A stretch of DNA of 64,000 bases, from positions 18,352,001 through 18,416,000 of the forward strand of contig NC_043006.1 of assembly GCF_006345805.1 (NCBI RefSeq). Direction: 5' to 3'. The notes beneath the pieces were generated by a model, which was not told the origin of the DNA, did no database searches, and saw only the letters and a list, made by a program, of their open reading frames with translations. Shown here piece by piece: positions 1 to 64,000 of the stretch. Origin of the DNA: Octopus sinensis. Lineage: Eukaryota. Each line of letters begins with the position of its first letter. Position 1 is the first letter of the stretch. A program made the position numbers and the translations under genes.

Positions 1-395
1 TTCTTTCTTCCTCCCCTTCCCCTTCTTCTTCTTTTTTCCTCCCCTTCCTCTTCTTCTTTCTTCCTCCTATTTTCTCTTCTTTTTCTTTCTTCCTCCCCTT
101 CCTGTTCTTCTTCTTCTTTCTTCCTCCTATTCCTCTTCTTTTTCTTTCTTCCTCCCCTTCCTTTTCTTCTTCTTCTTTCTTCCTCCCCTTCCTCTTCTTC
201 TTTCTTCCTCCCCTTCCTCTTCTTCTTTCTTCCTCCCCTTCCTTTTCTTCTTCTTTCTTCCTCCCCTTCCTCTTCTTCTTCTTTCTTCCTTCCCTTCCTC
301 TTCTTCTTCTTCTTCCTTCTTCCTCTTCCCCTCTCCTCTTCCTCCCCCTCCTCTTCCCCTTCACCACCACCACCCTCCCCATCCCCCCCCCCCCT
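1..395. repeat. Pyrimidine-rich degenerate (TTC/CCT) low-complexity tract
   Basis: Nearly pure C/T with recurring TTCTTCCTCCCC units. Confidence 0.9.
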
Positions 396-847
396 TCATC
401 ATCATCATCATCATAATTTCATGCCCACTTTCCATGTTGACATGGGTTGGATAAGTTGTCATGGTCTGTCATGCTCTTATTTGGAGTTCCTCTATGTGTT
501 ATATGTATAAATATGTGAGTTTGTGTGTGTGTGTGTGTGGGGTGTGTGCGTATGTGTGTTGTGTGTGTATGTGTGTTGTGTGCGTATGTGTGTTGTGTGT
601 GTGTGTGTGTGTTGTGTGTGCGTGCGTTTTGCGTGTGTGTGTAATTACATTTAGTTAATTTTTGTAATGGAGTTTCTTTTAATTAGCTGAAGTTGAAGAG
701 TTTTATTGACTTTTGACATTCTAGTAGCCCATTGAATGATCGGTTTTATCCTTCTTTTACCTTGCATCCACAAATATTTTACAGAAATACATGCAATGAA
801 ATAAATTATGTGTATTTATTATTGAACATCTGCTCTTTTTGGATTTA

Positions 848-872
848 TTCCTTAACTAATTGTCTGTTCCAC
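848..872 (+). promoter_or_regulatory. 3' end of a U12-type (AT-AC) intron: branch site and AC acceptor
   Basis: Perfect TTCCTTAAC with branch A 17 nt upstream of the terminal AC and no AG that would give this exon start. The matching donor lies upstream of the window. Confidence 0.8.
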
Positions 873-998
873 ATATGAGGAAAGTGAGAAAAACCTTCTG
901 AAAGCAGAATGTTTTCTCGAAAATTTGAAGAAATTACCGTCTTCAGATTCAAAGCTTGTTCAGATGTGGGCCATTAAACTGACTCTTGATTTTGCACA
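873..998 (+). CDS. TTC23: Internal coding exon A of a TTC23-like tetratricopeptide repeat protein (phase 2 to phase 2)
   Basis: 126-nt exon reading (x)YEESEKNLLKAECFLENLKKLPSSDSKLVQMWAIKLTLDFA(Q). Preceded by U12 branch site TTCCTTAAC (848-856) and an AC acceptor (871-872), followed by a GTAAGT donor at 999. Resembles human TTC23 FKEAAENLTKAE...RLSFAQ as recalled from memory; no search was run. Confidence 0.85.
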
Positions 999-1120
999 GT
1001 AAGTAATTTCTTTTCACTGTTTTGTCATCTTATTTCTGTTTCTGTGTCACTGTGGGCCTCTTTCTTGCAATGATTGTCCTCAAATATCAACCTCCTCAGT
1101 GTGAAATGTGTGTGCATCTA

Positions 1121-1810
1121 TGTGTGTGTGTGTGTGTGTTTGCCTGTACATTTGTATACATGACTATCTGTGTGTATCTATCATCATCATCATCATCATT
1201 TAGCGTCCGCTAGCATGGGTTGGACGGTTAAACTGGGGTCTGTGAAGCCGGAAGGCTTCATCAGGCCCAGTCAGACCTGGCAGTGTTTCTACGGCTGGAT
1301 GCCCTTCCTAACGCCAACCACTCCGTGAGTGTAGTGGGTGCTTTTACGTGCCACCCGCACAGGTGCCAGACAGAGCTGGCAAACGGCCACGAACGGATGG
1401 TGCTTTTACGTGCCACCGGCAGTTTTAGATGCTATATACATGGTTTTTGTGTGTGTGTGTGGTGTGTGTGTGTGTTTGCCTGTACATTTGTATACATGAC
1501 TATCTGTGTGTATCTATCATCATCATCATCATCATTTAGCGTCCGCTAGCATGGGTTGGACGGTTAAACTGGGGTCTGTGAAGCCGGAAGGCTTCATCAG
1601 GCCCAGTCAGACCTGGCAGTGTTTCTACGGCTGGATGCCCTTCCTAACGCCAACCACTCCGTGAGTGTAGTGGGTGCTTTTTACGTGCCACCCGCACAGG
1701 TGCCAGACAGAGCTGGCAAACGGCCACGAACGGATGGTGCTTTTACGTGCCACCGGCAGTTTTAGATGCTATATACATGGTTTTTGTGTGTGTGTGTGTG
1801 TGTGTGTGTG
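1121..1810. repeat. Tandem duplication of a ~336-bp unit containing a (GAT)n-tailed retroposon (- strand)
   Basis: Sequence at 1139 recurs at 1475, including unique flanks. Units are bounded by (GT)n and are near-identical. Confidence 0.9.
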
Positions 1811-2191
1811 CATTTGTACACATGAGTGCACGCAGGGTAGTTTCATCACTCTGTGTGCATCTGAAGTAAGTTTGGCTGCCAGCACTTTTGTGCATGTAGG
1901 CTTTCTCCCAAGCTGACAATGACCTCTCTCTTTGAAGCCTTGCCAGATCAAACAATTTTAAAAGACGTCTCTGATCCGAAAATCTTTCAGAAAAGAACAC
2001 TCTGAATATACCTATTGACACCCAGAATCATTCCCAGTCTATTGTTACTCATACTTTCCAATGTCTACTTTTAGAATGGGATTATTGATGTTCCAGTGAC
2101 TACATTGTCCAACTGGATACAGTTTTACATGCTAAATGTGCAACCTTGGCCTGTGTTTGTCCAAGGCCTGCAGCTAGTTAAAGAAAATGAA

Positions 2192-2458
2192 CTCGCCTGG
2201 CCCCGTGCCGGTGGCACGTAAAAAGCACCATCCGTCCGTGGCCGTTTGCCAGCTCCATCTGGCACCTGTGCGGGTGGCACGTAAAAAGCACCCACTACAC
2301 TCACGGAGTGGTTGGCGTTAGGAAGGGCATCCAGCAGTAGAAACACTGCCAGATCAGACTGGGCCTGATGCAGCCTTCTGGCTTCACAGACCCCAGTTGA
2401 ACCGTCCAACCCATGCTAGCATGGAAAGCGGACGCTAAATGATGATGATGATGATGAT
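2192..2458 (+). mobile_element. (GAT)n-tailed short retroposon (RTE-like 3' end)
   Basis: Conserved GGTTGGCGTTAGGAAGGGCATCCAG...CCCATGCTAGCATGGA...(GAT)n block found more than 12 times in the window. Confidence 0.85.
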
Positions 2459-2729
2459 AAATGACAACTTTGCTGTTCCTGTCATTTGTCATGAATCTTT
2501 GCAGCTGTCACAACTTTAGCATGCGCCTGTATATCATCAGTCACGGTACCCCTTAAACCCCACTAGAATAATTGTTGGAAATGAAATAAAAGAGTATTCG
2601 CTCTTATCCTGTCAGATGTTTCCTGAGACACGATGCAATGATCAGGTGTTAGCATAGCTCTGAGATAATCCAGTAACAGCTTGTCTTTCTAAAGGCCAAC
2701 ACAATGGCTATGTGTATCCAAGATCCCAT

Positions 2730-3078
2730 TCATCATCATCATCATCATCATCATCGTTTAACGTCCGTTTTTCGCGCTAGCACGGGTTGGACGGTTCGAC
2801 CAGGGTCTGGGAAGCCAGGGGCTGCTCCAGGCTCCAGTCTGATCTGGCAGAGTTTCTACAGCTGGATGTCCTTCCTAACGCCAACCACTCCGCGAGTGTA
2901 GTGGGTTCATTTTTACGTGCCACCTGCACAGGTGCCAGGTGGGGTCTGGCATCGGCCATGATCGGTTGGAGCTTTTAACGTGCCAGTGGCATGAAAGCCA
3001 GCCAAGGCGGCGCTGGCAACGTTCGGATGGTGCTTTTTATGTGCCACCGGCACAGAAGCCAGTCGGGGTGGCGCTGGC
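2730..3078 (-). mobile_element. (GAT)n-tailed short retroposon
   Basis: Same family, reverse orientation, (CAT)n at the left end. Confidence 0.85.
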
Positions 3079-3089
3079 ATTCCAGTTGC

Positions 3090-5250
3090 AAATTAACACT
3101 GATGTGTGAGCTGTTCCTTGAAATGTCTCCATACATCTGAAAGAATCTGTCTTCCAACTCTTGTCAAGTGCAAACAGTTATGAACACAAAAGCCTCATTT
3201 CCCTCTTTGCTGTTCACCTCTTTGAGGACCACCTAGATATCATCTGAATCTAGGAATATCATGCTTACTTTTAGATTCAAGTATTTCCAGGAGAATACTC
3301 CCTTACTACTCGATCCAGCTGACTGAATGATGTATAAACCATTTAGTTATCCGATAGGTAGCCTTTTACTTTTACCACTGAACTGGTGCCACGGTGCATT
3401 GAAGCAATCCAGCCTCTGAAAACAAGTCCAAGACCACTTGCTGTCAGGACAGCTTCCAAGTGGCGATGGTTAACACCCCTCGAATGCCTTTGATCAATCC
3501 AAATTGATTAGAGCACCACCGAAGACAGCTTTGGTGGTGGTTGTCATGGATAAACCTGCTTGAGATTGTGCACATTTACGCATCTCCAACCAGGCTACTG
3601 ATGACAAGCGGCAGCCTTTTAACTAACACTTTGGCCAAAATCTTAAACTTAGTGTTTCACTGAGTTATGGGATGAAAATTCTTTAGTACGTCTCCATTGT
3701 TGGTGTCTTTCTTCAGTAGTGTAACCACACATCTACTAACAGCACTAGGCATCTGTCAAGAGGTTGCCAAACAAATCTGGCATGAATACATAGAATTCAT
3801 AGGGTAGACCATCTAAAACAGGCGATCTGTGACTTGTGCAATTGCCTCCCAAATTTCAGCGGCTGTTATAGGCTTTTCATACAACCTCATGTCAGCTTCT
3901 GAGAGCTGCAGCAAGCCCTCCAGATACAAACTAAAGTCCAATACCGTCATTAACCCATCACCCTCTCCAAACAGCTGCAGTAAAGCCACACACATCTGCT
4001 TAGTAGCAAGCGCCAATCCTGATCCATCAAAGATTTGATCGTGATTTTGCTTCCATGTCACATCTCCACTGTTTGGGCCCATTGGACAGCTTTAGTGCCT
4101 TTCTGTTTGAGTACATGGGCCTTAGCTCTAACAATGCAACTGTTATGTTTTGCTTTGAAGAAATGGTCAAGGGTCATTCTTGCTGCTAACCCAGCAGTGG
4201 CAATACCCTTTTTAATTGCCTCTTCTAATTTGCTTACTAGTTCACCCTCTAATCTATTCCTTTCTATTGCTAACTCTTTGCTAAACGCTATCAATTCTGC
4301 TCTAATTACCCTCTTCAGGGCAGCCCACCACTGGTTGTTGACAATTTCCCCCATCAACTGTCACTAAACTAGTCACGAATCCGGTCCCTCTAGTCTTTGC
4401 GTGCTGGAAAGAACATGTTTAACTTCCAGTTACCAGGTCCCTATATAACTTAACTGTGCAGATCATAAACTTGTGGTCAGTGTAGCCGACCAATTTAAAT
4501 TGTGGACAACCTACACTATCCCTATCCTCTGATCTAACAAATACTCTATCTAGATACAATCAGGATGACCCATTGTGGTTGCTCCATGTCCACACTGGCA
4601 TATAAAGGAAATTCAATCGATATGTATCAAACAATTGGAAGACTCTGAGTAGGTTTTCGAGGCTTTTGCATCTCCTTCTTCTGTGTACTAGTCCCACAGA
4701 GTCCTTCTGCGCATCCAAAATCCCATTCCTGTCCCCTACTAGAACTAAACTGCAAGATGTTCCTGGGAATGTTTCTAGACACCTGAAGAATTCTAGCCTT
4801 CCAGCCCCTGTCAGTGCATAGATGACCATCAGTCTAAAGGCACCACCTTCACTACATCTAGGACCACCAACCTGCCACCCAGGTCCAAGAAGATTGCCTT
4901 TACTTCAAGATCTAAGGATTTTTGGAATAGTACTGCTACTCTGTTGCCCACTTCCAACAGACCCCATGATGAGAATATCTCATAGTTACTGAAAATGGGT
5001 GCTAGTGCTTGCACATTAGAAATCCTTGTCTTACTAATTGTAGCCACATCTAAATTGAGTGGCCTGAGGTTGTTTAGCAAGTGACCTAGCTTCCAGGCTG
5101 ACCCCAGGCCATGAACATTCTCACACCCACTCTGAAAACGACCATGTTTATTGGAGAAACAAAATGGAAAGAGATCCCTTACCTTGGATTTTTGAGAGGG
5201 TCAGCTGCTTCAGCTGCTTTGTCTGACACATCTGAATCAGCCACACCATT
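3090..5250 (-). mobile_element. Decayed Tx1/L1-clade LINE (APE endonuclease and RT remnants)
   Basis: Minus-strand motifs ENVHGL, VLVGDRN, YLDRVF and TDHKF (APE), and VTLLKK...HPITQ*NTKFKILAKVL and LD*SKAF (RT). Many stops and frameshifts. Confidence 0.8.
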
Positions 5251-5314
5251 GTATCACTTTAGTAGTAGTAGTAACAACAACAACAACAACAACAATAATG
5301 ATAATAATAACAGA

Positions 5315-5801
5315 ATTCTCTGATGCAGTACCAGGTACTAGCTCACATGGCTTTTGATCTTAACTAGAAGTGTTATCATGTACATTGTTTTGTCTTGGCA
5401 TAAAAGATGCGCTACAGCAAATATTTGGCTCAATACCACAGATTTGCTTGTCAGTTGTTTGACTTTAACCAGTTGAGCATGTCCCTTAGTGGCTGACGAT
5501 ATGTTCATCTCTGATCATGAGCAGAAGTAGTTGGGGAGCATCGTAGCCATGTGTTGAGAGGGATTCTTTGGGGTTTGAATAGTTCACCTCTGGAAACATG
5601 GATGGTTTGTTCATCATCCTTAAAACAACCATTATTCAGGGACGTTTTGAGTGGGATGGGCTACTTGTCTTGAAGAAAATTTTAACTGGGCCCCACTTGC
5701 AAGGTCATGCGCTGTTTATTTGGATATGAGATCACCATGTCACACACATATGATTGTGATGCATGTGCCTGGTGTACCCCTTTCAGATGGGTAGTTATGA
5801 T
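5315..5801 (+). mobile_element. Non-coding element of an (AAT)n-associated family, 3'-truncated copy
   Basis: Highly similar to 6724-7280 and preceded by an (AAC/AAT)n tract. Confidence 0.75.
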
Positions 5802-5861
5802 GGCGATCTGTGACTTGTGCAATTACCTCCCAAACAACAACAATCATCCTTTCTACTAAAG

Positions 5862-6074
5862 GTACTCTCTTTACTCTTTTACTTGTTTCAGTCATTTGAC
5901 TGCAGCCATGCTGGAGCACTGCCTTTAGTTGAGCAAATCGACCCCGGGACTTATTCTTTGTAAGCCCAGTACTTATTCTATCGGTCTCTTTTGCCGAACC
6001 GCTAAGTGACGGGGACGTACACACACCAGCATCGGTTGTCAAGCAATGCTAGGGGGACAAACACAGACACACAA

Positions 6075-6122
<48 letters not shown>

Positions 6123-6277
6123 CAGGCTTCTTTCAGTTTCCGTCTACCAAATCCACTCACAAGGCATTGGTCGGCCCGGGGCTATAGCAGAAGACACTTG
6201 CCCAAGATGCCATGCAGTGGGACTGAACCTGGAACCATGTGGTTGGTTAGCAAGCTACTTACCACACAGCCACTCCT
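5862..6277 (-). mobile_element. tRNA-head SINE family A
   Basis: Head GGAGTGGCTGTGTGGTAAG...GGTTCAGTCCC (A/B-box-like), internal (TA)n/(TG)n, (AAAGAGT)n tail. More than 10 copies in the window. Confidence 0.9.
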
Positions 6278-6279
6278 GA

Positions 6280-6655
6280 AATTTTGGAGGGAGGGTGACA
6301 GTTGATTACACCCACCAGTGCTCAACTGGTACTTTTTTATTGACCTTGAAAGTATGAAAAGCAAAGTAGATGTCCGTGGAATTTGAACTCAGAACATTAG
6401 GATGGACAAATTGCCACAAAGCATTTTGCTTGGTGTCTTATAATTTCTAATTTTTGTTCAAGGCCAGCAGTTTTGGGGTAGGGGTTCAATTGAGGTTGAT
6501 GTAATCAACTTCAATTCTCAACTGGTACTTATTTTATCAACCCCAAAAGGATGAAAGGCAAGGTCGACCCCAGTGACATTTGAACTCAGAACATGATGGG
6601 TGAAATGCCAGAAAACATTTTGACCAGCAGGCTGATGATTCTGCCAGCTCTTCAT
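6280..6655 (-). mobile_element. Two decayed SINE family C copies
   Basis: Reverse complement of the core GAGTTCAAAT...GCCTTTCATCCTTT.GGGGT.GATAAAATAAGTACCAG. Confidence 0.7.
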
Positions 6656-6723
6656 CTTGATAATAATAATAATAATAATAATAATATAATAATAATAATA
6701 ATATAATAATAATAATAATAATA

Positions 6724-7280
6724 AATGCCCTGATGCAGTACCAGGCAGTGACTCTCATGGCTTCTGATCTTAACTGATTGGAAGTGTTATCATGTACATT
6801 GTTTTGTCTTGGTATAAAAGATGGGCTACAGCAAATATTCTGCTCAATACCACAGATTTGCTTGTCAGTTGTTTGACCTTAACAAGTTGAGCATGTCCCT
6901 TAGTGGCTGACGATATGTGCATCTCTGATCACGAGCAGAAGTAGTGGGGGAGCATCATAGCCATGTGTTGAGAGGGATTCTTTGGGGTTTGAATAGTTCA
7001 CCTCTGGAAACATGGGTGGTTCTTTCAACATCCTTAAACAACCCTTATTCAGGGACCATTTGAGCGGGATGGGCTACTCAACCTGAAGAAAATTCTAACT
7101 GGGCCCCACCTGCAAGGTCATGTGCTGTTTATCTTGATATGAGATCACCATGTCGCGCACATATGGTTGTGATGCATGTGCCTGGTGTACCTTTATCAGA
7201 CGGGTAGTCATGATGGGTATATTGGGCTTCGTATATTTTACCCCAGTGTCACTTTGATGGCATGAACTGCTCTCTCACTC
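6724..7280 (+). mobile_element. Non-coding ~560-bp element embedded in (AAT)n
   Basis: Flanked on both sides by (AAT)n, second copy at 5315-5801, no ORF. Confidence 0.8.
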
Positions 7281-7304
7281 AATAATAATAATAATAATAA
7301 TAAT

Positions 7305-7710
7305 ACTTTCTACTAAAATTTGGGGAAAGCGGACTAGTTGAATGCATCAACCCGAGTGTTTCACTGGTACTTCATTTATTGATCCCAAAAAGATGAAAGG
7401 CAAAGTTGACCTCGGCAGAATTTGAACTCAGAATGTAGCACACTGCTAAGCATTTTGCCCTGTGTGCTAACAATTCTGCCAGCTTACCATCTTATAATTT
7501 CAAATTTTGGCACAAGGCCAATAGTTTTGGGGGAAGTATTAAGTCGATTACATTGACCCCAGTGCTCAACTGGTACTTATTTTATTGACCCCCAAAAGGA
7601 TGAAAAGCAAAGTCAACCCTGGCGACATTTGAACTCAGAAGTTGAAGAAGATGGATGAAATACCACTAGGCATTTTGCCCAGCATACTAATGATTCTTCC
7701 AGCTCGCTAC
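7305..7710 (-). mobile_element. Two decayed SINE family C copies
   Basis: Same conserved core as the other family C copies. Confidence 0.7.
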
Positions 7711-7711
7711 T

Positions 7712-7715
7712 TTGA

Positions 7716-7747
<32 letters not shown>

Positions 7748-7823
7748 ATGGTGGCGGTGGTAGCGGCGGCGGCGGCAGCGACGATGATGACGATGACGAC
7801 GATGATGATGATGGTGATGAAGG

Positions 7824-7861
<38 letters not shown>

Positions 7862-7935
7862 GTGGTGGTGATGATGATGATGATGATGATGATGTTGTTG
7901 TTGTTGTTGCTGTTGCTGTTGTTGTTGTTGTTGTT

Positions 7936-7982
<47 letters not shown>

Positions 7983-7986
7983 TAAT
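7712..7986. repeat. Compound trinucleotide microsatellite (GAT/GGT/GGC/GTT/AAT)
   Basis: Direct inspection. Confidence 0.95.
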
Positions 7987-8393
7987 ATCTGACATTGATA
8001 TATGATCAAAAAGAAATATTAAGAGATAGCGTAAGAGGATGAAGACAGGTCATATATTCAGCTGAATGAACCTGGGTGGGTGTGTAAGCTGGGTGTATGT
8101 ATGTTTTATTTGTATCTGTAGGAAAAATGCCATTTGGATGTGTTGAGATTCCTAATTAATCCAGAGACACTCAACAAAAATAAATATTTCAAGTTTTACT
8201 TCTCACTTACTCACATTTGGCAAACATCATTTACAATAGGAAGTTTTATTGAATTTCTGTTGTTTGTTACCGTTTTATGTTTAACTAAATACTCCGTCAG
8301 TTTTATTTGGCAAATGGTTTAAGAATAGACATCTTTTTTTTGTTTGTTTGTTTATTTGTTTAATGCTTTTTATCTGTATTTCTCTTCTGTCAG

Positions 8394-8520
8394 ACTTTAC
8401 AGCAAACAGAAGAAACAGACAGAGGCTGAAGATTCTTACAAACAAGTTGTCGAACTTATTGAGGCAGCACATGGAGAAGGAAGTCCGCAGTTAATAACGC
8501 TCTATTTAGACTGGGGCAGA
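8394..8520 (+). CDS. TTC23: Internal coding exon B of the TTC23-like gene (phase 2 to phase 0)
   Basis: Pyrimidine tract plus CAG acceptor (8391-8393). Continues the frame from exon A (CA+A=Gln): QLYSKQKKQTEAEDSYKQVVELIEAAHGEGSPQLITLYLDWGR. Ends directly at the U12 donor ATATCCTTTT (8521). TPR-like A..Y...(H)G..SP pattern. Confidence 0.88.
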
Positions 8521-8794
8521 ATATCCTTTTTAAGAAAGAATATACTTTTTAAGAAAGAATATTACCATTATCATTATTATTTCAGAAACATGCACAATAA
8601 AATGTTATGCAAAAGTACACATAGCCCTGCTACTATAGCCTCTTCCACTGGAACTGTTAGATACATAAAATTTGTTTTCATTTCTTGCTTTCATTTTTTT
8701 CCAGGCTGATGGATACAGTTCTTCACTTCTTTTCAGCTATTGATTTTAACATGGAAAAATAGCTGAAAGACTATGCTATATATATATATATATA

Positions 8795-9054
8795 TATATT
8801 ATATTAAATTAGAGATAAAACCACTATTAGGCAAATCAAACAATGAAAAACTTAAGCCAATACATAAAATTAATTAATTTATATTATTTTAAATATATAT
8901 CTAAATTATTAAAAGTTTATTATTATTTATTATCTTTTAATAATTTTGATATATATTTAAAATAATATAAATTAATTAATTTTATGTATTGGCTTAAGTT
9001 TTTCATTGTTTGATTTGCCTAATAGTGGTTTTATCTCTAATTTAATATAATATA
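8795..9054. repeat. Near-perfect inverted repeat (~121-bp arms, 18-nt loop), probable Penelope-type terminus in (TA)n
   Basis: Arms 8795-8915 and 8934-9054 are reverse complements with one mismatch by eye. Related sequence occurs at 47716-47920. Confidence 0.85.
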
Positions 9055-9137
9055 ATATTTTACTATAAAATTGGATTCAATCCTAAATCTGATTTTTCCC
9101 TGTAAGTTTGGATTTATTCCCTAATATTTTATTATTA

Positions 9138-9200
<63 letters not shown>

Positions 9201-9782
9201 CGTACACATGTACACTCATTTGTCTGTCTATCATTGTTTGCTTAACGCCCACTTTTCCATGTTCGCATGGGGTCAGATGAAGTTTATTGAGACAGATTTT
9301 CTTTGGTCCCAATACCTGTCCTCTTGCCAAACTTTGTTTCCAAGCAAAGAAATATTTTCCCATGGCCAGATATGTTTATGCCTGGATATTGGAAATGAAT
9401 TACACTTCCCATATGACAGTGACTTTCATTTACAACTGTAATATCATGTAATATCCAAACAAGGATATCTGAATTGAGCAGTTATACTACAGATTTTAGG
9501 CCCCTATCCATTCACCACTAAGGCCTTATGGTCAAAGAGGACCTAACTCTAATTCCCCCCCCCACAACCATTCTTTCTTTTTTCTGTTTACTTTTTCCTT
9601 TTCCAGTGTTTTCAACTTACCTCCTTTTACATTCACTCCCTTCTTGCCTTTTCTCGTATTTTCTCTTATCCTATCATCCTGTTTTAGCTTGTTATGCCAT
9701 CTGGACAGAACCGGAGGATTTTGTGATGGCACCAGACATGTTATAAAATACTGGCTGAACTGTTTTCATCACATGAATCTAT

Positions 9783-10070
9783 TAAAGGGTAAAGACCCCC
9801 TTCGGTCATGAATGACCATGGGATTGCACCTAGAAAGTTACCCTCCTAGGCACAAGTCCGGGCAAGGTTGTTTATGGAAGACCAGCAGTCGCCCATGCAT
9901 ACCAACCTCCCCTCTTCACGCCACCAGTGTTATCCAAGGGAAAGACAAAGGTCGCAACTCATTTCTACAGCTGAGTGAACTGGAGCAACGTGAAATAAAG
10001 TGCCTTGCTCAAGAACACAACACGCAGCCCGGTCCGGGATTCGAGCTCACAACCTCACGATTGTAAGCTC
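9783..10070 (-). mobile_element. tRNA-head SINE family D (5'-truncated)
   Basis: Minus strand reads GAGCTCGAATCCC (B-box), then GTGTTCTTGAGCAAGGCACTT...CTCAGCTGTAGAAATGAGT, a conserved SINE core-like block. Confidence 0.7.
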
Positions 10071-10259
10071 ACGAATCTATTAGTGGCTCATAAACACATA
10101 CTGTGTTTATTGAATAAGCGATGCAAATATATGCAGCTTCTTAGTTTTTTCCTTTTTTTTCTATTATTCTCTTTAATTTTGTCATCTCCTTCAAACATTC
10201 AAAACCAATAGAAGCAAGCATCTCACTCACACACACACTCACACATACACACATACACG

Positions 10260-10299
<40 letters not shown>

Positions 10300-10339
10300 C
10301 ACACACACACACACAAGTTGACAGTTTGCATAAAAGGAA

Positions 10340-11030
10340 AAGAAAATGTAATTTCCTATCCAAAAATTTAAGTATTTAAAAAATGTCAATTAAATATATC
10401 AGTTTACTCAATGTAACTATCCTCAGCTTCCACCCTGGCCTCAAGACTGCTCCAGAATGTGGCAGATGCATGCCTCAGTGTGTTTCTGGGAAGATCTTTG
10501 AACACTGCCTACATCTTGACCACCAGCTCAAGCTTGGTGTTTCAGGCAGTGTGGTTGGTTCCTTTATCAACCACATCCCACACATAGTAATCTATGGCAT
10601 TACAATAAGAGAATTAGGAGGCCAGAATTTGGGGCTGGTGGAGTCATAGAATTCTCTGGCAACCACTTCTGACTCTTGCTAGGGAAGGATCTGAATCCTT
10701 TCCAGTAGCAATCCTCTCCAGCCAGGATTTGACCACAGTCTCCAGCAATTTTATGTAGCTGTCTGAATTAAGTCTAAGTCCTTGTTCAAGGATGCGAGTA
10801 TCAATTCCAGCGTATGAACACGCCCAGAACATCTGCTGTGTCCCTTCCTGCTGGCCACAGCTTTGTAGTGTCCATTACTACTCTCCATGTCACATCTTAC
10901 AGCTTTTACGGTGGTCACAGAGCACTGAGTGGTAGTCATGATGTCAACATTTTGATACTTAGCATGAATCATCATGATACAAGTAACACTTTTCCATTAC
11001 TCGCATAGTTTCTAATCTTCTATATCAGCT
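10340..11030 (-). mobile_element. Decayed Tc1/mariner transposase remnant (DD37D/maT-like)
   Basis: Minus strand GLRLNSDSYIKLLETVVKSW and SPKFWPPNS motifs, frameshifted. Confidence 0.7.
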
Positions 11031-11344
11031 AATTTATTCTCAACTACATCCTTAATCTTTATGCTCTGCTGTTCTTCAATATATCAAGTTGTTCCTGAAA
11101 AAAAAAAAAAAAAAAGGAGACGTAAAATGTTGCCACATTTAGCTTCAGCATATTATGTATGCATACATATAAATGCATTACCAGCTGCAAAGTGTCAATT
11201 ACATTGTTTCTCAATATTTATATATCTTCTCCCAGTCTGCCTGCAGGTTCCTGCTTGTCTGCTTGCCTGATCGGCTAACTGCTCTACTGCCCATCAGCCT
11301 GTCCATTTAGTATTGTTCAGCTTAATGTGTATATTACATAATTT

Positions 11345-11371
11345 ATCATCATCATCATCATCATCATCACC

Positions 11372-11428
<57 letters not shown>

Positions 11429-11640
11429 TTCTTGAAACTTCCAACTTCTTGCTGACATTGTTGGGTCGGACAGTTTTACAAGATGTGATGAGGGGTTGAG
11501 GACTGCATCATGATCCAATGTCTGATTTACTTGTATGGATGTATGCCCTTCCTAATTCCAACCACTTTTTTTCAGACTGTACTGGGTTCAGTTCTTTTTC
11601 ATAGCACCAGCACTAGTGAGGTCACCATGTAGCTTGCAAA
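11345..11640 (-). mobile_element. Old (GAT)n-tailed retroposon with expanded (CAT)n
   Basis: Degenerate ATGCCCTTCCTAAT.CCAACCAC block. Confidence 0.65.
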
Positions 11641-11659
11641 ACAAAAATCCTCTTTGAAT

Positions 11660-12965
11660 GAATGGGGCTACAGAAGAGAGTGATTGACTGAGAGAGAGAG
11701 AGAGAGTATGTGTGTGATAGTGTAATGCTTCTCTCCCTTTCTCTCTCTCTCTCTCTGTGTCTCACACACACACACAGTAACACACACTTTCTCTCTCTCT
11801 CTCTCTTTCCGATAACACTCACCTCTCTCTCTCTCTCTCTCTCAGTCAATCACTCACACACTCACTAAAAAAATGCAAAGAAAAATAAATTTTAAAATAA
11901 AATTTCAAAAGGCGCAGGAGTGGCTGTGTGGTAAGTAGCTTGTTTACCAGCCACATGGTTCCGGGTTCAGTCCCACTGCGTGGTACCTTGGGCAAGTGTC
12001 TTCTACTATAGCCTCGGGCCGACCAAAGCCTTGTGAGTGGATTTGGTAGACGGAAACTGAAAGAAGTCCGTCGTATATATGTATATATATATATGTATGT
12101 GTGTGTGTCTGTGTTTGTCCCCCTAGCATTGCTTGACAACCGATGCTGGTGTGTTTATGTCCCCGTCACTTAGCGGTTCGGCAAAAAGAGACCGATAGAA
12201 TAAGTACTGGGCTTACAAAGAATAAGTCCCGGGGTCGAGTTGCTCGATTAAAGGTGGTGCTCCAGCATGGCCGCAGTCAAATGACTCAAACAAGTAAAAG
12301 AGTAAAGAGTAAAAGAGTACACTATTACTCTGTCCCTCACACATACAAGCACACACGCACACATACACACACAGCATACAGTTTTAAAATTTATTTCTCC
12401 TAGCATCTTTTTTGAGTGAGTGTGTGAGTGGCTGACAGAGAGAGAGGTGTGTGTTGTTGGAAAGAGAGAGAGAGGGGAAGTGTGTGTTGCTGTGGGTGAG
12501 AGAGAGAGAGAATTAGCATATTTATTTACTTTTTTTAGTGTGTTTGACAGAGAGAGAGGGAGGCATTGCGCTGTCTCTCTCTCTCTCTCTCTCTCTCAGT
12601 CAATCACTCACTCAAAAAAAGGTGCAATGAAAAATAAATTTTAAAAATGTACACTGTCACTCTCTCCCCCCCTGACACACACACACAGCAACACACACCT
12701 TCTCTTTGCCATTGCAAGAAAGGGACTTAACTCATGTTAGCAAACTTGTAGATTTCACTGACATTCAAAATTGGTAGAAGTTATGGTTGAAAATCGATTT
12801 TTACTGCTATCTGTGGGTGTCTCAGGATAAAATAAGTTGACAAAAGAACAGCCATGGTTGTGACCAATGTTCTCCTAAAATTGGAGCAACATGCATGCTA
12901 ATTTGTGGACGTGCATAAAGTACATTCACATACACACATACACACACACATCCTTCCTTTTATAG
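11660..12965 (-). mobile_element. Non-autonomous Helitron-like element with internal inverted GA/CA minisatellite units
   Basis: 12790-12965 is homologous to the 5' end of the Helitron at 42620-42794 (TCTATAAAAGG..GGATGTGTG on the minus strand). The left boundary is uncertain. Confidence 0.55.
11911..12320 (+). mobile_element. tRNA-head SINE family A, full length
   Basis: Starts GGCGCAGGAGTGGCTGTGTGG and ends (AAAGAGT)n. Confidence 0.92.
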
Positions 12966-13419
12966 ATATAGATACATATGCATATATCATCATCATCATC
13001 ATCATCATCGTTTAACGTCCGCTTTCCATGCTAGCATGGGTTGGACGGTTCAACTGGGGTCTGGGGAGCCCGAAGGCTGCAACAGGCCAGTCAGATCTGG
13101 CAGTGTTTCTACAGCTGGATGCCCTTCCTAATGCCATACATACATATGGAAAAAAGTCAAGGTAGAAAATGCTAAAATAATTTTATAAAAAACATTTCAG
13201 TACCGGTTTCAGTCATTGAGACTTTTTTTAACTGTAAGTATGGAAAGCAATTAAATTTTGGAAAAATTGAAAGAAAAGTTTTTAAAAAGAATATTTATAT
13301 GGTATTCAAATACAAGAGGGACAAACACAGACACACAAACATACACACACATGCATATATATATATATATATATATACGACAGGCTTCTTCCAGTTACTG
13401 TCTACCAAATGCACTCACA

Positions 13420-13838
13420 CACGTGCAGTGTGACCTTTTATAAACACATTCTGCCAGTATATGAAGTTTAAAATTTTTTAGTTACCTAGAAATTATGTTA
13501 AAAACTGCTGTTCAAACCGAAAAGATCCCTTCTTTATCCCCTCATACACACTTTTACATGGTAGTGCACTGTCGCAATATTATGCTAAAAGCCTCTGATG
13601 AATTTCAGCACCTGACACCCCTTCAGACCAGAGAAATCAGATCACTGCTCTTTTTGCATTGCTCTTCTTTGGTGGAAAATTGCAAGTGGAGTGACCATGT
13701 TTACACTGTAAAACCAGAAAGAAAAATGGCGCAATCATGCTCAAACTTCAATCACGTGACTTGTATGCATGCATGCACAGAAGGCGGTGTGACAATAATA
13801 TGGCGAAAGTGCAGATAAGTTTTGACTTCCCCTTGTAT
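13420..13838 (-). mobile_element. Mariner 5' fragment
   Basis: Minus-strand TACAAGGGGAAGTCAAAAC TIR-like end and a decayed N-terminal helix-turn-helix region. Confidence 0.5.
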
Positions 13839-14169
13839 ATATAAATATATTGGAATGTCAGATAAATTTGATCTTTTTTTTCTATTTATTTTAATACTTT
13901 TTTTTCCAGTTTTAACAACTCTGTCAATAATATACTCTCCTTCATTGTTCACAACTTCTTGCCGACATTTCACTTTCTTGCTTATGACTTGATAGTAGAA
14001 ATGACTGGGTCTTGATTTAGAGTCATCGAGCCAAGTTCTCATCTCTATGTCTTTGATTAAAAAGCCTTGCAGACTACTGGACAGCAACCACAAAAGTGAT
14101 AATCTGAAGGCACTATATATACAGGGTGTCCCAAAAAAATGTATACACACCTTAAATAATTGTAAATTT

Positions 14170-14482
14170 GTTATTCTTTGTAAGCCTAGTACTTATTCTA
14201 TCAGTCGCTTTTGCCAAACCACTAAGTGACAGGGATGTATACACACCACCATCGGTTGTCAAGCGATGTTGTGGGGACAAACACAAATACATAAACACAC
14301 ACACACATATAAATACATATATACGACGGGCTTTTTTCAGTTCCCATCTACCAAATCCACCCACAAGGCTTTGGTCAACCCGAGGCTATAGTAGAAGACA
14401 CTTTCCCAAGGTTCCACGCAGTGGACTGAACCCAGAACCATGTGGTTGGTAAGCAAGCTACTTACCACACAGCCACTCCTGC
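14170..14482 (-). mobile_element. SINE family A (3'-truncated)
   Basis: Family A head and body. Confidence 0.85.
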
Positions 14483-14569
14483 GTCATGTTGATGAAGCAT
14501 TCTATATTACCAGTCATATCATTTCAACTGGTTTGCCTTGTTAAGCCAGTGCATTTGTTTAACATAAAT

Positions 14570-15068
14570 GGGCACGTAACAAACACCATCCGATTGTGGC
14601 CGTTTGCCAGCCTCATCTGGCACCTGTGTCGGTGGCACATAAAAAACACCATCCGAGCATGGCGTTCGCCAGCCTCGTCTTGCACCTGTGTCAGTGGCAC
14701 ATAAAAAACACCATCCGAGCATGGCCGTTCGCCAGCCTCGTCTGGCACCTGTGTCGGTGGCACATAAAAAACACCATCCGAGCGTGGCCGTTCGCCAGCC
14801 TTGTCTGGCGCCTGTGTCGGTGGCACATAAAAAACATCATCCAAGCGTGGCCGTTCGCCAGCCTCATCTGGCACCTGTGTTGGTGGCACATAAAATCACC
14901 CACTACACTCTCAGAGTGGTTGGCATTAGGAAGGGCATCCAGCTGTAGAAACACTGCCAGATCTGACTGGTCTGGTGCAGCCTTCGGGCTTCCCAGACCC
15001 CAGTTGAACCGTCCAACCCATGCTAGCATGGAGAACGGACGTTAAACGATGATGATGATGATGATGAT
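14570..15068 (+). mobile_element. (GAT)n-tailed retroposon with five internal ~62-63-bp tandem units
   Basis: GGCAC.TAA unit starts at 14571, 14634, 14696, 14759, 14822 and 14885. Confidence 0.88.
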
Positions 15069-15512
15069 AAAGACAGTCATTTTCCATCGCTTGTGATGAT
15101 GCGGTAAAGAAATTCCTGTTTGTGTCCACAAGTAGCCTCATGCCAAGTGAGAAACTCACAGCAATAGAAGAACATTGCAGTTTGCCTCTTTTGTTCAGTG
15201 TGTGCTGCACCCATGCATCAAGCTTTTGAATCTTACCCAGTGAGCAAAGTTGGTGGGTGACAGTATCCCATCTGCCAGACCAATTCCTTAGTGGATTGGT
15301 GCAGATCCTCATTCAATCGATGCTGATTGAACTGGACTGATTTGTCAGAACGGGGAGCATCTGTGAGGTTGAATTTCTTCTCCTTGAAGTGTGGAAACCA
15401 TCTCTATTCATTCTTTCAGTAATGACTTAAATGGCTCTGGAACCTTAGCTGAAAGTAAAGAGAGACAGGTGTTGAAAATGCTCATTTTTCTCTTTGACAT
15501 ACCACCATTATA

Positions 15513-15898
15513 TGTGGAGGTGCAATGGCCCAGTGGTTAGGGCAGCGGACTCGCGGTCGTAGGATCGCGGTTTCGATTCCCAGACCGGGTATTGTGAGTG
15601 TTTATTGAGCGAAAACACCTAAAGCCCCACGAGGCTCCGGCAGGGGATGGTGGTGATCCCTGCTGTACTCTTTCACCACAACTTTCTTTCACTCTTACTT
15701 CCTGTTTCTGTTGTACCTGTATTTCAAAGGGCCGGCCTTGTCACTCCCTGTGTCACGCTGAATATCCCCGAGAACTACGTTAAGGGTACACGTGTCTGTG
15801 GAGTGCTCAGCCACTTACACGTTAATTTCATGAGCAGGCTGTTCCGTTGATTGGATCAACCGGGACCCTCGTTGTTGTAACCGATGGTGTGCTTCCAC
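15513..15898 (+). mobile_element. tRNA-head SINE family B
   Basis: A-box TGGCCCAGTGG, B-box GGTTTCGATTCC, ~385-bp body. About 8 copies in the window. Confidence 0.9.
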
Positions 15899-16153
15899 CA
15901 TATGTCTGAAAAGTGTTAAAGTTTATTCAAAATGCAAAAATGTTTACAAAAGTTGTAGAAGAAGAATAGAGCTACAGAGAAAAAAAAAATCCATAAAACA
16001 ATATAATAAAAATATTTTTCATATTAATTTAACGTTGAAAAGAAATCAACAAATTTATGACAATCCAGTATATATATGTGTGTGTGTGTGTGTGTATTAT
16101 ATATATCATCATCATCATTTAACGTCCGTTTTCCATGCTAGCATGGGTTGAAC

Positions 16154-16184
<31 letters not shown>

Positions 16185-17187
16185 TATAAATTACATCAAG
16201 AAATGGCAGCTTACTCTCTATTTGTGTTTTGCCCGGCATCTGATTGGAATTATATTAGGAGGAAAGTGAATCAATGGAAACTTTTTTTTTGTTCTGGGAA
16301 TTTGTAAGAATATGTGGAAATAAGGAAGTGCTTGTCTTTGAGTGTCTGTCAGAAAGTATTAATCAAATTTTTTTTTGTTTGTTTGGTTTAGTATTTACTT
16401 ATATCGGGAATGATATACAGGCGTAAGTTATCATTTCGACATTCATCACTTTTATCGTTGCCAACATCCATTGATATCTATCATATTCTTTCTTTCTAAC
16501 ATTACTCCTTTCATCATTCATTGTTAATGTGCATCATTCTCTCTCGCTCTCCTGTCACTCTCTTTTGTTTCACTTTCCCCATCACCCTGCCTCCTTTAAA
16601 TCACTTTCTATTCCTTTCCTCTCGTCCAATCTCCATGTCAACAAACAGCTTCTACCTATCACTGCCTCTCTTCCATTGCTGCCACCCTCTATAACCTTCT
16701 TACCTTTATTACCTTTACTATCATGCTTCCATCGCTACCCCTCTTATCGTCCTCTTGTTTTTAGCACTGTTTCTCTTTCATTATTACCTCTCTGTAACTC
16801 TTTTGCACCTGTTTCTGTCTTCCTTCCATTGCTACTTTTTGAATCACCCTCTCTCCTTATCATTGTCTCTCTTCCATTACTGTCCCTTCTGTCACCCTCT
16901 TGCCTCTTTCACAGTTTCTCATTACTACTCCCTCTATCAAACTCTCTCTCGCTCCTATTTTTGCATTTCCCCATCATAATCTTTCTCCTGTCATCCTTTG
17001 CTCTAATGTTATCTCTTTCATCAAATTAACAAATTCTAGGTTATTAAGTATAATTGCATGTTCTTAGCTAAGAATTTCTCTTGTATCTGTCTCTTTTAGG
17101 AGACTGCATTGCTGCTACTCTTTCTGTAATGAAGTACAAACTGTATTTCATCTAAACTAAATACAAAGTAATAATAATAATAATAAT

Positions 17188-17240
<53 letters not shown>

Positions 17241-17241
<1 letters not shown>

Positions 17242-17530
17242 TCGTTCGTTTATTGGCCACAAGGGCTAACAAAAATCAATTAAAACATAAAGGGACAAAA
17301 CACAGGACGAAAGTTAAAAAGGGTTTTGTCCATTTGAAAAAGTCTGTGTACAAAAGCAGGATGACAATGAAATATAAGTAACAATTAAAACTCCCAATAG
17401 GGGGAGGCGCTTCGAAAGGTTACTCGTGGAAAAACCCATAAAAGCCACGGGAGCCTGGTCAAAAGTGGGGTAGAGAGCCCCTTTCTCCTTTTATATTTCC
17501 TTTTAATTCTCACAGGTGTATCCTCAGAAT
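17241..17530 (-). mobile_element. Probable LINE (Tx1-like) 3' end inserted in (AAT)n
   Basis: Minus strand has an ORF end (ILRIHL*), a 3' UTR, AATAAA and a short (CGAA)n tail, with (AAT)n on both sides. Confidence 0.5.
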
Positions 17531-17552
17531 AACAGTAATAATAATAATAATA

Positions 17553-17587
<35 letters not shown>

Positions 17588-17604
17588 GTAATAATAATAA
17601 TAAT

Positions 17605-19937
17605 CATACCACTTTTTTGCTCTGTCAAGTCCATACTTGTTGCAAAGTGTCCAATAGACAATTCTTGCTATATTGTCATGACGTCTCTTATATTCTTTCT
17701 GGGCTACTGGCATACATTGACTGGTAATATACCATACGGTCTCACCATTTTGTCCACAAATTCTGCACTTATCACTTTCTGATGTGTTGCCTATTCTATA
17801 TTTGATGTAATTTGTTCTTAATGCTTTGCTCTTGGGCAGCACAGATTAGAGCCTCTGTTTCTGGTTTTAAATCACTTTTAATCATCCTTAGCCATCGTTT
17901 TTCTCTGTCTGTCTTATCTTCAACATCAGTATGAAATTGTCCATGCATTCTTTTCTTTATCCATCTATTTTCAGTTTCATTCATTCTCAAGTCCTTGTAC
18001 AGTGCTTTATCTTTGCAATCTTTCATCCTACACAAGCCTGACCGCCTTACTTCCAATAATAGTGATTCTGTGGCATTTTTTACATACCACGCTATATTGT
18101 TTTCTTCTGCTCTAATGCTGTGTTCACATCCAGTCAGTCCTCTTCTTCCTCTTTTTCTTGGTACATACAGTCTGTCTGTGTCAGATTTTGGGTGGAGTAC
18201 TCCATATCCGGTCAACAGCTTCCTTGTCTTTCTGTCTAAGCTGTTTAGTTCATCTAGTGTCCATGTGATTACCCCTGCCCCATATCTAAGGAGTGAAACC
18301 ACCCAGGTGTTGATAGCTTCAGTCTTATTCGCCCGCTTAATTTCAACTTAAGGATGAGTCCAAGTCTGCGCAAGTACTCCACCTTAAATTTTTCTGTTAT
18401 TTCTTTCCTCATCAATTTATCTATTCCCTATATCCCCAAGTACTTATAGCCTGTCTCGTCAATCTGCTTCATGACCTTCCCCGACGGTATCACTATCACG
18501 TCGATACATTTGATTTTGCCTCTCTTCAAGACTAACACACCACACTTTTTCAGTCCAAACTCCATACTGATATCAGCACTGAAAGTATACACCGTATCAA
18601 CCAGGGAACTGACTTGGGATTCATCTTTACCATAAAGTTTGTGGTCATCTATGAACAACAAATGGTTGACTTTTTGTTGGTGGCTCTTGAATACATATCC
18701 AGCCTTTGCTTTCTTCAGAATCAATGTTAGTGGTATCATTCATAGTACAAAGATAAGTGGGGATAGGCAGTCCTCTTGAAAAATACCTCTCCTGATTTCT
18801 ATTGTCCCTAAACTTCTTTCATATGCTGTCAGTTCCATCCTGCACTTCACCATACTTATTCCAAGCAATCACTCGTACCTTCCATAATCCAAGAATGTGA
18901 GATCATATTGTATGCCTTACAATAATCAATCCATAACATGACTAAATTTGTTTTCCTCCTCTTCCAGTCTCTAAGTACAGTTTTGTCTACCAGGAGTTGA
19001 TCCTTGGTACCTCTGCACTAATGCTTGCAACCCTTCTGCTCATGTGGTAGGACTCCATTTTTTTCCAGATGTTCATACACTGACTGTGACTATTCCACTC
19101 AATAATTTCCACATAAGTGGCAAACAGGATATCGGCCTGTAATTGTCTACCGTATTGCTTTTTTCGAGTTTTTCAAGCACAGTACTGTCCTACCCAATTT
19201 CAACCACTCTGGTATTACTTGGTCGGTATTTAATAAGGTGGCGAGCTGGCAGAAACGTTAGCATGCTGAGCGAAATGGTTAGCGGTATTTCATCTGCCGA
19301 TACGTTGTGAGTTCAAATTCCGCCGAGGTTGACTTTGCCTTTCATCCTTTCGGGGTCGATAAATTAAGTACCAGTTACACACTGGGGTCGATGTAATCGA
19401 CTTAATACCTATGTCTGTCCTTGTTTGTCCCCTCTGTGTTTAGTCCCTTGTGGGTAATAAAGTAATAGGTATTTAATAAGGTGCTGAGTTTTGGAGGTAT
19501 TCATACATGACATTCACCAAATCTTTTGATCCAGTAGCCTTGAATTCCATCTTGTCCCAGGGCCTTCCAGTTGCCCATTTGTTTGCTGCTTTCTTTTACT
19601 TCCCTACTGAAATGACTCGTTCTGCCTATTTTGGACAGACTACTGTTTGTTTCAGTTCTTGCAACCATTCATCATCCTTCTGTGCTCCTTGTCTTTACTC
19701 CAGATGTCACTCCAAAACCTTTGACTTTCAATGTTATCTGGTATCAACTTTTCATCTGCTCACTCTCCATTTACTTCTTTGTAGAATCTCTTCTGATCTA
19801 CTCTGAATAACCTATTCTGCTGGTATCCTTTCATTCTTTGGTTGTATCTTACCATCTTTGATTTCTTTACAATGAAGCACTGTTTCAGTTCCTCCATTAC
19901 CACTTTCAGGCCCTTTCTTTCAATAGCATACTCCCTG
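17605..19937 (-). mobile_element. R4/Dong-clade LINE, inverted 5' segment (RT and CCHC finger)
   Basis: HLLFIDDHKLY (RT), FGLKKC, YKYLG, ETEALICAAQEQ and CRICGQNGETVWYITSQC...YKRRHDN, all typical of RLE-type R4/Dong ORFs. Decayed. Confidence 0.85.
19241..19467 (+). mobile_element. SINE family C with 16-bp TSD, nested in the Dong LINE
   Basis: TSD GGTATTTAATAAGGTG at 19225-19240 and 19468-19483. Confidence 0.9.
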
Positions 19938-20360
19938 TTTTATGATTCAGTGCAACCATGAAATAGAGAATAGGAAACCAGACATAGTGTTAATTGAGAA
20001 GGAATGCAAATGATGCTGGATCATAGATATAGCTTGCCCAGTTGACAACAAGGTATGCGATAAGGAAGAAAGAAAAGTTGATAGATATAAAAGGTTAGCT
20101 TGAGAGGTTAAGTAATTGTGGTTGCTGAAAAAGGTGGTAGTAGTACGAATAATTGTTGGAACCCTGGGAATAGTGAGTAAAAATCTTGAGAAGTACATGG
20201 AACAAATAGGGGCTGCAATAAGGGTGGAGCACTTGCAGAAAACAGCACTGTATGGAACCACTCAAATACTCCAGATGGTGCTCGTAAAATAAGGGGTGTT
20301 CATTGGCAATGATCAGCTGACACTGTATTACATCTCCAGCATTAGAAACTGTGCAAAGAC
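19938..20360 (+). mobile_element. R4/Dong-clade LINE, 3' segment (RLE nuclease and 3' UTR) ending in (AAT)n
   Basis: FMIQCNHEIENRKPDIVLIEK...IIDIACP...KEERKVDRY...LQKTALYGT, a PD-(D/E)xK restriction-like endonuclease, followed by (AAT)n at 20361-20450. Confidence 0.85.
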
Positions 20361-20390
20361 AATAAAATAATAATAATAACAATCATAATG

Positions 20391-20427
<37 letters not shown>

Positions 20428-20972
20428 TAATAATAATAATAATAATAATAAGTGTTTTTCTCAGCTTCTCTGCCCTAGGCGTACAGAAAACGCTCGGCGA
20501 GAAATAGAAGAAAATTTGAAGAAAGAAGGAAAACCAAAAAAAATAATAATAATATTGTTCATCCGTTGTTGTTGATGACCAAGGACATCACATGAGAGAA
20601 GATGGATGCAACTGGCTGTGGCCAATCAGGCCAATGTGTGCCTATAAGTTTCTGCCACAGGTTAGGCACTAGTGGTCTGCTGGGAATAAAGGCAACGGGT
20701 CTGTTATCATCACCACCACTACCATCATCAACATCATCATCGTCATCATCATGGTACTTTGCAAAAGGATGTCATAGAAGTGGTCCATATACTTGTCTGT
20801 GAGTCCTTGACAGTGGCAATACATGCAAAGAACAGTGTTGCGGTCATGTTGCTTGTGACTTGTGTAGTAGTATGCTGTTTAGTGTGTTTGGTATAGAGTT
20901 AATTCTTGTCATTAACAATTAAATGCTGTCATTTCTATGAACAACGAAGGAAAGATGTTTACAATTTTAAGA

Positions 20973-21209
20973 TTCTTTATTCTTTTATTCTTTTACTTGT
21001 TTCAGTCATTTGACTGTGGCCATGCTGGAGCACCGCCTTTAGTCGAGCAAATCGACCCCAGGACTTATTCTTTGTAAGCCTAGTACTTATTCTATTGGTC
21101 TCTCTTGCCGAACTGCTAAGTGACGGGGATGTAAGCACCACCATTGGTTATCAAGCGATGTTGAGGGGACAAACACAGATACACAAACATATACATACAC
21201 ACACACACG

Positions 21210-21244
<35 letters not shown>

Positions 21245-21403
21245 GACAGGCTTCTTTCAGTTTCTGTCTACCAAATCTACTCAAGGCTTTGGTCAGCCTG
21301 AGGCTATAGTAGAAGACACTTGCCCAAGGTGCCATTAGTGAGATTGAACCCAGAACTATGTGGTTGGTAAGCAAGCTACTTACCACACAGCCACTCCTGC
21401 GCC
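20973..21403 (-). mobile_element. SINE family A
   Basis: Full-length family A sequence. Confidence 0.9.
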
Positions 21404-21602
21404 TATGGATTTGGTATAACAGTAGCTGCTGTCATGTCTTTCTTTGAATTAGCTGGTTCGGATGTATTGCAGTCACCACAACCACCAGCATTGTCATCAT
21501 CCCTGTCATCGTTGACCACTGCCTTGGTGCCACAGCCACCACTCTGGTTTGCTTTCTGGTTCTCTGCTGCTTTTTGCTATCTGCTGGTTAGTAGCTAAAA
21601 TG

Positions 21603-21989
21603 TGGAGGCGCAATGGCCCAGTGGTTAGGGCAGCGGACTCGCGGTCATAGGATCGCGGTTTCGATTCCCAGACCGGGCGTTGTGAGTGTTTATTGAGCGT
21701 AAACACCTAAAGCTCCATGAGTCTCCAGCAGGGGATGGTGGTGAACCCTGCTGTACTCTTTCACCACAACTTTCTCTCACTCTTACTTCCTGTTTCTGTT
21801 GTACCTGTATTTCAAAGGGCCGGCCTTGTCACTCTCTGTGTCACGCTGAATCTCCCCCGAGAACTACGTTAAGGGTACACGTGTCTGTGGAGTGCTCAGC
21901 CACTTACACGTTAATTTCACGAGCAGGCTGTTCCTTTGATTCGGATCAATCGGAACCCTCGTTGTCGTAACCGACGGAGTGCTTCCATC
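21603..21989 (+). mobile_element. SINE family B with 13-bp TSD
   Basis: TSD AGTAGCTAAAATG at 21590-21602 and 21990-22002. Confidence 0.92.
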
Positions 21990-22369
21990 AGTAGCTAAAA
22001 TGCTCTAAATATACAACCAATGTTCTTCTTAGAAAATATACACCAAAGATTTAATCCTGTTTCACCAGATGTTTAAGTGGTTGGTGTTTGATGATGTCAG
22101 CAATATTTGAACAAATTACGTTTCAGTTACTTAGTTTTTTTGTTTTTGTTTTGCATTGGATACAGTGATCCGAGTTTGATTTCTAAATTTTTCTGTGACT
22201 GTCAGATATTTCTGCTACACCAGTCTTAATTTTAATTATTCTGTCACATACTATGATTATCACAATTATATTATCTGTCCATTTCTGTGCCTGCAATATA
22301 ACCAACTTTGCTAATATGTGTGTAGTTCATAGACACCAGTTTAATAAAGTAAAAACATAAAAACCTAAT

Positions 22370-22845
22370 CATCACCACCACCACCACCACCAATATCATC
22401 ATCAGTGTTGTGATGATGATCATCATCATTGTTATGAGGCACATAAAACCTGCATCATCAGTATGGTTACTAGCATCTTTTCCATCATCATCATCACCAT
22501 TATCATCACCACCACTACCATTATCAACATTATCATCGTCATCATCATCACAAATCACCACTACCACCACGACCACGTCATCATTTGCATTATATCATCA
22601 TCATCATTGTCATCGTCATCATCGTCATCATCATCGTCATCGTCATCGTCATCGTCATCATCATCGTCGTCATCGTCATCATCGTCGTCATCGTCATCGT
22701 CGTCGTCATCGTCATCGTCATCGTCATCATCATCATCGTCATCATCACCATCATCATCATAACATCATCATCATCATTACCATCCTCATCACAATCCCCA
22801 CAAACCACTGACACCATCATCATCAATATCATAACCATCATCAAC
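22370..22845. repeat. (CAT/CGT/CAC)n compound microsatellite
   Basis: Direct inspection. Confidence 0.95.
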
Positions 22846-23401
22846 ATACAGCTGGACAAGGTTTCGAACTCTCATTCAATTTTGAGGCCAGTAGTGGTCA
22901 CCTGATTTAGCCACCATCTTCAGTTATTGTCTGCAACATAAAAAAGAAAACAAACTAAAAATATAAAAGACAAAAGAAAAAAAAACCCAAGAAAAATGCA
23001 AGTGTCTTTAGTGATTCCTTCAGTTAATTGGTTAAACAATAATATGTTCATTCTTCCATTCAGGCTTTCTTCAATATTTCTTCAGAATTTTACAATGTTT
23101 CATTCTTTAATTTTGGTATTTAATATTTTTTTTCTTTTCCACTGAACAACCATTAACATCAAAGGAATTCGCCAAACATAAGATAAAATCTTTTTGAGGA
23201 CATCGAATGTTTCTGTAGGATGGCAGACTGTTGTCATCACCAACGCCACCGCATCTTTTTCTCCTCCTCCTCCTCCATCCCCTGCTCTCATCATTGTCAT
23301 CCTTGTGTTCCTACGCTTGTGTCTGTAAGAGGTTACTTTTCTTGTGATGCACTCGGCAGACGAGAAGTACATTTGAGAGCTATAATATATATATATATAT
23401 A

Positions 23402-23634
23402 TGGAGGCGCAATGGCCTAGTGGTTAGGGCAGCAGACTTGCGGTCGGAGGATCGCGGTTTCGATTCCCAGACCGGGCGTTGTGTGTGTTTATTGAGCGAA
23501 AAAAACACCTAAAAGCTCCACGAGGCTCCGGCAGGAGGTGGTGATCCCTGCTGTACTCTTTCACCACTCTAAAGGCGGTGCTCCAGCATGGCCACAGTCA
23601 AATGACTGAAACAAGTACAAGAAAAAAAAAAAAA
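23402..23634 (+). mobile_element. Chimeric SINE: family B head with family A 3' tail
   Basis: Family B sequence to ~23570, then AAGGCGGTGCTCCAGCATGGCCACAGTCAAATGACTGAAACAAGTA of family A and an A-tract. Confidence 0.8.
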
Positions 23635-26600
23635 ATATATATATATAAAAGAAGGAAAATTTAAACAAAGAACATGAAATATGTTTTTAAAACAAGAGAA
23701 TTAATGTTGTTTTTTTTATTAATTACTCGTACATAATTTGAATGGTTGCCTTTCATGAAACTCTGAGTGGCTGAGGAGTGAATCTTTGATATGAAAATAT
23801 GAATTAACTCTTCTACACTTTTGGGTACCATTTTGTCATATGCATTTGTAAACAAATACTCTAACACACACACATGCATTCATGCACACTTGCACACACA
23901 CACAGAACTATTTTACATCTGCTGTTTCTTGAGTTCAGCAGTTTTCCCATCTTCTCATCACTCATCAAGTCTTTTGTTCAGAGCACTCAAAGAAAAGACA
24001 AAAATGTCGTCCATCTTTCTGTGCTGCCAGTCATTGCTTCCTCTCTTCTTGGACCATTTGTTACTGACAGTCATCACTCACTCTTAGCTTTGTCTGTTAT
24101 TATCCACTACTTTCTCACCCAATCATACTCTAACTCCCTTCAGCCACTTATTCTGATTCTGTTTTTCTCATTCTTCTTCTTCTTCTTCTTCTTCTTCTCT
24201 CTCTCTCTCTCTCTCTCTCTTATTCACCTTCTCTGTCATGCTCAGAGCAAATAAACATATCTTACAGTAAGAAGGGCTCTTCACTGTTACTGGGTACAAA
24301 GCAACCCCATTCATGCTAATATGATAAAATGAACCCAGTACACTTTTCAAGGTGGTTGGTGAATGATTAGAGAAAGTGTAAGGTTGAAAAACACCTTTAA
24401 TTTTGTTGAGTACTTGTGAACATTTCTAGTGTTGGTACCATGATCAAATGCATTCAGTATACTCTGCAAAAGGGTTGCCGATAGAATGAGCATTCAGTCA
24501 GAGAAATCAAGCCAAAAATGAATCTTATGGGTGAGATTTGGAATTCTGATTTGATTTGGAGGGCATGGAGAGAGCTGTTGTATTGTACAACCTGCTAGAA
24601 ATACCAACCAAATTTCTCTGGAAACATAGTTCTCCATCTTAAAAAGAGAGACTTATTAGACAGTATAATCCTGAATCACTGTCTCAGAATAAGATGAGAT
24701 ACTCATGACTGGACTAATTTGATCTTAGAATTGGCTGATCAAAACTGACCTTGGGCTAAACAGCAACAATTTATTGACATTATATTTAATCAAAAGAAAT
24801 CAATATTGTTGTTTGTAAGCTCAGGATATACATTTTGCCATTAAAGGCTGTTGGTTAATAGATTTTTAAGTAGGTTTCATTGAAACACTTAACTGTAAAT
24901 AGCTATTTACAATAGCTATTGTGAATAGGTATTGGAAAATGGCAATTATGACTAGCTATTGTGCATTGGCTTTGTTATTTTGAAGCAAATATATTACTTT
25001 ATAGAGATGTGTATGTAAGTAGAAAATATGGTAAACATAAGATAATTAGGTTGAAATTATTCCCAAGATTTTTCAATCATATTCTAATCAAATAAAGGTT
25101 TAGCAATGGAATGCATGGATGCTATGATGGTTTTTGTCGTTGAATTGAACTGAATTCACCACTGAGAATAGTTGAAAGGCAGCAGAATTATGTTCCTGGG
25201 TAATGTTAATTTGTAGTTGATTTGCTTCTTCATATGCATCTATGTATCATTGGTTCCCCCCACATTCCTTATCCACCCTTCATTACATCCACTCCTCAAT
25301 CATACCCAATTTCAACAGATGTCACTTACTCTTCTCTACCTTTCTGACTTATCAACTCTCAGCAGCTGCTCTTCATGATATTCACCTACCTCATCCATTT
25401 CCAGTCTCTAACCATCTCTCACTCCCCCATACACTCTTACATACTCTATCCACCTGCACCCCTTGTTCTCGTGTTCCTACCCATTTTTACTCTCCTGTTA
25501 TCTTGAGGCACCTCACACCTCATCAGTATTTTATCTCTTTCCGGCTCCAACCTCCCTTCGATAATGTGAGAAGTCTCGAGGCCACTTTACAGCAAGAAAT
25601 CTGCTTTGTTCTGGCCCCTTATCTCCTAAAGCCAACCTCCCTTCTTACTGTAGCCCCACTTTTCCAAAGGGAATCTTAGTCTTGCAAGCTGCATGGGTGG
25701 CCTTACTAGTGCTTGTACCATGTAAAAAAAAACACTCAGTACATACTGTAAAATGGATGGTAAATAGGAAGGGCATTTAGGAGTAGAAACTATGCCAAAA
25801 CTGATATTGGAGCATGATGTACTTCTGAGTTGTCAGATCCTGTAAAACCATCCAGTCCATACGAACATGGAATATGGATATTAAATGAGGATGATGTTGA
25901 TGTGGTGGAGCATCAGTTCACAGATAAAAATATGATCACACTGCTGTTGGTGTTTATACTGTCATCTAACCGATACATTCTCACTTCTCAATTCCTCCCT
26001 ATCAATTTTCTTTATAAGTCCACTAGCCTTCATCCTCCATTAACTGCAGTATTTTCTCTGGTATTTGATGATAAGGATGTCTTTTATAAGTGAGCCAGAA
26101 GAGGAAATGTAACACCAACGAAATTTTCAGGCCCTCTTAGTGTGATGTGATCATCACAGTTGATGCCTAGCAGAACAGTCTGCAAGAATACCATAGAACT
26201 GGACTCAGATCTGAACACTTGCAAAGGGAATGAATTCCACCAAAGGTAACTTGTAACTAGCTGCAGCTATTAAACTGGGCAGTATGTTAGAATGATTATG
26301 TTGTTTGTTTAGTTCCAGGCCATTCATGATCATGTGGGTAAGCTGAAGGGGATCATTGTCTTGCAAGGTACTTGGCAACCCCGTTGGTGTTGGTGCCACA
26401 TAAAATGCACTAATGCTAGTATCACATAAAACGCACTGGTGCTGGTACCTCATAAGAAACACCCAGTACACTCTGTAAAGTGGTTGGCATTAGGAAGGGC
26501 ATCCAGCTATAGAAACTATGCCAAAATAGACAATGGAGCCTGCAGCAGCTTCCAGCCCTAACAGCTCCTGCCAATCTGTCCAATCCATGCCATCATGGTA

Positions 26601-27569
26601 AAACAGACATTAAATGATGCTGCTGCTAATGATGATGATTTAAACTACCAGTCTATCATTTCTGCTTCTCACCATATGCTGTTTGTGTTACAACTATATC
26701 ATGGGTATTTATATACACATGCATATATTATCATTTTGTTTGCTTGTTTGAAATTTTGTTGAATAAAAACAACAAAATAAGACGTGAAAGATGAGAATAA
26801 GACAAGGGTAATTGTAAACATATGTCAATACCAACCTCCACAAAAATGCAGACCTCCTTCACTCTTTCACAGTTCCTCAACACATTGCCGTTTCTAAATA
26901 ACTATGAGCTTTATTATTTTATTCTTTTACTGGCTTTATTTAATTTTTTAATATTTTACCTAGAAGGGAAGGCAGTGTCCATGACACTTTGAGGTGAAAA
27001 TAGTGGAAGGAAGGTAAGAGTGTGTACTCAAACCAGGGACCTAACCCTAATGCTCACAACTGTGTGGGATCTGCTAAAAGACACTCCAAGACCAGGTGGT
27101 GGTGATAATAAACATCTACCAACCTGGACTGGAGCCATGCTGGGAAATATTTTCGCAAGTGTTGTCAGTTGCATTGGTCCCATTACTTATGTCTTTGTAA
27201 TTAGTTTCTGGTCAACCTAGGCTGAGCTCACCTATAGTCGAAGACAGTCTAGCCATGGCCATCTCTGTTTATATATCCAGAAGTATATAAAAATCATTCA
27301 TGCGGATGCTGGTGCCATGTAAAAACCACTGGTGCTAGTGCTACTTAAACATTGGTGATGGTGTCACATAAAAAGCACCCAGTACACTATGTGGGGTGGT
27401 TGCCATTAGGAAGGGCATACAACCTTAGAAACCAAGCCAGAACAGACTATGGAACCTGCTGTGGAACCTGGCCTTACCAGTTCCTGTCAAGCCGTCCAAT
27501 CCATGCCAGCATGAAAACAGACATTAAATGATTTTGATGATGAGATAATCAAACTTGTTTTGAACGTTA

Positions 27570-27782
27570 TCTTTTACTCGTCTCAATCACTAGACTGTGG
27601 CCATACTGCAGCACTGCCTTGAATTTTTAGTTGAATGAATCAACCCCAGTGCTTTTTTTTCTTTTTTTAAGAAGTGGTACTTATTCTATCAGTCTCTGTT
27701 GCTGAACTGCTGAGTTATGGTGACACAAACACACCAACACCGGTTGTCATGCAGTGATGGGGGGACAAAGACAAACACAAAG

Positions 27783-27823
<41 letters not shown>

Positions 27824-27995
27824 CATGTATATACATACGAGGAGCTTCTTTCAATTTCCGTCTACCAAATCCACTCACAAGGCTTTGGTTGGCCCAAGGC
27901 TATAGTAGAAGACACTTGTCCAAGGTGCCACACAGTGGGACTGAACCTGGGACCATGTGGTTGGGAAGCAAGCTTCTTACCACACAGCCATGCCT
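27570..27995 (-). mobile_element. SINE family A (older copy)
   Basis: Diverged family A sequence. Confidence 0.8.
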
Positions 27996-28067
27996 ACTGT
28001 AAGCTGTGAAATTTTGCTGTTACTTCTAGCAAACTCAGTCGGTTCTCAACTTATTGCGATGACCATC

Positions 28068-28232
28068 GTTGTGAGTTCAAATTCCGCCGAGGTCGACTTT
28101 GCCTTTCATCCTTTCGGGGTCGATAAATTAAGGACCAGTTACGCACTGGGGTTGATATAATCAACTTAATCTGGTTTGTCTGTCCTCGTTTGTCCCCTCT
28201 GTGTTTAGCCCCTTGTGGGTAGTAAAGAAATA
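28068..28232 (+). mobile_element. 5'-truncated SINE family C with 15-bp TSD
   Basis: TSD GGTTCTCAACTTATT at 28041-28055 and 28233-28247. Confidence 0.85.
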
Positions 28233-28470
28233 GGTTCTCAACTTATTTTATAGACGGGGATCCATAGTTTTTCAAACTGAAAGAAACGGACAGGAATGTG
28301 GATCTTGAAATGGTTTTGAACTGAAGAACTTGAATGTTCTATATCAGCCTCACTACACAAAGCATTTTGTTCGATGCTCACATAATGATGCTACAGTCCA
28401 CACTTATCTATTGTTTATTTTCATTCTTTTCAACTTTGAAAAAAAATTATTCCTTAACAATTGATGCCAC

Positions 28471-28553
28471 TTTGTACAACAGGGTGGTAAGCGTGCCAAT
28501 TTCCATCAGAGCATCAAGCTATTCCAGAAGGCACATTCCATTGCGATTGCCAA
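28471..28553 (+). CDS. TTC23: Internal coding exon C of the TTC23-like gene (phase 0 to phase 2)
   Basis: U12 branch TTCCTTAAC (28450-28458) and AC acceptor (28469-28470). Reads FVQQGGKRANFHQSIKLFQKAHSIAIA in frame with exon B, then a GTATGT donor at 28554. Resembles recalled human TTC23 SINHFLQAHLII. Confidence 0.85.
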
Positions 28554-28639
28554 GTATGTAGATAACAACCCTTCTTCATCTTCAGTATTGCTTTCTCTGT
28601 ACTGCTTTTGTTAATTAAATGGCTTATCAGTTAAGTAGG

Positions 28640-28642
28640 TTG

Positions 28643-28698
<56 letters not shown>

Positions 28699-29321
28699 GG
28701 TGGTGGTAATAGTAGTAGTGGTGGTCGCAGTAGTAATAGTAGTCGTAGTAGTCATAGTAGTAGTTGTAATAGTAGTAGTAGTCGTCGTAGTAGTAGTGAT
28801 TGTGGTGGTGGTGGTGGTAGTAATAGTAGTAGTGGTGGTCGTAGTAGTAGTAGTAGTAATAGTAGTCGTAATAGTAGTCGTAGTAGTAGTCGTAGTAGTA
28901 GTAGTAGTTGTAATAGTAGTAGTAGTCGTCGTAGTAGTAGTGATTGTGGTGGTGGTGGTAGTCAACTTCATTATTACTTTAGTACTGCTTTTGTTAATTA
29001 AGTGACTTATCAGTTAAGTAGGTTGGTAGTAGTAGTAGTAGTAGTAGTAGTCGTAATAGTAATAGTCGTAGTAGTAGTAGTGATTGTGATGGTGGTGGTG
29101 GTGGTAGTAGTAGTGACAGTGTGGTGGTGGTTGAGGTTGGGGTGGTAGTGGTAATAGTAGTAATGGCTATGGCAATAGTTGTAGTTGTAGTAGTACTAGT
29201 TGTGGTTGTGGTGGTAGTAGTAGTAGTGGTAGTGGTGATGGTAGCAGAAGTTGCAATAGTAATAGTAGTAGAAGCTCTAGCAGTTGTAGGTGTGGTGGCC
29301 ATAATAATAGTGGTAGTGGTG

Positions 29322-29375
<54 letters not shown>

Positions 29376-29658
29376 TTAGTAGTTGGGGAGTAGTGGTAAT
29401 AGTAGTATTTGTAGTTGTGGTGGTGGTGGTGGTAGTAGTAGTAGTAGTATTAGTTGTAGTAGTAGTGGGTGGTAGTAACGGTTGAAATAGTAATAGTAGT
29501 AGAAGCTGTAACAGTAGTAGTTGTGGTGGCAGTAATAGTAGTGGTAGTGGTCGTGGTAGCAGCAGCAGTAGTAGTAGTAGTAGTAGTCATGGTGTTAGTA
29601 GTATTTGTAGTGGTGGTGGTATGGGTGGTAGTAGTGATAGTAGTAAGCATGGTGATGA

Positions 29659-29691
<33 letters not shown>

Positions 29692-29835
29692 ATTGGTGAA
29701 GGTGAAATCATAGTTGTGGTTTTTTGGTAGTGGTGTTCTTGCTGTGGTTGCAGATGATGGTGTGATAGTAATCACGATGGTGGTGAAATGGTGGTAGTAA
29801 TGGTAGTGATGGTGTTGGTGGTGGAATAGTGGTTG
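28640..29835. repeat. ~1.2-kb (GTA/GTG/GTC)n trinucleotide tract
   Basis: Direct inspection. It is the source of the poly-V and poly-T ORFs. Confidence 0.95.
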
Positions 29836-29919
29836 GCATTATGGTAGTGTTTATTGTTATCATTGTGGGATGCGGTTTGAGTGAGATTTGGCTACTTTTC
29901 TTGCAGGTTTGTCAACCAC

Positions 29920-30319
29920 TTAACCCTTCAGCATTTAAACCGGCCATATCCGGCCAAAAGTATTCTGCCTGTTCTATGTTCAAACTGGCCAGATCTGGTC
30001 TCTCACACCAGCCCTACAATGTCGTTTTCAAAAATTAACAGCTACCTCATCAAAATCTCATAGCTACAAGATGATGCTCTTACTCTTACTCTTTTACTCT
30101 TTTACTTGTTTCAGTCATATGACAGCGGCCATGCTGGAGCACCGCTTTTAGTCGAACAAATCGATCCCGGGACTTATTCTTTGTAAGCCCAGTACTTATT
30201 CTATCGGTCTCTTTTGCCGAACCGCTAAGTGACGTGGCTGTAAACACACCAGCATCGGTTGTCAAGCAATGCTAGAGGGACAAACACAGACACACAAACA
30301 TATACATACATATATATAT

Positions 30320-30365
<46 letters not shown>

Positions 30366-30790
30366 CCAACCACATGATTCCGGGCTCAGTCCCACTGCGT
30401 GGCATCTTGGGCAAGTGTCTTCTGCTATAGCCTCGGGCCGACCAAAGCCTTGTGAGTGGATTTGGTAGACGGAAACTGAAAGAAGCTTGTCGTATATATA
30501 TATATTTATATATATATATATATATGCATATATATATATATATATATACATATATACGACAGGCTTCTTTCAGTTTCCGTCTACCAAATCCACTCACAAG
30601 GCTTTGGTCGGCCCGAGGCTATAGCAGAAGACACTTGCCCAAGATGCCACGCAGTGGGACTGAGCCCGGAACCATGTGGTTGGTTAGCAAGCTACTTACC
30701 ATACAGCCACTCCTGCGGATGATTAGTTCAAAACAATGTGAATAAAAAAGCATTAATTTTGGCAGAATACTGCGAACACTAAAGGGTTAA
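29920..30790. mobile_element. piggyBac-like MITE (TTAA TSD, CCCT.. TIR) carrying a rearranged SINE A
   Basis: TTAACCCTTCAG ... CTAAAGGGTTAA. Related copies at 32601, 48598, 56424 and 58303. Confidence 0.8.
30076..30717 (-). mobile_element. SINE family A with internal inverted duplication
   Basis: 30363-30495 is the reverse complement of 30553-30686. Confidence 0.88.
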
Positions 30791-31062
30791 AGATCTTTCT
30801 AGTTGTCTCATTGGTGAAGTTGTTGTTGTTTGGTAATGGTTTTGGTTGTAGTGCTGTTATGTACTTTTCTACCTCTGCTTTCATCTTTCTTTTATTCACC
30901 CTGATACTTCTTGTGCTATTTTTCCCTTCTGTAATTCTTTTCTTTCCGTACCGCCTTTGCTCTGTTCTCAAAATTGATAAATGGCATGACAGGTGTTGTA
31001 ATCACCTCAAGAAGCTCAGATTTCATTCTTTCCAAAAACCCAGTCAAGAGAGCTACATTATT

Positions 31063-31637
31063 TTTACTCTTTTACTTGTTTCAGTCATTTGATTGTGGCC
31101 ATGCTGGAGCACTGCCTTTGTTTGATCAAATCGACCCCAAATCGACTTATTCTTTGTAAGCCTAGTATTCGGTCTCTTTTGCTGAACTGCTAAGTTATGG
31201 GGATGTAAACACACCAACATTGGTTGTCAAGCAATGGTGGGGGGACAAACATATATGTATATGTATATACAAATTGAGATAGGGGGTGTAAATGCAACCC
31301 TCCATGGGATAACATATATCCAATATACTGCTAGTGAAGTACCCAACAAAATTATTACATAAATGTTAATGATTGCGATGCAATTAATTCATTTACTGTA
31401 TTATATGGGCAAAGGTAAAATAATTTACCACAAATTACTATTCTTATCTTGTATATATGTATATATATATATACACACACATGATGGGCTTCTTTCAATT
31501 TCTGTCTACCAAATCCACTCACAAAGCTTTGGTCGCCCTGTAGCTAGAGTAGAAGACACTTGCCCAAGGTGCCACACAATGGAATGGAATCCGGGACTAT
31601 GTGGTTGGGAAGCAAGCTTCTTACCACACAGCCACTC
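31063..31637 (-). mobile_element. SINE family A split by a ~190-bp insert
   Basis: Tail at 31063-31260 and head at 31450-31637. Confidence 0.75.
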
Positions 31638-31997
31638 AGTCCAAATGGTACCAATATCAAAAATACAAGTCTTCTGAGGCTTGGCCCCTGAGTCATATGT
31701 CCCTTTCAAAAATTGAACTCATGTCACATAACAACATTGCAACACTACTTTTTTCTCACCTTCACTTGTCCTACTTTATTCAAAATCATTTTGAAAGAAA
31801 TCAAGGAAGAAAAAGACCCCTTCATATTCAAATGGTACCAGATTAATTCCTTCCAGAAATGCCATGCAAACCCCTGATATCAATATATATCTCAGCAAAT
31901 AAGAATTCATGACTCAAGTTGGGGATGACATCCTAAATCAGGACTTAAGAGGCTACCCCCTGGGCTTATAATGGCCCAAACCTACCTCAGTTATCTA

Positions 31998-32405
31998 TAC
32001 TCTTTTACTCATTTACTCGTTTCAGTCATCTGACCATGGCCATGCTGGAGCACTGCCTTTTAGTCGAGTAAATCGACCCCAGGACTTATTCTTTGTAAGC
32101 CTAGTACTTATTCTATCAGTCTCTTTTGTTGAACTGCTAAGTTACGGGGACATAAACACACCACCATCGTTTGTCAAGCAATGGTGGGGGGACATACACA
32201 GACACACAAACATATTCACACATACATATATATACATATATACGACAGGCTTCTTCCAGTTTCTGTCTACCAAATCCACTCACAAGGCTTTGGTCGGCCC
32301 GAGGCTATAGTAGAAGACACTTGCCCAAGGTGCCACGCAGTGGGAATGAACCCAGAACCATGTGGTTCGTAAGCAAGCTACTTACCACACAGCCACTCCT
32401 GCGCC
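31998..32405 (-). mobile_element. SINE family A
   Basis: Full-length family A sequence. Confidence 0.9.
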
Positions 32406-32600
32406 TATATTCTTCTTATATGCACTCCCCATCTTTCCCCATATTTTTGTTGTTTTTGTAAAATCTCGGAAAATAATTAAAAATTCACATTTTTTATCAA
32501 ATTATTTTGTTATATTTGTCTATCTATCCAACTGTAAACATTTTAAATATTTCACTAACTTTTTGTTAATATGATAAAAGGGTACTCATCTATTTCTATC

Positions 32601-32829
32601 TTAACCCTTTAGTGTTCACATTGTTCTGCCAAAATTAATGCTTTTTTATCCACATTGTTTTGAACTAATCATGCATTATCTTGTAGTTATGAGATTTTGA
32701 TGAGGTAGCTGTTAATTTTTAAAATGATATTGTAGGGTTGGTGTGAGAGACCAGATCTGGCCAGTTTGAACATAAAACAGGCAGAATACTTCTGGCCAGA
32801 TATGGCCGGTTTAAATGCTAAAGGGTTAA
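32601..32829. mobile_element. piggyBac-like MITE, uninterrupted (~225 bp)
   Basis: TTAACCCTTTTAG ... CTAAAGGGTTAA. Confidence 0.82.
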
Positions 32830-34076
32830 TCTTTCTGCTATGTACTCTTCTACTCCTATCTCTATCTTTCTCTTTTATACCTCTCCATTTGTGCCGGGAT
32901 ACATAGAAGAAGAATCTGGTGATAAGATTAAAATAATATTGGAGAGAAAGATGAAGGCAGAAATTAAAAGGTATAGAAGAGAAATGTGGGGTATGAGCAG
33001 AAGAGTACATAAGAGAAACGTTATTCTAAGTCATGAGACTGCGACTAGTTTCTTTGTGCTGTACAGAGAAAGTGAAAGTAAAAGTTGGTGGTGCAGCATG
33101 CCATTGAGATTGCCTGGAATTTATGAATTTTAAATGTCAGTCTCCCATCCTTTCATCTATGTGAAATACTGAAGTACTTCTATCATCACACTGTTGTTAC
33201 AGGCATCCAGATGGCCTGTAGCCTTCTGATACTGAATGGCATGTATCTGTCATCCATCCATCTTTCCATTCACTGTCTGTCCAACTGATCAGCTGATTGG
33301 AGATTAGTTAGCTGGTTGGTATCCTGAAGTTGGTGTTGCAAATGACCTGGTCATTTGCATCTTCTGTCTTATCAACTCTCTTTCTGTTACACTCTAACTT
33401 CTATGAAGCATTATGTTTACAACAATGAGTCAGGATACTTTCACTCAAGCACTATCAACACCTTCACTGTGTCTATGAACTTAAATGCACTGTCTGGAAT
33501 TTATGGTTGTTCATTTTATAGAAACCACTTTTAACAACATTTTTAGATCAATTTTGATAATTTTTTTATTTATCATCCATAGTACAAAGGAAGTGATTAT
33601 AGCAATGTGTCTTAGAGTTATGGCTTCTGACTAATATAATTCATCACTGGATTGAAATGTACTTAGACTCTATTTTTCTCAGAATTTTTCTTTTCATACA
33701 TAACTTTACGAAGTAACCATACTGCATAATTTATTTGCTGCTGAGATAAATCTGGTGATAGTGAAATTTCTTGAATCTACTTAAGACCTGTTTATCTACA
33801 TAAAACCATTGTCAACTCTCATAAGAACAATAGTGTTATGTCTTTTGATAGGTTTACAAATTATTCATAACTATTGCTGGTGCCATGTGAAAAACACTCA
33901 GTATACTCTGTATTATGGTTGGCATTAGGGAGGGCTACCAGGTGAAGAAACAATGCCAAAGCAAACTTTGGTTGGACAATTTGACAGAGCCCTCCATACT
34001 CATCAGAATTGATCAAATTTTCCACCCTATACCTGCACAGAAGTCAGACATTAAATGATGATGATGATAATGATGA

Positions 34077-34195
<119 letters not shown>

Positions 34196-34289
34196 CTTCT
34201 CTGTCTCTGCTTCTGTCTGTCTGTCTCTCTCTTTCTCTTCCCTCTCTCTATATATATGTATATGTAATATTAAAGGAAATAGAGAAAAA

Positions 34290-36410
34290 TACAATTGACA
34301 TTAAGAATTTATTCACACATTATAATATAATATAATTATACTATAAAAAATATAATATAACAAATAATTAAAACAAATGTATATCCTACAATTGATAATG
34401 CTCTTGATGATTGCACAGAGCCTTTTTGTGCCTATGAGGCTTAGGATAACTTTGAAAGATCACAAAGGAAAGTTCTTTTCTAACTCTAAAGTCAAATTAA
34501 TTTGGCCAAGATGATCTGAAATGGGTAGATTAAGTAAAATTATTCAACATAAGTATATACCTACACTTAAGAAAAAAATAAAACTTGAACATTGATCTAA
34601 TACCCAAGAAACTATTTATTTGTTTGATAGAGTAAATTATAAAAATAGAAATAAATTTATACAGATAGATATTAATAACTATTATTCTTCTGTTAATCCT
34701 ATTGTACTTAATAATGCTCTTTTATTTTCTAGAAAAATTCTAATTTTAGTTTTAAAGAAATTAAAGTAATTTTGGAAGCTCAAAAATCTATTATTTCATT
34801 TGATAATAAGTATTGGGCTAGGAAAAATATGAATAACTTTTTAAACATTACTATGGGATCGGCTGATTCTGCCTAAGTTAGTAGTCTTGTAGGTATATAC
34901 ATTCTATCTCATTTTAGTAATGAATTTCTAGATATTAAAGGTGGACTGTATAGAGACGATACACTGTTTTTGATTAATAGTCTATCAAATAGGAAATTAG
35001 ATTTGCATAATAAAAAATTGCATAGTCTTTTTTAAAGATTTGATTTATCTGTTTCTATTGAAAATGAACATGATTCTGTTAATTAGTTAGATGTTAATCT
35101 GAATCTTGTAACTGGCCAATATGATCCATATTATAAACCAAACAATAATTTGAAATATATTAAGTTTAATAGTAATCATCCTAAAGTAATTGTATAATTG
35201 TTAATTGTTAATAATATTTTGAGGCATGTTTCATATTTATCTTCAAATGAGGAAACCTCTAGCAATAATATCATTATGTTGCCCTTAAAAAGCGGGATAT
35301 ATGCATAGGATTGTATATTGTAATAAAAATGAGGACTATAAAAATATTATTATAATAATGGCAAATTGGTAGACAATGAAATGTGTGGATCTAACAGTAG
35401 AGATGTGTATAATAAAATATAGTAAATCTCATAAAAATTTAGATATTAATAAAGTTGACAAGGTAATTAATAAATTAAGTATTACAGAATCTAAAGATAA
35501 CCTAAGTAAGGGTGGAACGAAATATAGTGTAGATACACTAATGTAGATACACTAAACCTTTATTATGATAATAATAATGATGTTATTAATAATAAGAATA
35601 CTACTACTACTACTAATAATAATAATAGTATAAATAAGAAAAAGTGTAGTAATGATATTTTGTATGAAAATAGGCTTAAATTAAAGACTAAAAACTATAC
35701 TCCATATGCAGGTTTTGATACACTTATTATTGTTAATTCTATAAATGAGAATAATATTTCGTTTATTATTCCTTATGCAAGACAAATAAAAACTAATTTG
35801 ATCAAGCTTTTTTACAGATCTATATCTAAACATTTAATAAAGAAAATAAATACAATAAAACAATTAATAATAAAAAGATCAGAATTGGCTTTTCAGTATC
35901 TAAACATTTATTTAGAATTATCTCTTCAATTAATAACAAAAAATTAGACATTTTTATAGTAATAGAAATAATAATAATTCTATTACTGATAATTATATCG
36001 CTAGAACTTGTGATTGTAGATTTAAGGATAGATGTTATTTCAACAATTCTTGTATGCAAAATAACCTTGTAAATAGATGTAGAGTTGAATCTGAAGGGAA
36101 AGATTATTTTTACATTATGTCAACAGAAAATTTTATTAAAAAATGAATAGCAAATCATGAATATTCTTTCAGGAACAGGGATAGGTTGAACAGTACTAAG
36201 TTTATATGGAAGTTAAAGGATAGTATGAAATTGTACAACATTAAATGGTTAATATTTAGTTGTGCTAGATCGTATAAAATTGCTTATATTAGATGTAATC
36301 TATGTGTGAATGAAATATATCAAATTTTAACACCACAAAAGAAACTTCTTAATGACAGACAGGAATGTGTTTTAATAAGTGTATTATTTCAAGGTTATAT
36401 TAAATAAAAA
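34290..36410 (+). mobile_element. Decayed Penelope-like element (RT and GIY-YIG C-terminus)
   Basis: ITLKDHK...KVKLI, ITMGSADSA, GGLYRDD, (Y)LDVNLNL..GQYDPYYKPN, and C-terminal RCNLCVNE...LLNDRQE. Many stops. Confidence 0.8.
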
Positions 36411-37548
36411 AATTATTTATTTATTCATTAATTGTGAATATATGTGTATGTAGCTATATATATGTATATCTGTGTCTATGTAGGAATATACAAAATGCAA
36501 AATTTACTACTTTTATGAAGGGTGATAAATTCTATCGCATGTTGAAAGAAATTATGTAAGAGCTTGTAGGTAAACAACATTCTTTGTTTTCTGGTTTGGA
36601 GCATAGACAAATACATCTTGCAAACTATTAACCCTGGAGCAACCAACATAAAGTTGGCCATGAGGAATGCAAGGCTCAGTAAGTGCAAGCCAGTAGATTT
36701 CAAAATCTGACCGTGAGCTTTATTAACAGACATGGCAAAGCAAAGTTGCAGTGGGAATTGTGTTCATTTGAACTCAAATGGCATGTCTCTTGGTTCGATA
36801 GGAATTCTTAGAATGAAAACCTCTTCTCCAGAGGCACATCCAATGATGATGGTAGCTTCTATCACATTAAGTGATAATGTCTTCACAATCAACCTTGTCC
36901 CATTGCATGATTTAGGAGGATCTAAATTTCTTAGAAGCATTATTAGGACTCCTACCTTCAGAAAAAGTTTGTGGAAGAGTTGCAGGTGGCTCAAAAGAAT
37001 TAAGGAAATTTGTTGTGTAATGGACAGCTTGATTTTCATCAGGGACTGAATCAGTTGATTTGCACTCCTTAATGACTGTTGGAATCTTATTTATTAATTC
37101 ATGGTTAGTCCCTGCTCCCATCTCATTTTTTTTGAGCAAGAATTGCCCTGTCACACAACCATTTATGTGAATTATAATTATTACTTAAATCTGGAAATAC
37201 CCTGTTCTTCAATTCAGCTGGGCAGTTTACCATAATAGCAATATGAGCCAAATTGATATCACCATTCCCATCAAATGGTACTTTCCGATTTTCTAATTGG
37301 AGGAGCCAGGTTCCCCATGTAATGAAGCTCACATGCTAGTATTGAGGAGGATTTCTGTACTTTATTCCATAGGTATGAAGACTTAATGTATGCTTTTATT
37401 TCATCAGATCTTGTTTGTCTTGGAATGACTGGTAATGTCTGTCTGAAGTCTTTTGGTAAAACTAATATAACTCCTCCCATAGATTTATTGTTGCCTCTGA
37501 TATCCTTTAAGGTCTTATCAAGAGCTTCCATTGCACCTCTATGTAACC

Positions 37549-37925
37549 TGGCCCAGTGGTTAGGGCAGTGGACTCGCGGTCATAGGATTGCGGTTTCGAT
37601 TCCCAGACCGGGCGTTGTGAGTGTTTATTGAACGAAAACACCTAAAGCTCCACGAGGCTCCGGCAGGGGATGGTGGTGATCCCTGCTGTACTCTTTCACC
37701 ACAACTTTCTCTCACTCTTACTTCCTGTTTCTGTTGTACCTGTATTTCAAAGGGCTGGCCTTGTCACTCTCTGTGTCACGCTGAATATCCTCGAGAACTA
37801 CGTTAAGGGTGCACGTGTCTGTGGAGTGCTCAGCCACTTGCACGTTAATTTCACGAGCAGGCTGTTCCGTTGATTCAGATCAACCGGAACCCTCGTCGTC
37901 ATAACCGATAGAGTGCTTCCATCCA
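37549..37925 (+). mobile_element. SINE family B nested in the Helitron helicase
   Basis: Family B body flanked by an ATGT(A/G)ACCTGG duplication. Confidence 0.9.
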
Positions 37926-38417
37926 TGTGACCTGGTGTATTCATCCCAAATGATCAGGTGGCATTGGCACAACACTTCTGCTGAACCTGAACCTTTGCTT
38001 ATGTTACAAATCGGACTTTCATTTGGGACTGGCTTTAGCAGTAATTTAAAAGCAGAATGAACTGTTTGTCTTCCTGGGAGAATGGTGATAGCAATGCCAG
38101 ACAATGCTACAGCGATTCCAATTCTCTTTTTGTTGCCTTACCTTGGAGAGAAGCAATGTTGTTACAAATGTTTTACCTGAGCCACCAGGAGCATCAAGAA
38201 AGAAAATTCCTCTGCTTTTTTCTCTGACTGATAGAATAATTTTATCATATGCACAACATTGTTCTGGAAGAAATATAGGTTCGTGTTCATTCACAAATGC
38301 AGCCAACTCTGTGATGTCATAATTTGTCCCTCTTGTTATGTCTCTTGAAGTTTAATCACTATATGTAGGTATATGTATATATATATATGCGTGTGTGTGT
38401 GTGTATATATATATATG

Positions 38418-38735
38418 TCACGTAAAAAGCACCATCCGAATCGTGGCCGAAGCCAGTGCCGCCTCGACTGGCTTCTGTGCCGGTGGCACGTAAAATGCAC
38501 CAATCCGACCTTGGCCGTTGCCAGCCTCGCCTGGCACCTGTGCGGGTGGCACGTAAAAAGCATCCACTACACTCACGGAGTGGTTGGCATTAGGAAGGGC
38601 ATCCAGCTGTAGAAACATTGCCAGATAAGACTGGAGCCTGGTGCAGCCTTCTGGCTTCCCAGATCCCCTGTCAAACCGTCCAACCCATGCTAGCATGGAG
38701 AACGGACGTTAAACGATGATGATGATGATGATGAT
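38418..38735 (+). mobile_element. (GAT)n-tailed retroposon
   Basis: Family consensus blocks. Confidence 0.85.
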
Positions 38736-39056
38736 ATATATACATATATATATGTATGTATGTATATGTGAATGTGTATGTATCTATATTTGACGGTTTA
38801 TTTTTGGCATTCCAAAGCCAGACACTTGAAAGTTCTTGCATCCCATTGCCAAAACTTGATCCGCAATATCGATCAGTGCTTGGTTAAAAATTGTTTCAGA
38901 GAACTGAATATTGATATCTGGGTTTGTGTGTTGAACTGCATACTTTAAGTCCTCAGCCATCTATTTACGATGTTTAATCCAAAGGTGTAGGGGACTGCCA
39001 AGTTGACATTGTTCCAGTATAATTGCAAAAAGGTTATGGAATTTCCTTGGCGAATC

Positions 39057-39474
39057 GAAATCGTTCAAAAATCAATGGAATTGTAGTTGTGATACCAGTG
39101 CCGGTGGCATGTAAAAGAACCATCCGAACGTGGCCGTTGCCAGCACCACCCCGACTGGCCTCTGTGCCGGTGGTACGTAAAAGAACCATCCGAACGTGTC
39201 CGTTGCCAGCACCACCCCGACTGGCCTCTGTGCCGGTGGCACGTAAAAGAACCATCCAAACGTGGCCGTTGCCAGCCTCGCCTGGCACCTGTGCCAGTGG
39301 CACGTAAAAAGCACCCACTACACTCACAGAGTGGTTGGCGTTAGGAAGGGCATCCAGCTGTAGAGACTCTGCCAGATCAGACTGGAGCCTGGTGCAGCCT
39401 CCTGGCTTCCCAAACCCCAGTCAAACCGTCCAACCCATGCTAACATGGAAAGCGGACGTTAAACGATGATGATG
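39057..39474 (+). mobile_element. (GAT)n-tailed retroposon with three internal units
   Basis: Family consensus blocks, inserted in Helitron coding sequence. Confidence 0.85.
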
Positions 39475-39672
39475 AATCTGATACTGATGCTTCAGTCATT
39501 GCAAGATTCCATTGCTCAGCATTTTCTAAAATACCTTGAAGTGGAGGTTAAATGAAAAAAATGAATGACGTGAATATCTCCACATGAGTGATTGAAATAA
39601 ATAGCGATTGTGGAACATCGCATGCACACACACACACAGACATATATACATATAGTATATGAAATGGACATA

Positions 39673-39717
<45 letters not shown>

Positions 39718-39859
39718 AAGAGAGAGAGAGAAAGAGAGAGAGAGAAAGAGAGAGAGGAAAGAGAGAGAGAGAAAGAGAGAGAGAGAAAGAGAGAGAGAGA
39801 AAGAGAGAGAGAGAGTGAGTAAAGGGGTGTGTTGTCATGCATACATACATACATATAAT

Positions 39860-40233
39860 AGGAGCACTCCGTCGGTTGCGACGATGAGGGTCCCAGCTGA
39901 TACGATCAACGGAACAGCTTGCTCGTGATATTAACGTGCAAGTGGCTGAGCACTCCACAGACACGTGTACCCTTAACGTAGTTCTCGGGGAGATTCAGCG
40001 TGACACACAGAATGTGACAAGGCTGGCCCTTTGAAATACAGGTACAAGAGAAACAGGAAGAAAGAGCGTGGTGAAAGAGTACAACAGGGGTCGCCACCAC
40101 CCCCTGCTGGAACCTCATGGAGCTTTAGGTGTTTTCGCTCAATAAACACTCACAATATCCAGTCTGGGAATTGAAACCGCGATCCTCCGACCGCGAGTCC
40201 GCTGCCCTAACCACTGGGCCATTGTGCCTCCAC
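39860..40233 (-). mobile_element. SINE family B (variant subfamily)
   Basis: Reverse complement of family B with diagnostic differences. Confidence 0.88.
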
Positions 40234-40843
40234 ACATACATACATATATACATACATAAATATTCATGCATCATTTAATTTTTTTTGCATGTGTGTGTGT
40301 ATGTGGAAGAGAGAGAGTGCCACTTAGACATCACTTTCTCTTTCTCTCTCTCTTACACACATGTGCGCACACGCATACATACTAAACAGATCCATGCATA
40401 TGTATTCATGTATGTACATGTACATGACAACACACCCCTTTACTCTCTCTCTCTCTTTCTCTCACACACACACAGATCCACACACAAAAACACACACACA
40501 TACATAAATGCTTACAAACGTGTGTGTGTGTGTGCGTGTGACTGACAACCAACACATGGAGCTCAACATAGAGCACAGAAAGTAAATAAATAAAAACTTT
40601 TTATGGAAATTAACGAAGTGTGTGGGTTCAAGCAAAATTTGTGAACTTAGATATTTCTCACAGTAATTTACTATAGTTGTTTGTAAATAGCAAATCAAAC
40701 TTGAAATGGAAACATTAAAATACAGAGTGAGAGATTTCGCAAATGGAAATGGAAACTTTCGCCGTTGCCACGTTAATATCTGAAGTTGACATTGAGAAAC
40801 CTTTTTAAAGAAGTGAATCATATATATAAAGCAATATTATATA

Positions 40844-41241
40844 TCTTTATATATAAAAGTGAAGTTGTGTGTCTGTCTCCTATGATTTAGATTCCTAACT
40901 ACTCCCACATTTTGCAGTGCAGTTTAACCAAAACCTGGTATCTTATAGTCGTGATTCATATCGAGCCCTTCTGGGTATTAGCGTGCGTCTACAATGAGTC
41001 TACGATTAAAAAAAAATTTACCATCATTTTTTCCATTTTAATGCATTTTTTCCGCTATTATATAAGGGAAGTAACTCTCTAAAAATGTCTACGATGAGTC
41101 AACGATTTAAAAAAAAATTTACCATAATTTTTTTTTCCATTTCTAATGCATTTTTTTGTTATTTTTTGGCTATAACTCTCTAAAAATGCTTATATAGTTA
41201 TTTCCCTTACAAACCCGAGCAATGCCAGGCGATACTGCTAG
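40844..41241 (+). mobile_element. Non-autonomous Helitron
   Basis: A|TCTTTATATATAAAA start, CCCGAGCAATGCCAGGC subterminal hairpin, CTAG|T end. A sister copy is at 49003. Confidence 0.85.
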
Positions 41242-41381
41242 TTTTTAATAACTAAATAAATTGAAGAGCCTGTTATATATCTGAAGTCAAATTTTTCATG
41301 CATCTCAAGTATGGAAACAATTCACGCAGCCGTTTTCACGTGAAAAGCAAACACACACACAAAGATCTAATTTATATAAGA

Positions 41382-42794
41382 CTAGCAGTATAACCCGGCT
41401 TTGCCCGGGATTAAGTTACGATTATTAAGCTAATCAAGTTCTTTATTTCAAACCAAACTAAGTAATATAGACATCAAATTAGGGTGAAATCCATTGAAAT
41501 TTGTTATATTATATATATATATTATATATATTATATATTATTTAATATATATATTATATATATATTATTTAATATATATATTATATAATATGTTATTTAA
41601 TAGGCGCAGGAGTGGCTGTGTGGTAAGTAGCTTGCTTACCAACCACATGGTTCCGGGTTCAGTCCCACTGCGTGGCATCTTGGGCAAGTGTCTTCTGCTA
41701 TAGCCTCGGGCTGACCAAAGCCTTGTGAGTGGATTTGGTAGACGGAAACTGAAAGAAGCCTGTCGTATATATGTGTGTGTGTATATGTTTGTGTGTCTGT
41801 GTTTGTCCCCCTAGCATTGCTTGACAACCGGTGCTGGTGTGTTTACATCCCCGTCACTTAGCGATTCGGCAAAAGATAGAATAAGTACTGGGCTTACAAA
41901 GAATAAGTCTTGGGGTCGATTTGCTTGACTAAAAGGCGGTGCTCCAGCATGGCCGCAGTCAAATGCCGGAAACAAGTAAACGCGAACACGTACGTATGTA
42001 CACCTATTGCATGTTTTGTGCACGCATACATGTTCATAAACAGAAATGAATAGAAAAAATGTTGTTAAATTTGTAGATTAACACTCGCACGATTTTCACT
42101 AAAGTATATATACTATGATTATAAAATATAGTGTCTTTCAAAAACAAAAAACAAAACATTTTACATTTTATTTTTTATGAACGTCATAACTTACTCTCTC
42201 TCCCTCTCTCACTTTGTCTTTCCCGTGAAACTTGTGGTGTGTGCGTGATTCGAATATAAAGGCACCTACCTTCTCTTCCTCGTGATGGAGACCCTTCAGT
42301 GGTAACTAATCCTTCGACACAGCCCCGACCCGAACACTAAAGATAGCAGCTGCTCACCCAAACCTTAGCGACGTCCTCACACGTCTTGACACCTGGACGA
42401 CCCACGTTGGAAAGGCCTAATTCGCCGCTGCCTGTGCACGCCTGACGGCTGCCCCTTCTGGTTGCCCCAGCTTCCGGTCAACGCACCCAGCTGCTGACGT
42501 CATCCCACAAAACTCTCTGCCTCCTTCTTCTACTTTTCTTTATCTTATTTTTTTTTGTTAGATGCCATCAAAAACGCCAAGGCTGATATTTTTCGTGGCT
42601 AAAAGCTATGTCTGAAAATAGATATTTACGCTACCCACGGGTGCCTCAGGAAAAAAATAAGTTGACAAACCTCAGATAGGATGTTGACAAATGTCCTCCT
42701 AAAATTGGAGCGATATGCGTGCTAATTTGTGGACGTGCATAAATTACAATCATGTACACGCACACACACGCACACACATCCTCCCTTTTATAGA
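41382..42794 (-). mobile_element. Non-autonomous Helitron with GC-rich cargo and nested SINE A
   Basis: Minus strand A|TCTATAAAAGGG start at 42794, CCCGGGCAAAGCCGGG hairpin, and CTAG|T end at 41382. Confidence 0.75.
41602..41980 (+). mobile_element. SINE family A
   Basis: Full-length family A sequence. Confidence 0.9.
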
Positions 42795-42822
42795 TATATG
42801 TGTGTGTGTGCGTGCGTGTATG

Positions 42823-42872
<50 letters not shown>

Positions 42873-43021
42873 TATGTATATGTAAGTGTGTGTGTCTCTC
42901 TCTGTATATATATGTATGGGTGTGTGTGTATGTACATTATTGTGTCCATCTGTCTATATATGTGTATATATATGTATATGTGTTTTTAAATTTTACGGCT
43001 TATGTGTGTGTGTGTATGTAT

Positions 43022-43063
<42 letters not shown>

Positions 43064-43243
43064 CAAGAAATCAAAAGACGAAGACAGGTGTGTAAACAAC
43101 AAACAGATGTATTAGTTTAACGCTTGGGAAGTGAGAAAGTCTTTTACGTTTCAAGCCTCTGTGTGTGTGTATGTGTGTGTGTATGTATGTATGTGTGTAT
43201 GTATGTGTGTATGTATCGATATGTAAATTTATGTGTATATATG

Positions 43244-43274
<31 letters not shown>

Positions 43275-43560
43275 GTATGTGTATGTATGTGTGTGTATAT
43301 ATGTATGTGTGTATGTATGTATGTGTGTATGTATGTGTGTATATATATATATATGTATGTGTGTATATATATATATATATGAGTATGTATATGTAAGTGT
43401 GTGTGTCTCTCTCTGTATATATATGTATGGTGTGTGTGTATGTATGTATGTGTGTATGTATCGATATGTAAATTTATGTGTATATATGTATATATATCTA
43501 TATCTATACCTATCTATCTATCTATCTATCTCTATCTATCTATCTATCTATCTATCTGTC

Positions 43561-43652
<92 letters not shown>

Positions 43653-43660
43653 CTATGTGT
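42795..43660. repeat. Compound (TA/TG/TATG/TATC)n tract with local duplications
   Basis: GAGTATGTATATGTAAGTGTGTGTGTCTCTCTCTG occurs at ~42870 and ~43381. Confidence 0.9.
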
Positions 43661-43765
43661 ATTATTACTTAGTAAATTGAAAAGATGAAATGGTATATAT
43701 TTCAACAGAATAATTTTTGAGGTTGTGTGCCAATATAGCCTCATTGAAAGTAAGTTACTTGCTAG

Positions 43766-43813
<48 letters not shown>

Positions 43814-44029
43814 TTATTAATATTATAGTATAGATTACCGTATCTAGTAGTAACACAAACAAAATTTTTCAAAACCACGATTATTTTTAAGCTTTCCTCA
43901 ATCTTCCATTGGTGGTATGTGCATATTAGACACAATGAAGATTTTTTCTTTGTTTTTGGAAAAACTGCGTCCAGTAGCTATCTCCAGTATTTTATTGAGT
44001 GCTGTATTTTTTTCAGCGTTTCATTAAAA

Positions 44030-44322
44030 TGCTAAGATGTCGTCCAAACTCCCTGTACCTTCTAAGGCTTCTGGTAGTGAACCAGAAAAATGTTATGACA
44101 CTCCACGAGAAGGCACAACTGCTGGATGTCTTCTGGGAAGGTAAAAGTTATGCTGCAGTAAGCTGCTATTATGTTGTCAGTGAAAGTACCATATGCTACA
44201 TAAAGAACAAGGAGGCAACCAGGATTACCATAGCAGCAAGTCTCTGTGAAAGTGCTAAAAAGATAACGATAGTGAGAAATAAGCACATCGTCAGGATGGA
44301 ATCTGCCTTAGCATTGTGTTAA
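44030..44322 (+). mobile_element. Tigger/pogo transposase N-terminal remnant (HTH-psq and CENP-B HTH)
   Basis: QKNVMTLHEKAQLLD...GKSYAAVSCYY.VSESTICYIK...RMESALAL. Confidence 0.75.
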
Positions 44323-44575
44323 CAAAACGTGCTGAAAGCTCAAACGTGATGGTGTTCTATAGAATTGGAAGTTCTAGGAAGATGTAGGATACTGATTTCA
44401 CAAAAGAGATGACAAGAGACTGCAGTGACTGTTGGCATGCTGTACCAGAGAAGATCTACATTCTGGGGGAAAACTCTGGTGAGGAGACTGGTTACAAAGG
44501 GAGTGGCTGGGATTCTCTTGATTCACTGTTCCCTCCCAACTTTTCTTCCTCTTTGGGTGCTTTAACAGCATTTAT

Positions 44576-44805
44576 CTGTTTCTTTATTACCCACAAGGGG
44601 TTAAACATAGAGGGGACAAACAAGAACAGACAAACGGATTGTCGATTACATCGACCCCAGTACGTAACTGGTACTTAATTTATCGACCCCGAAAGGATGA
44701 AAGGCAAAGTCGACCTTGGCAGAATTTGAACTCAGAACGTAATGGCAGACAAAATACGGCTACACATTTCGCCCGGCGTGCTAACGGTTCTGCCAGCTTG
44801 CCGCC
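44576..44805 (-). mobile_element. SINE family C with 14-bp TSD
   Basis: TSD TAACAGCATTTATC at 44562-44575 and 44806-44819. Confidence 0.9.
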
Positions 44806-46123
44806 TAACAGCATTTATCACTTGCTCTCTTTCCATCTCTATCATTCCCTCCAGCTACCCTTTTTTTTCAATGTTCTTGGTCCTAAAAGAATATTATTTA
44901 TGCCTATGTCACCACCTCTCTCTGTTTTAAAACTTCCCCACAGTTCATCTTCCTAACACCCATCTCTCCAGCATTCTTCTAAGTATAGTGCTATTTACTC
45001 AGCTGCTGTAATTATATGAGAACAGAACTGCGCATATTTCATCCCCTTTTCTTGCTGCTGGTCATCCCTCTTCCATCTCTCATTCTCAATATCACCCCTT
45101 CCTTTAGGGCAGGGACTTGGCAGAATCATAAGCATGCCAGGCAAAATTCTTAGCAGTTCATCTGTCTTTACCTTTCATCCTTCCGGGGTTGATAAAATGA
45201 GTACCAGTTGAGTACTGGGATTGATTTAATCAACTTACTCACTTTTCCAAAGTTGCTGACCTTGTGCTAAAATTTGAAACCTTCACACTTTTCTCTAGAC
45301 AGCCCCTTTTCTTGAGCTACATTTTGTGACTGCTATTATCTTATTCGTAACATCCTCTCATATTTACCATCAATGCTCCCACCCCAGTCACACACACTTT
45401 ATCACTCACTATATCTACCCTTAAATATCTCTGACTTGCATTTCTGTCACTGTGCATCTCTTTCCCCCGATCCATTTCCACATCTCCCTATTTCTCATTT
45501 ATCTGTGGTTTAATTATACTGCTACTTTCCACCCATTGTTTTGTATGGCTACTTGTTACCTATTCCTCTTTGACCCTCACCTATTTCCTTCATCTTCTCT
45601 CCAAACTGATATACACCATCAACCGAGACCTCCAGCTTCATTCCATATTCACTGTGTTGGTCTTAATTCCCCATTTCTAATCTTCTGTTACCCACTTTTC
45701 ACACTCTCACAGATTTACCCACCTGGCTCATCCCAGTCTTTTCATCACATTCTCTCTTATATATTGATCTTCATGTACTTCGGGGGCATTCCCACCATTT
45801 TTTCTCCTTTGTCAACTGGAGTAGTTTTGTAGCTCCTCCACAGTGAGAAACTTGCTCCTGACCTTCCATCATTCTTTAGCCTCCCAAGACCTGTCATAAT
45901 ACTCCCTTAATACTACACCCCAGCCCCTCATTTGAGAGGGCTTGTCTTGTAAGTTACTTGATATCTTCACAAGTATTGATACCACAAAACAAAGCACCCA
46001 GTACACTTTGCAATGTGGTTGGCATTGGGAAGGGCATCCAGGTTTAGAAACAATGTTGAAAACGCTGGAGCCCAAAACAGTTCTCTGGTTTATTGGATAC
46101 CATCAAACTGTCAAAGCCATACC

Positions 46124-46351
46124 TATTTATTTACTACCCACAAGGGGCTAAACACAGAGAGGACAAACAAGGACAGACAAACGGATTAAGTCGATTACAT
46201 CGACCCCAGTGCGTAACAGGTACTTAATTTATCGACCCCGAAAGGATGAAAGGCAAAGTCGACCTCGGCGGAATTTGAACTCAGGACGTAACAGCAGACA
46301 GAATATGGCTATGCATTTTGCCTGGCGTGCTAACGTTTCTGCCAGCTCACC
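46124..46351 (-). mobile_element. SINE family C with 14-bp TSD, nested in an old (GAT)n element
   Basis: TSD GTCAAAGCCATACC at 46110-46123 and 46352-46365. Confidence 0.9.
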
Positions 46352-46573
46352 GTCAAAGCCATACCAGCATAGAAAACAAATATTAAATGATGATAGGGAA
46401 GATGGTGTTCATCACCATATACATACGTATACACATACCTAACAACATACAACATACATACATGTGTGTGTGCGCGCGTATGTGTGTGTGCGCGCGTATG
46501 TGTGTGTGCGCGCGTATGTGTGTGTGTGTGTTTGTGTATGTGTATACATATATATATATATATATATATATAG

Positions 46574-47108
46574 TATGTCAGGTCACTTTCGAGTGCTACT
46601 GGTAATATGTAACCCAGTACAACCTGTTGCATGGTTGGGTCGTTGGCGACTAAACTGGCAACCCCAACAAGCTTGCTTGCTGAGGAGGGGGTTTATTGGA
46701 CACCCTGCGAGATGAAAAACAAAACCCGTCAAAGGGCGGAGGAACTCTTGAGAGTCAACGGCCATCCAATAAGGCTGTATCATGCGCGGGAACATGGACT
46801 GAATATCCGATCATGCGGTTAAACCATTAGAAGTGAAGGACTCCTAGCCTTTGTTAGGGCATCCTTCTAGGAGAAGGTAACTCAGGTAACTGGGATAACT
46901 CCGACATAAAACCTGCGGCTCAGTGGTTACCGATGATGTTGACTTGTTCTTCTTTTCGGATTATGACTGCTGTTACTTAATGAGTGGGATTGACTCAGTG
47001 CACAGCCTTTCCTCACTTTAAAAAAAATCTTCTTGCACAGGCATTGCATGATAACAACATTGATTGAGCTTTGTGCAATGGCCATACTCAATAATGAGGG
47101 GGCAGCCC
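46574..47108 (+). mobile_element. Possible RTE-type LINE 5' region inserted in (TA)n
   Basis: GC-richer block with CTAGGAGAAGGTAACTC...AAAACCT, reminiscent of RTE 5' UTRs. No intact ORF. Confidence 0.35.
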
Positions 47109-47227
47109 CATATATATATCATCATCATCATCATCATCATCGTTTAGCGTCCGTTTTCCATGCTAGCATGGGTTGGACGGTTCTACTGGGGTCTGTGAAG
47201 CCAGAAGGCTTCATCAGGCCCAGTCAA

Positions 47228-47274
<47 letters not shown>

Positions 47275-47281
47275 AGATATA

Positions 47282-48172
47282 CAGAGGGGGATAAGAGCAA
47301 TTAAAAAACTTAACTCCATGCATGTTGAATGGCTGTTGTATTTAAATAAGACAAGGGCATTTCTTCTTGGTACAAAAATGATGTAAGGTGAGCAAGATAA
47401 ATGAAGTCTCTCTTAAGGTCAGCATGGTTAATACAAAACTAGTTTCACGTTTAATGTGCAAACTAAATAGATTAATTTTTTAAAAAATCAATTCAATTTA
47501 AATAAGTACATTCTATGTATACTCCATATTCTGTGAAAAAATATGCATAACTTTAAGATATATTTACCTTCATTTATCCACATCAATTCGTAATTCAAGG
47601 TATACAATATTTTAAAAAAGTAATAGAGAGAGAAGTCATGCTTCTTCATTCATATTCGAACACGCTTCTAATCTGTCACTGGGCTGATAGCAGCAAATTG
47701 TATATATATATATAAAATATGAATTAGAGACAAAACCACTATTAGGCAACACAAACAGTGATAGACATAAACCAATACATAAATAACAAATAATATAAAT
47801 ATAAGTAATATAATATAAATATTGAGTTGCCTAATAGTGGTTTTATCTCTAATTCATATTTTATATATTTATACTGTGAAATTTGATTTAATCCTAAATC
47901 TAATTTTTCCCTGTAAGTTTGGAGCCATACTCCCATGGAGTTGGATTTTTTTTTTAACTGTTCTTTTCCCCCTTCTCTCTATTTCATCATCATCATCATC
48001 ATCATAAACGATGATGATGATGATGATGATGATGAAATAGAGAGAAGGGGGAAAAGAACAATTAAAAAAATCCAACTCCATGCGTGTTGAATGGCTGTTG
48101 TTTTTAAATAAAACTAGGGCATTTCTCCTTGGTACGAAAATGATGTAAGGTGAGCAAGATAAATGAAGTCTA
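47282..48172. mobile_element. Cluster of Penelope-type terminal fragments with direct and inverted repeats
   Basis: 47282-47410 is repeated directly at 48040-48171. Hairpins at 47716-47862 and 47933-48082. Embedded in (TA)n/(CAT)n. Confidence 0.55.
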
Positions 48173-48250
48173 GCTTATGTATATATATATATGGTAAGCT
48201 GGCAGAATCATGAGCATGGTGGATGAAATGGTTAATGGTATTTAGCCTAT

Positions 48251-48480
48251 GGCGGTGAGCTGGCAGAATTGTTAGTATGCCAGGTGAAATGCCTATCAGT
48301 ATTTCGTCTGCCGCAACGTTCTGAGTTCAAATTCCGCCGAGATCGACTTTGCCTTTCATCCTTTCGGGGTCGATTAAATAAGTACCAGATACAACTGGGG
48401 TCGATATAATCGACTTAATCCGTTTGTCTGTCCTTGTTTGTCCTCTCTGTGTTTAGCCCCTTGTGGGTAGTAAAGAAATA
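48251..48480 (+). mobile_element. SINE family C with 12-bp TSD, nested in an older family C copy
   Basis: TSD GGTATTTAGCCT at 48237-48248 and 48481-48492. Confidence 0.9.
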
Positions 48481-48597
48481 GGTATTTAGCCTGTTGCTGT
48501 GTTCGGAGTTTCAATTCCTCCAAGGTTAGCTTCACCTTTCATCCTTTTGGAGTCAATAAATGAAGTACCAGTGAAACACTGGGGTTGATGAAATTGA

Positions 48598-48824
48598 TTA
48601 ACCCTTTAGTGTTCAGATTATTCAATCAAACATAATGCCTATTGATTCCCATTGATTTGAATTAATCATGCATTATCTCACATCTTCAAGATCTTGATGG
48701 TGTAATTACTTAATGTAGAATAACATTGTAGGGTAGGTGTGAGAGCCTGGATCTGGTCAGTTTGAACATAAAACAGATTAGCTATTTTGGCCGGATATGG
48801 TCGGTTTAGATACTAAATGATTAA
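48598..48824. mobile_element. piggyBac-like MITE
   Basis: TTAACCCTTTAG start, homologous to 32601-32829. Confidence 0.72.
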
Positions 48825-48871
48825 ACCGCTCCTCCAAATTTCACGCCTTGTGCCTATAGTAGAAAATTTAT

Positions 48872-48906
<35 letters not shown>

Positions 48907-49002
48907 GTGATAAGAAGTATATGCATGAGACTCTTGGCCTTTGAGTCGCTTTTGTAACTTCTTGCTGATTAAATATAATAAAAATGACACCCACCCAAAC
49001 AC

Positions 49003-49441
49003 ATCTATATATATAAAACTGTAGTTGTGTGAGTGTCTGTCCCCTTCGATTTAGATTCCTAACTCCTCCCACATTTTGCGGTGCAGTTTAACCAAAGCCG
49101 GGTATCTTATAGTCGTGATTCATATCGAGCCCGTCTGAGTATTTTTCGTGTGTCGATGGCGGCGGAGTTGGCATCCATGGTCACACCTGCACCTGTTTGC
49201 TTCTCCCCCTTCTTCCCTCCCTCGTGAAGCTGTGGGGAAGGGAGTGTAAGGAAATCAACGTCGTAAAGCATTGTCAAGGAGACCAGCGTTCTTTTAGAAC
49301 AACGACTTCATGGCTTGAAGACACCAAAACAGAAATGGCTAAGAAAGCCCGAATTGGCATCTATAAAGGAAGTAACTCTCTAAAAATGCTTATATAGTTA
49401 TTTCCCTTACAAACCCGAGCAACGCCGGGCGATACTGCTAG
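49003..49441 (+). mobile_element. Non-autonomous Helitron
   Basis: A|TCTATATATATAAAA ... CCCGAGCAACGCCGGGC GATACTGCTAG|T. Ends are shared with 40844-41241 but the middle differs. Confidence 0.87.
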
Positions 49442-49639
49442 TGTATATATGAAAACTTAATAAAGTAATGTTAGGAGGCAACCTGTCTGTGGCATGTTTA
49501 TTGTTTATATAGCTTGATCTCCTCCTGCTCTCTTTGTGCAATCATCAATCAAATATTATTACATACATTTGTCTCTGTAGGTTGTTGTTTGTTTTCCAAT
49601 TTTTATTTTTGTGTTTCTTATTGTAGTTGTATTCAGTTT

Positions 49640-49753
<114 letters not shown>

Positions 49754-50801
49754 CATACATTGTAGTAATTTGTTTATATGATGGTCAAATATTTCCCCTC
49801 AGCCAATTTAATCTACATTAATGTTTAACTTATGGCTTGCATGGAAGCAAGTATAATTATGTTACATTACTTTCAAATTATATCTGCTATACTGTATTGG
49901 TGAAAAAATGTAAACCCTCAGAGATTGGAAGGCTTTCATTATAAACCAAACTGATATTGCCCGGGAAGTATGTTCATACATACTTACATCATTCTGGTTA
50001 AACTATCTCAGAAATTCTAGTGATGAACAGAAATGCGAATGTAGAAATCAATAACATGGTTAGTTTGGACTGTTGGGAGCATATAATAACATTAAAACTG
50101 ATTCTTTCTACAGTGTTAGGAATGCTTCATGTTGAACTTTGTATTGTACGAGTGACAACATATCTCATTAAACTAAGCCCTATGCTCAGGGGAGAGTTAA
50201 ATTTTGCGATAAATGTTCTCCATTATCTACATTAGAAAATGTTCCTTTAAAATAAGAAAATACAAATACAGTTCAAAAGTGACTTTAGACTGAGACATCA
50301 CAATGCAAGCTAAAAACGAAACCTCTATACAGGTATTTAGCCTACTAGAAATAGCTGTCAAATCCCTCTTGAATCACACCCTATTGTCTTTAAAAGAAGA
50401 AAGATACATTCGGCAATGTTATTTGCCCCATTCCTCTTATTCATTCGATGACTCTCTCGGGATTCTTCTCCTGCCCTCTTTCCTTCGCACCTTTTGTCTA
50501 TATTCACTCTTTATAATGTCAGATTGTCCTGAACTTTTACATCACATCCTATCACTTTTTCAGCTCTATCACTGTCACTAATCCTTTCCCTCTCCCCTGT
50601 TCCATTCCATACTCCAATATCCTCTCTTTTTACTACCCCTCCTCCCTCTGCCTAGGATCATCACCCACTCTCTTTCCTTTCTATTCTCCCTGATCACTTT
50701 AAGCTCTTAGTTTTGCAAGTTAGAAGCCAATCATCACCCCCGTACTGGTGCCACAATAAAATGGTTGACTTTAGGCACATGGCTAGAAATTAGGGAATGG
50801 G

Positions 50802-51006
50802 TTACTCTTTTACTTGTTTCAGTCATTTGACTGTGGCCATGCTGGAGCACTGCCTTTAGTCGAGCAAATCGACCCCAGGACTTATTCTTTGTAAGCCTAG
50901 TACTTATTCTATCAGTCTCTTTTGCTGAACCGCTAAGTTACGGGGGATGTAAACACACCAGTATTGGTTGTCAAGCGATGTTCGAGGGACAAACACAGAC
51001 ACACAA

Positions 51007-51069
<63 letters not shown>

Positions 51070-51232
51070 CAACGGGCTTCTTTCAGTTTCTGTCGACCAA
51101 TTCTACTCACAAGTCTTTGGTCGGCCCGAGGCTATAGTAGAAGACACTTGCCCCAGGTGCCACACAGTGGGACTGAACCTGGAACCATGTGGTTGGTAAG
51201 CAAGCTACTTACCACACAGCCACTCCTGTGCC
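50802..51232 (-). mobile_element. SINE family A
   Basis: Full-length family A sequence. Confidence 0.9.
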
Positions 51233-51239
51233 TATTTTC

Positions 51240-52005
51240 CTAGCTCTTTATTTTCTGAGTTCAATTTTCACTGAGGTTAACTTTGCTTTGCATCCTTCTC
51301 AAGGGCAATTAAAATAAAGTACCAGTAAAGTACTGGGGCAGTTGTAATTGACTTGCTCTCCCTGCTAAAATTGTTTGCCTTGTGCAAAAATTTGAAGGAA
51401 TTATTATAATTATCGCAGAATTGTTAACACACTGGGCCAAATGCTTAATGGCTTTTCGTTCATCATTATGTTCTGAGTTCAAATTCCGCTGAGGTTGACT
51501 TTACCTTTCAACATTTCAGGGTCGATAAATTAAGTACCAGTTGCGTACTGGGGTTGATCTAATCGACTGCCCCACCTCCCTCAAAATTTCAGGCCTTGTG
51601 CCTAGAGTAGAAAAAAATTATGTTCTGGGTTCAAATTCCACCAAGGTTGACTTTGCCTTTGATCTCTTTTGGGGTTGATAAAATAAGTACCAGTAGAGCA
51701 CTGGTGTTGATGTAATCAACTTACCCCTCCCTCGAAATTGCTGGCCTTGTGCCAAAATTTGAAACCATTATTAATAGTAATAGTGAAGGCGGTGAGCTAG
51801 CAGAGTCGTTAGCACACTGGGCAAAATACTTAGCAGTATTTTGTCCTTCATGATGTTCTGAGTTCAAGTTCAAGTTGACTTTGCCTTTCATCCTTTTGGA
51901 GTTGGTAAAATAAGTACCAGATGAGCACTAGGGTCGATTTAATCGACTAAGCCCCTCCCCCCAAATTTTCAGGCCTTGTGCCTTTAGTAGAAAGGATTAT
52001 TAATA
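51240..52005 (+). mobile_element. Head-to-tail cluster of four family C-related SINEs
   Basis: The TTCTGAGTTCAA...AAGTACCAG core recurs at ~51252, 51471, 51622 and 51856. Confidence 0.75.
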
Positions 52006-52007
52006 GT

Positions 52008-52396
52008 GGATGGAAGCACTCCGTCGGTTACGGCGATGAGGGTTCCGGTTGATCCGAATCAACGGAACAGCCTGCTCATGAAATTAACGTGTAAGTGGCT
52101 GAGCACTCCACAGACACGTGCACCCTTAACGTAGTTCTTGGGGATATTCAGCGTGACACAGAGAGTGACAAGGCCGGCCCCTTGAAATACAGGTACAACA
52201 GAATCAGGAAGTAAGAGTGAGAGAAAGTTGTGGTGAAAGAGTACAGCAGGGATCACCACCATCCCCTGCCGGAGCCTTGTGGAGCTTTAGGTGTTTTCGC
52301 TCAATAAACACTCACAACGCCCGGTCTGGGAATCGAAACCGCGATCCTACGACCGTGAGTCCGCTGCCCTAACCACTGGGCCATTGCTCCTCCACA
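52008..52396 (-). mobile_element. SINE family B
   Basis: Reverse complement of family B. Confidence 0.9.
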
Positions 52397-52664
52397 AATA
52401 GTAATAGTATGGCAGTGAGCTGGCAGAATTGTTAGCATACTGGCCAAAATGCTTTGTGGCTTTACATTCTGAGTTCAAATTCTGTCACGGTCTACTTTGC
52501 CTTTCATCCCTTTCAGGGTCGATAAAATAAGTACCATTTGACTACTGGGGTTCATCTAATTGACTTAACACTTTGGCATTGCTGTTTTATGCCAAAATTT
52601 AAAATCATTATTATTATTATTAGTAGTAATCCTGATAGTGAAAGTGGTGGCAGCAGCAATGGTG

Positions 52665-52700
<36 letters not shown>

Positions 52701-53066
52701 GTTGTAGAGATCAATCTTGACTACTTGTGTCTCCTGTCTTCCATAGGCACTGTCCACTTTTCATGACTGACATCCTCGGTGCACACAAGCATATCTTTTT
52801 TTTTATTAATTTTAATCTTTCTATTTTTGCCTCTGATTTCTCTTCTATCCAATTCTCATTTATTCTTTGACATTTATTTCCATTCACTTTGCACATCCAT
52901 TGCAGCATGTTCATCTATTTTATTTTCAGCCTACACATATCTTTTGTGAACATGTGTATGTATGTACATATGTATATGTGCTTGTGTGTGTGTGTGTGAG
53001 TATATATATATATATATATATATGTGTTGATATATGTGTGTGTGTATGTGTGTGTGTGTATATATA

Positions 53067-53418
53067 TCATCATCATCATCATCATCATCATCATTTAACG
53101 TCCGCTTTCCATGCTAGCATGGGTTGGACGGTTCAACTGGGGTCTGGGGAGCCCGAAAGCTGCACCAGTCCAGTCAGATCTGGCAGTGTTTCTACAGCTG
53201 GATGCCCTTCCTAACGCCAACCACTCCGAGAGTGTAGTGGGTGATTTTATGTGCCACCGACACAGGTGCAGACGAGGCTGACAAACGGCCACGCTCGGAT
53301 GGTGTTTTTTATGTGCCATCGACACAGGTGCCAGACGAGGCTGGCAGACGGCCACGCTCGGATGGTGTTTTTTTATGTGCCACCGACACAGGTGCCAGAC
53401 GAGGCTGGCAGACGGCCA
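53067..53418 (-). mobile_element. (GAT)n-tailed retroposon
   Basis: Family consensus with three internal units. Confidence 0.85.
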
Positions 53419-53443
53419 TATATATATATATATATATATATAA

Positions 53444-53476
<33 letters not shown>

Positions 53477-53510
53477 CATACATATACATATATATATATG
53501 TAGATATATA

Positions 53511-53561
<51 letters not shown>

Positions 53562-53623
53562 ATATATATACATACATATATATATACATACATATATATA
53601 TATATACATATAAATGTATATAT

Positions 53624-53681
<58 letters not shown>

Positions 53682-53905
53682 TCCAAGTATGTGTATGCGT
53701 TGATTTAATCAATCACATCTACTTCAAAATATGTGATCTTGTGCCAGTGCAAGAAATTAATATAAATGTCATTTTGAACAGTAAATAGGAAGTATTGAAT
53801 TGCTTTCCATTGTTATTTTTGATATCTCAAGACCCCATAATTTATTATCGAATTAGAACGTCATAAGTGTATCCACAGTCAATGTTTTACCATAATCAAT
53901 CTATG

Positions 53906-54208
53906 TATCCGACTCGTGGCCGATGCCAGCTCCGCCTCGTCTGGCTTCCGTGCCGGTGGCACATAAAATACACCAATCCGACCGTGGCCGTTGCCAGCCT
54001 CGCCTGACACCTGTGCAGGTGGCACGTAAAAAGCACCCACTACACTCACGGAGTGGTTGGCGTTAGGAAGGGCATCCAGCTGTAGAAACTTTGCCAGATA
54101 AGACTGGAGCCTGGTGCAGCCTTCTGGCTTCCCAGATCCCCGGTCGAACCGTCCAACCCATGCTAGCATGGAAAACGGACGTTAAACGATGATGATGATG
54201 ATGATGAT
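53906..54208 (+). mobile_element. (GAT)n-tailed retroposon
   Basis: Family consensus blocks. Confidence 0.85.
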
Positions 54209-54366
54209 GTATGTACTGGGGCTTGCAATCTGACTGTGATTATAGCGTGCTGAGCAAAATTCTTAGCTGCATTTCATCCATCTTTACACCCTGAGTTCAA
54301 ATTTTGTTGGGGTCCTTTTTGCTTTCCATCCTTTTGAGGTTGATAAAGTAAGTACCAGTTGAGTAC

Positions 54367-55695
54367 TGGGATCGATATAATCGACTTAACTCCTCCCCCA
54401 AAATCGCTGGTCTTGTACCAAAATTTGAAACAAATATGATCTTGATTATGGCTAGAATATGATGGGATCCATATAATCGACTTAACCCCTCCCCAAAATC
54501 GCTGGTCTTGTACCAAAATTTGAAACATATATGATCTTGATTATGGCTAGAATATGATGGGATCCATATAATCGACTTAACCCCTCCCCAAAATCGCTGG
54601 TCTTGTACCAAAATTTGAAACATATATGATCTTGATTATGGCTAGAATATGATGGGATCCATATAATCGACTTAACCCCTCCCCAAAATCGATGGTCTTG
54701 TACCGAAATTTGAAACAAATATGATCTTGATTATGGCTAGAATATGATGGGATCCATATAATCGACTTAACCCCCCCCAAAATCGATGGTCTTGTACCGA
54801 AATTTGAAACATATATGATCTTGATTATGGCTAGAATATGATGGGATCCATATAATCGACTTAACCCCTCCCCAAAATCGATGGTCTTGTACCGAAATTT
54901 GAAACAAATATGATCTTGATTATGGCTAGAATATGATGGGATCCATATAATCGACTTAACCCCTCCCCAAAATCGATGGTCTTGTACCGAAATTTGAAAC
55001 AAATATGATCTTGATTATGGCTAGAATATGATGGGATCCATATAATCGACTTAACCCCTCCCCAAAATCGATGGTCTTGTACCGAAATTTGAAACAAATA
55101 TGATCTTGATTATGGCTAGAATATGATGGGATCCATATAATCGACTTAACCCCTCCCCAAAATCGATGGTCTTGTACCGAAATTTGAAACATATATGATC
55201 TTGATTATGGCTAGAATATGATGGGATCCATATAATCGACTTAACCCCTCCCCAAAATCGATGGTCTTGTACCGAAATTTGAAACAATATGATCTTGATT
55301 ATGGCTAGAATATGATGGGATCCATATAATCGACTTAACCCCTCCCCAAAATCGATGGTCTTGTACCGAAATTTGAAACAAATATGATCTTGATTATGGC
55401 TAGAATATGATGGGATCCATATAATCGACTTAACTCCTCCCCAAAATCGATGGTCTTGTACCGAAATTTGAAACATACATGATCTTGATTATGGCTAGAA
55501 TATGATGGGATCCATATAATCGACTTAACCCCTCCCCAAAATCGATGGTCTTGTACCGAAATTTGAAACAAATATGATCTTGATTATGGCTAGAATATGA
55601 TGGGATCCATATAATCGACTTAACCCCTCCCCAAAATCGATGGTCTTGTACCGAAATTTGAAACAAATATGATCTTGATTATGGCTAGAATATGA
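54367..55695. repeat. Tandem array of 14 x ~95-bp units derived from a SINE 3' end plus flank
   Basis: Unit TGGGATCCATATAATCGACTTAACCCCTCCCCAAAATCGATGGTCTTGTACCGAAATTTGAAACAAATATGATCTTGATTATGGCTAGAATATGA. It continues directly from the family C SINE at 54240-54430. Confidence 0.95.
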
Positions 55696-56811
55696 ACAAG
55701 AATCAAAAAGCAGCATCGAAAACATTCATTTGTTGCTCGAAGTTCAAAGATATAAATTATAACTAAATGTATCAAGAATTTCAAATTACATTCCACCATT
55801 TAATGGAATACAATGTGGTTAAGAAAACAGATTTATAAAATAAACAATAACAATTGTATTATTAGTTGATGGTTTTAGCGTTGTTGCTTATATGTGGTAG
55901 ACTTAAATTTGTGTAAAGTCGGCCTGTTTACTACGTTCATTTTGTTCTGACAGTTCTGCTCTTTGTATGAAAATAATACTGAAGAAATATCAAAGTGGAA
56001 AATGAGATAATTGTTATTCTGATCTATATGTGAATGCAAAGTTTTTGTGTGAAGTAGACTATACAATTCATTTGCTTTATTTACATCTGATCCTCTGTTA
56101 CATCTATTAGATATTAAATGTTATTCTGCAAGTGAGACAGGATACATACTCTGTCTCTCTCTTGTTTCTGAGATAGCTGCTTGCTAAAAATCATCTGCCA
56201 CTTGAGAGAGAGAGTGATTTTGTCAGTATGGATTCCTGATATTTACTTATAAAGAATATTGTGTGGAAAAGTATTGTTTATGTCAGCAGGTGCCACTCAG
56301 TTTGAAGATAGAAGTATACTGATGACTGAATGTTGATGTAACCACTTATATTTCAAGCTGTACATGAATAGAAAGAGAACTTTTTACTCTTTTAAATAAT
56401 GTGAGATTAAACATGAAATTTTTTTAACACTTTAGCAATCAGATTCCTTTGTCAAATATAATGCTTATTTGTTCACGTTGTGTTTTAAATTTATCTTTCA
56501 TTATCTCGTAGCTCCAAGATTTTGTTCATGCGATTGGTGATTGTGTATATTTAGAATGACATTGTTGGGTAGGTGTGAGAGGTCAGATCTGTCTGGCAGA
56601 ATATTTGGGCGAGATGTGGCTGCTTTAAATGCTAATGGATAAAACGAGCCTAATTCAGTTATTACTTCAGCAATTACTTGGCATCCAATTTCAGTACTCA
56701 TGGCTTGAAAATTTACCTTCACAGCTTATTCTTGACCATATCTTTAAATGATATGATTATTCACACATCCATCACAGAGGAACTTGGGATGTTATAATCA
56801 AATATTTAATA

Positions 56812-57030
56812 ATCCTTTCTACTAAAGGCACAAGGCCTGTAATTTGTGGGGAGAGAACTAGTTGATTACATTGACCCCAGTGTTTCACTGGTACTTAATT
56901 TATTGACCCCAGAAGGATGAAAGGCAAAGAAGACTTTGGCAGAATTTGAATTCAGAACACAAAGACAAATGAAATACTGCTAAGTATTTTCACCTGGCAT
57001 GCTAACGATTCTACCAGCTCCCTACCTTAA
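56812..57030 (-). mobile_element. SINE family C
   Basis: Reverse complement of the conserved core. Confidence 0.75.
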
Positions 57031-57196
57031 TCAAATACTCAGTAATACCACAAAAACGAATATCACTTAATTTAAGAACACTCAAATCATACAATAGCTT
57101 TTTTTTTCAACAAAAGGGAATAAGAGCATTAAAGATCAAAAATAAAATTACATAGTATTAATACTTGGGTACAAATACTTTTCAGAGAAAACCATA

Positions 57197-57591
57197 GGTG
57201 TAGGAGTGGCTGTGTGGTAAGCAGCTTGCTTACGAACCACATGGTTCCGGGTTCAGTCCCACTGCGTGGCACCTCGGGCAAGTGTCTTCTACTATAGCCT
57301 CGGGCCGACCAAAGCCTTGTGAGTGGATTTGATAGAAGGAAACTGAAAGAAGCCCGTCGTATATATATGTGTGTGTGTATATGTTTGTGTGACTGTTTGT
57401 CCCCCCAACATTGCTTGACAACCGATGCTAGTGTGTTTACGTCCCCGTCACTTAGCGGTTCGGTGAAAGAGACCGATAGAATAAGTACTAGGCTTACAAG
57501 GAATATGCTCTGGGGTCGATGTGCTCGACTAAAGGCAGTGCTCCAGCATGGCCACAGTCAAATGACTGAAACAAGTAAAAGAGTAAAGAGT
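57197..57591 (+). mobile_element. SINE family A
   Basis: Full-length family A sequence. Confidence 0.9.
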
Positions 57592-57639
57592 AATGAACAC
57601 TGAATCTATAAGTATTTTCGAGTTTTTTATAATTTTTGG

Positions 57640-58010
57640 CTAAATAATCACTCGATTACTTGGAATTTCTTTCTTCAATACCTTTGTTGACCCATCTCCA
57701 TGTCATTTCTATAATTGTTAAATCTGAAGGTTGTTGCAACAAGTTTTCTTGCTTTTGATAAATTCCTTGATGTTTCCTGTGGTATGTTTGTTTTTGGTTG
57801 GTGTACTGCATCTGGTGGAATGCAACTGCATGCCATTCGTAGGGCATGCAGCCCCAAACCATAGCATCATAACTGCTATTCTTGACTATTGGGTTCATGA
57901 ACTTATGGTGAAAATCTCTTCCTGTACAAAGCCGGATGTTCACTCTACAAGGCTCATGTGAGGCCTGCAATTGAGCGCTACTCCCATGTTACCCAGGGTA
58001 AGCTTTTACA
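57640..58010 (-). mobile_element. Tc1-like transposase remnant
   Basis: VKNSSYDAMVWGCM (VKHGGGSVMVWGC-like) and QPSDLTIIEMTW (SPDLNIIENLW-like). Confidence 0.6.
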
Positions 58011-58047
58011 TTTTACCCATCTTATCAAATTTTAAGATGATATAACT

Positions 58048-58085
<38 letters not shown>

Positions 58086-58302
58086 CCATCATCCTCATCA
58101 TCATCGTTTATAATATTCATTCCCCATCTTGGCATAGATTGGACAGTTTTTGCAAGTTGGAAGACTGTCATATTCCAATGTCTGGTTTGGCATTGTCTCT
58201 GTAGCTGGATGACTCTCCTAATTCCAACTGAGTGTACTGGATGCTTTCTTCATAGCACCATCACTAGTGAGATTTGCTTTCAACATGCAAGATTAAAGGG
58301 CC

Positions 58303-58926
58303 TTAACCCTTTAGTGTTTAGATTACTTTATCAAATGTGGAGGCGCAATGGCCCAGTGGTTAGGGCAGCGGACTCGCGGTCATACGATCGTGGTTTCGAT
58401 TCCCAGACCGGGCGTTGTGAGTGTTTATTGAGCGAAAACACCTAAAAGCTCCACATGGCTCCGGCAGGGGATGGTGGTGATCCCTGCTGTACTCTTTCAC
58501 CACAACTTTCTCTCACTCTTACTTCCTGTTTCTGTTGTACCTGTATTTCAAGGGGCCGGCCTTGTCACTCTCTGTGTCACGCTGAATATCCCCGAGAACT
58601 ACGTTAAGGGTGCACGTGTCTGTGGAGTGCTCAGCCACTTACACGTTAATTTCACGAGCAGGCTGTTCCGTTGATTCGGATCAACCGGAACCCTCATCGT
58701 CGTAACCGACGGAGTGCTTCCACACTTTGTCAAATGTAATACTTATTTATTCACATTGTTTTGAATTAATTGTGCCTTGTCTCATAGCTTCAAGATTTTG
58801 ATGTGATTATTTATCTTTAGAATGATATTGTAGGGTAGGTGTGAGAGGCTGAATATCATAAGTTTGAACATAAAACAAGGATAATATTGTGGCTGGATAT
58901 GGCCGGTTTAAACACTAATGGGTTAA
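58303..58926. mobile_element. piggyBac-like MITE with nested SINE family B (58339-58722)
   Basis: TTAACCCTTTAG...AATGGGTTAA. SINE TSD ACTTT(A/G)TCAAATGT. Confidence 0.85.
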
Positions 58927-59357
58927 TGGCCCCTATAACTGAAGGAGAAAAGGAGAGAAAGAGAGAGAAGGATAGAGTGAGAGTGAATGAAAGAGAGAAA
59001 AAGGAGAGAGGCAGGAATAAAATGAGAGAGAGTTATGATTTAAGTGAGGCGATGAGAGTTATTGAGAGTTTTTCTTGATCAAATAGCATATAATAACAAA
59101 TGTTAAAATTAAAATACTTTTCCTTATAATGTTTGGAAATTTACCGACACTCATTTTTGTGGTTTTATTAATGTTGCCAATAATTGCATTGTGCTAATTA
59201 AAATATTTGTGTTTCAATTTAATGGGTAAAATAGTCTCTTTCTAGTCTTATAGCTACTTACCCTTGAACTGTGAAATTAAATTGCATGTTTATTCCACTA
59301 GTGATGTTGTGATGTTCAATATCTACCAAAAAGCTAGATGTGTCAATAAACATGACA

Positions 59358-59647
59358 TCTTTTTATCTTTTACTAGTTTCAATCATTTGACCGCAGCCAT
59401 GCTGGAGCACTGCCTTGAAGGGCTTTAGTTTAACAAAACAACTCCAGGACGTATTTAAATTTGTTTTTTTTTAATGCCCAGTACTTATTCTATTAGTCTC
59501 CTTTGCTGAAATGCTAAGTTACAGAGATATAAATTCATCAACACTGGATGTCAAGTGGTGGTGGGAGACAAACACAGTTACAAAGACCACACACACATAG
59601 ACATATACATACACACACATACATACATACATACATACATACATACA

Positions 59648-59681
<34 letters not shown>

Positions 59682-59910
59682 AGTACATGCATACATACAT
59701 ACATACATACATACATACATACATACATACATACATACATACATAAGTACATACATACATACATACATACATACATACGATATGCTTCATTCAGTTTCTC
59801 TCTACCAAACCCACTCACAAGATTTTGGTCAGCCCAAGGCCAAAGTAGAAGACACTTGCTCATGGTGCCTCGCAGTGGGACTGAACCTGAAACCATGTGG
59901 TTGGGAAGCA
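59358..59910 (-). mobile_element. Old SINE family A with expanded (TACA)n
   Basis: Diverged family A head and tail around (TACA)n at 59605-59778. Confidence 0.78.
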
Positions 59911-60062
59911 ATTCAAACATGACAATCCTCAACAAAAGATAGATTGGCACATAAAACTGCTTTCTACAGTGAAGGATAATGACATTTTGAGTGGATATAT
60001 TTAATTTCCATAGTAAAAAGGTTGAATAAATGAAAGCCATGTTTAATCATCATTATACTAGC

Positions 60063-60521
60063 TCTCTATATATAAACGGCAAAATGTCTGTGTGTGTATC
60101 CTTTGTACAAATTTTCAGTTAGAGGGCTCACACTTTCTATGGTCATTCAAAATCGTCCAAGGGTGGTTGTGAAGATCTTTTCTTTTCCCCAGTTACCCCT
60201 GAAAGCTATTAAAAAAACGATAAACCGACCCCTTATGTTTCAGGTAACAAAAGTCTTTAATACAAGGGACGTAACTCCAGCAGTTTAATTTAAATATATT
60301 AAACCATAGCAAGGGAAATAACTCTTTAAACCTCTGCATTTCCCTCCCTTTGTTATGTATCACACCTCTTTGGCTTTCAGACGTGCACGCTTTTTTGATT
60401 TGAGAAATGCAGGGAATAATTAACGAGTTAGACCAAGGGAATGACAAGAGAGGGGATTTTCATGAAAGACCAAATATGCTTGACTAGCACAAGACCCGGC
60501 AACGCCAGGTCATAATGCTAA
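60063..60521 (+). mobile_element. Non-autonomous Helitron (second family)
   Basis: TCTCTATATATAAACGGC start and GACCCGGCAACGCCAGGTC hairpin followed by GCTAA (degenerate CTAG). A 5' homolog is at 60750-60910. Confidence 0.72.
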
Positions 60522-60701
60522 TTGTCTTTAAATTAGGTGTTGTTTCTGTACATTTGAAATCATAGGACTGAGGCAAATACAGAAAAAGTTATTTATAATG
60601 AACTTATTGAATACAGTGCTCAGGTGCTCTACCAGTCATCAGAAAATGTAACCAAAACTGCATGAACAGTACATAGAATATACACAGGAAAACTTTGGAT
60701 G

Positions 60702-61505
60702 TATGAGGTGGCATCAAAAGGTTCCCGGACCAGTTATCTCTTATTATAATCTATATATAAACAGCAAAATGTCTGTGTGTGTCCTTTATACAAATCCACA
60801 ATTTTTCAGTTAGAGGGCTCGCACTTTCTATGGTCATTCAAAACCGTCCAAAGGTGGTCGTGCACATCTTTACATTTCCCCAGTCACCCAGCAAAACCAT
60901 TAAAAAATCAATAGAAGTGACTTTTTTGTGAATTTTCTATCCAAAACCCAATCAAAATGCCCGAAACTTGATACGCCAATTGAATGCCAGCTAGCTGTAT
61001 GTGACTGGTCGGAGATTTGGACAGTACTCGCGTGTATGTGCGCACGCACGCAGCTGTATATGCATGTTCAATAAAAAATAACTTATTTACCTAAGTTTTA
61101 ACATCATCTCCTTTGAAATATTCACCATGCACAGCAATACACTGGCCCCACCATTCTTGTCATTTTTGGAATCTGGCCTGGAAGTTGTTTTCTGTGAGTG
61201 TATCGAGGACCTTCTGCGATTCGCTCTTGATCTTGACAACGGTATTAAAACAGCAACCTTTGAGCTGCATTTTCATCTTGGGGAAGAAATAGAAGTCTGG
61301 AGGTGCTAAATCTGGTGAATAGGGCAGGTGCAGAAGTGACACCATGTTGTTTCTGGTGAGAAACTCACGAGTGAGGAGAGCTCAGTGACAGGATGCCTTG
61401 TCATCATGAAGAATCCAATTCTTTGCATTCTACAGATCCAGTCACTTTCGCTGAATGTCCTCTAAATGCTTCAAAACACTGCAGAAGGGTTCTTGATTGA
61501 CAGCC
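60702..61505 (-). mobile_element. Mariner transposase C-terminal remnant with nested Helitron fragment (60750-~61065)
   Basis: HLPYSPDLAPPDFYFFPKMKMQLKG...HGEYFKGD and a TATGAGGTGGCATCAAAAGGTTCCCGGAC TIR-like end. Confidence 0.85.
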
Positions 61506-61507
61506 TA

Positions 61508-61708
61508 GACACAACAGAAACAGGAAGAAAGAGTGAGAGAAAGTTGTGATGAAATAGTACAGCAGGGTTCACCACCACCCCTTGCCGGAGCCTCGTGGAG
61601 CTTTAGGTGCTTTTGCTCAATAAACACTCAGAACGCCCGGTCTGGGAATCGAAACCGTGATCCTACGACCGCGAGTCTGCTGCCCTAACCACTGGGCCAT
61701 TGCGCTTC

Positions 61709-61712
<4 letters not shown>
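61508..61712 (-). mobile_element. SINE family B 5' part, followed by a + strand family A 3' part (61765-61943)
   Basis: Family B head in reverse orientation. Confidence 0.8.
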
Positions 61713-61747
<35 letters not shown>

Positions 61748-62736
61748 TCATATGTATGTATATATTTATGTGTGTGTCTGTGTTTGTCCCACCACCATCA
61801 CTTGACAACTGGTACTGGTGTGTTTATGTCCCTGTAACTTAGTAGTTCAGCAAAAGAGAGAGACAGAATAAATACTTGACTTACAAAGAATAAGTCCTGA
61901 GGTCGATTTCTTTGACTAAAACTCTCTAAAGTGGTGCTCCAGCCTTTGATCCTCAATCTAATAAACCAAGCTTGACCCAGTGGTAAACAACAATGTAACT
62001 TTTATTTTTAGAAACAAAAAGTATAGAAAGAAAAAAGTTCTCAAATTAAATTACAGCTCCAGAACTTTGGAACTCCTTGAGTTTAACTGGATTCTGTGTG
62101 CATGCATAAAATGCATTAACTGAGAAAAAGAGATAATAAAACTGAAGATGCATAAGAAGATATAACTTGACTAGATAAATGTAATAAGTAAAAAGCAATA
62201 AAAATCAGAAATCCTTGACAAAATTGCTGATGAAGTTTTCTGGAGGAAACTAAATATATGAACATATAAAGCTGTTTCATTGTAATTTCATGGAAGGAAA
62301 TTTTGAAGCCTGGATTTATCTGTCGATGTGAAGAGAGAATGCAAATAGAATCATCCAATTTGTTTGATTAGTTTCATTAAAATCATGAAGCAATATCTTA
62401 TCACTTAATGTTCAAAGCTGTCACTAGTGCACCATGAAAGACCTGTTTGGAATTGTAATACCGACAGAGGTTTAAACATTGGCTTTTACACTGTACTAAT
62501 AAAACATATTGAAGCTGAAGTTTCTATACACACACACACACTCTCTCTTTCTCTCTCTCTCTCTCCCTCACACACACACACACACACAAACACACATGCA
62601 TGCTCACACATCTATCTTGCCCTGTTTTCAGGAATGATTTTTCAAAGGAGACATTCTGTTCCATATAACCAAATGTGTGCGTACATGTATATGTATATGC
62701 ATATAAATGAGTATATGTACATAAATATATATATAT

Positions 62737-63035
62737 CATCGTCATCATCATCATCATCACCGTTTAACGTCCGTTTTCCATGCTAGCATGGGTTAGACGG
62801 TTCAACTGCGGTCTGGGAAGCCAGAAAGCTGCACCAGGCACAGTCTGATCTGGCAGTGTTTCTACAGCTGGATGCCCTCCCTAACGCCAACCATTCCGTG
62901 AGTGTAGTGGGTGCTTTTTACGTGCCACCGGCATGGAGGCCAGTCAGGGCGGCGCTGGCTACGGCCATGTTCGGATGGTACTCTTACGTGCCACCGGCAC
63001 TGGTATCATAGCTACAAATTCCATTGATGTTGATC
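62737..63035 (-). mobile_element. (GAT)n-tailed retroposon
   Basis: Family consensus blocks. Confidence 0.85.
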
Positions 63036-63275
63036 GTATATATATATATATACAGTTGCGACCAAAATGTTCAGAACGGCATTGTTTTTGCCAGAAAAGT
63101 AGATATAAGTTTTCATCAAAGTTGTTTTATGTTCTATAATTTTCACAGACAATAAATACGATATTAATTGTTATTGTCAGAGATTTTGGTGTAATTTGAG
63201 AGGATAATACAAAAGTTATGTCTCTTTCGCTTTTTGAAATGGTAAGTTTTGATGCGAAGGAATTTGGGGGTTGTT

Positions 63276-63766
63276 TCTTATTTCTTTATTGCCCACTTTG
63301 TCTGTCCTCGTTTGTCCCCATACAGGGGACAGACAAGGATAGACAAAGTGATTAAGTTGATTACATTAACCCCAGTGTGTAACTGGTACTTAATTTATCA
63401 AGGTGAGCTGGCAGAAACGTTAGCACGCCGGGCGAAATGCTTAGCGGTATTTCGTCTGCGTTACGTTGTGAGTTCAAATTCTGCCGAGGTCGACTTTGCC
63501 TTTCATCCTTTCGGGGTCGATAAATTAAGTACCAGTTACACACTGGGATCGATGTAATCGACTTAATACCTATGTCTCTCCTTGTTTGTCCCCTCTGTGT
63601 TTAGCCCCTTGTGGGTAATAAAGAAATAGGTACTTAATTTATCAACCCCGAAAGGATGAAAGGCAAAGTCGAACTCGGCAGAATTTGAACTCAGAACGTA
63701 ACAGCAGATGAAATACTGCTAAGCATATCGCCCAGCGGGCCAACGTTTCTGCCAGCTCATCGCCTT
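63276..63766. mobile_element. Family C SINE (+, 63401-63628) nested in an oppositely oriented family C SINE (-)
   Basis: TSD GGTACTTAATTTATCAA at 63384-63400 and 63629-63645. Confidence 0.88.
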
Positions 63767-64000
63767 AATTTGGAGGTTGTTTCTATAAATCTAAAATATG
63801 ATAATTACTAAGGGTGCTAGGCAGCAAGCTGGCAGAACCATTAGCGCACTGGGCAAAATGCTTAGTGACATTTTGTCCATCCTTACATTCTGAGTTCAGA
63901 TTCTGCCAAGGTCAACTTTGCCTTTCATCGTTTTAGGGTCGATAAAATAAGTACCATTTAGGGATAAAATAAGCACCAGTAGATGAGTCAATTAAATCAA

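What the first reader, a model, noticed from the sequence alone, without database searches (positions are those of the whole stretch)
848..28560. TTC23-like gene with at least two AT-AC minor-spliceosome introns, missed as a gene by the ORF track
Seen: two perfect U12 branch sites (TTCCTTAAC at 848 and 28450), each followed 13-17 nt later by AC; a perfect U12 donor (ATATCCTTTT at 8521); and three exons that join in one open frame. Established: U12 introns are rare, AT-AC is the less common subtype, and genes with two are unusual. Inference: this is the cephalopod TTC23 ortholog with ancient minor introns (vertebrate TTC23 is recalled as a minor-intron gene, unverified). GT-AG-only annotators would probably mis-model it.
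Basis: partly seen in the sequence, partly recalled or inferred. Interest (0 to 1): 0.75.

Follow-up and report, generated by a model that had tools for sequence, protein, structure and literature searches.

The report
Two ancient minor introns, octopus TTC23
An octopus gene for the cilia-related protein TTC23 has two rare 19-20 kb AT-AC introns that spliced contigs show are cut out exactly and that the minor spliceosome likely removes; one sits at the same codon as a known human minor intron and the other was likely lost or converted in vertebrates, so this is an old, ordinary example of a known intron class in a gene that public annotation already models correctly.

Summary
Observation confirmed. 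The three exons are coding exons 5-7 of a 12-exon gene that translates letter for letter to an existing RefSeq protein (P0002, TTC23-like, 462 aa). Introns 4 (19,192 nt) and 6 (19,950 nt) have ATATCCTTTTTAA donors, TTCCTTAAC branch sites and AC ends; the other nine are GT-AG. Spliced contigs give 8520^28471 exactly in 4 of 4 runs and exon 4^873 in 1 of 3 spliced-type runs (the other two stop short). All four minor snRNAs are in the genome. Intron 4 lies at the same codon and phase as the single catalogued minor intron of human TTC23L (AT-AC) and TTC23 (GT-AG). Intron 6 is absent from the human and mouse catalogues read, but read-through errors in bivalve and hemichordate protein models mark it as likely bilaterian-old. 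GT-AG-biased models do fail here in other species; RefSeq models this one correctly. Genes with two minor introns are a known minority (50 in human). The scan noted similar AT-AC introns in other octopus genes before, none in this gene. Real, old, ordinary: interest 0.2.

The parts
1..872 (+). 3' end of coding intron 4 (AT-AC, U12-type signals, phase 2, 19,192 nt; donor ATATCCTTTTTAA lies 18,319 nt upstream of the window at G000:C10:18333681)
   Evidence: junction in spliced contig of run X15
848..856 (+). U12-type branch site TTCCTTAAC of intron 4 (predicted branch A at 855, 17 nt from the intron end)
   Evidence: unbroken in DNA-type contig X13
871..872 (+). AC acceptor of intron 4
873..998 (+). 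Coding exon 5 (126 nt; aa 192-234 of P0002)
999..8393 (+). Intron 5, ordinary GT-AG (GTAAGT donor, pyrimidine tract), 7,395 nt, phase 2
8394..8520 (+). Coding exon 6 (127 nt; aa 234-276; about one 42-aa TPR unit)
8521..28470 (+). Coding intron 6 (AT-AC, U12-type signals, phase 0, 19,950 nt)
8521..8533 (+). U12-type donor ATATCCTTTTTAA of intron 6
8540..8552 (+). Decayed tandem copy of the donor (ATATACTTTTTAA, 19-nt unit); not used in the contigs laid
28450..28458 (+). U12-type branch site TTCCTTAAC of intron 6 (predicted branch A at 28457, 13 nt from the intron end)
28469..28470 (+). AC acceptor of intron 6
28471..28553 (+). Coding exon 7 (83 nt; aa 277-304)
28554..64000 (+). 5' part of intron 7, GT-AG, 39,745 nt, runs past the window

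Best explanation
This is the middle of a 12-exon octopus TTC23/TTC23L-family gene whose coding introns 4 and 6 have AT-AC ends, are cut out exactly at those ends in spliced contigs, and are likely removed by the minor (U12) spliceosome as old introns, one shared with humans and one likely lost or converted in vertebrates. Mechanism: the U11/U12 di-snRNP would pair with the ATATCCTTTTT donor and the TTCCTTAAC branch site, U6atac would replace U11 at the donor, and the AC 13-17 nt past the branch A is used as acceptor; the other nine introns go through the major spliceosome. Shown: sequences, exact junctions, open frame, snRNA genes in the genome, same codon and phase as human for intron 4. Inferred: dependence on the minor spliceosome; AT-AC as the ancestral state of intron 4 with a switch to GT-AG in TTC23; bilaterian age and vertebrate loss or conversion of intron 6; a ciliary TPR-scaffold role for the protein as in mouse.
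For: 12 exons give P0002 letter for letter, 2 of 11 introns AT-AC with full U12 consensus. Junction 8520^28471 exact and unambiguous in 4 of 4 runs; exon 4^873 in run X15, where only AT-AC of 5 possible registers is a recognised intron boundary. One locus in the genome, so a retrocopy does not explain the joined contigs. U11, U12, U6atac, U4atac found over Rfam cut-off. The two donors pair best of 11 with this genome's U11 (-7.4, -6.9 vs at best -3.6 kcal/mol) and U6atac (-8.1 vs at best -5.1). Human TTC23L AT-AC and TTC23 GT-AG minor introns translate to QN[R]G and LQ[K]F in phase 2, the column of octopus GK[R]Y. Read-through marks: YPF in 4 of 103 rows at the intron-4 column and nowhere else; ISF in 2 of 99 rows at the intron-6 column (bivalve, hemichordate) and once elsewhere.
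Against: No knockdown or lariat data in octopus; U12 dependence rests on consensus and homology. The U12:branch-site duplex test did not discriminate (-8.8 for both, but -9.0 and -7.9 for GT-AG introns 11 and 10). None of the laid runs is on record as RNA, all are contigs that drop rare forms, so retention or cryptic sites cannot be measured. Exon 4^873 rests on 1 run. Intron 6 outside octopus is inferred from errors in protein models, not from DNA; whether vertebrates lost it or converted it to a major intron was not testable. The clade of vertebrate TTC23 plus TTC23L has only 86/62 support.
Confidence: 0.9

Rival explanations
1. The AT-AC introns are major-class (U2-type AT-AC II) introns, or are spliced mainly by the major spliceosome at nearby GT-AG sites.
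For: U2-type AT-AC introns exist (15 in human, PMC1557818 passages). Twenty-six stop-free in-frame GT/AG pairs exist around intron 6.
Against: U2-type AT-AC introns have a U2-like donor beyond the first base; both donors here are ATATCCTTT with a perfect U12 branch site. The GT-AG alternatives would add or delete 14-47 aa, and 4 of 4 contigs use the AT-AC ends. The human and mouse TTC23 intron at the intron-4 position responds to minor-spliceosome inhibition in some of the listed data sets.
Confidence: 0.03
2. Intron 6 is a recent gain in cephalopods or octopuses, perhaps copied from intron 4 (the two share a 13-nt donor and similar 3' ends), rather than an old intron lost in vertebrates.
For: Both donors read ATATCCTTTTTAA and both 3' ends read TTATTCCTTAAC..AATTG..CCAC. 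Human and mouse catalogues list one minor intron per paralog, at the intron-4 position.
Against: Solemya (bivalve) and Saccoglossus (hemichordate) models run on with ISF, the phase-0 translation of ATATCCTTT, at exactly this codon, and a Branchiostoma model breaks at the same residue. Similarity of the two introns is confined to the consensus signals.
Confidence: 0.06
3. The introns persist because slow minor splicing is a selected brake on TTC23 output (for example in ciliated or neural cells), not merely as inherited relics.
For: The minor spliceosome is low in abundance and proposed to be rate-limiting (PMC1557818 section 24). Intron 4 has stayed minor-type in mollusc, lamprey, chimaera and mammal lineages.
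Against: No expression or retention data here. Long minor introns are retained less than short ones in mouse (PMC6717393 passages). Intron 6 is missing from mammalian catalogues. A pan-eukaryote survey argues that neutral processes explain much of minor-intron evolution (PMC10639083 title and passages). This can be true alongside the best explanation.
Confidence: 0.15

Closest known systems
Human TTC23L minor intron (chr5:34863055-34864436, AT-AC, 1,382 nt; mouse 2,213 nt; PMC8280824 and PMC6717393 supplements)
   Same: AT-AC ends, ATATCCTT donor, same codon and phase 2 as octopus intron 4.
   Different: About 14 times shorter; TTC23L lists only this one minor intron.
Human TTC23 minor intron (chr15:99218714-99218897, GT-AG, 184 nt; mouse 203 nt), used as a model minor intron in PMC12332006
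   Same: U12-type, same codon and phase 2 as octopus intron 4; the published primers bracket that site.
   Different: GT-AG subtype with a weaker branch site (TTCCTGAAC); about 100 times shorter.
RefSeq XP_029641422.2 (P0002) and XP_014777218.1 (P0001), octopus TTC23-like proteins
   Same: P0002 is identical to the translation of this gene, both AT-AC junctions included; P0001 aligns to it without gaps over 462 aa.
   Different: The protein records carry no statement about intron class.
Minor-intron genes with two U12 introns (50 human and 50 mouse genes in PMC6717393; 45 and 46 in PMC1557818)
   Same: Two minor introns among many major ones; known clustering above chance.
   Different: Both are AT-AC here, the rarer subtype (about 22% in human); the second is not catalogued in mammals.
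Mouse TTC23, EvC-zone ciliary TPR protein binding IQCE and EFCAB7 (bioRxiv 10.1101/156059)
   Same: Same family, TPR_12/TPR_10 repeats.
   Different: Function in octopus untested; an EVC2-like search of this genome gave nothing and was uninformative.

Membership tests
U12-type (minor) intron, AT-AC subtype | 5' splice site RTATCCTTT at the intron start | tested here: met
   ATATCCTTTTTAA at both donors
U12-type (minor) intron, AT-AC subtype | TTCCTTRAY branch site close to the 3' end | tested here: met
   TTCCTTAAC, branch A 17 and 13 nt from the ends; the optimum quoted in PMC6717393 is 11-13 nt, so intron 4 is slightly long
U12-type (minor) intron, AT-AC subtype | Excised at AT...AC in transcripts | tested here: met
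   Intron 6: 4 of 4 runs; intron 4: 1 of 3 spliced-type runs reach the junction; runs are contigs, RNA status not on record
U12-type (minor) intron, AT-AC subtype | Host genome encodes U11, U12, U4atac, U6atac | tested here: met
   All four over Rfam cut-off
U12-type (minor) intron, AT-AC subtype | Signals complementary to the genome's own minor snRNAs | tested here: inconclusive
   Donors pair best of 11 with U11 and U6atac; branch-site duplex with U12 no better than two GT-AG introns
U12-type (minor) intron, AT-AC subtype | Splicing depends on the minor spliceosome | not testable with these tools
   Needs knockdown; reported only for the mammalian intron at the intron-4 position
U12-type (minor) intron, AT-AC subtype | intronIC/PWM score above threshold | not tested
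   No matrix or intronIC on hand
U2-type AT-AC (AT-AC II) intron | U2-like donor apart from the first base | tested here: not met
   Donors are ATATCCTTT; definition from PMC1557818
TTC23/TTC23L protein family | Best full-length relatives are named TTC23 or TTC23-like, with TPR_12/TPR_10 repeats | tested here: met
TTC23/TTC23L protein family | One-to-one ortholog of vertebrate TTC23 (not TTC23L) | tested here: not met
   Sits in a mollusc clade (97/94) outside both vertebrate paralog clades (100/100 each): co-ortholog
TTC23/TTC23L protein family | EvC-zone localisation and IQCE/EFCAB7 binding | not testable with these tools
   EVC2-like search rang nowhere, controls included

The most novel reading that the evidence does not exclude
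Major intron 5 (phase 2) and minor intron 6 (phase 0) lie 127 nt apart, one 42-aa TPR unit plus 1 nt, in matching register (LDFA[Q]LYSKQ vs LDWGR|FVQQG). They could descend from one U12 intron duplicated with the repeat, one copy having become a major intron through a 1-nt slide. With the AT-AC to GT-AG switch between TTC23L and TTC23 and the vertebrate loss of intron 6, this one gene would record gain by exon duplication, subtype switch, class conversion and loss.
Probability: 0.08. Interest if true: 0.5.

Novelty: new member of a known kind. Interest (0 to 1): 0.2.

Why it matters
Modestly. It polarises a subtype switch: octopus and TTC23L keep AT-AC at a site where TTC23 has GT-AG, so AT-AC is likely ancestral. 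It adds one likely bilaterian minor intron that mammalian catalogues lack. It gives a clean example of how GT-AG-biased gene models leave 'YPF' and 'ISF' read-through scars or drop exons in lamprey, chimaera, argonaut, bivalve, hemichordate and amphioxus entries. It does not change what is known about minor splicing, and a published intronIC survey already covered an octopus RefSeq annotation genome-wide (PMC10639083).

Tried and rejected
Motif counts alone: not above shuffles. U12 branch-site duplex energies: not discriminating. No RNA holder listed on record in the run search; the runs were judged by their spliced contigs. Metagenome scan for genomic copies in other animals: a broad alignment had no usable conserved stretch; a closer one gave 2 loci from 236 candidate stretches, one intronless (L022, probably a transcript or retrocopy) and one ending before intron 4 (L023), neither informative. 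Search of the own genome with camel TTC23L: 0 matches, not found with this query. EVC2-like family: nothing, controls silent too. Supplements of PMC7507305 (4 files) and PMC2831892 (1 file): no TTC23 row; file 13 of PMC8280824 was not searched. Paper searches 'TTC23 + octopus' and 'TTC23L + U12-type': 0 papers each; 'TTC23 + minor intron': 2; 'TTC23 + U12 + intron': 3. Other U12-like donors in the window (17518, 19823, 37500, 60096) have no matching branch site and are taken as chance. Retrocopy as source of the joined contigs: rejected, one locus found. Earlier notes near this place or on this protein: none.
Full report
Observation. Exons 873-998, 8394-8520 and 28471-28553 join in one open frame of three. 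The predicted branch A lies 17 and 13 nt from the intron ends. By count alone the motifs are not remarkable: 15 of 100 shuffles have two or more branch motifs and 35 of 100 two or more donor motifs. Position carries the case: both branch motifs of the window precede real exon starts.

The gene. One exon alone found an octopus protein named tetratricopeptide repeat protein 23 (P0001; 1 hit among 4 candidates, 93% identity). Its cluster has 3 members, among them P0002 (XP_029641422.2, TTC23-like). The window is G000:C10:18352001-18416000. P0001 gave 11 exon matches, all in one 175-kb stretch of that contig; the last exon was found in fetched DNA. Twelve exons over 182,444 nt give 1,389 nt that translate letter for letter to P0002. 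So the gene is already modelled correctly in RefSeq; it escapes an ORF list only because its exons here encode 28-42 aa. Pfam gives TPR_12 and TPR_10; the Atlas's best three clusters are TTC23-like (0.95-0.96). In a tree of 36 proteins the gene lies in a mollusc clade (97/94) apart from the vertebrate TTC23 and TTC23L clades (100/100 each, joined with lamprey at only 86/62), so it is best read as co-ortholog of both.

The introns. Nine of 11 coding introns are GT-AG (1,455-53,822 nt). Intron 4 (19,192 nt, phase 2, in GK[R]Y) and intron 6 (19,950 nt, phase 0, WGR|FVQ) start ATATCCTTTTTAA and end in AC after TTCCTTAAC. Their length is inside the range of the gene's other introns. Laid on exon 6, contigs of 4 of 4 runs (4 studies) cover exactly 8394-8520 and continue with the end of exon 5 and the start of exon 7 (loose ends of 19-255 letters); this junction cannot slide. 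Laid on exon 5, of 3 spliced-type runs one (X15) continues with 30 letters identical to the end of exon 4, one has only 4 letters before 873 and one starts at 888; a DNA-type run covers 740-1070 unbroken and may be the assembly's source. That junction can slide 0-4 nt, and only the 0 register gives a recognised pair, AT-AC. None of these runs is on record as RNA, and contigs cannot show rare forms. U12, U11, U6atac and U4atac are in the genome over Rfam's cut-offs. The two donors pair better than the other nine with this genome's U11 and U6atac; the same test for U12 and the 3' ends did not discriminate.

Human comparison. Supplements list one minor intron each for TTC23 (GT-AG, 184 nt; mouse 203 nt) and TTC23L (AT-AC, 1,382 nt; mouse 2,213 nt) (PMC6717393 supplement rows; PMC8280824 rows; PMC4667643 rows; PMC11347168 rows for TTC23). 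The published exon edges translate to LQ[K]F and QN[R]G in phase 2; in my alignment siamang TTC23 LQ[K]F and camel and elephant TTC23L QN[H]G sit in the column of octopus GK[R]Y. The TTC23 primers of PMC12332006 (passages) translate to ARQILA and SKELLQC, which bracket that column. Octopus intron 4 is thus the same intron position as in both human paralogs. That AT-AC is ancestral and TTC23 switched to GT-AG is an inference from octopus and TTC23L agreeing.

Age of intron 6. I could not read other animals' genomes. Protein models give indirect marks. Reading through a phase-2 RTATCCTTT donor yields YPF; through a phase-0 ATATCCTTT donor, ISF (one search shows ISF here). Of 191 proteins in hand I aligned the 111 under 800 aa (80 left out; rows include redundant cluster members and some unrelated TPR proteins). 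YPF follows the intron-4 column in 4 of 103 rows (argonaut, two lampreys, chimaera: three lineages) and occurs at no other column; ISF follows the intron-6 column in 2 of 99 rows (Solemya, Saccoglossus) and once elsewhere; the looser [IV]S[FL] is common elsewhere (names). Paired models agree: the lamprey RefSeq reads KNLKEA where another model reads KKYPFHC; one Saccoglossus model reads LGRLELS where another stops after LGRISFL; a Branchiostoma draft drops 20 aa starting right after LGR; an oyster draft drops 10 aa across the site. No vertebrate row shows the mark and the mammalian catalogues lack the intron, so it was likely lost or converted; which of the two is open. Phase-0 minor introns are proposed to convert preferentially (PMC10639083 passages).

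How it most likely works. Shown: boundaries, frame, snRNA genes. Inferred from established U12 biology: U11/U12 bind donor and branch site, U6atac takes over the donor, and AC is used 13-17 nt past the branch A, so each transcript needs the minor spliceosome twice. The protein is likely a ciliary TPR scaffold, as mouse TTC23 binds IQCE and EFCAB7 at the EvC zone (10.1101/156059 passages); nothing here tests that in octopus (one search was uninformative). A regulatory role for the introns is possible and untested.

Novelty. Human and mouse each have 50 genes with two minor introns, and about 22-24% of minor introns are AT-AC (PMC6717393 passages); if subtypes were independent, two or three of those human genes would have two AT-AC introns (my arithmetic). 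Clustering is known (PMC1557818 section 24). Molluscs are relatively rich in minor introns and an octopus was among the species analysed genome-wide (PMC10639083 section 24). I found no paper on this gene in octopus; database listings such as IAOD and the FigShare tables of PMC10639083 could not be seen and may already hold both introns. Earlier unreviewed notes of this scan describe similar AT-AC introns in other octopus genes, including a 20.7-kb one; none on this gene. The boldest reading left open is that introns 5 and 6, one TPR unit plus 1 nt apart, are duplicates of one minor intron; intron 5 shows no U12 remnant, and a near match of register among several repeats can be chance.

Verdict. 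Real, expressed in spliced form, old, already annotated at protein level: a new member of a known kind, interest 0.2.

Noticed in passing
window 8518-8560: The intron-6 donor region is a 19-nt tandem unit; the second copy has ATATACTTT (C to A at +5) and would shift the frame if used; 4 of 4 contigs use the first.
   Followed up: partly
G000, 43 places on many contigs (L017, L018 best): 43 U6atac-like copies over the Rfam cut-off among 46 candidates scored, against 2-5 matches for U4atac, U12 and U11; probably retrocopies.
   Followed up: no
L017:1501-1520: The two best U6atac copies have six A's before GGAGAG, giving 8 base pairs with the TCCTTTTT of both donors.
   Followed up: partly
window 998/999 and 8520/8521: Major intron 5 and minor intron 6 are 127 nt apart, one 42-aa TPR unit plus 1 nt, in matching repeat register.
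   Followed up: no
P0003 against P0001, coding exon 10 (outside the window): A related octopus isoform lacks 27 aa at the end of exon 10, consistent with an alternative donor.
   Followed up: no
window 54367-55695: 95-nt minisatellite, 14 copies, 98% matches, inside intron 7.
   Followed up: no
window 1121-1810; 14571-14895; 39098-39276; 53245-53418; also 15785, 21874, 37808, 39971, 52124, 58609: A 336-nt tandem duplication, 63-66-nt arrays, and at least six copies of a dispersed element that contains CCTTAAC and so mimics part of a U12 branch site; probably SINE-type repeats (recalled, not tested).
   Followed up: no
L022:2652-4007: Intronless TTC23-family reading frame in a metagenome contig, 43% identical to the oyster protein; transcript or retrocopy.
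   Followed up: partly
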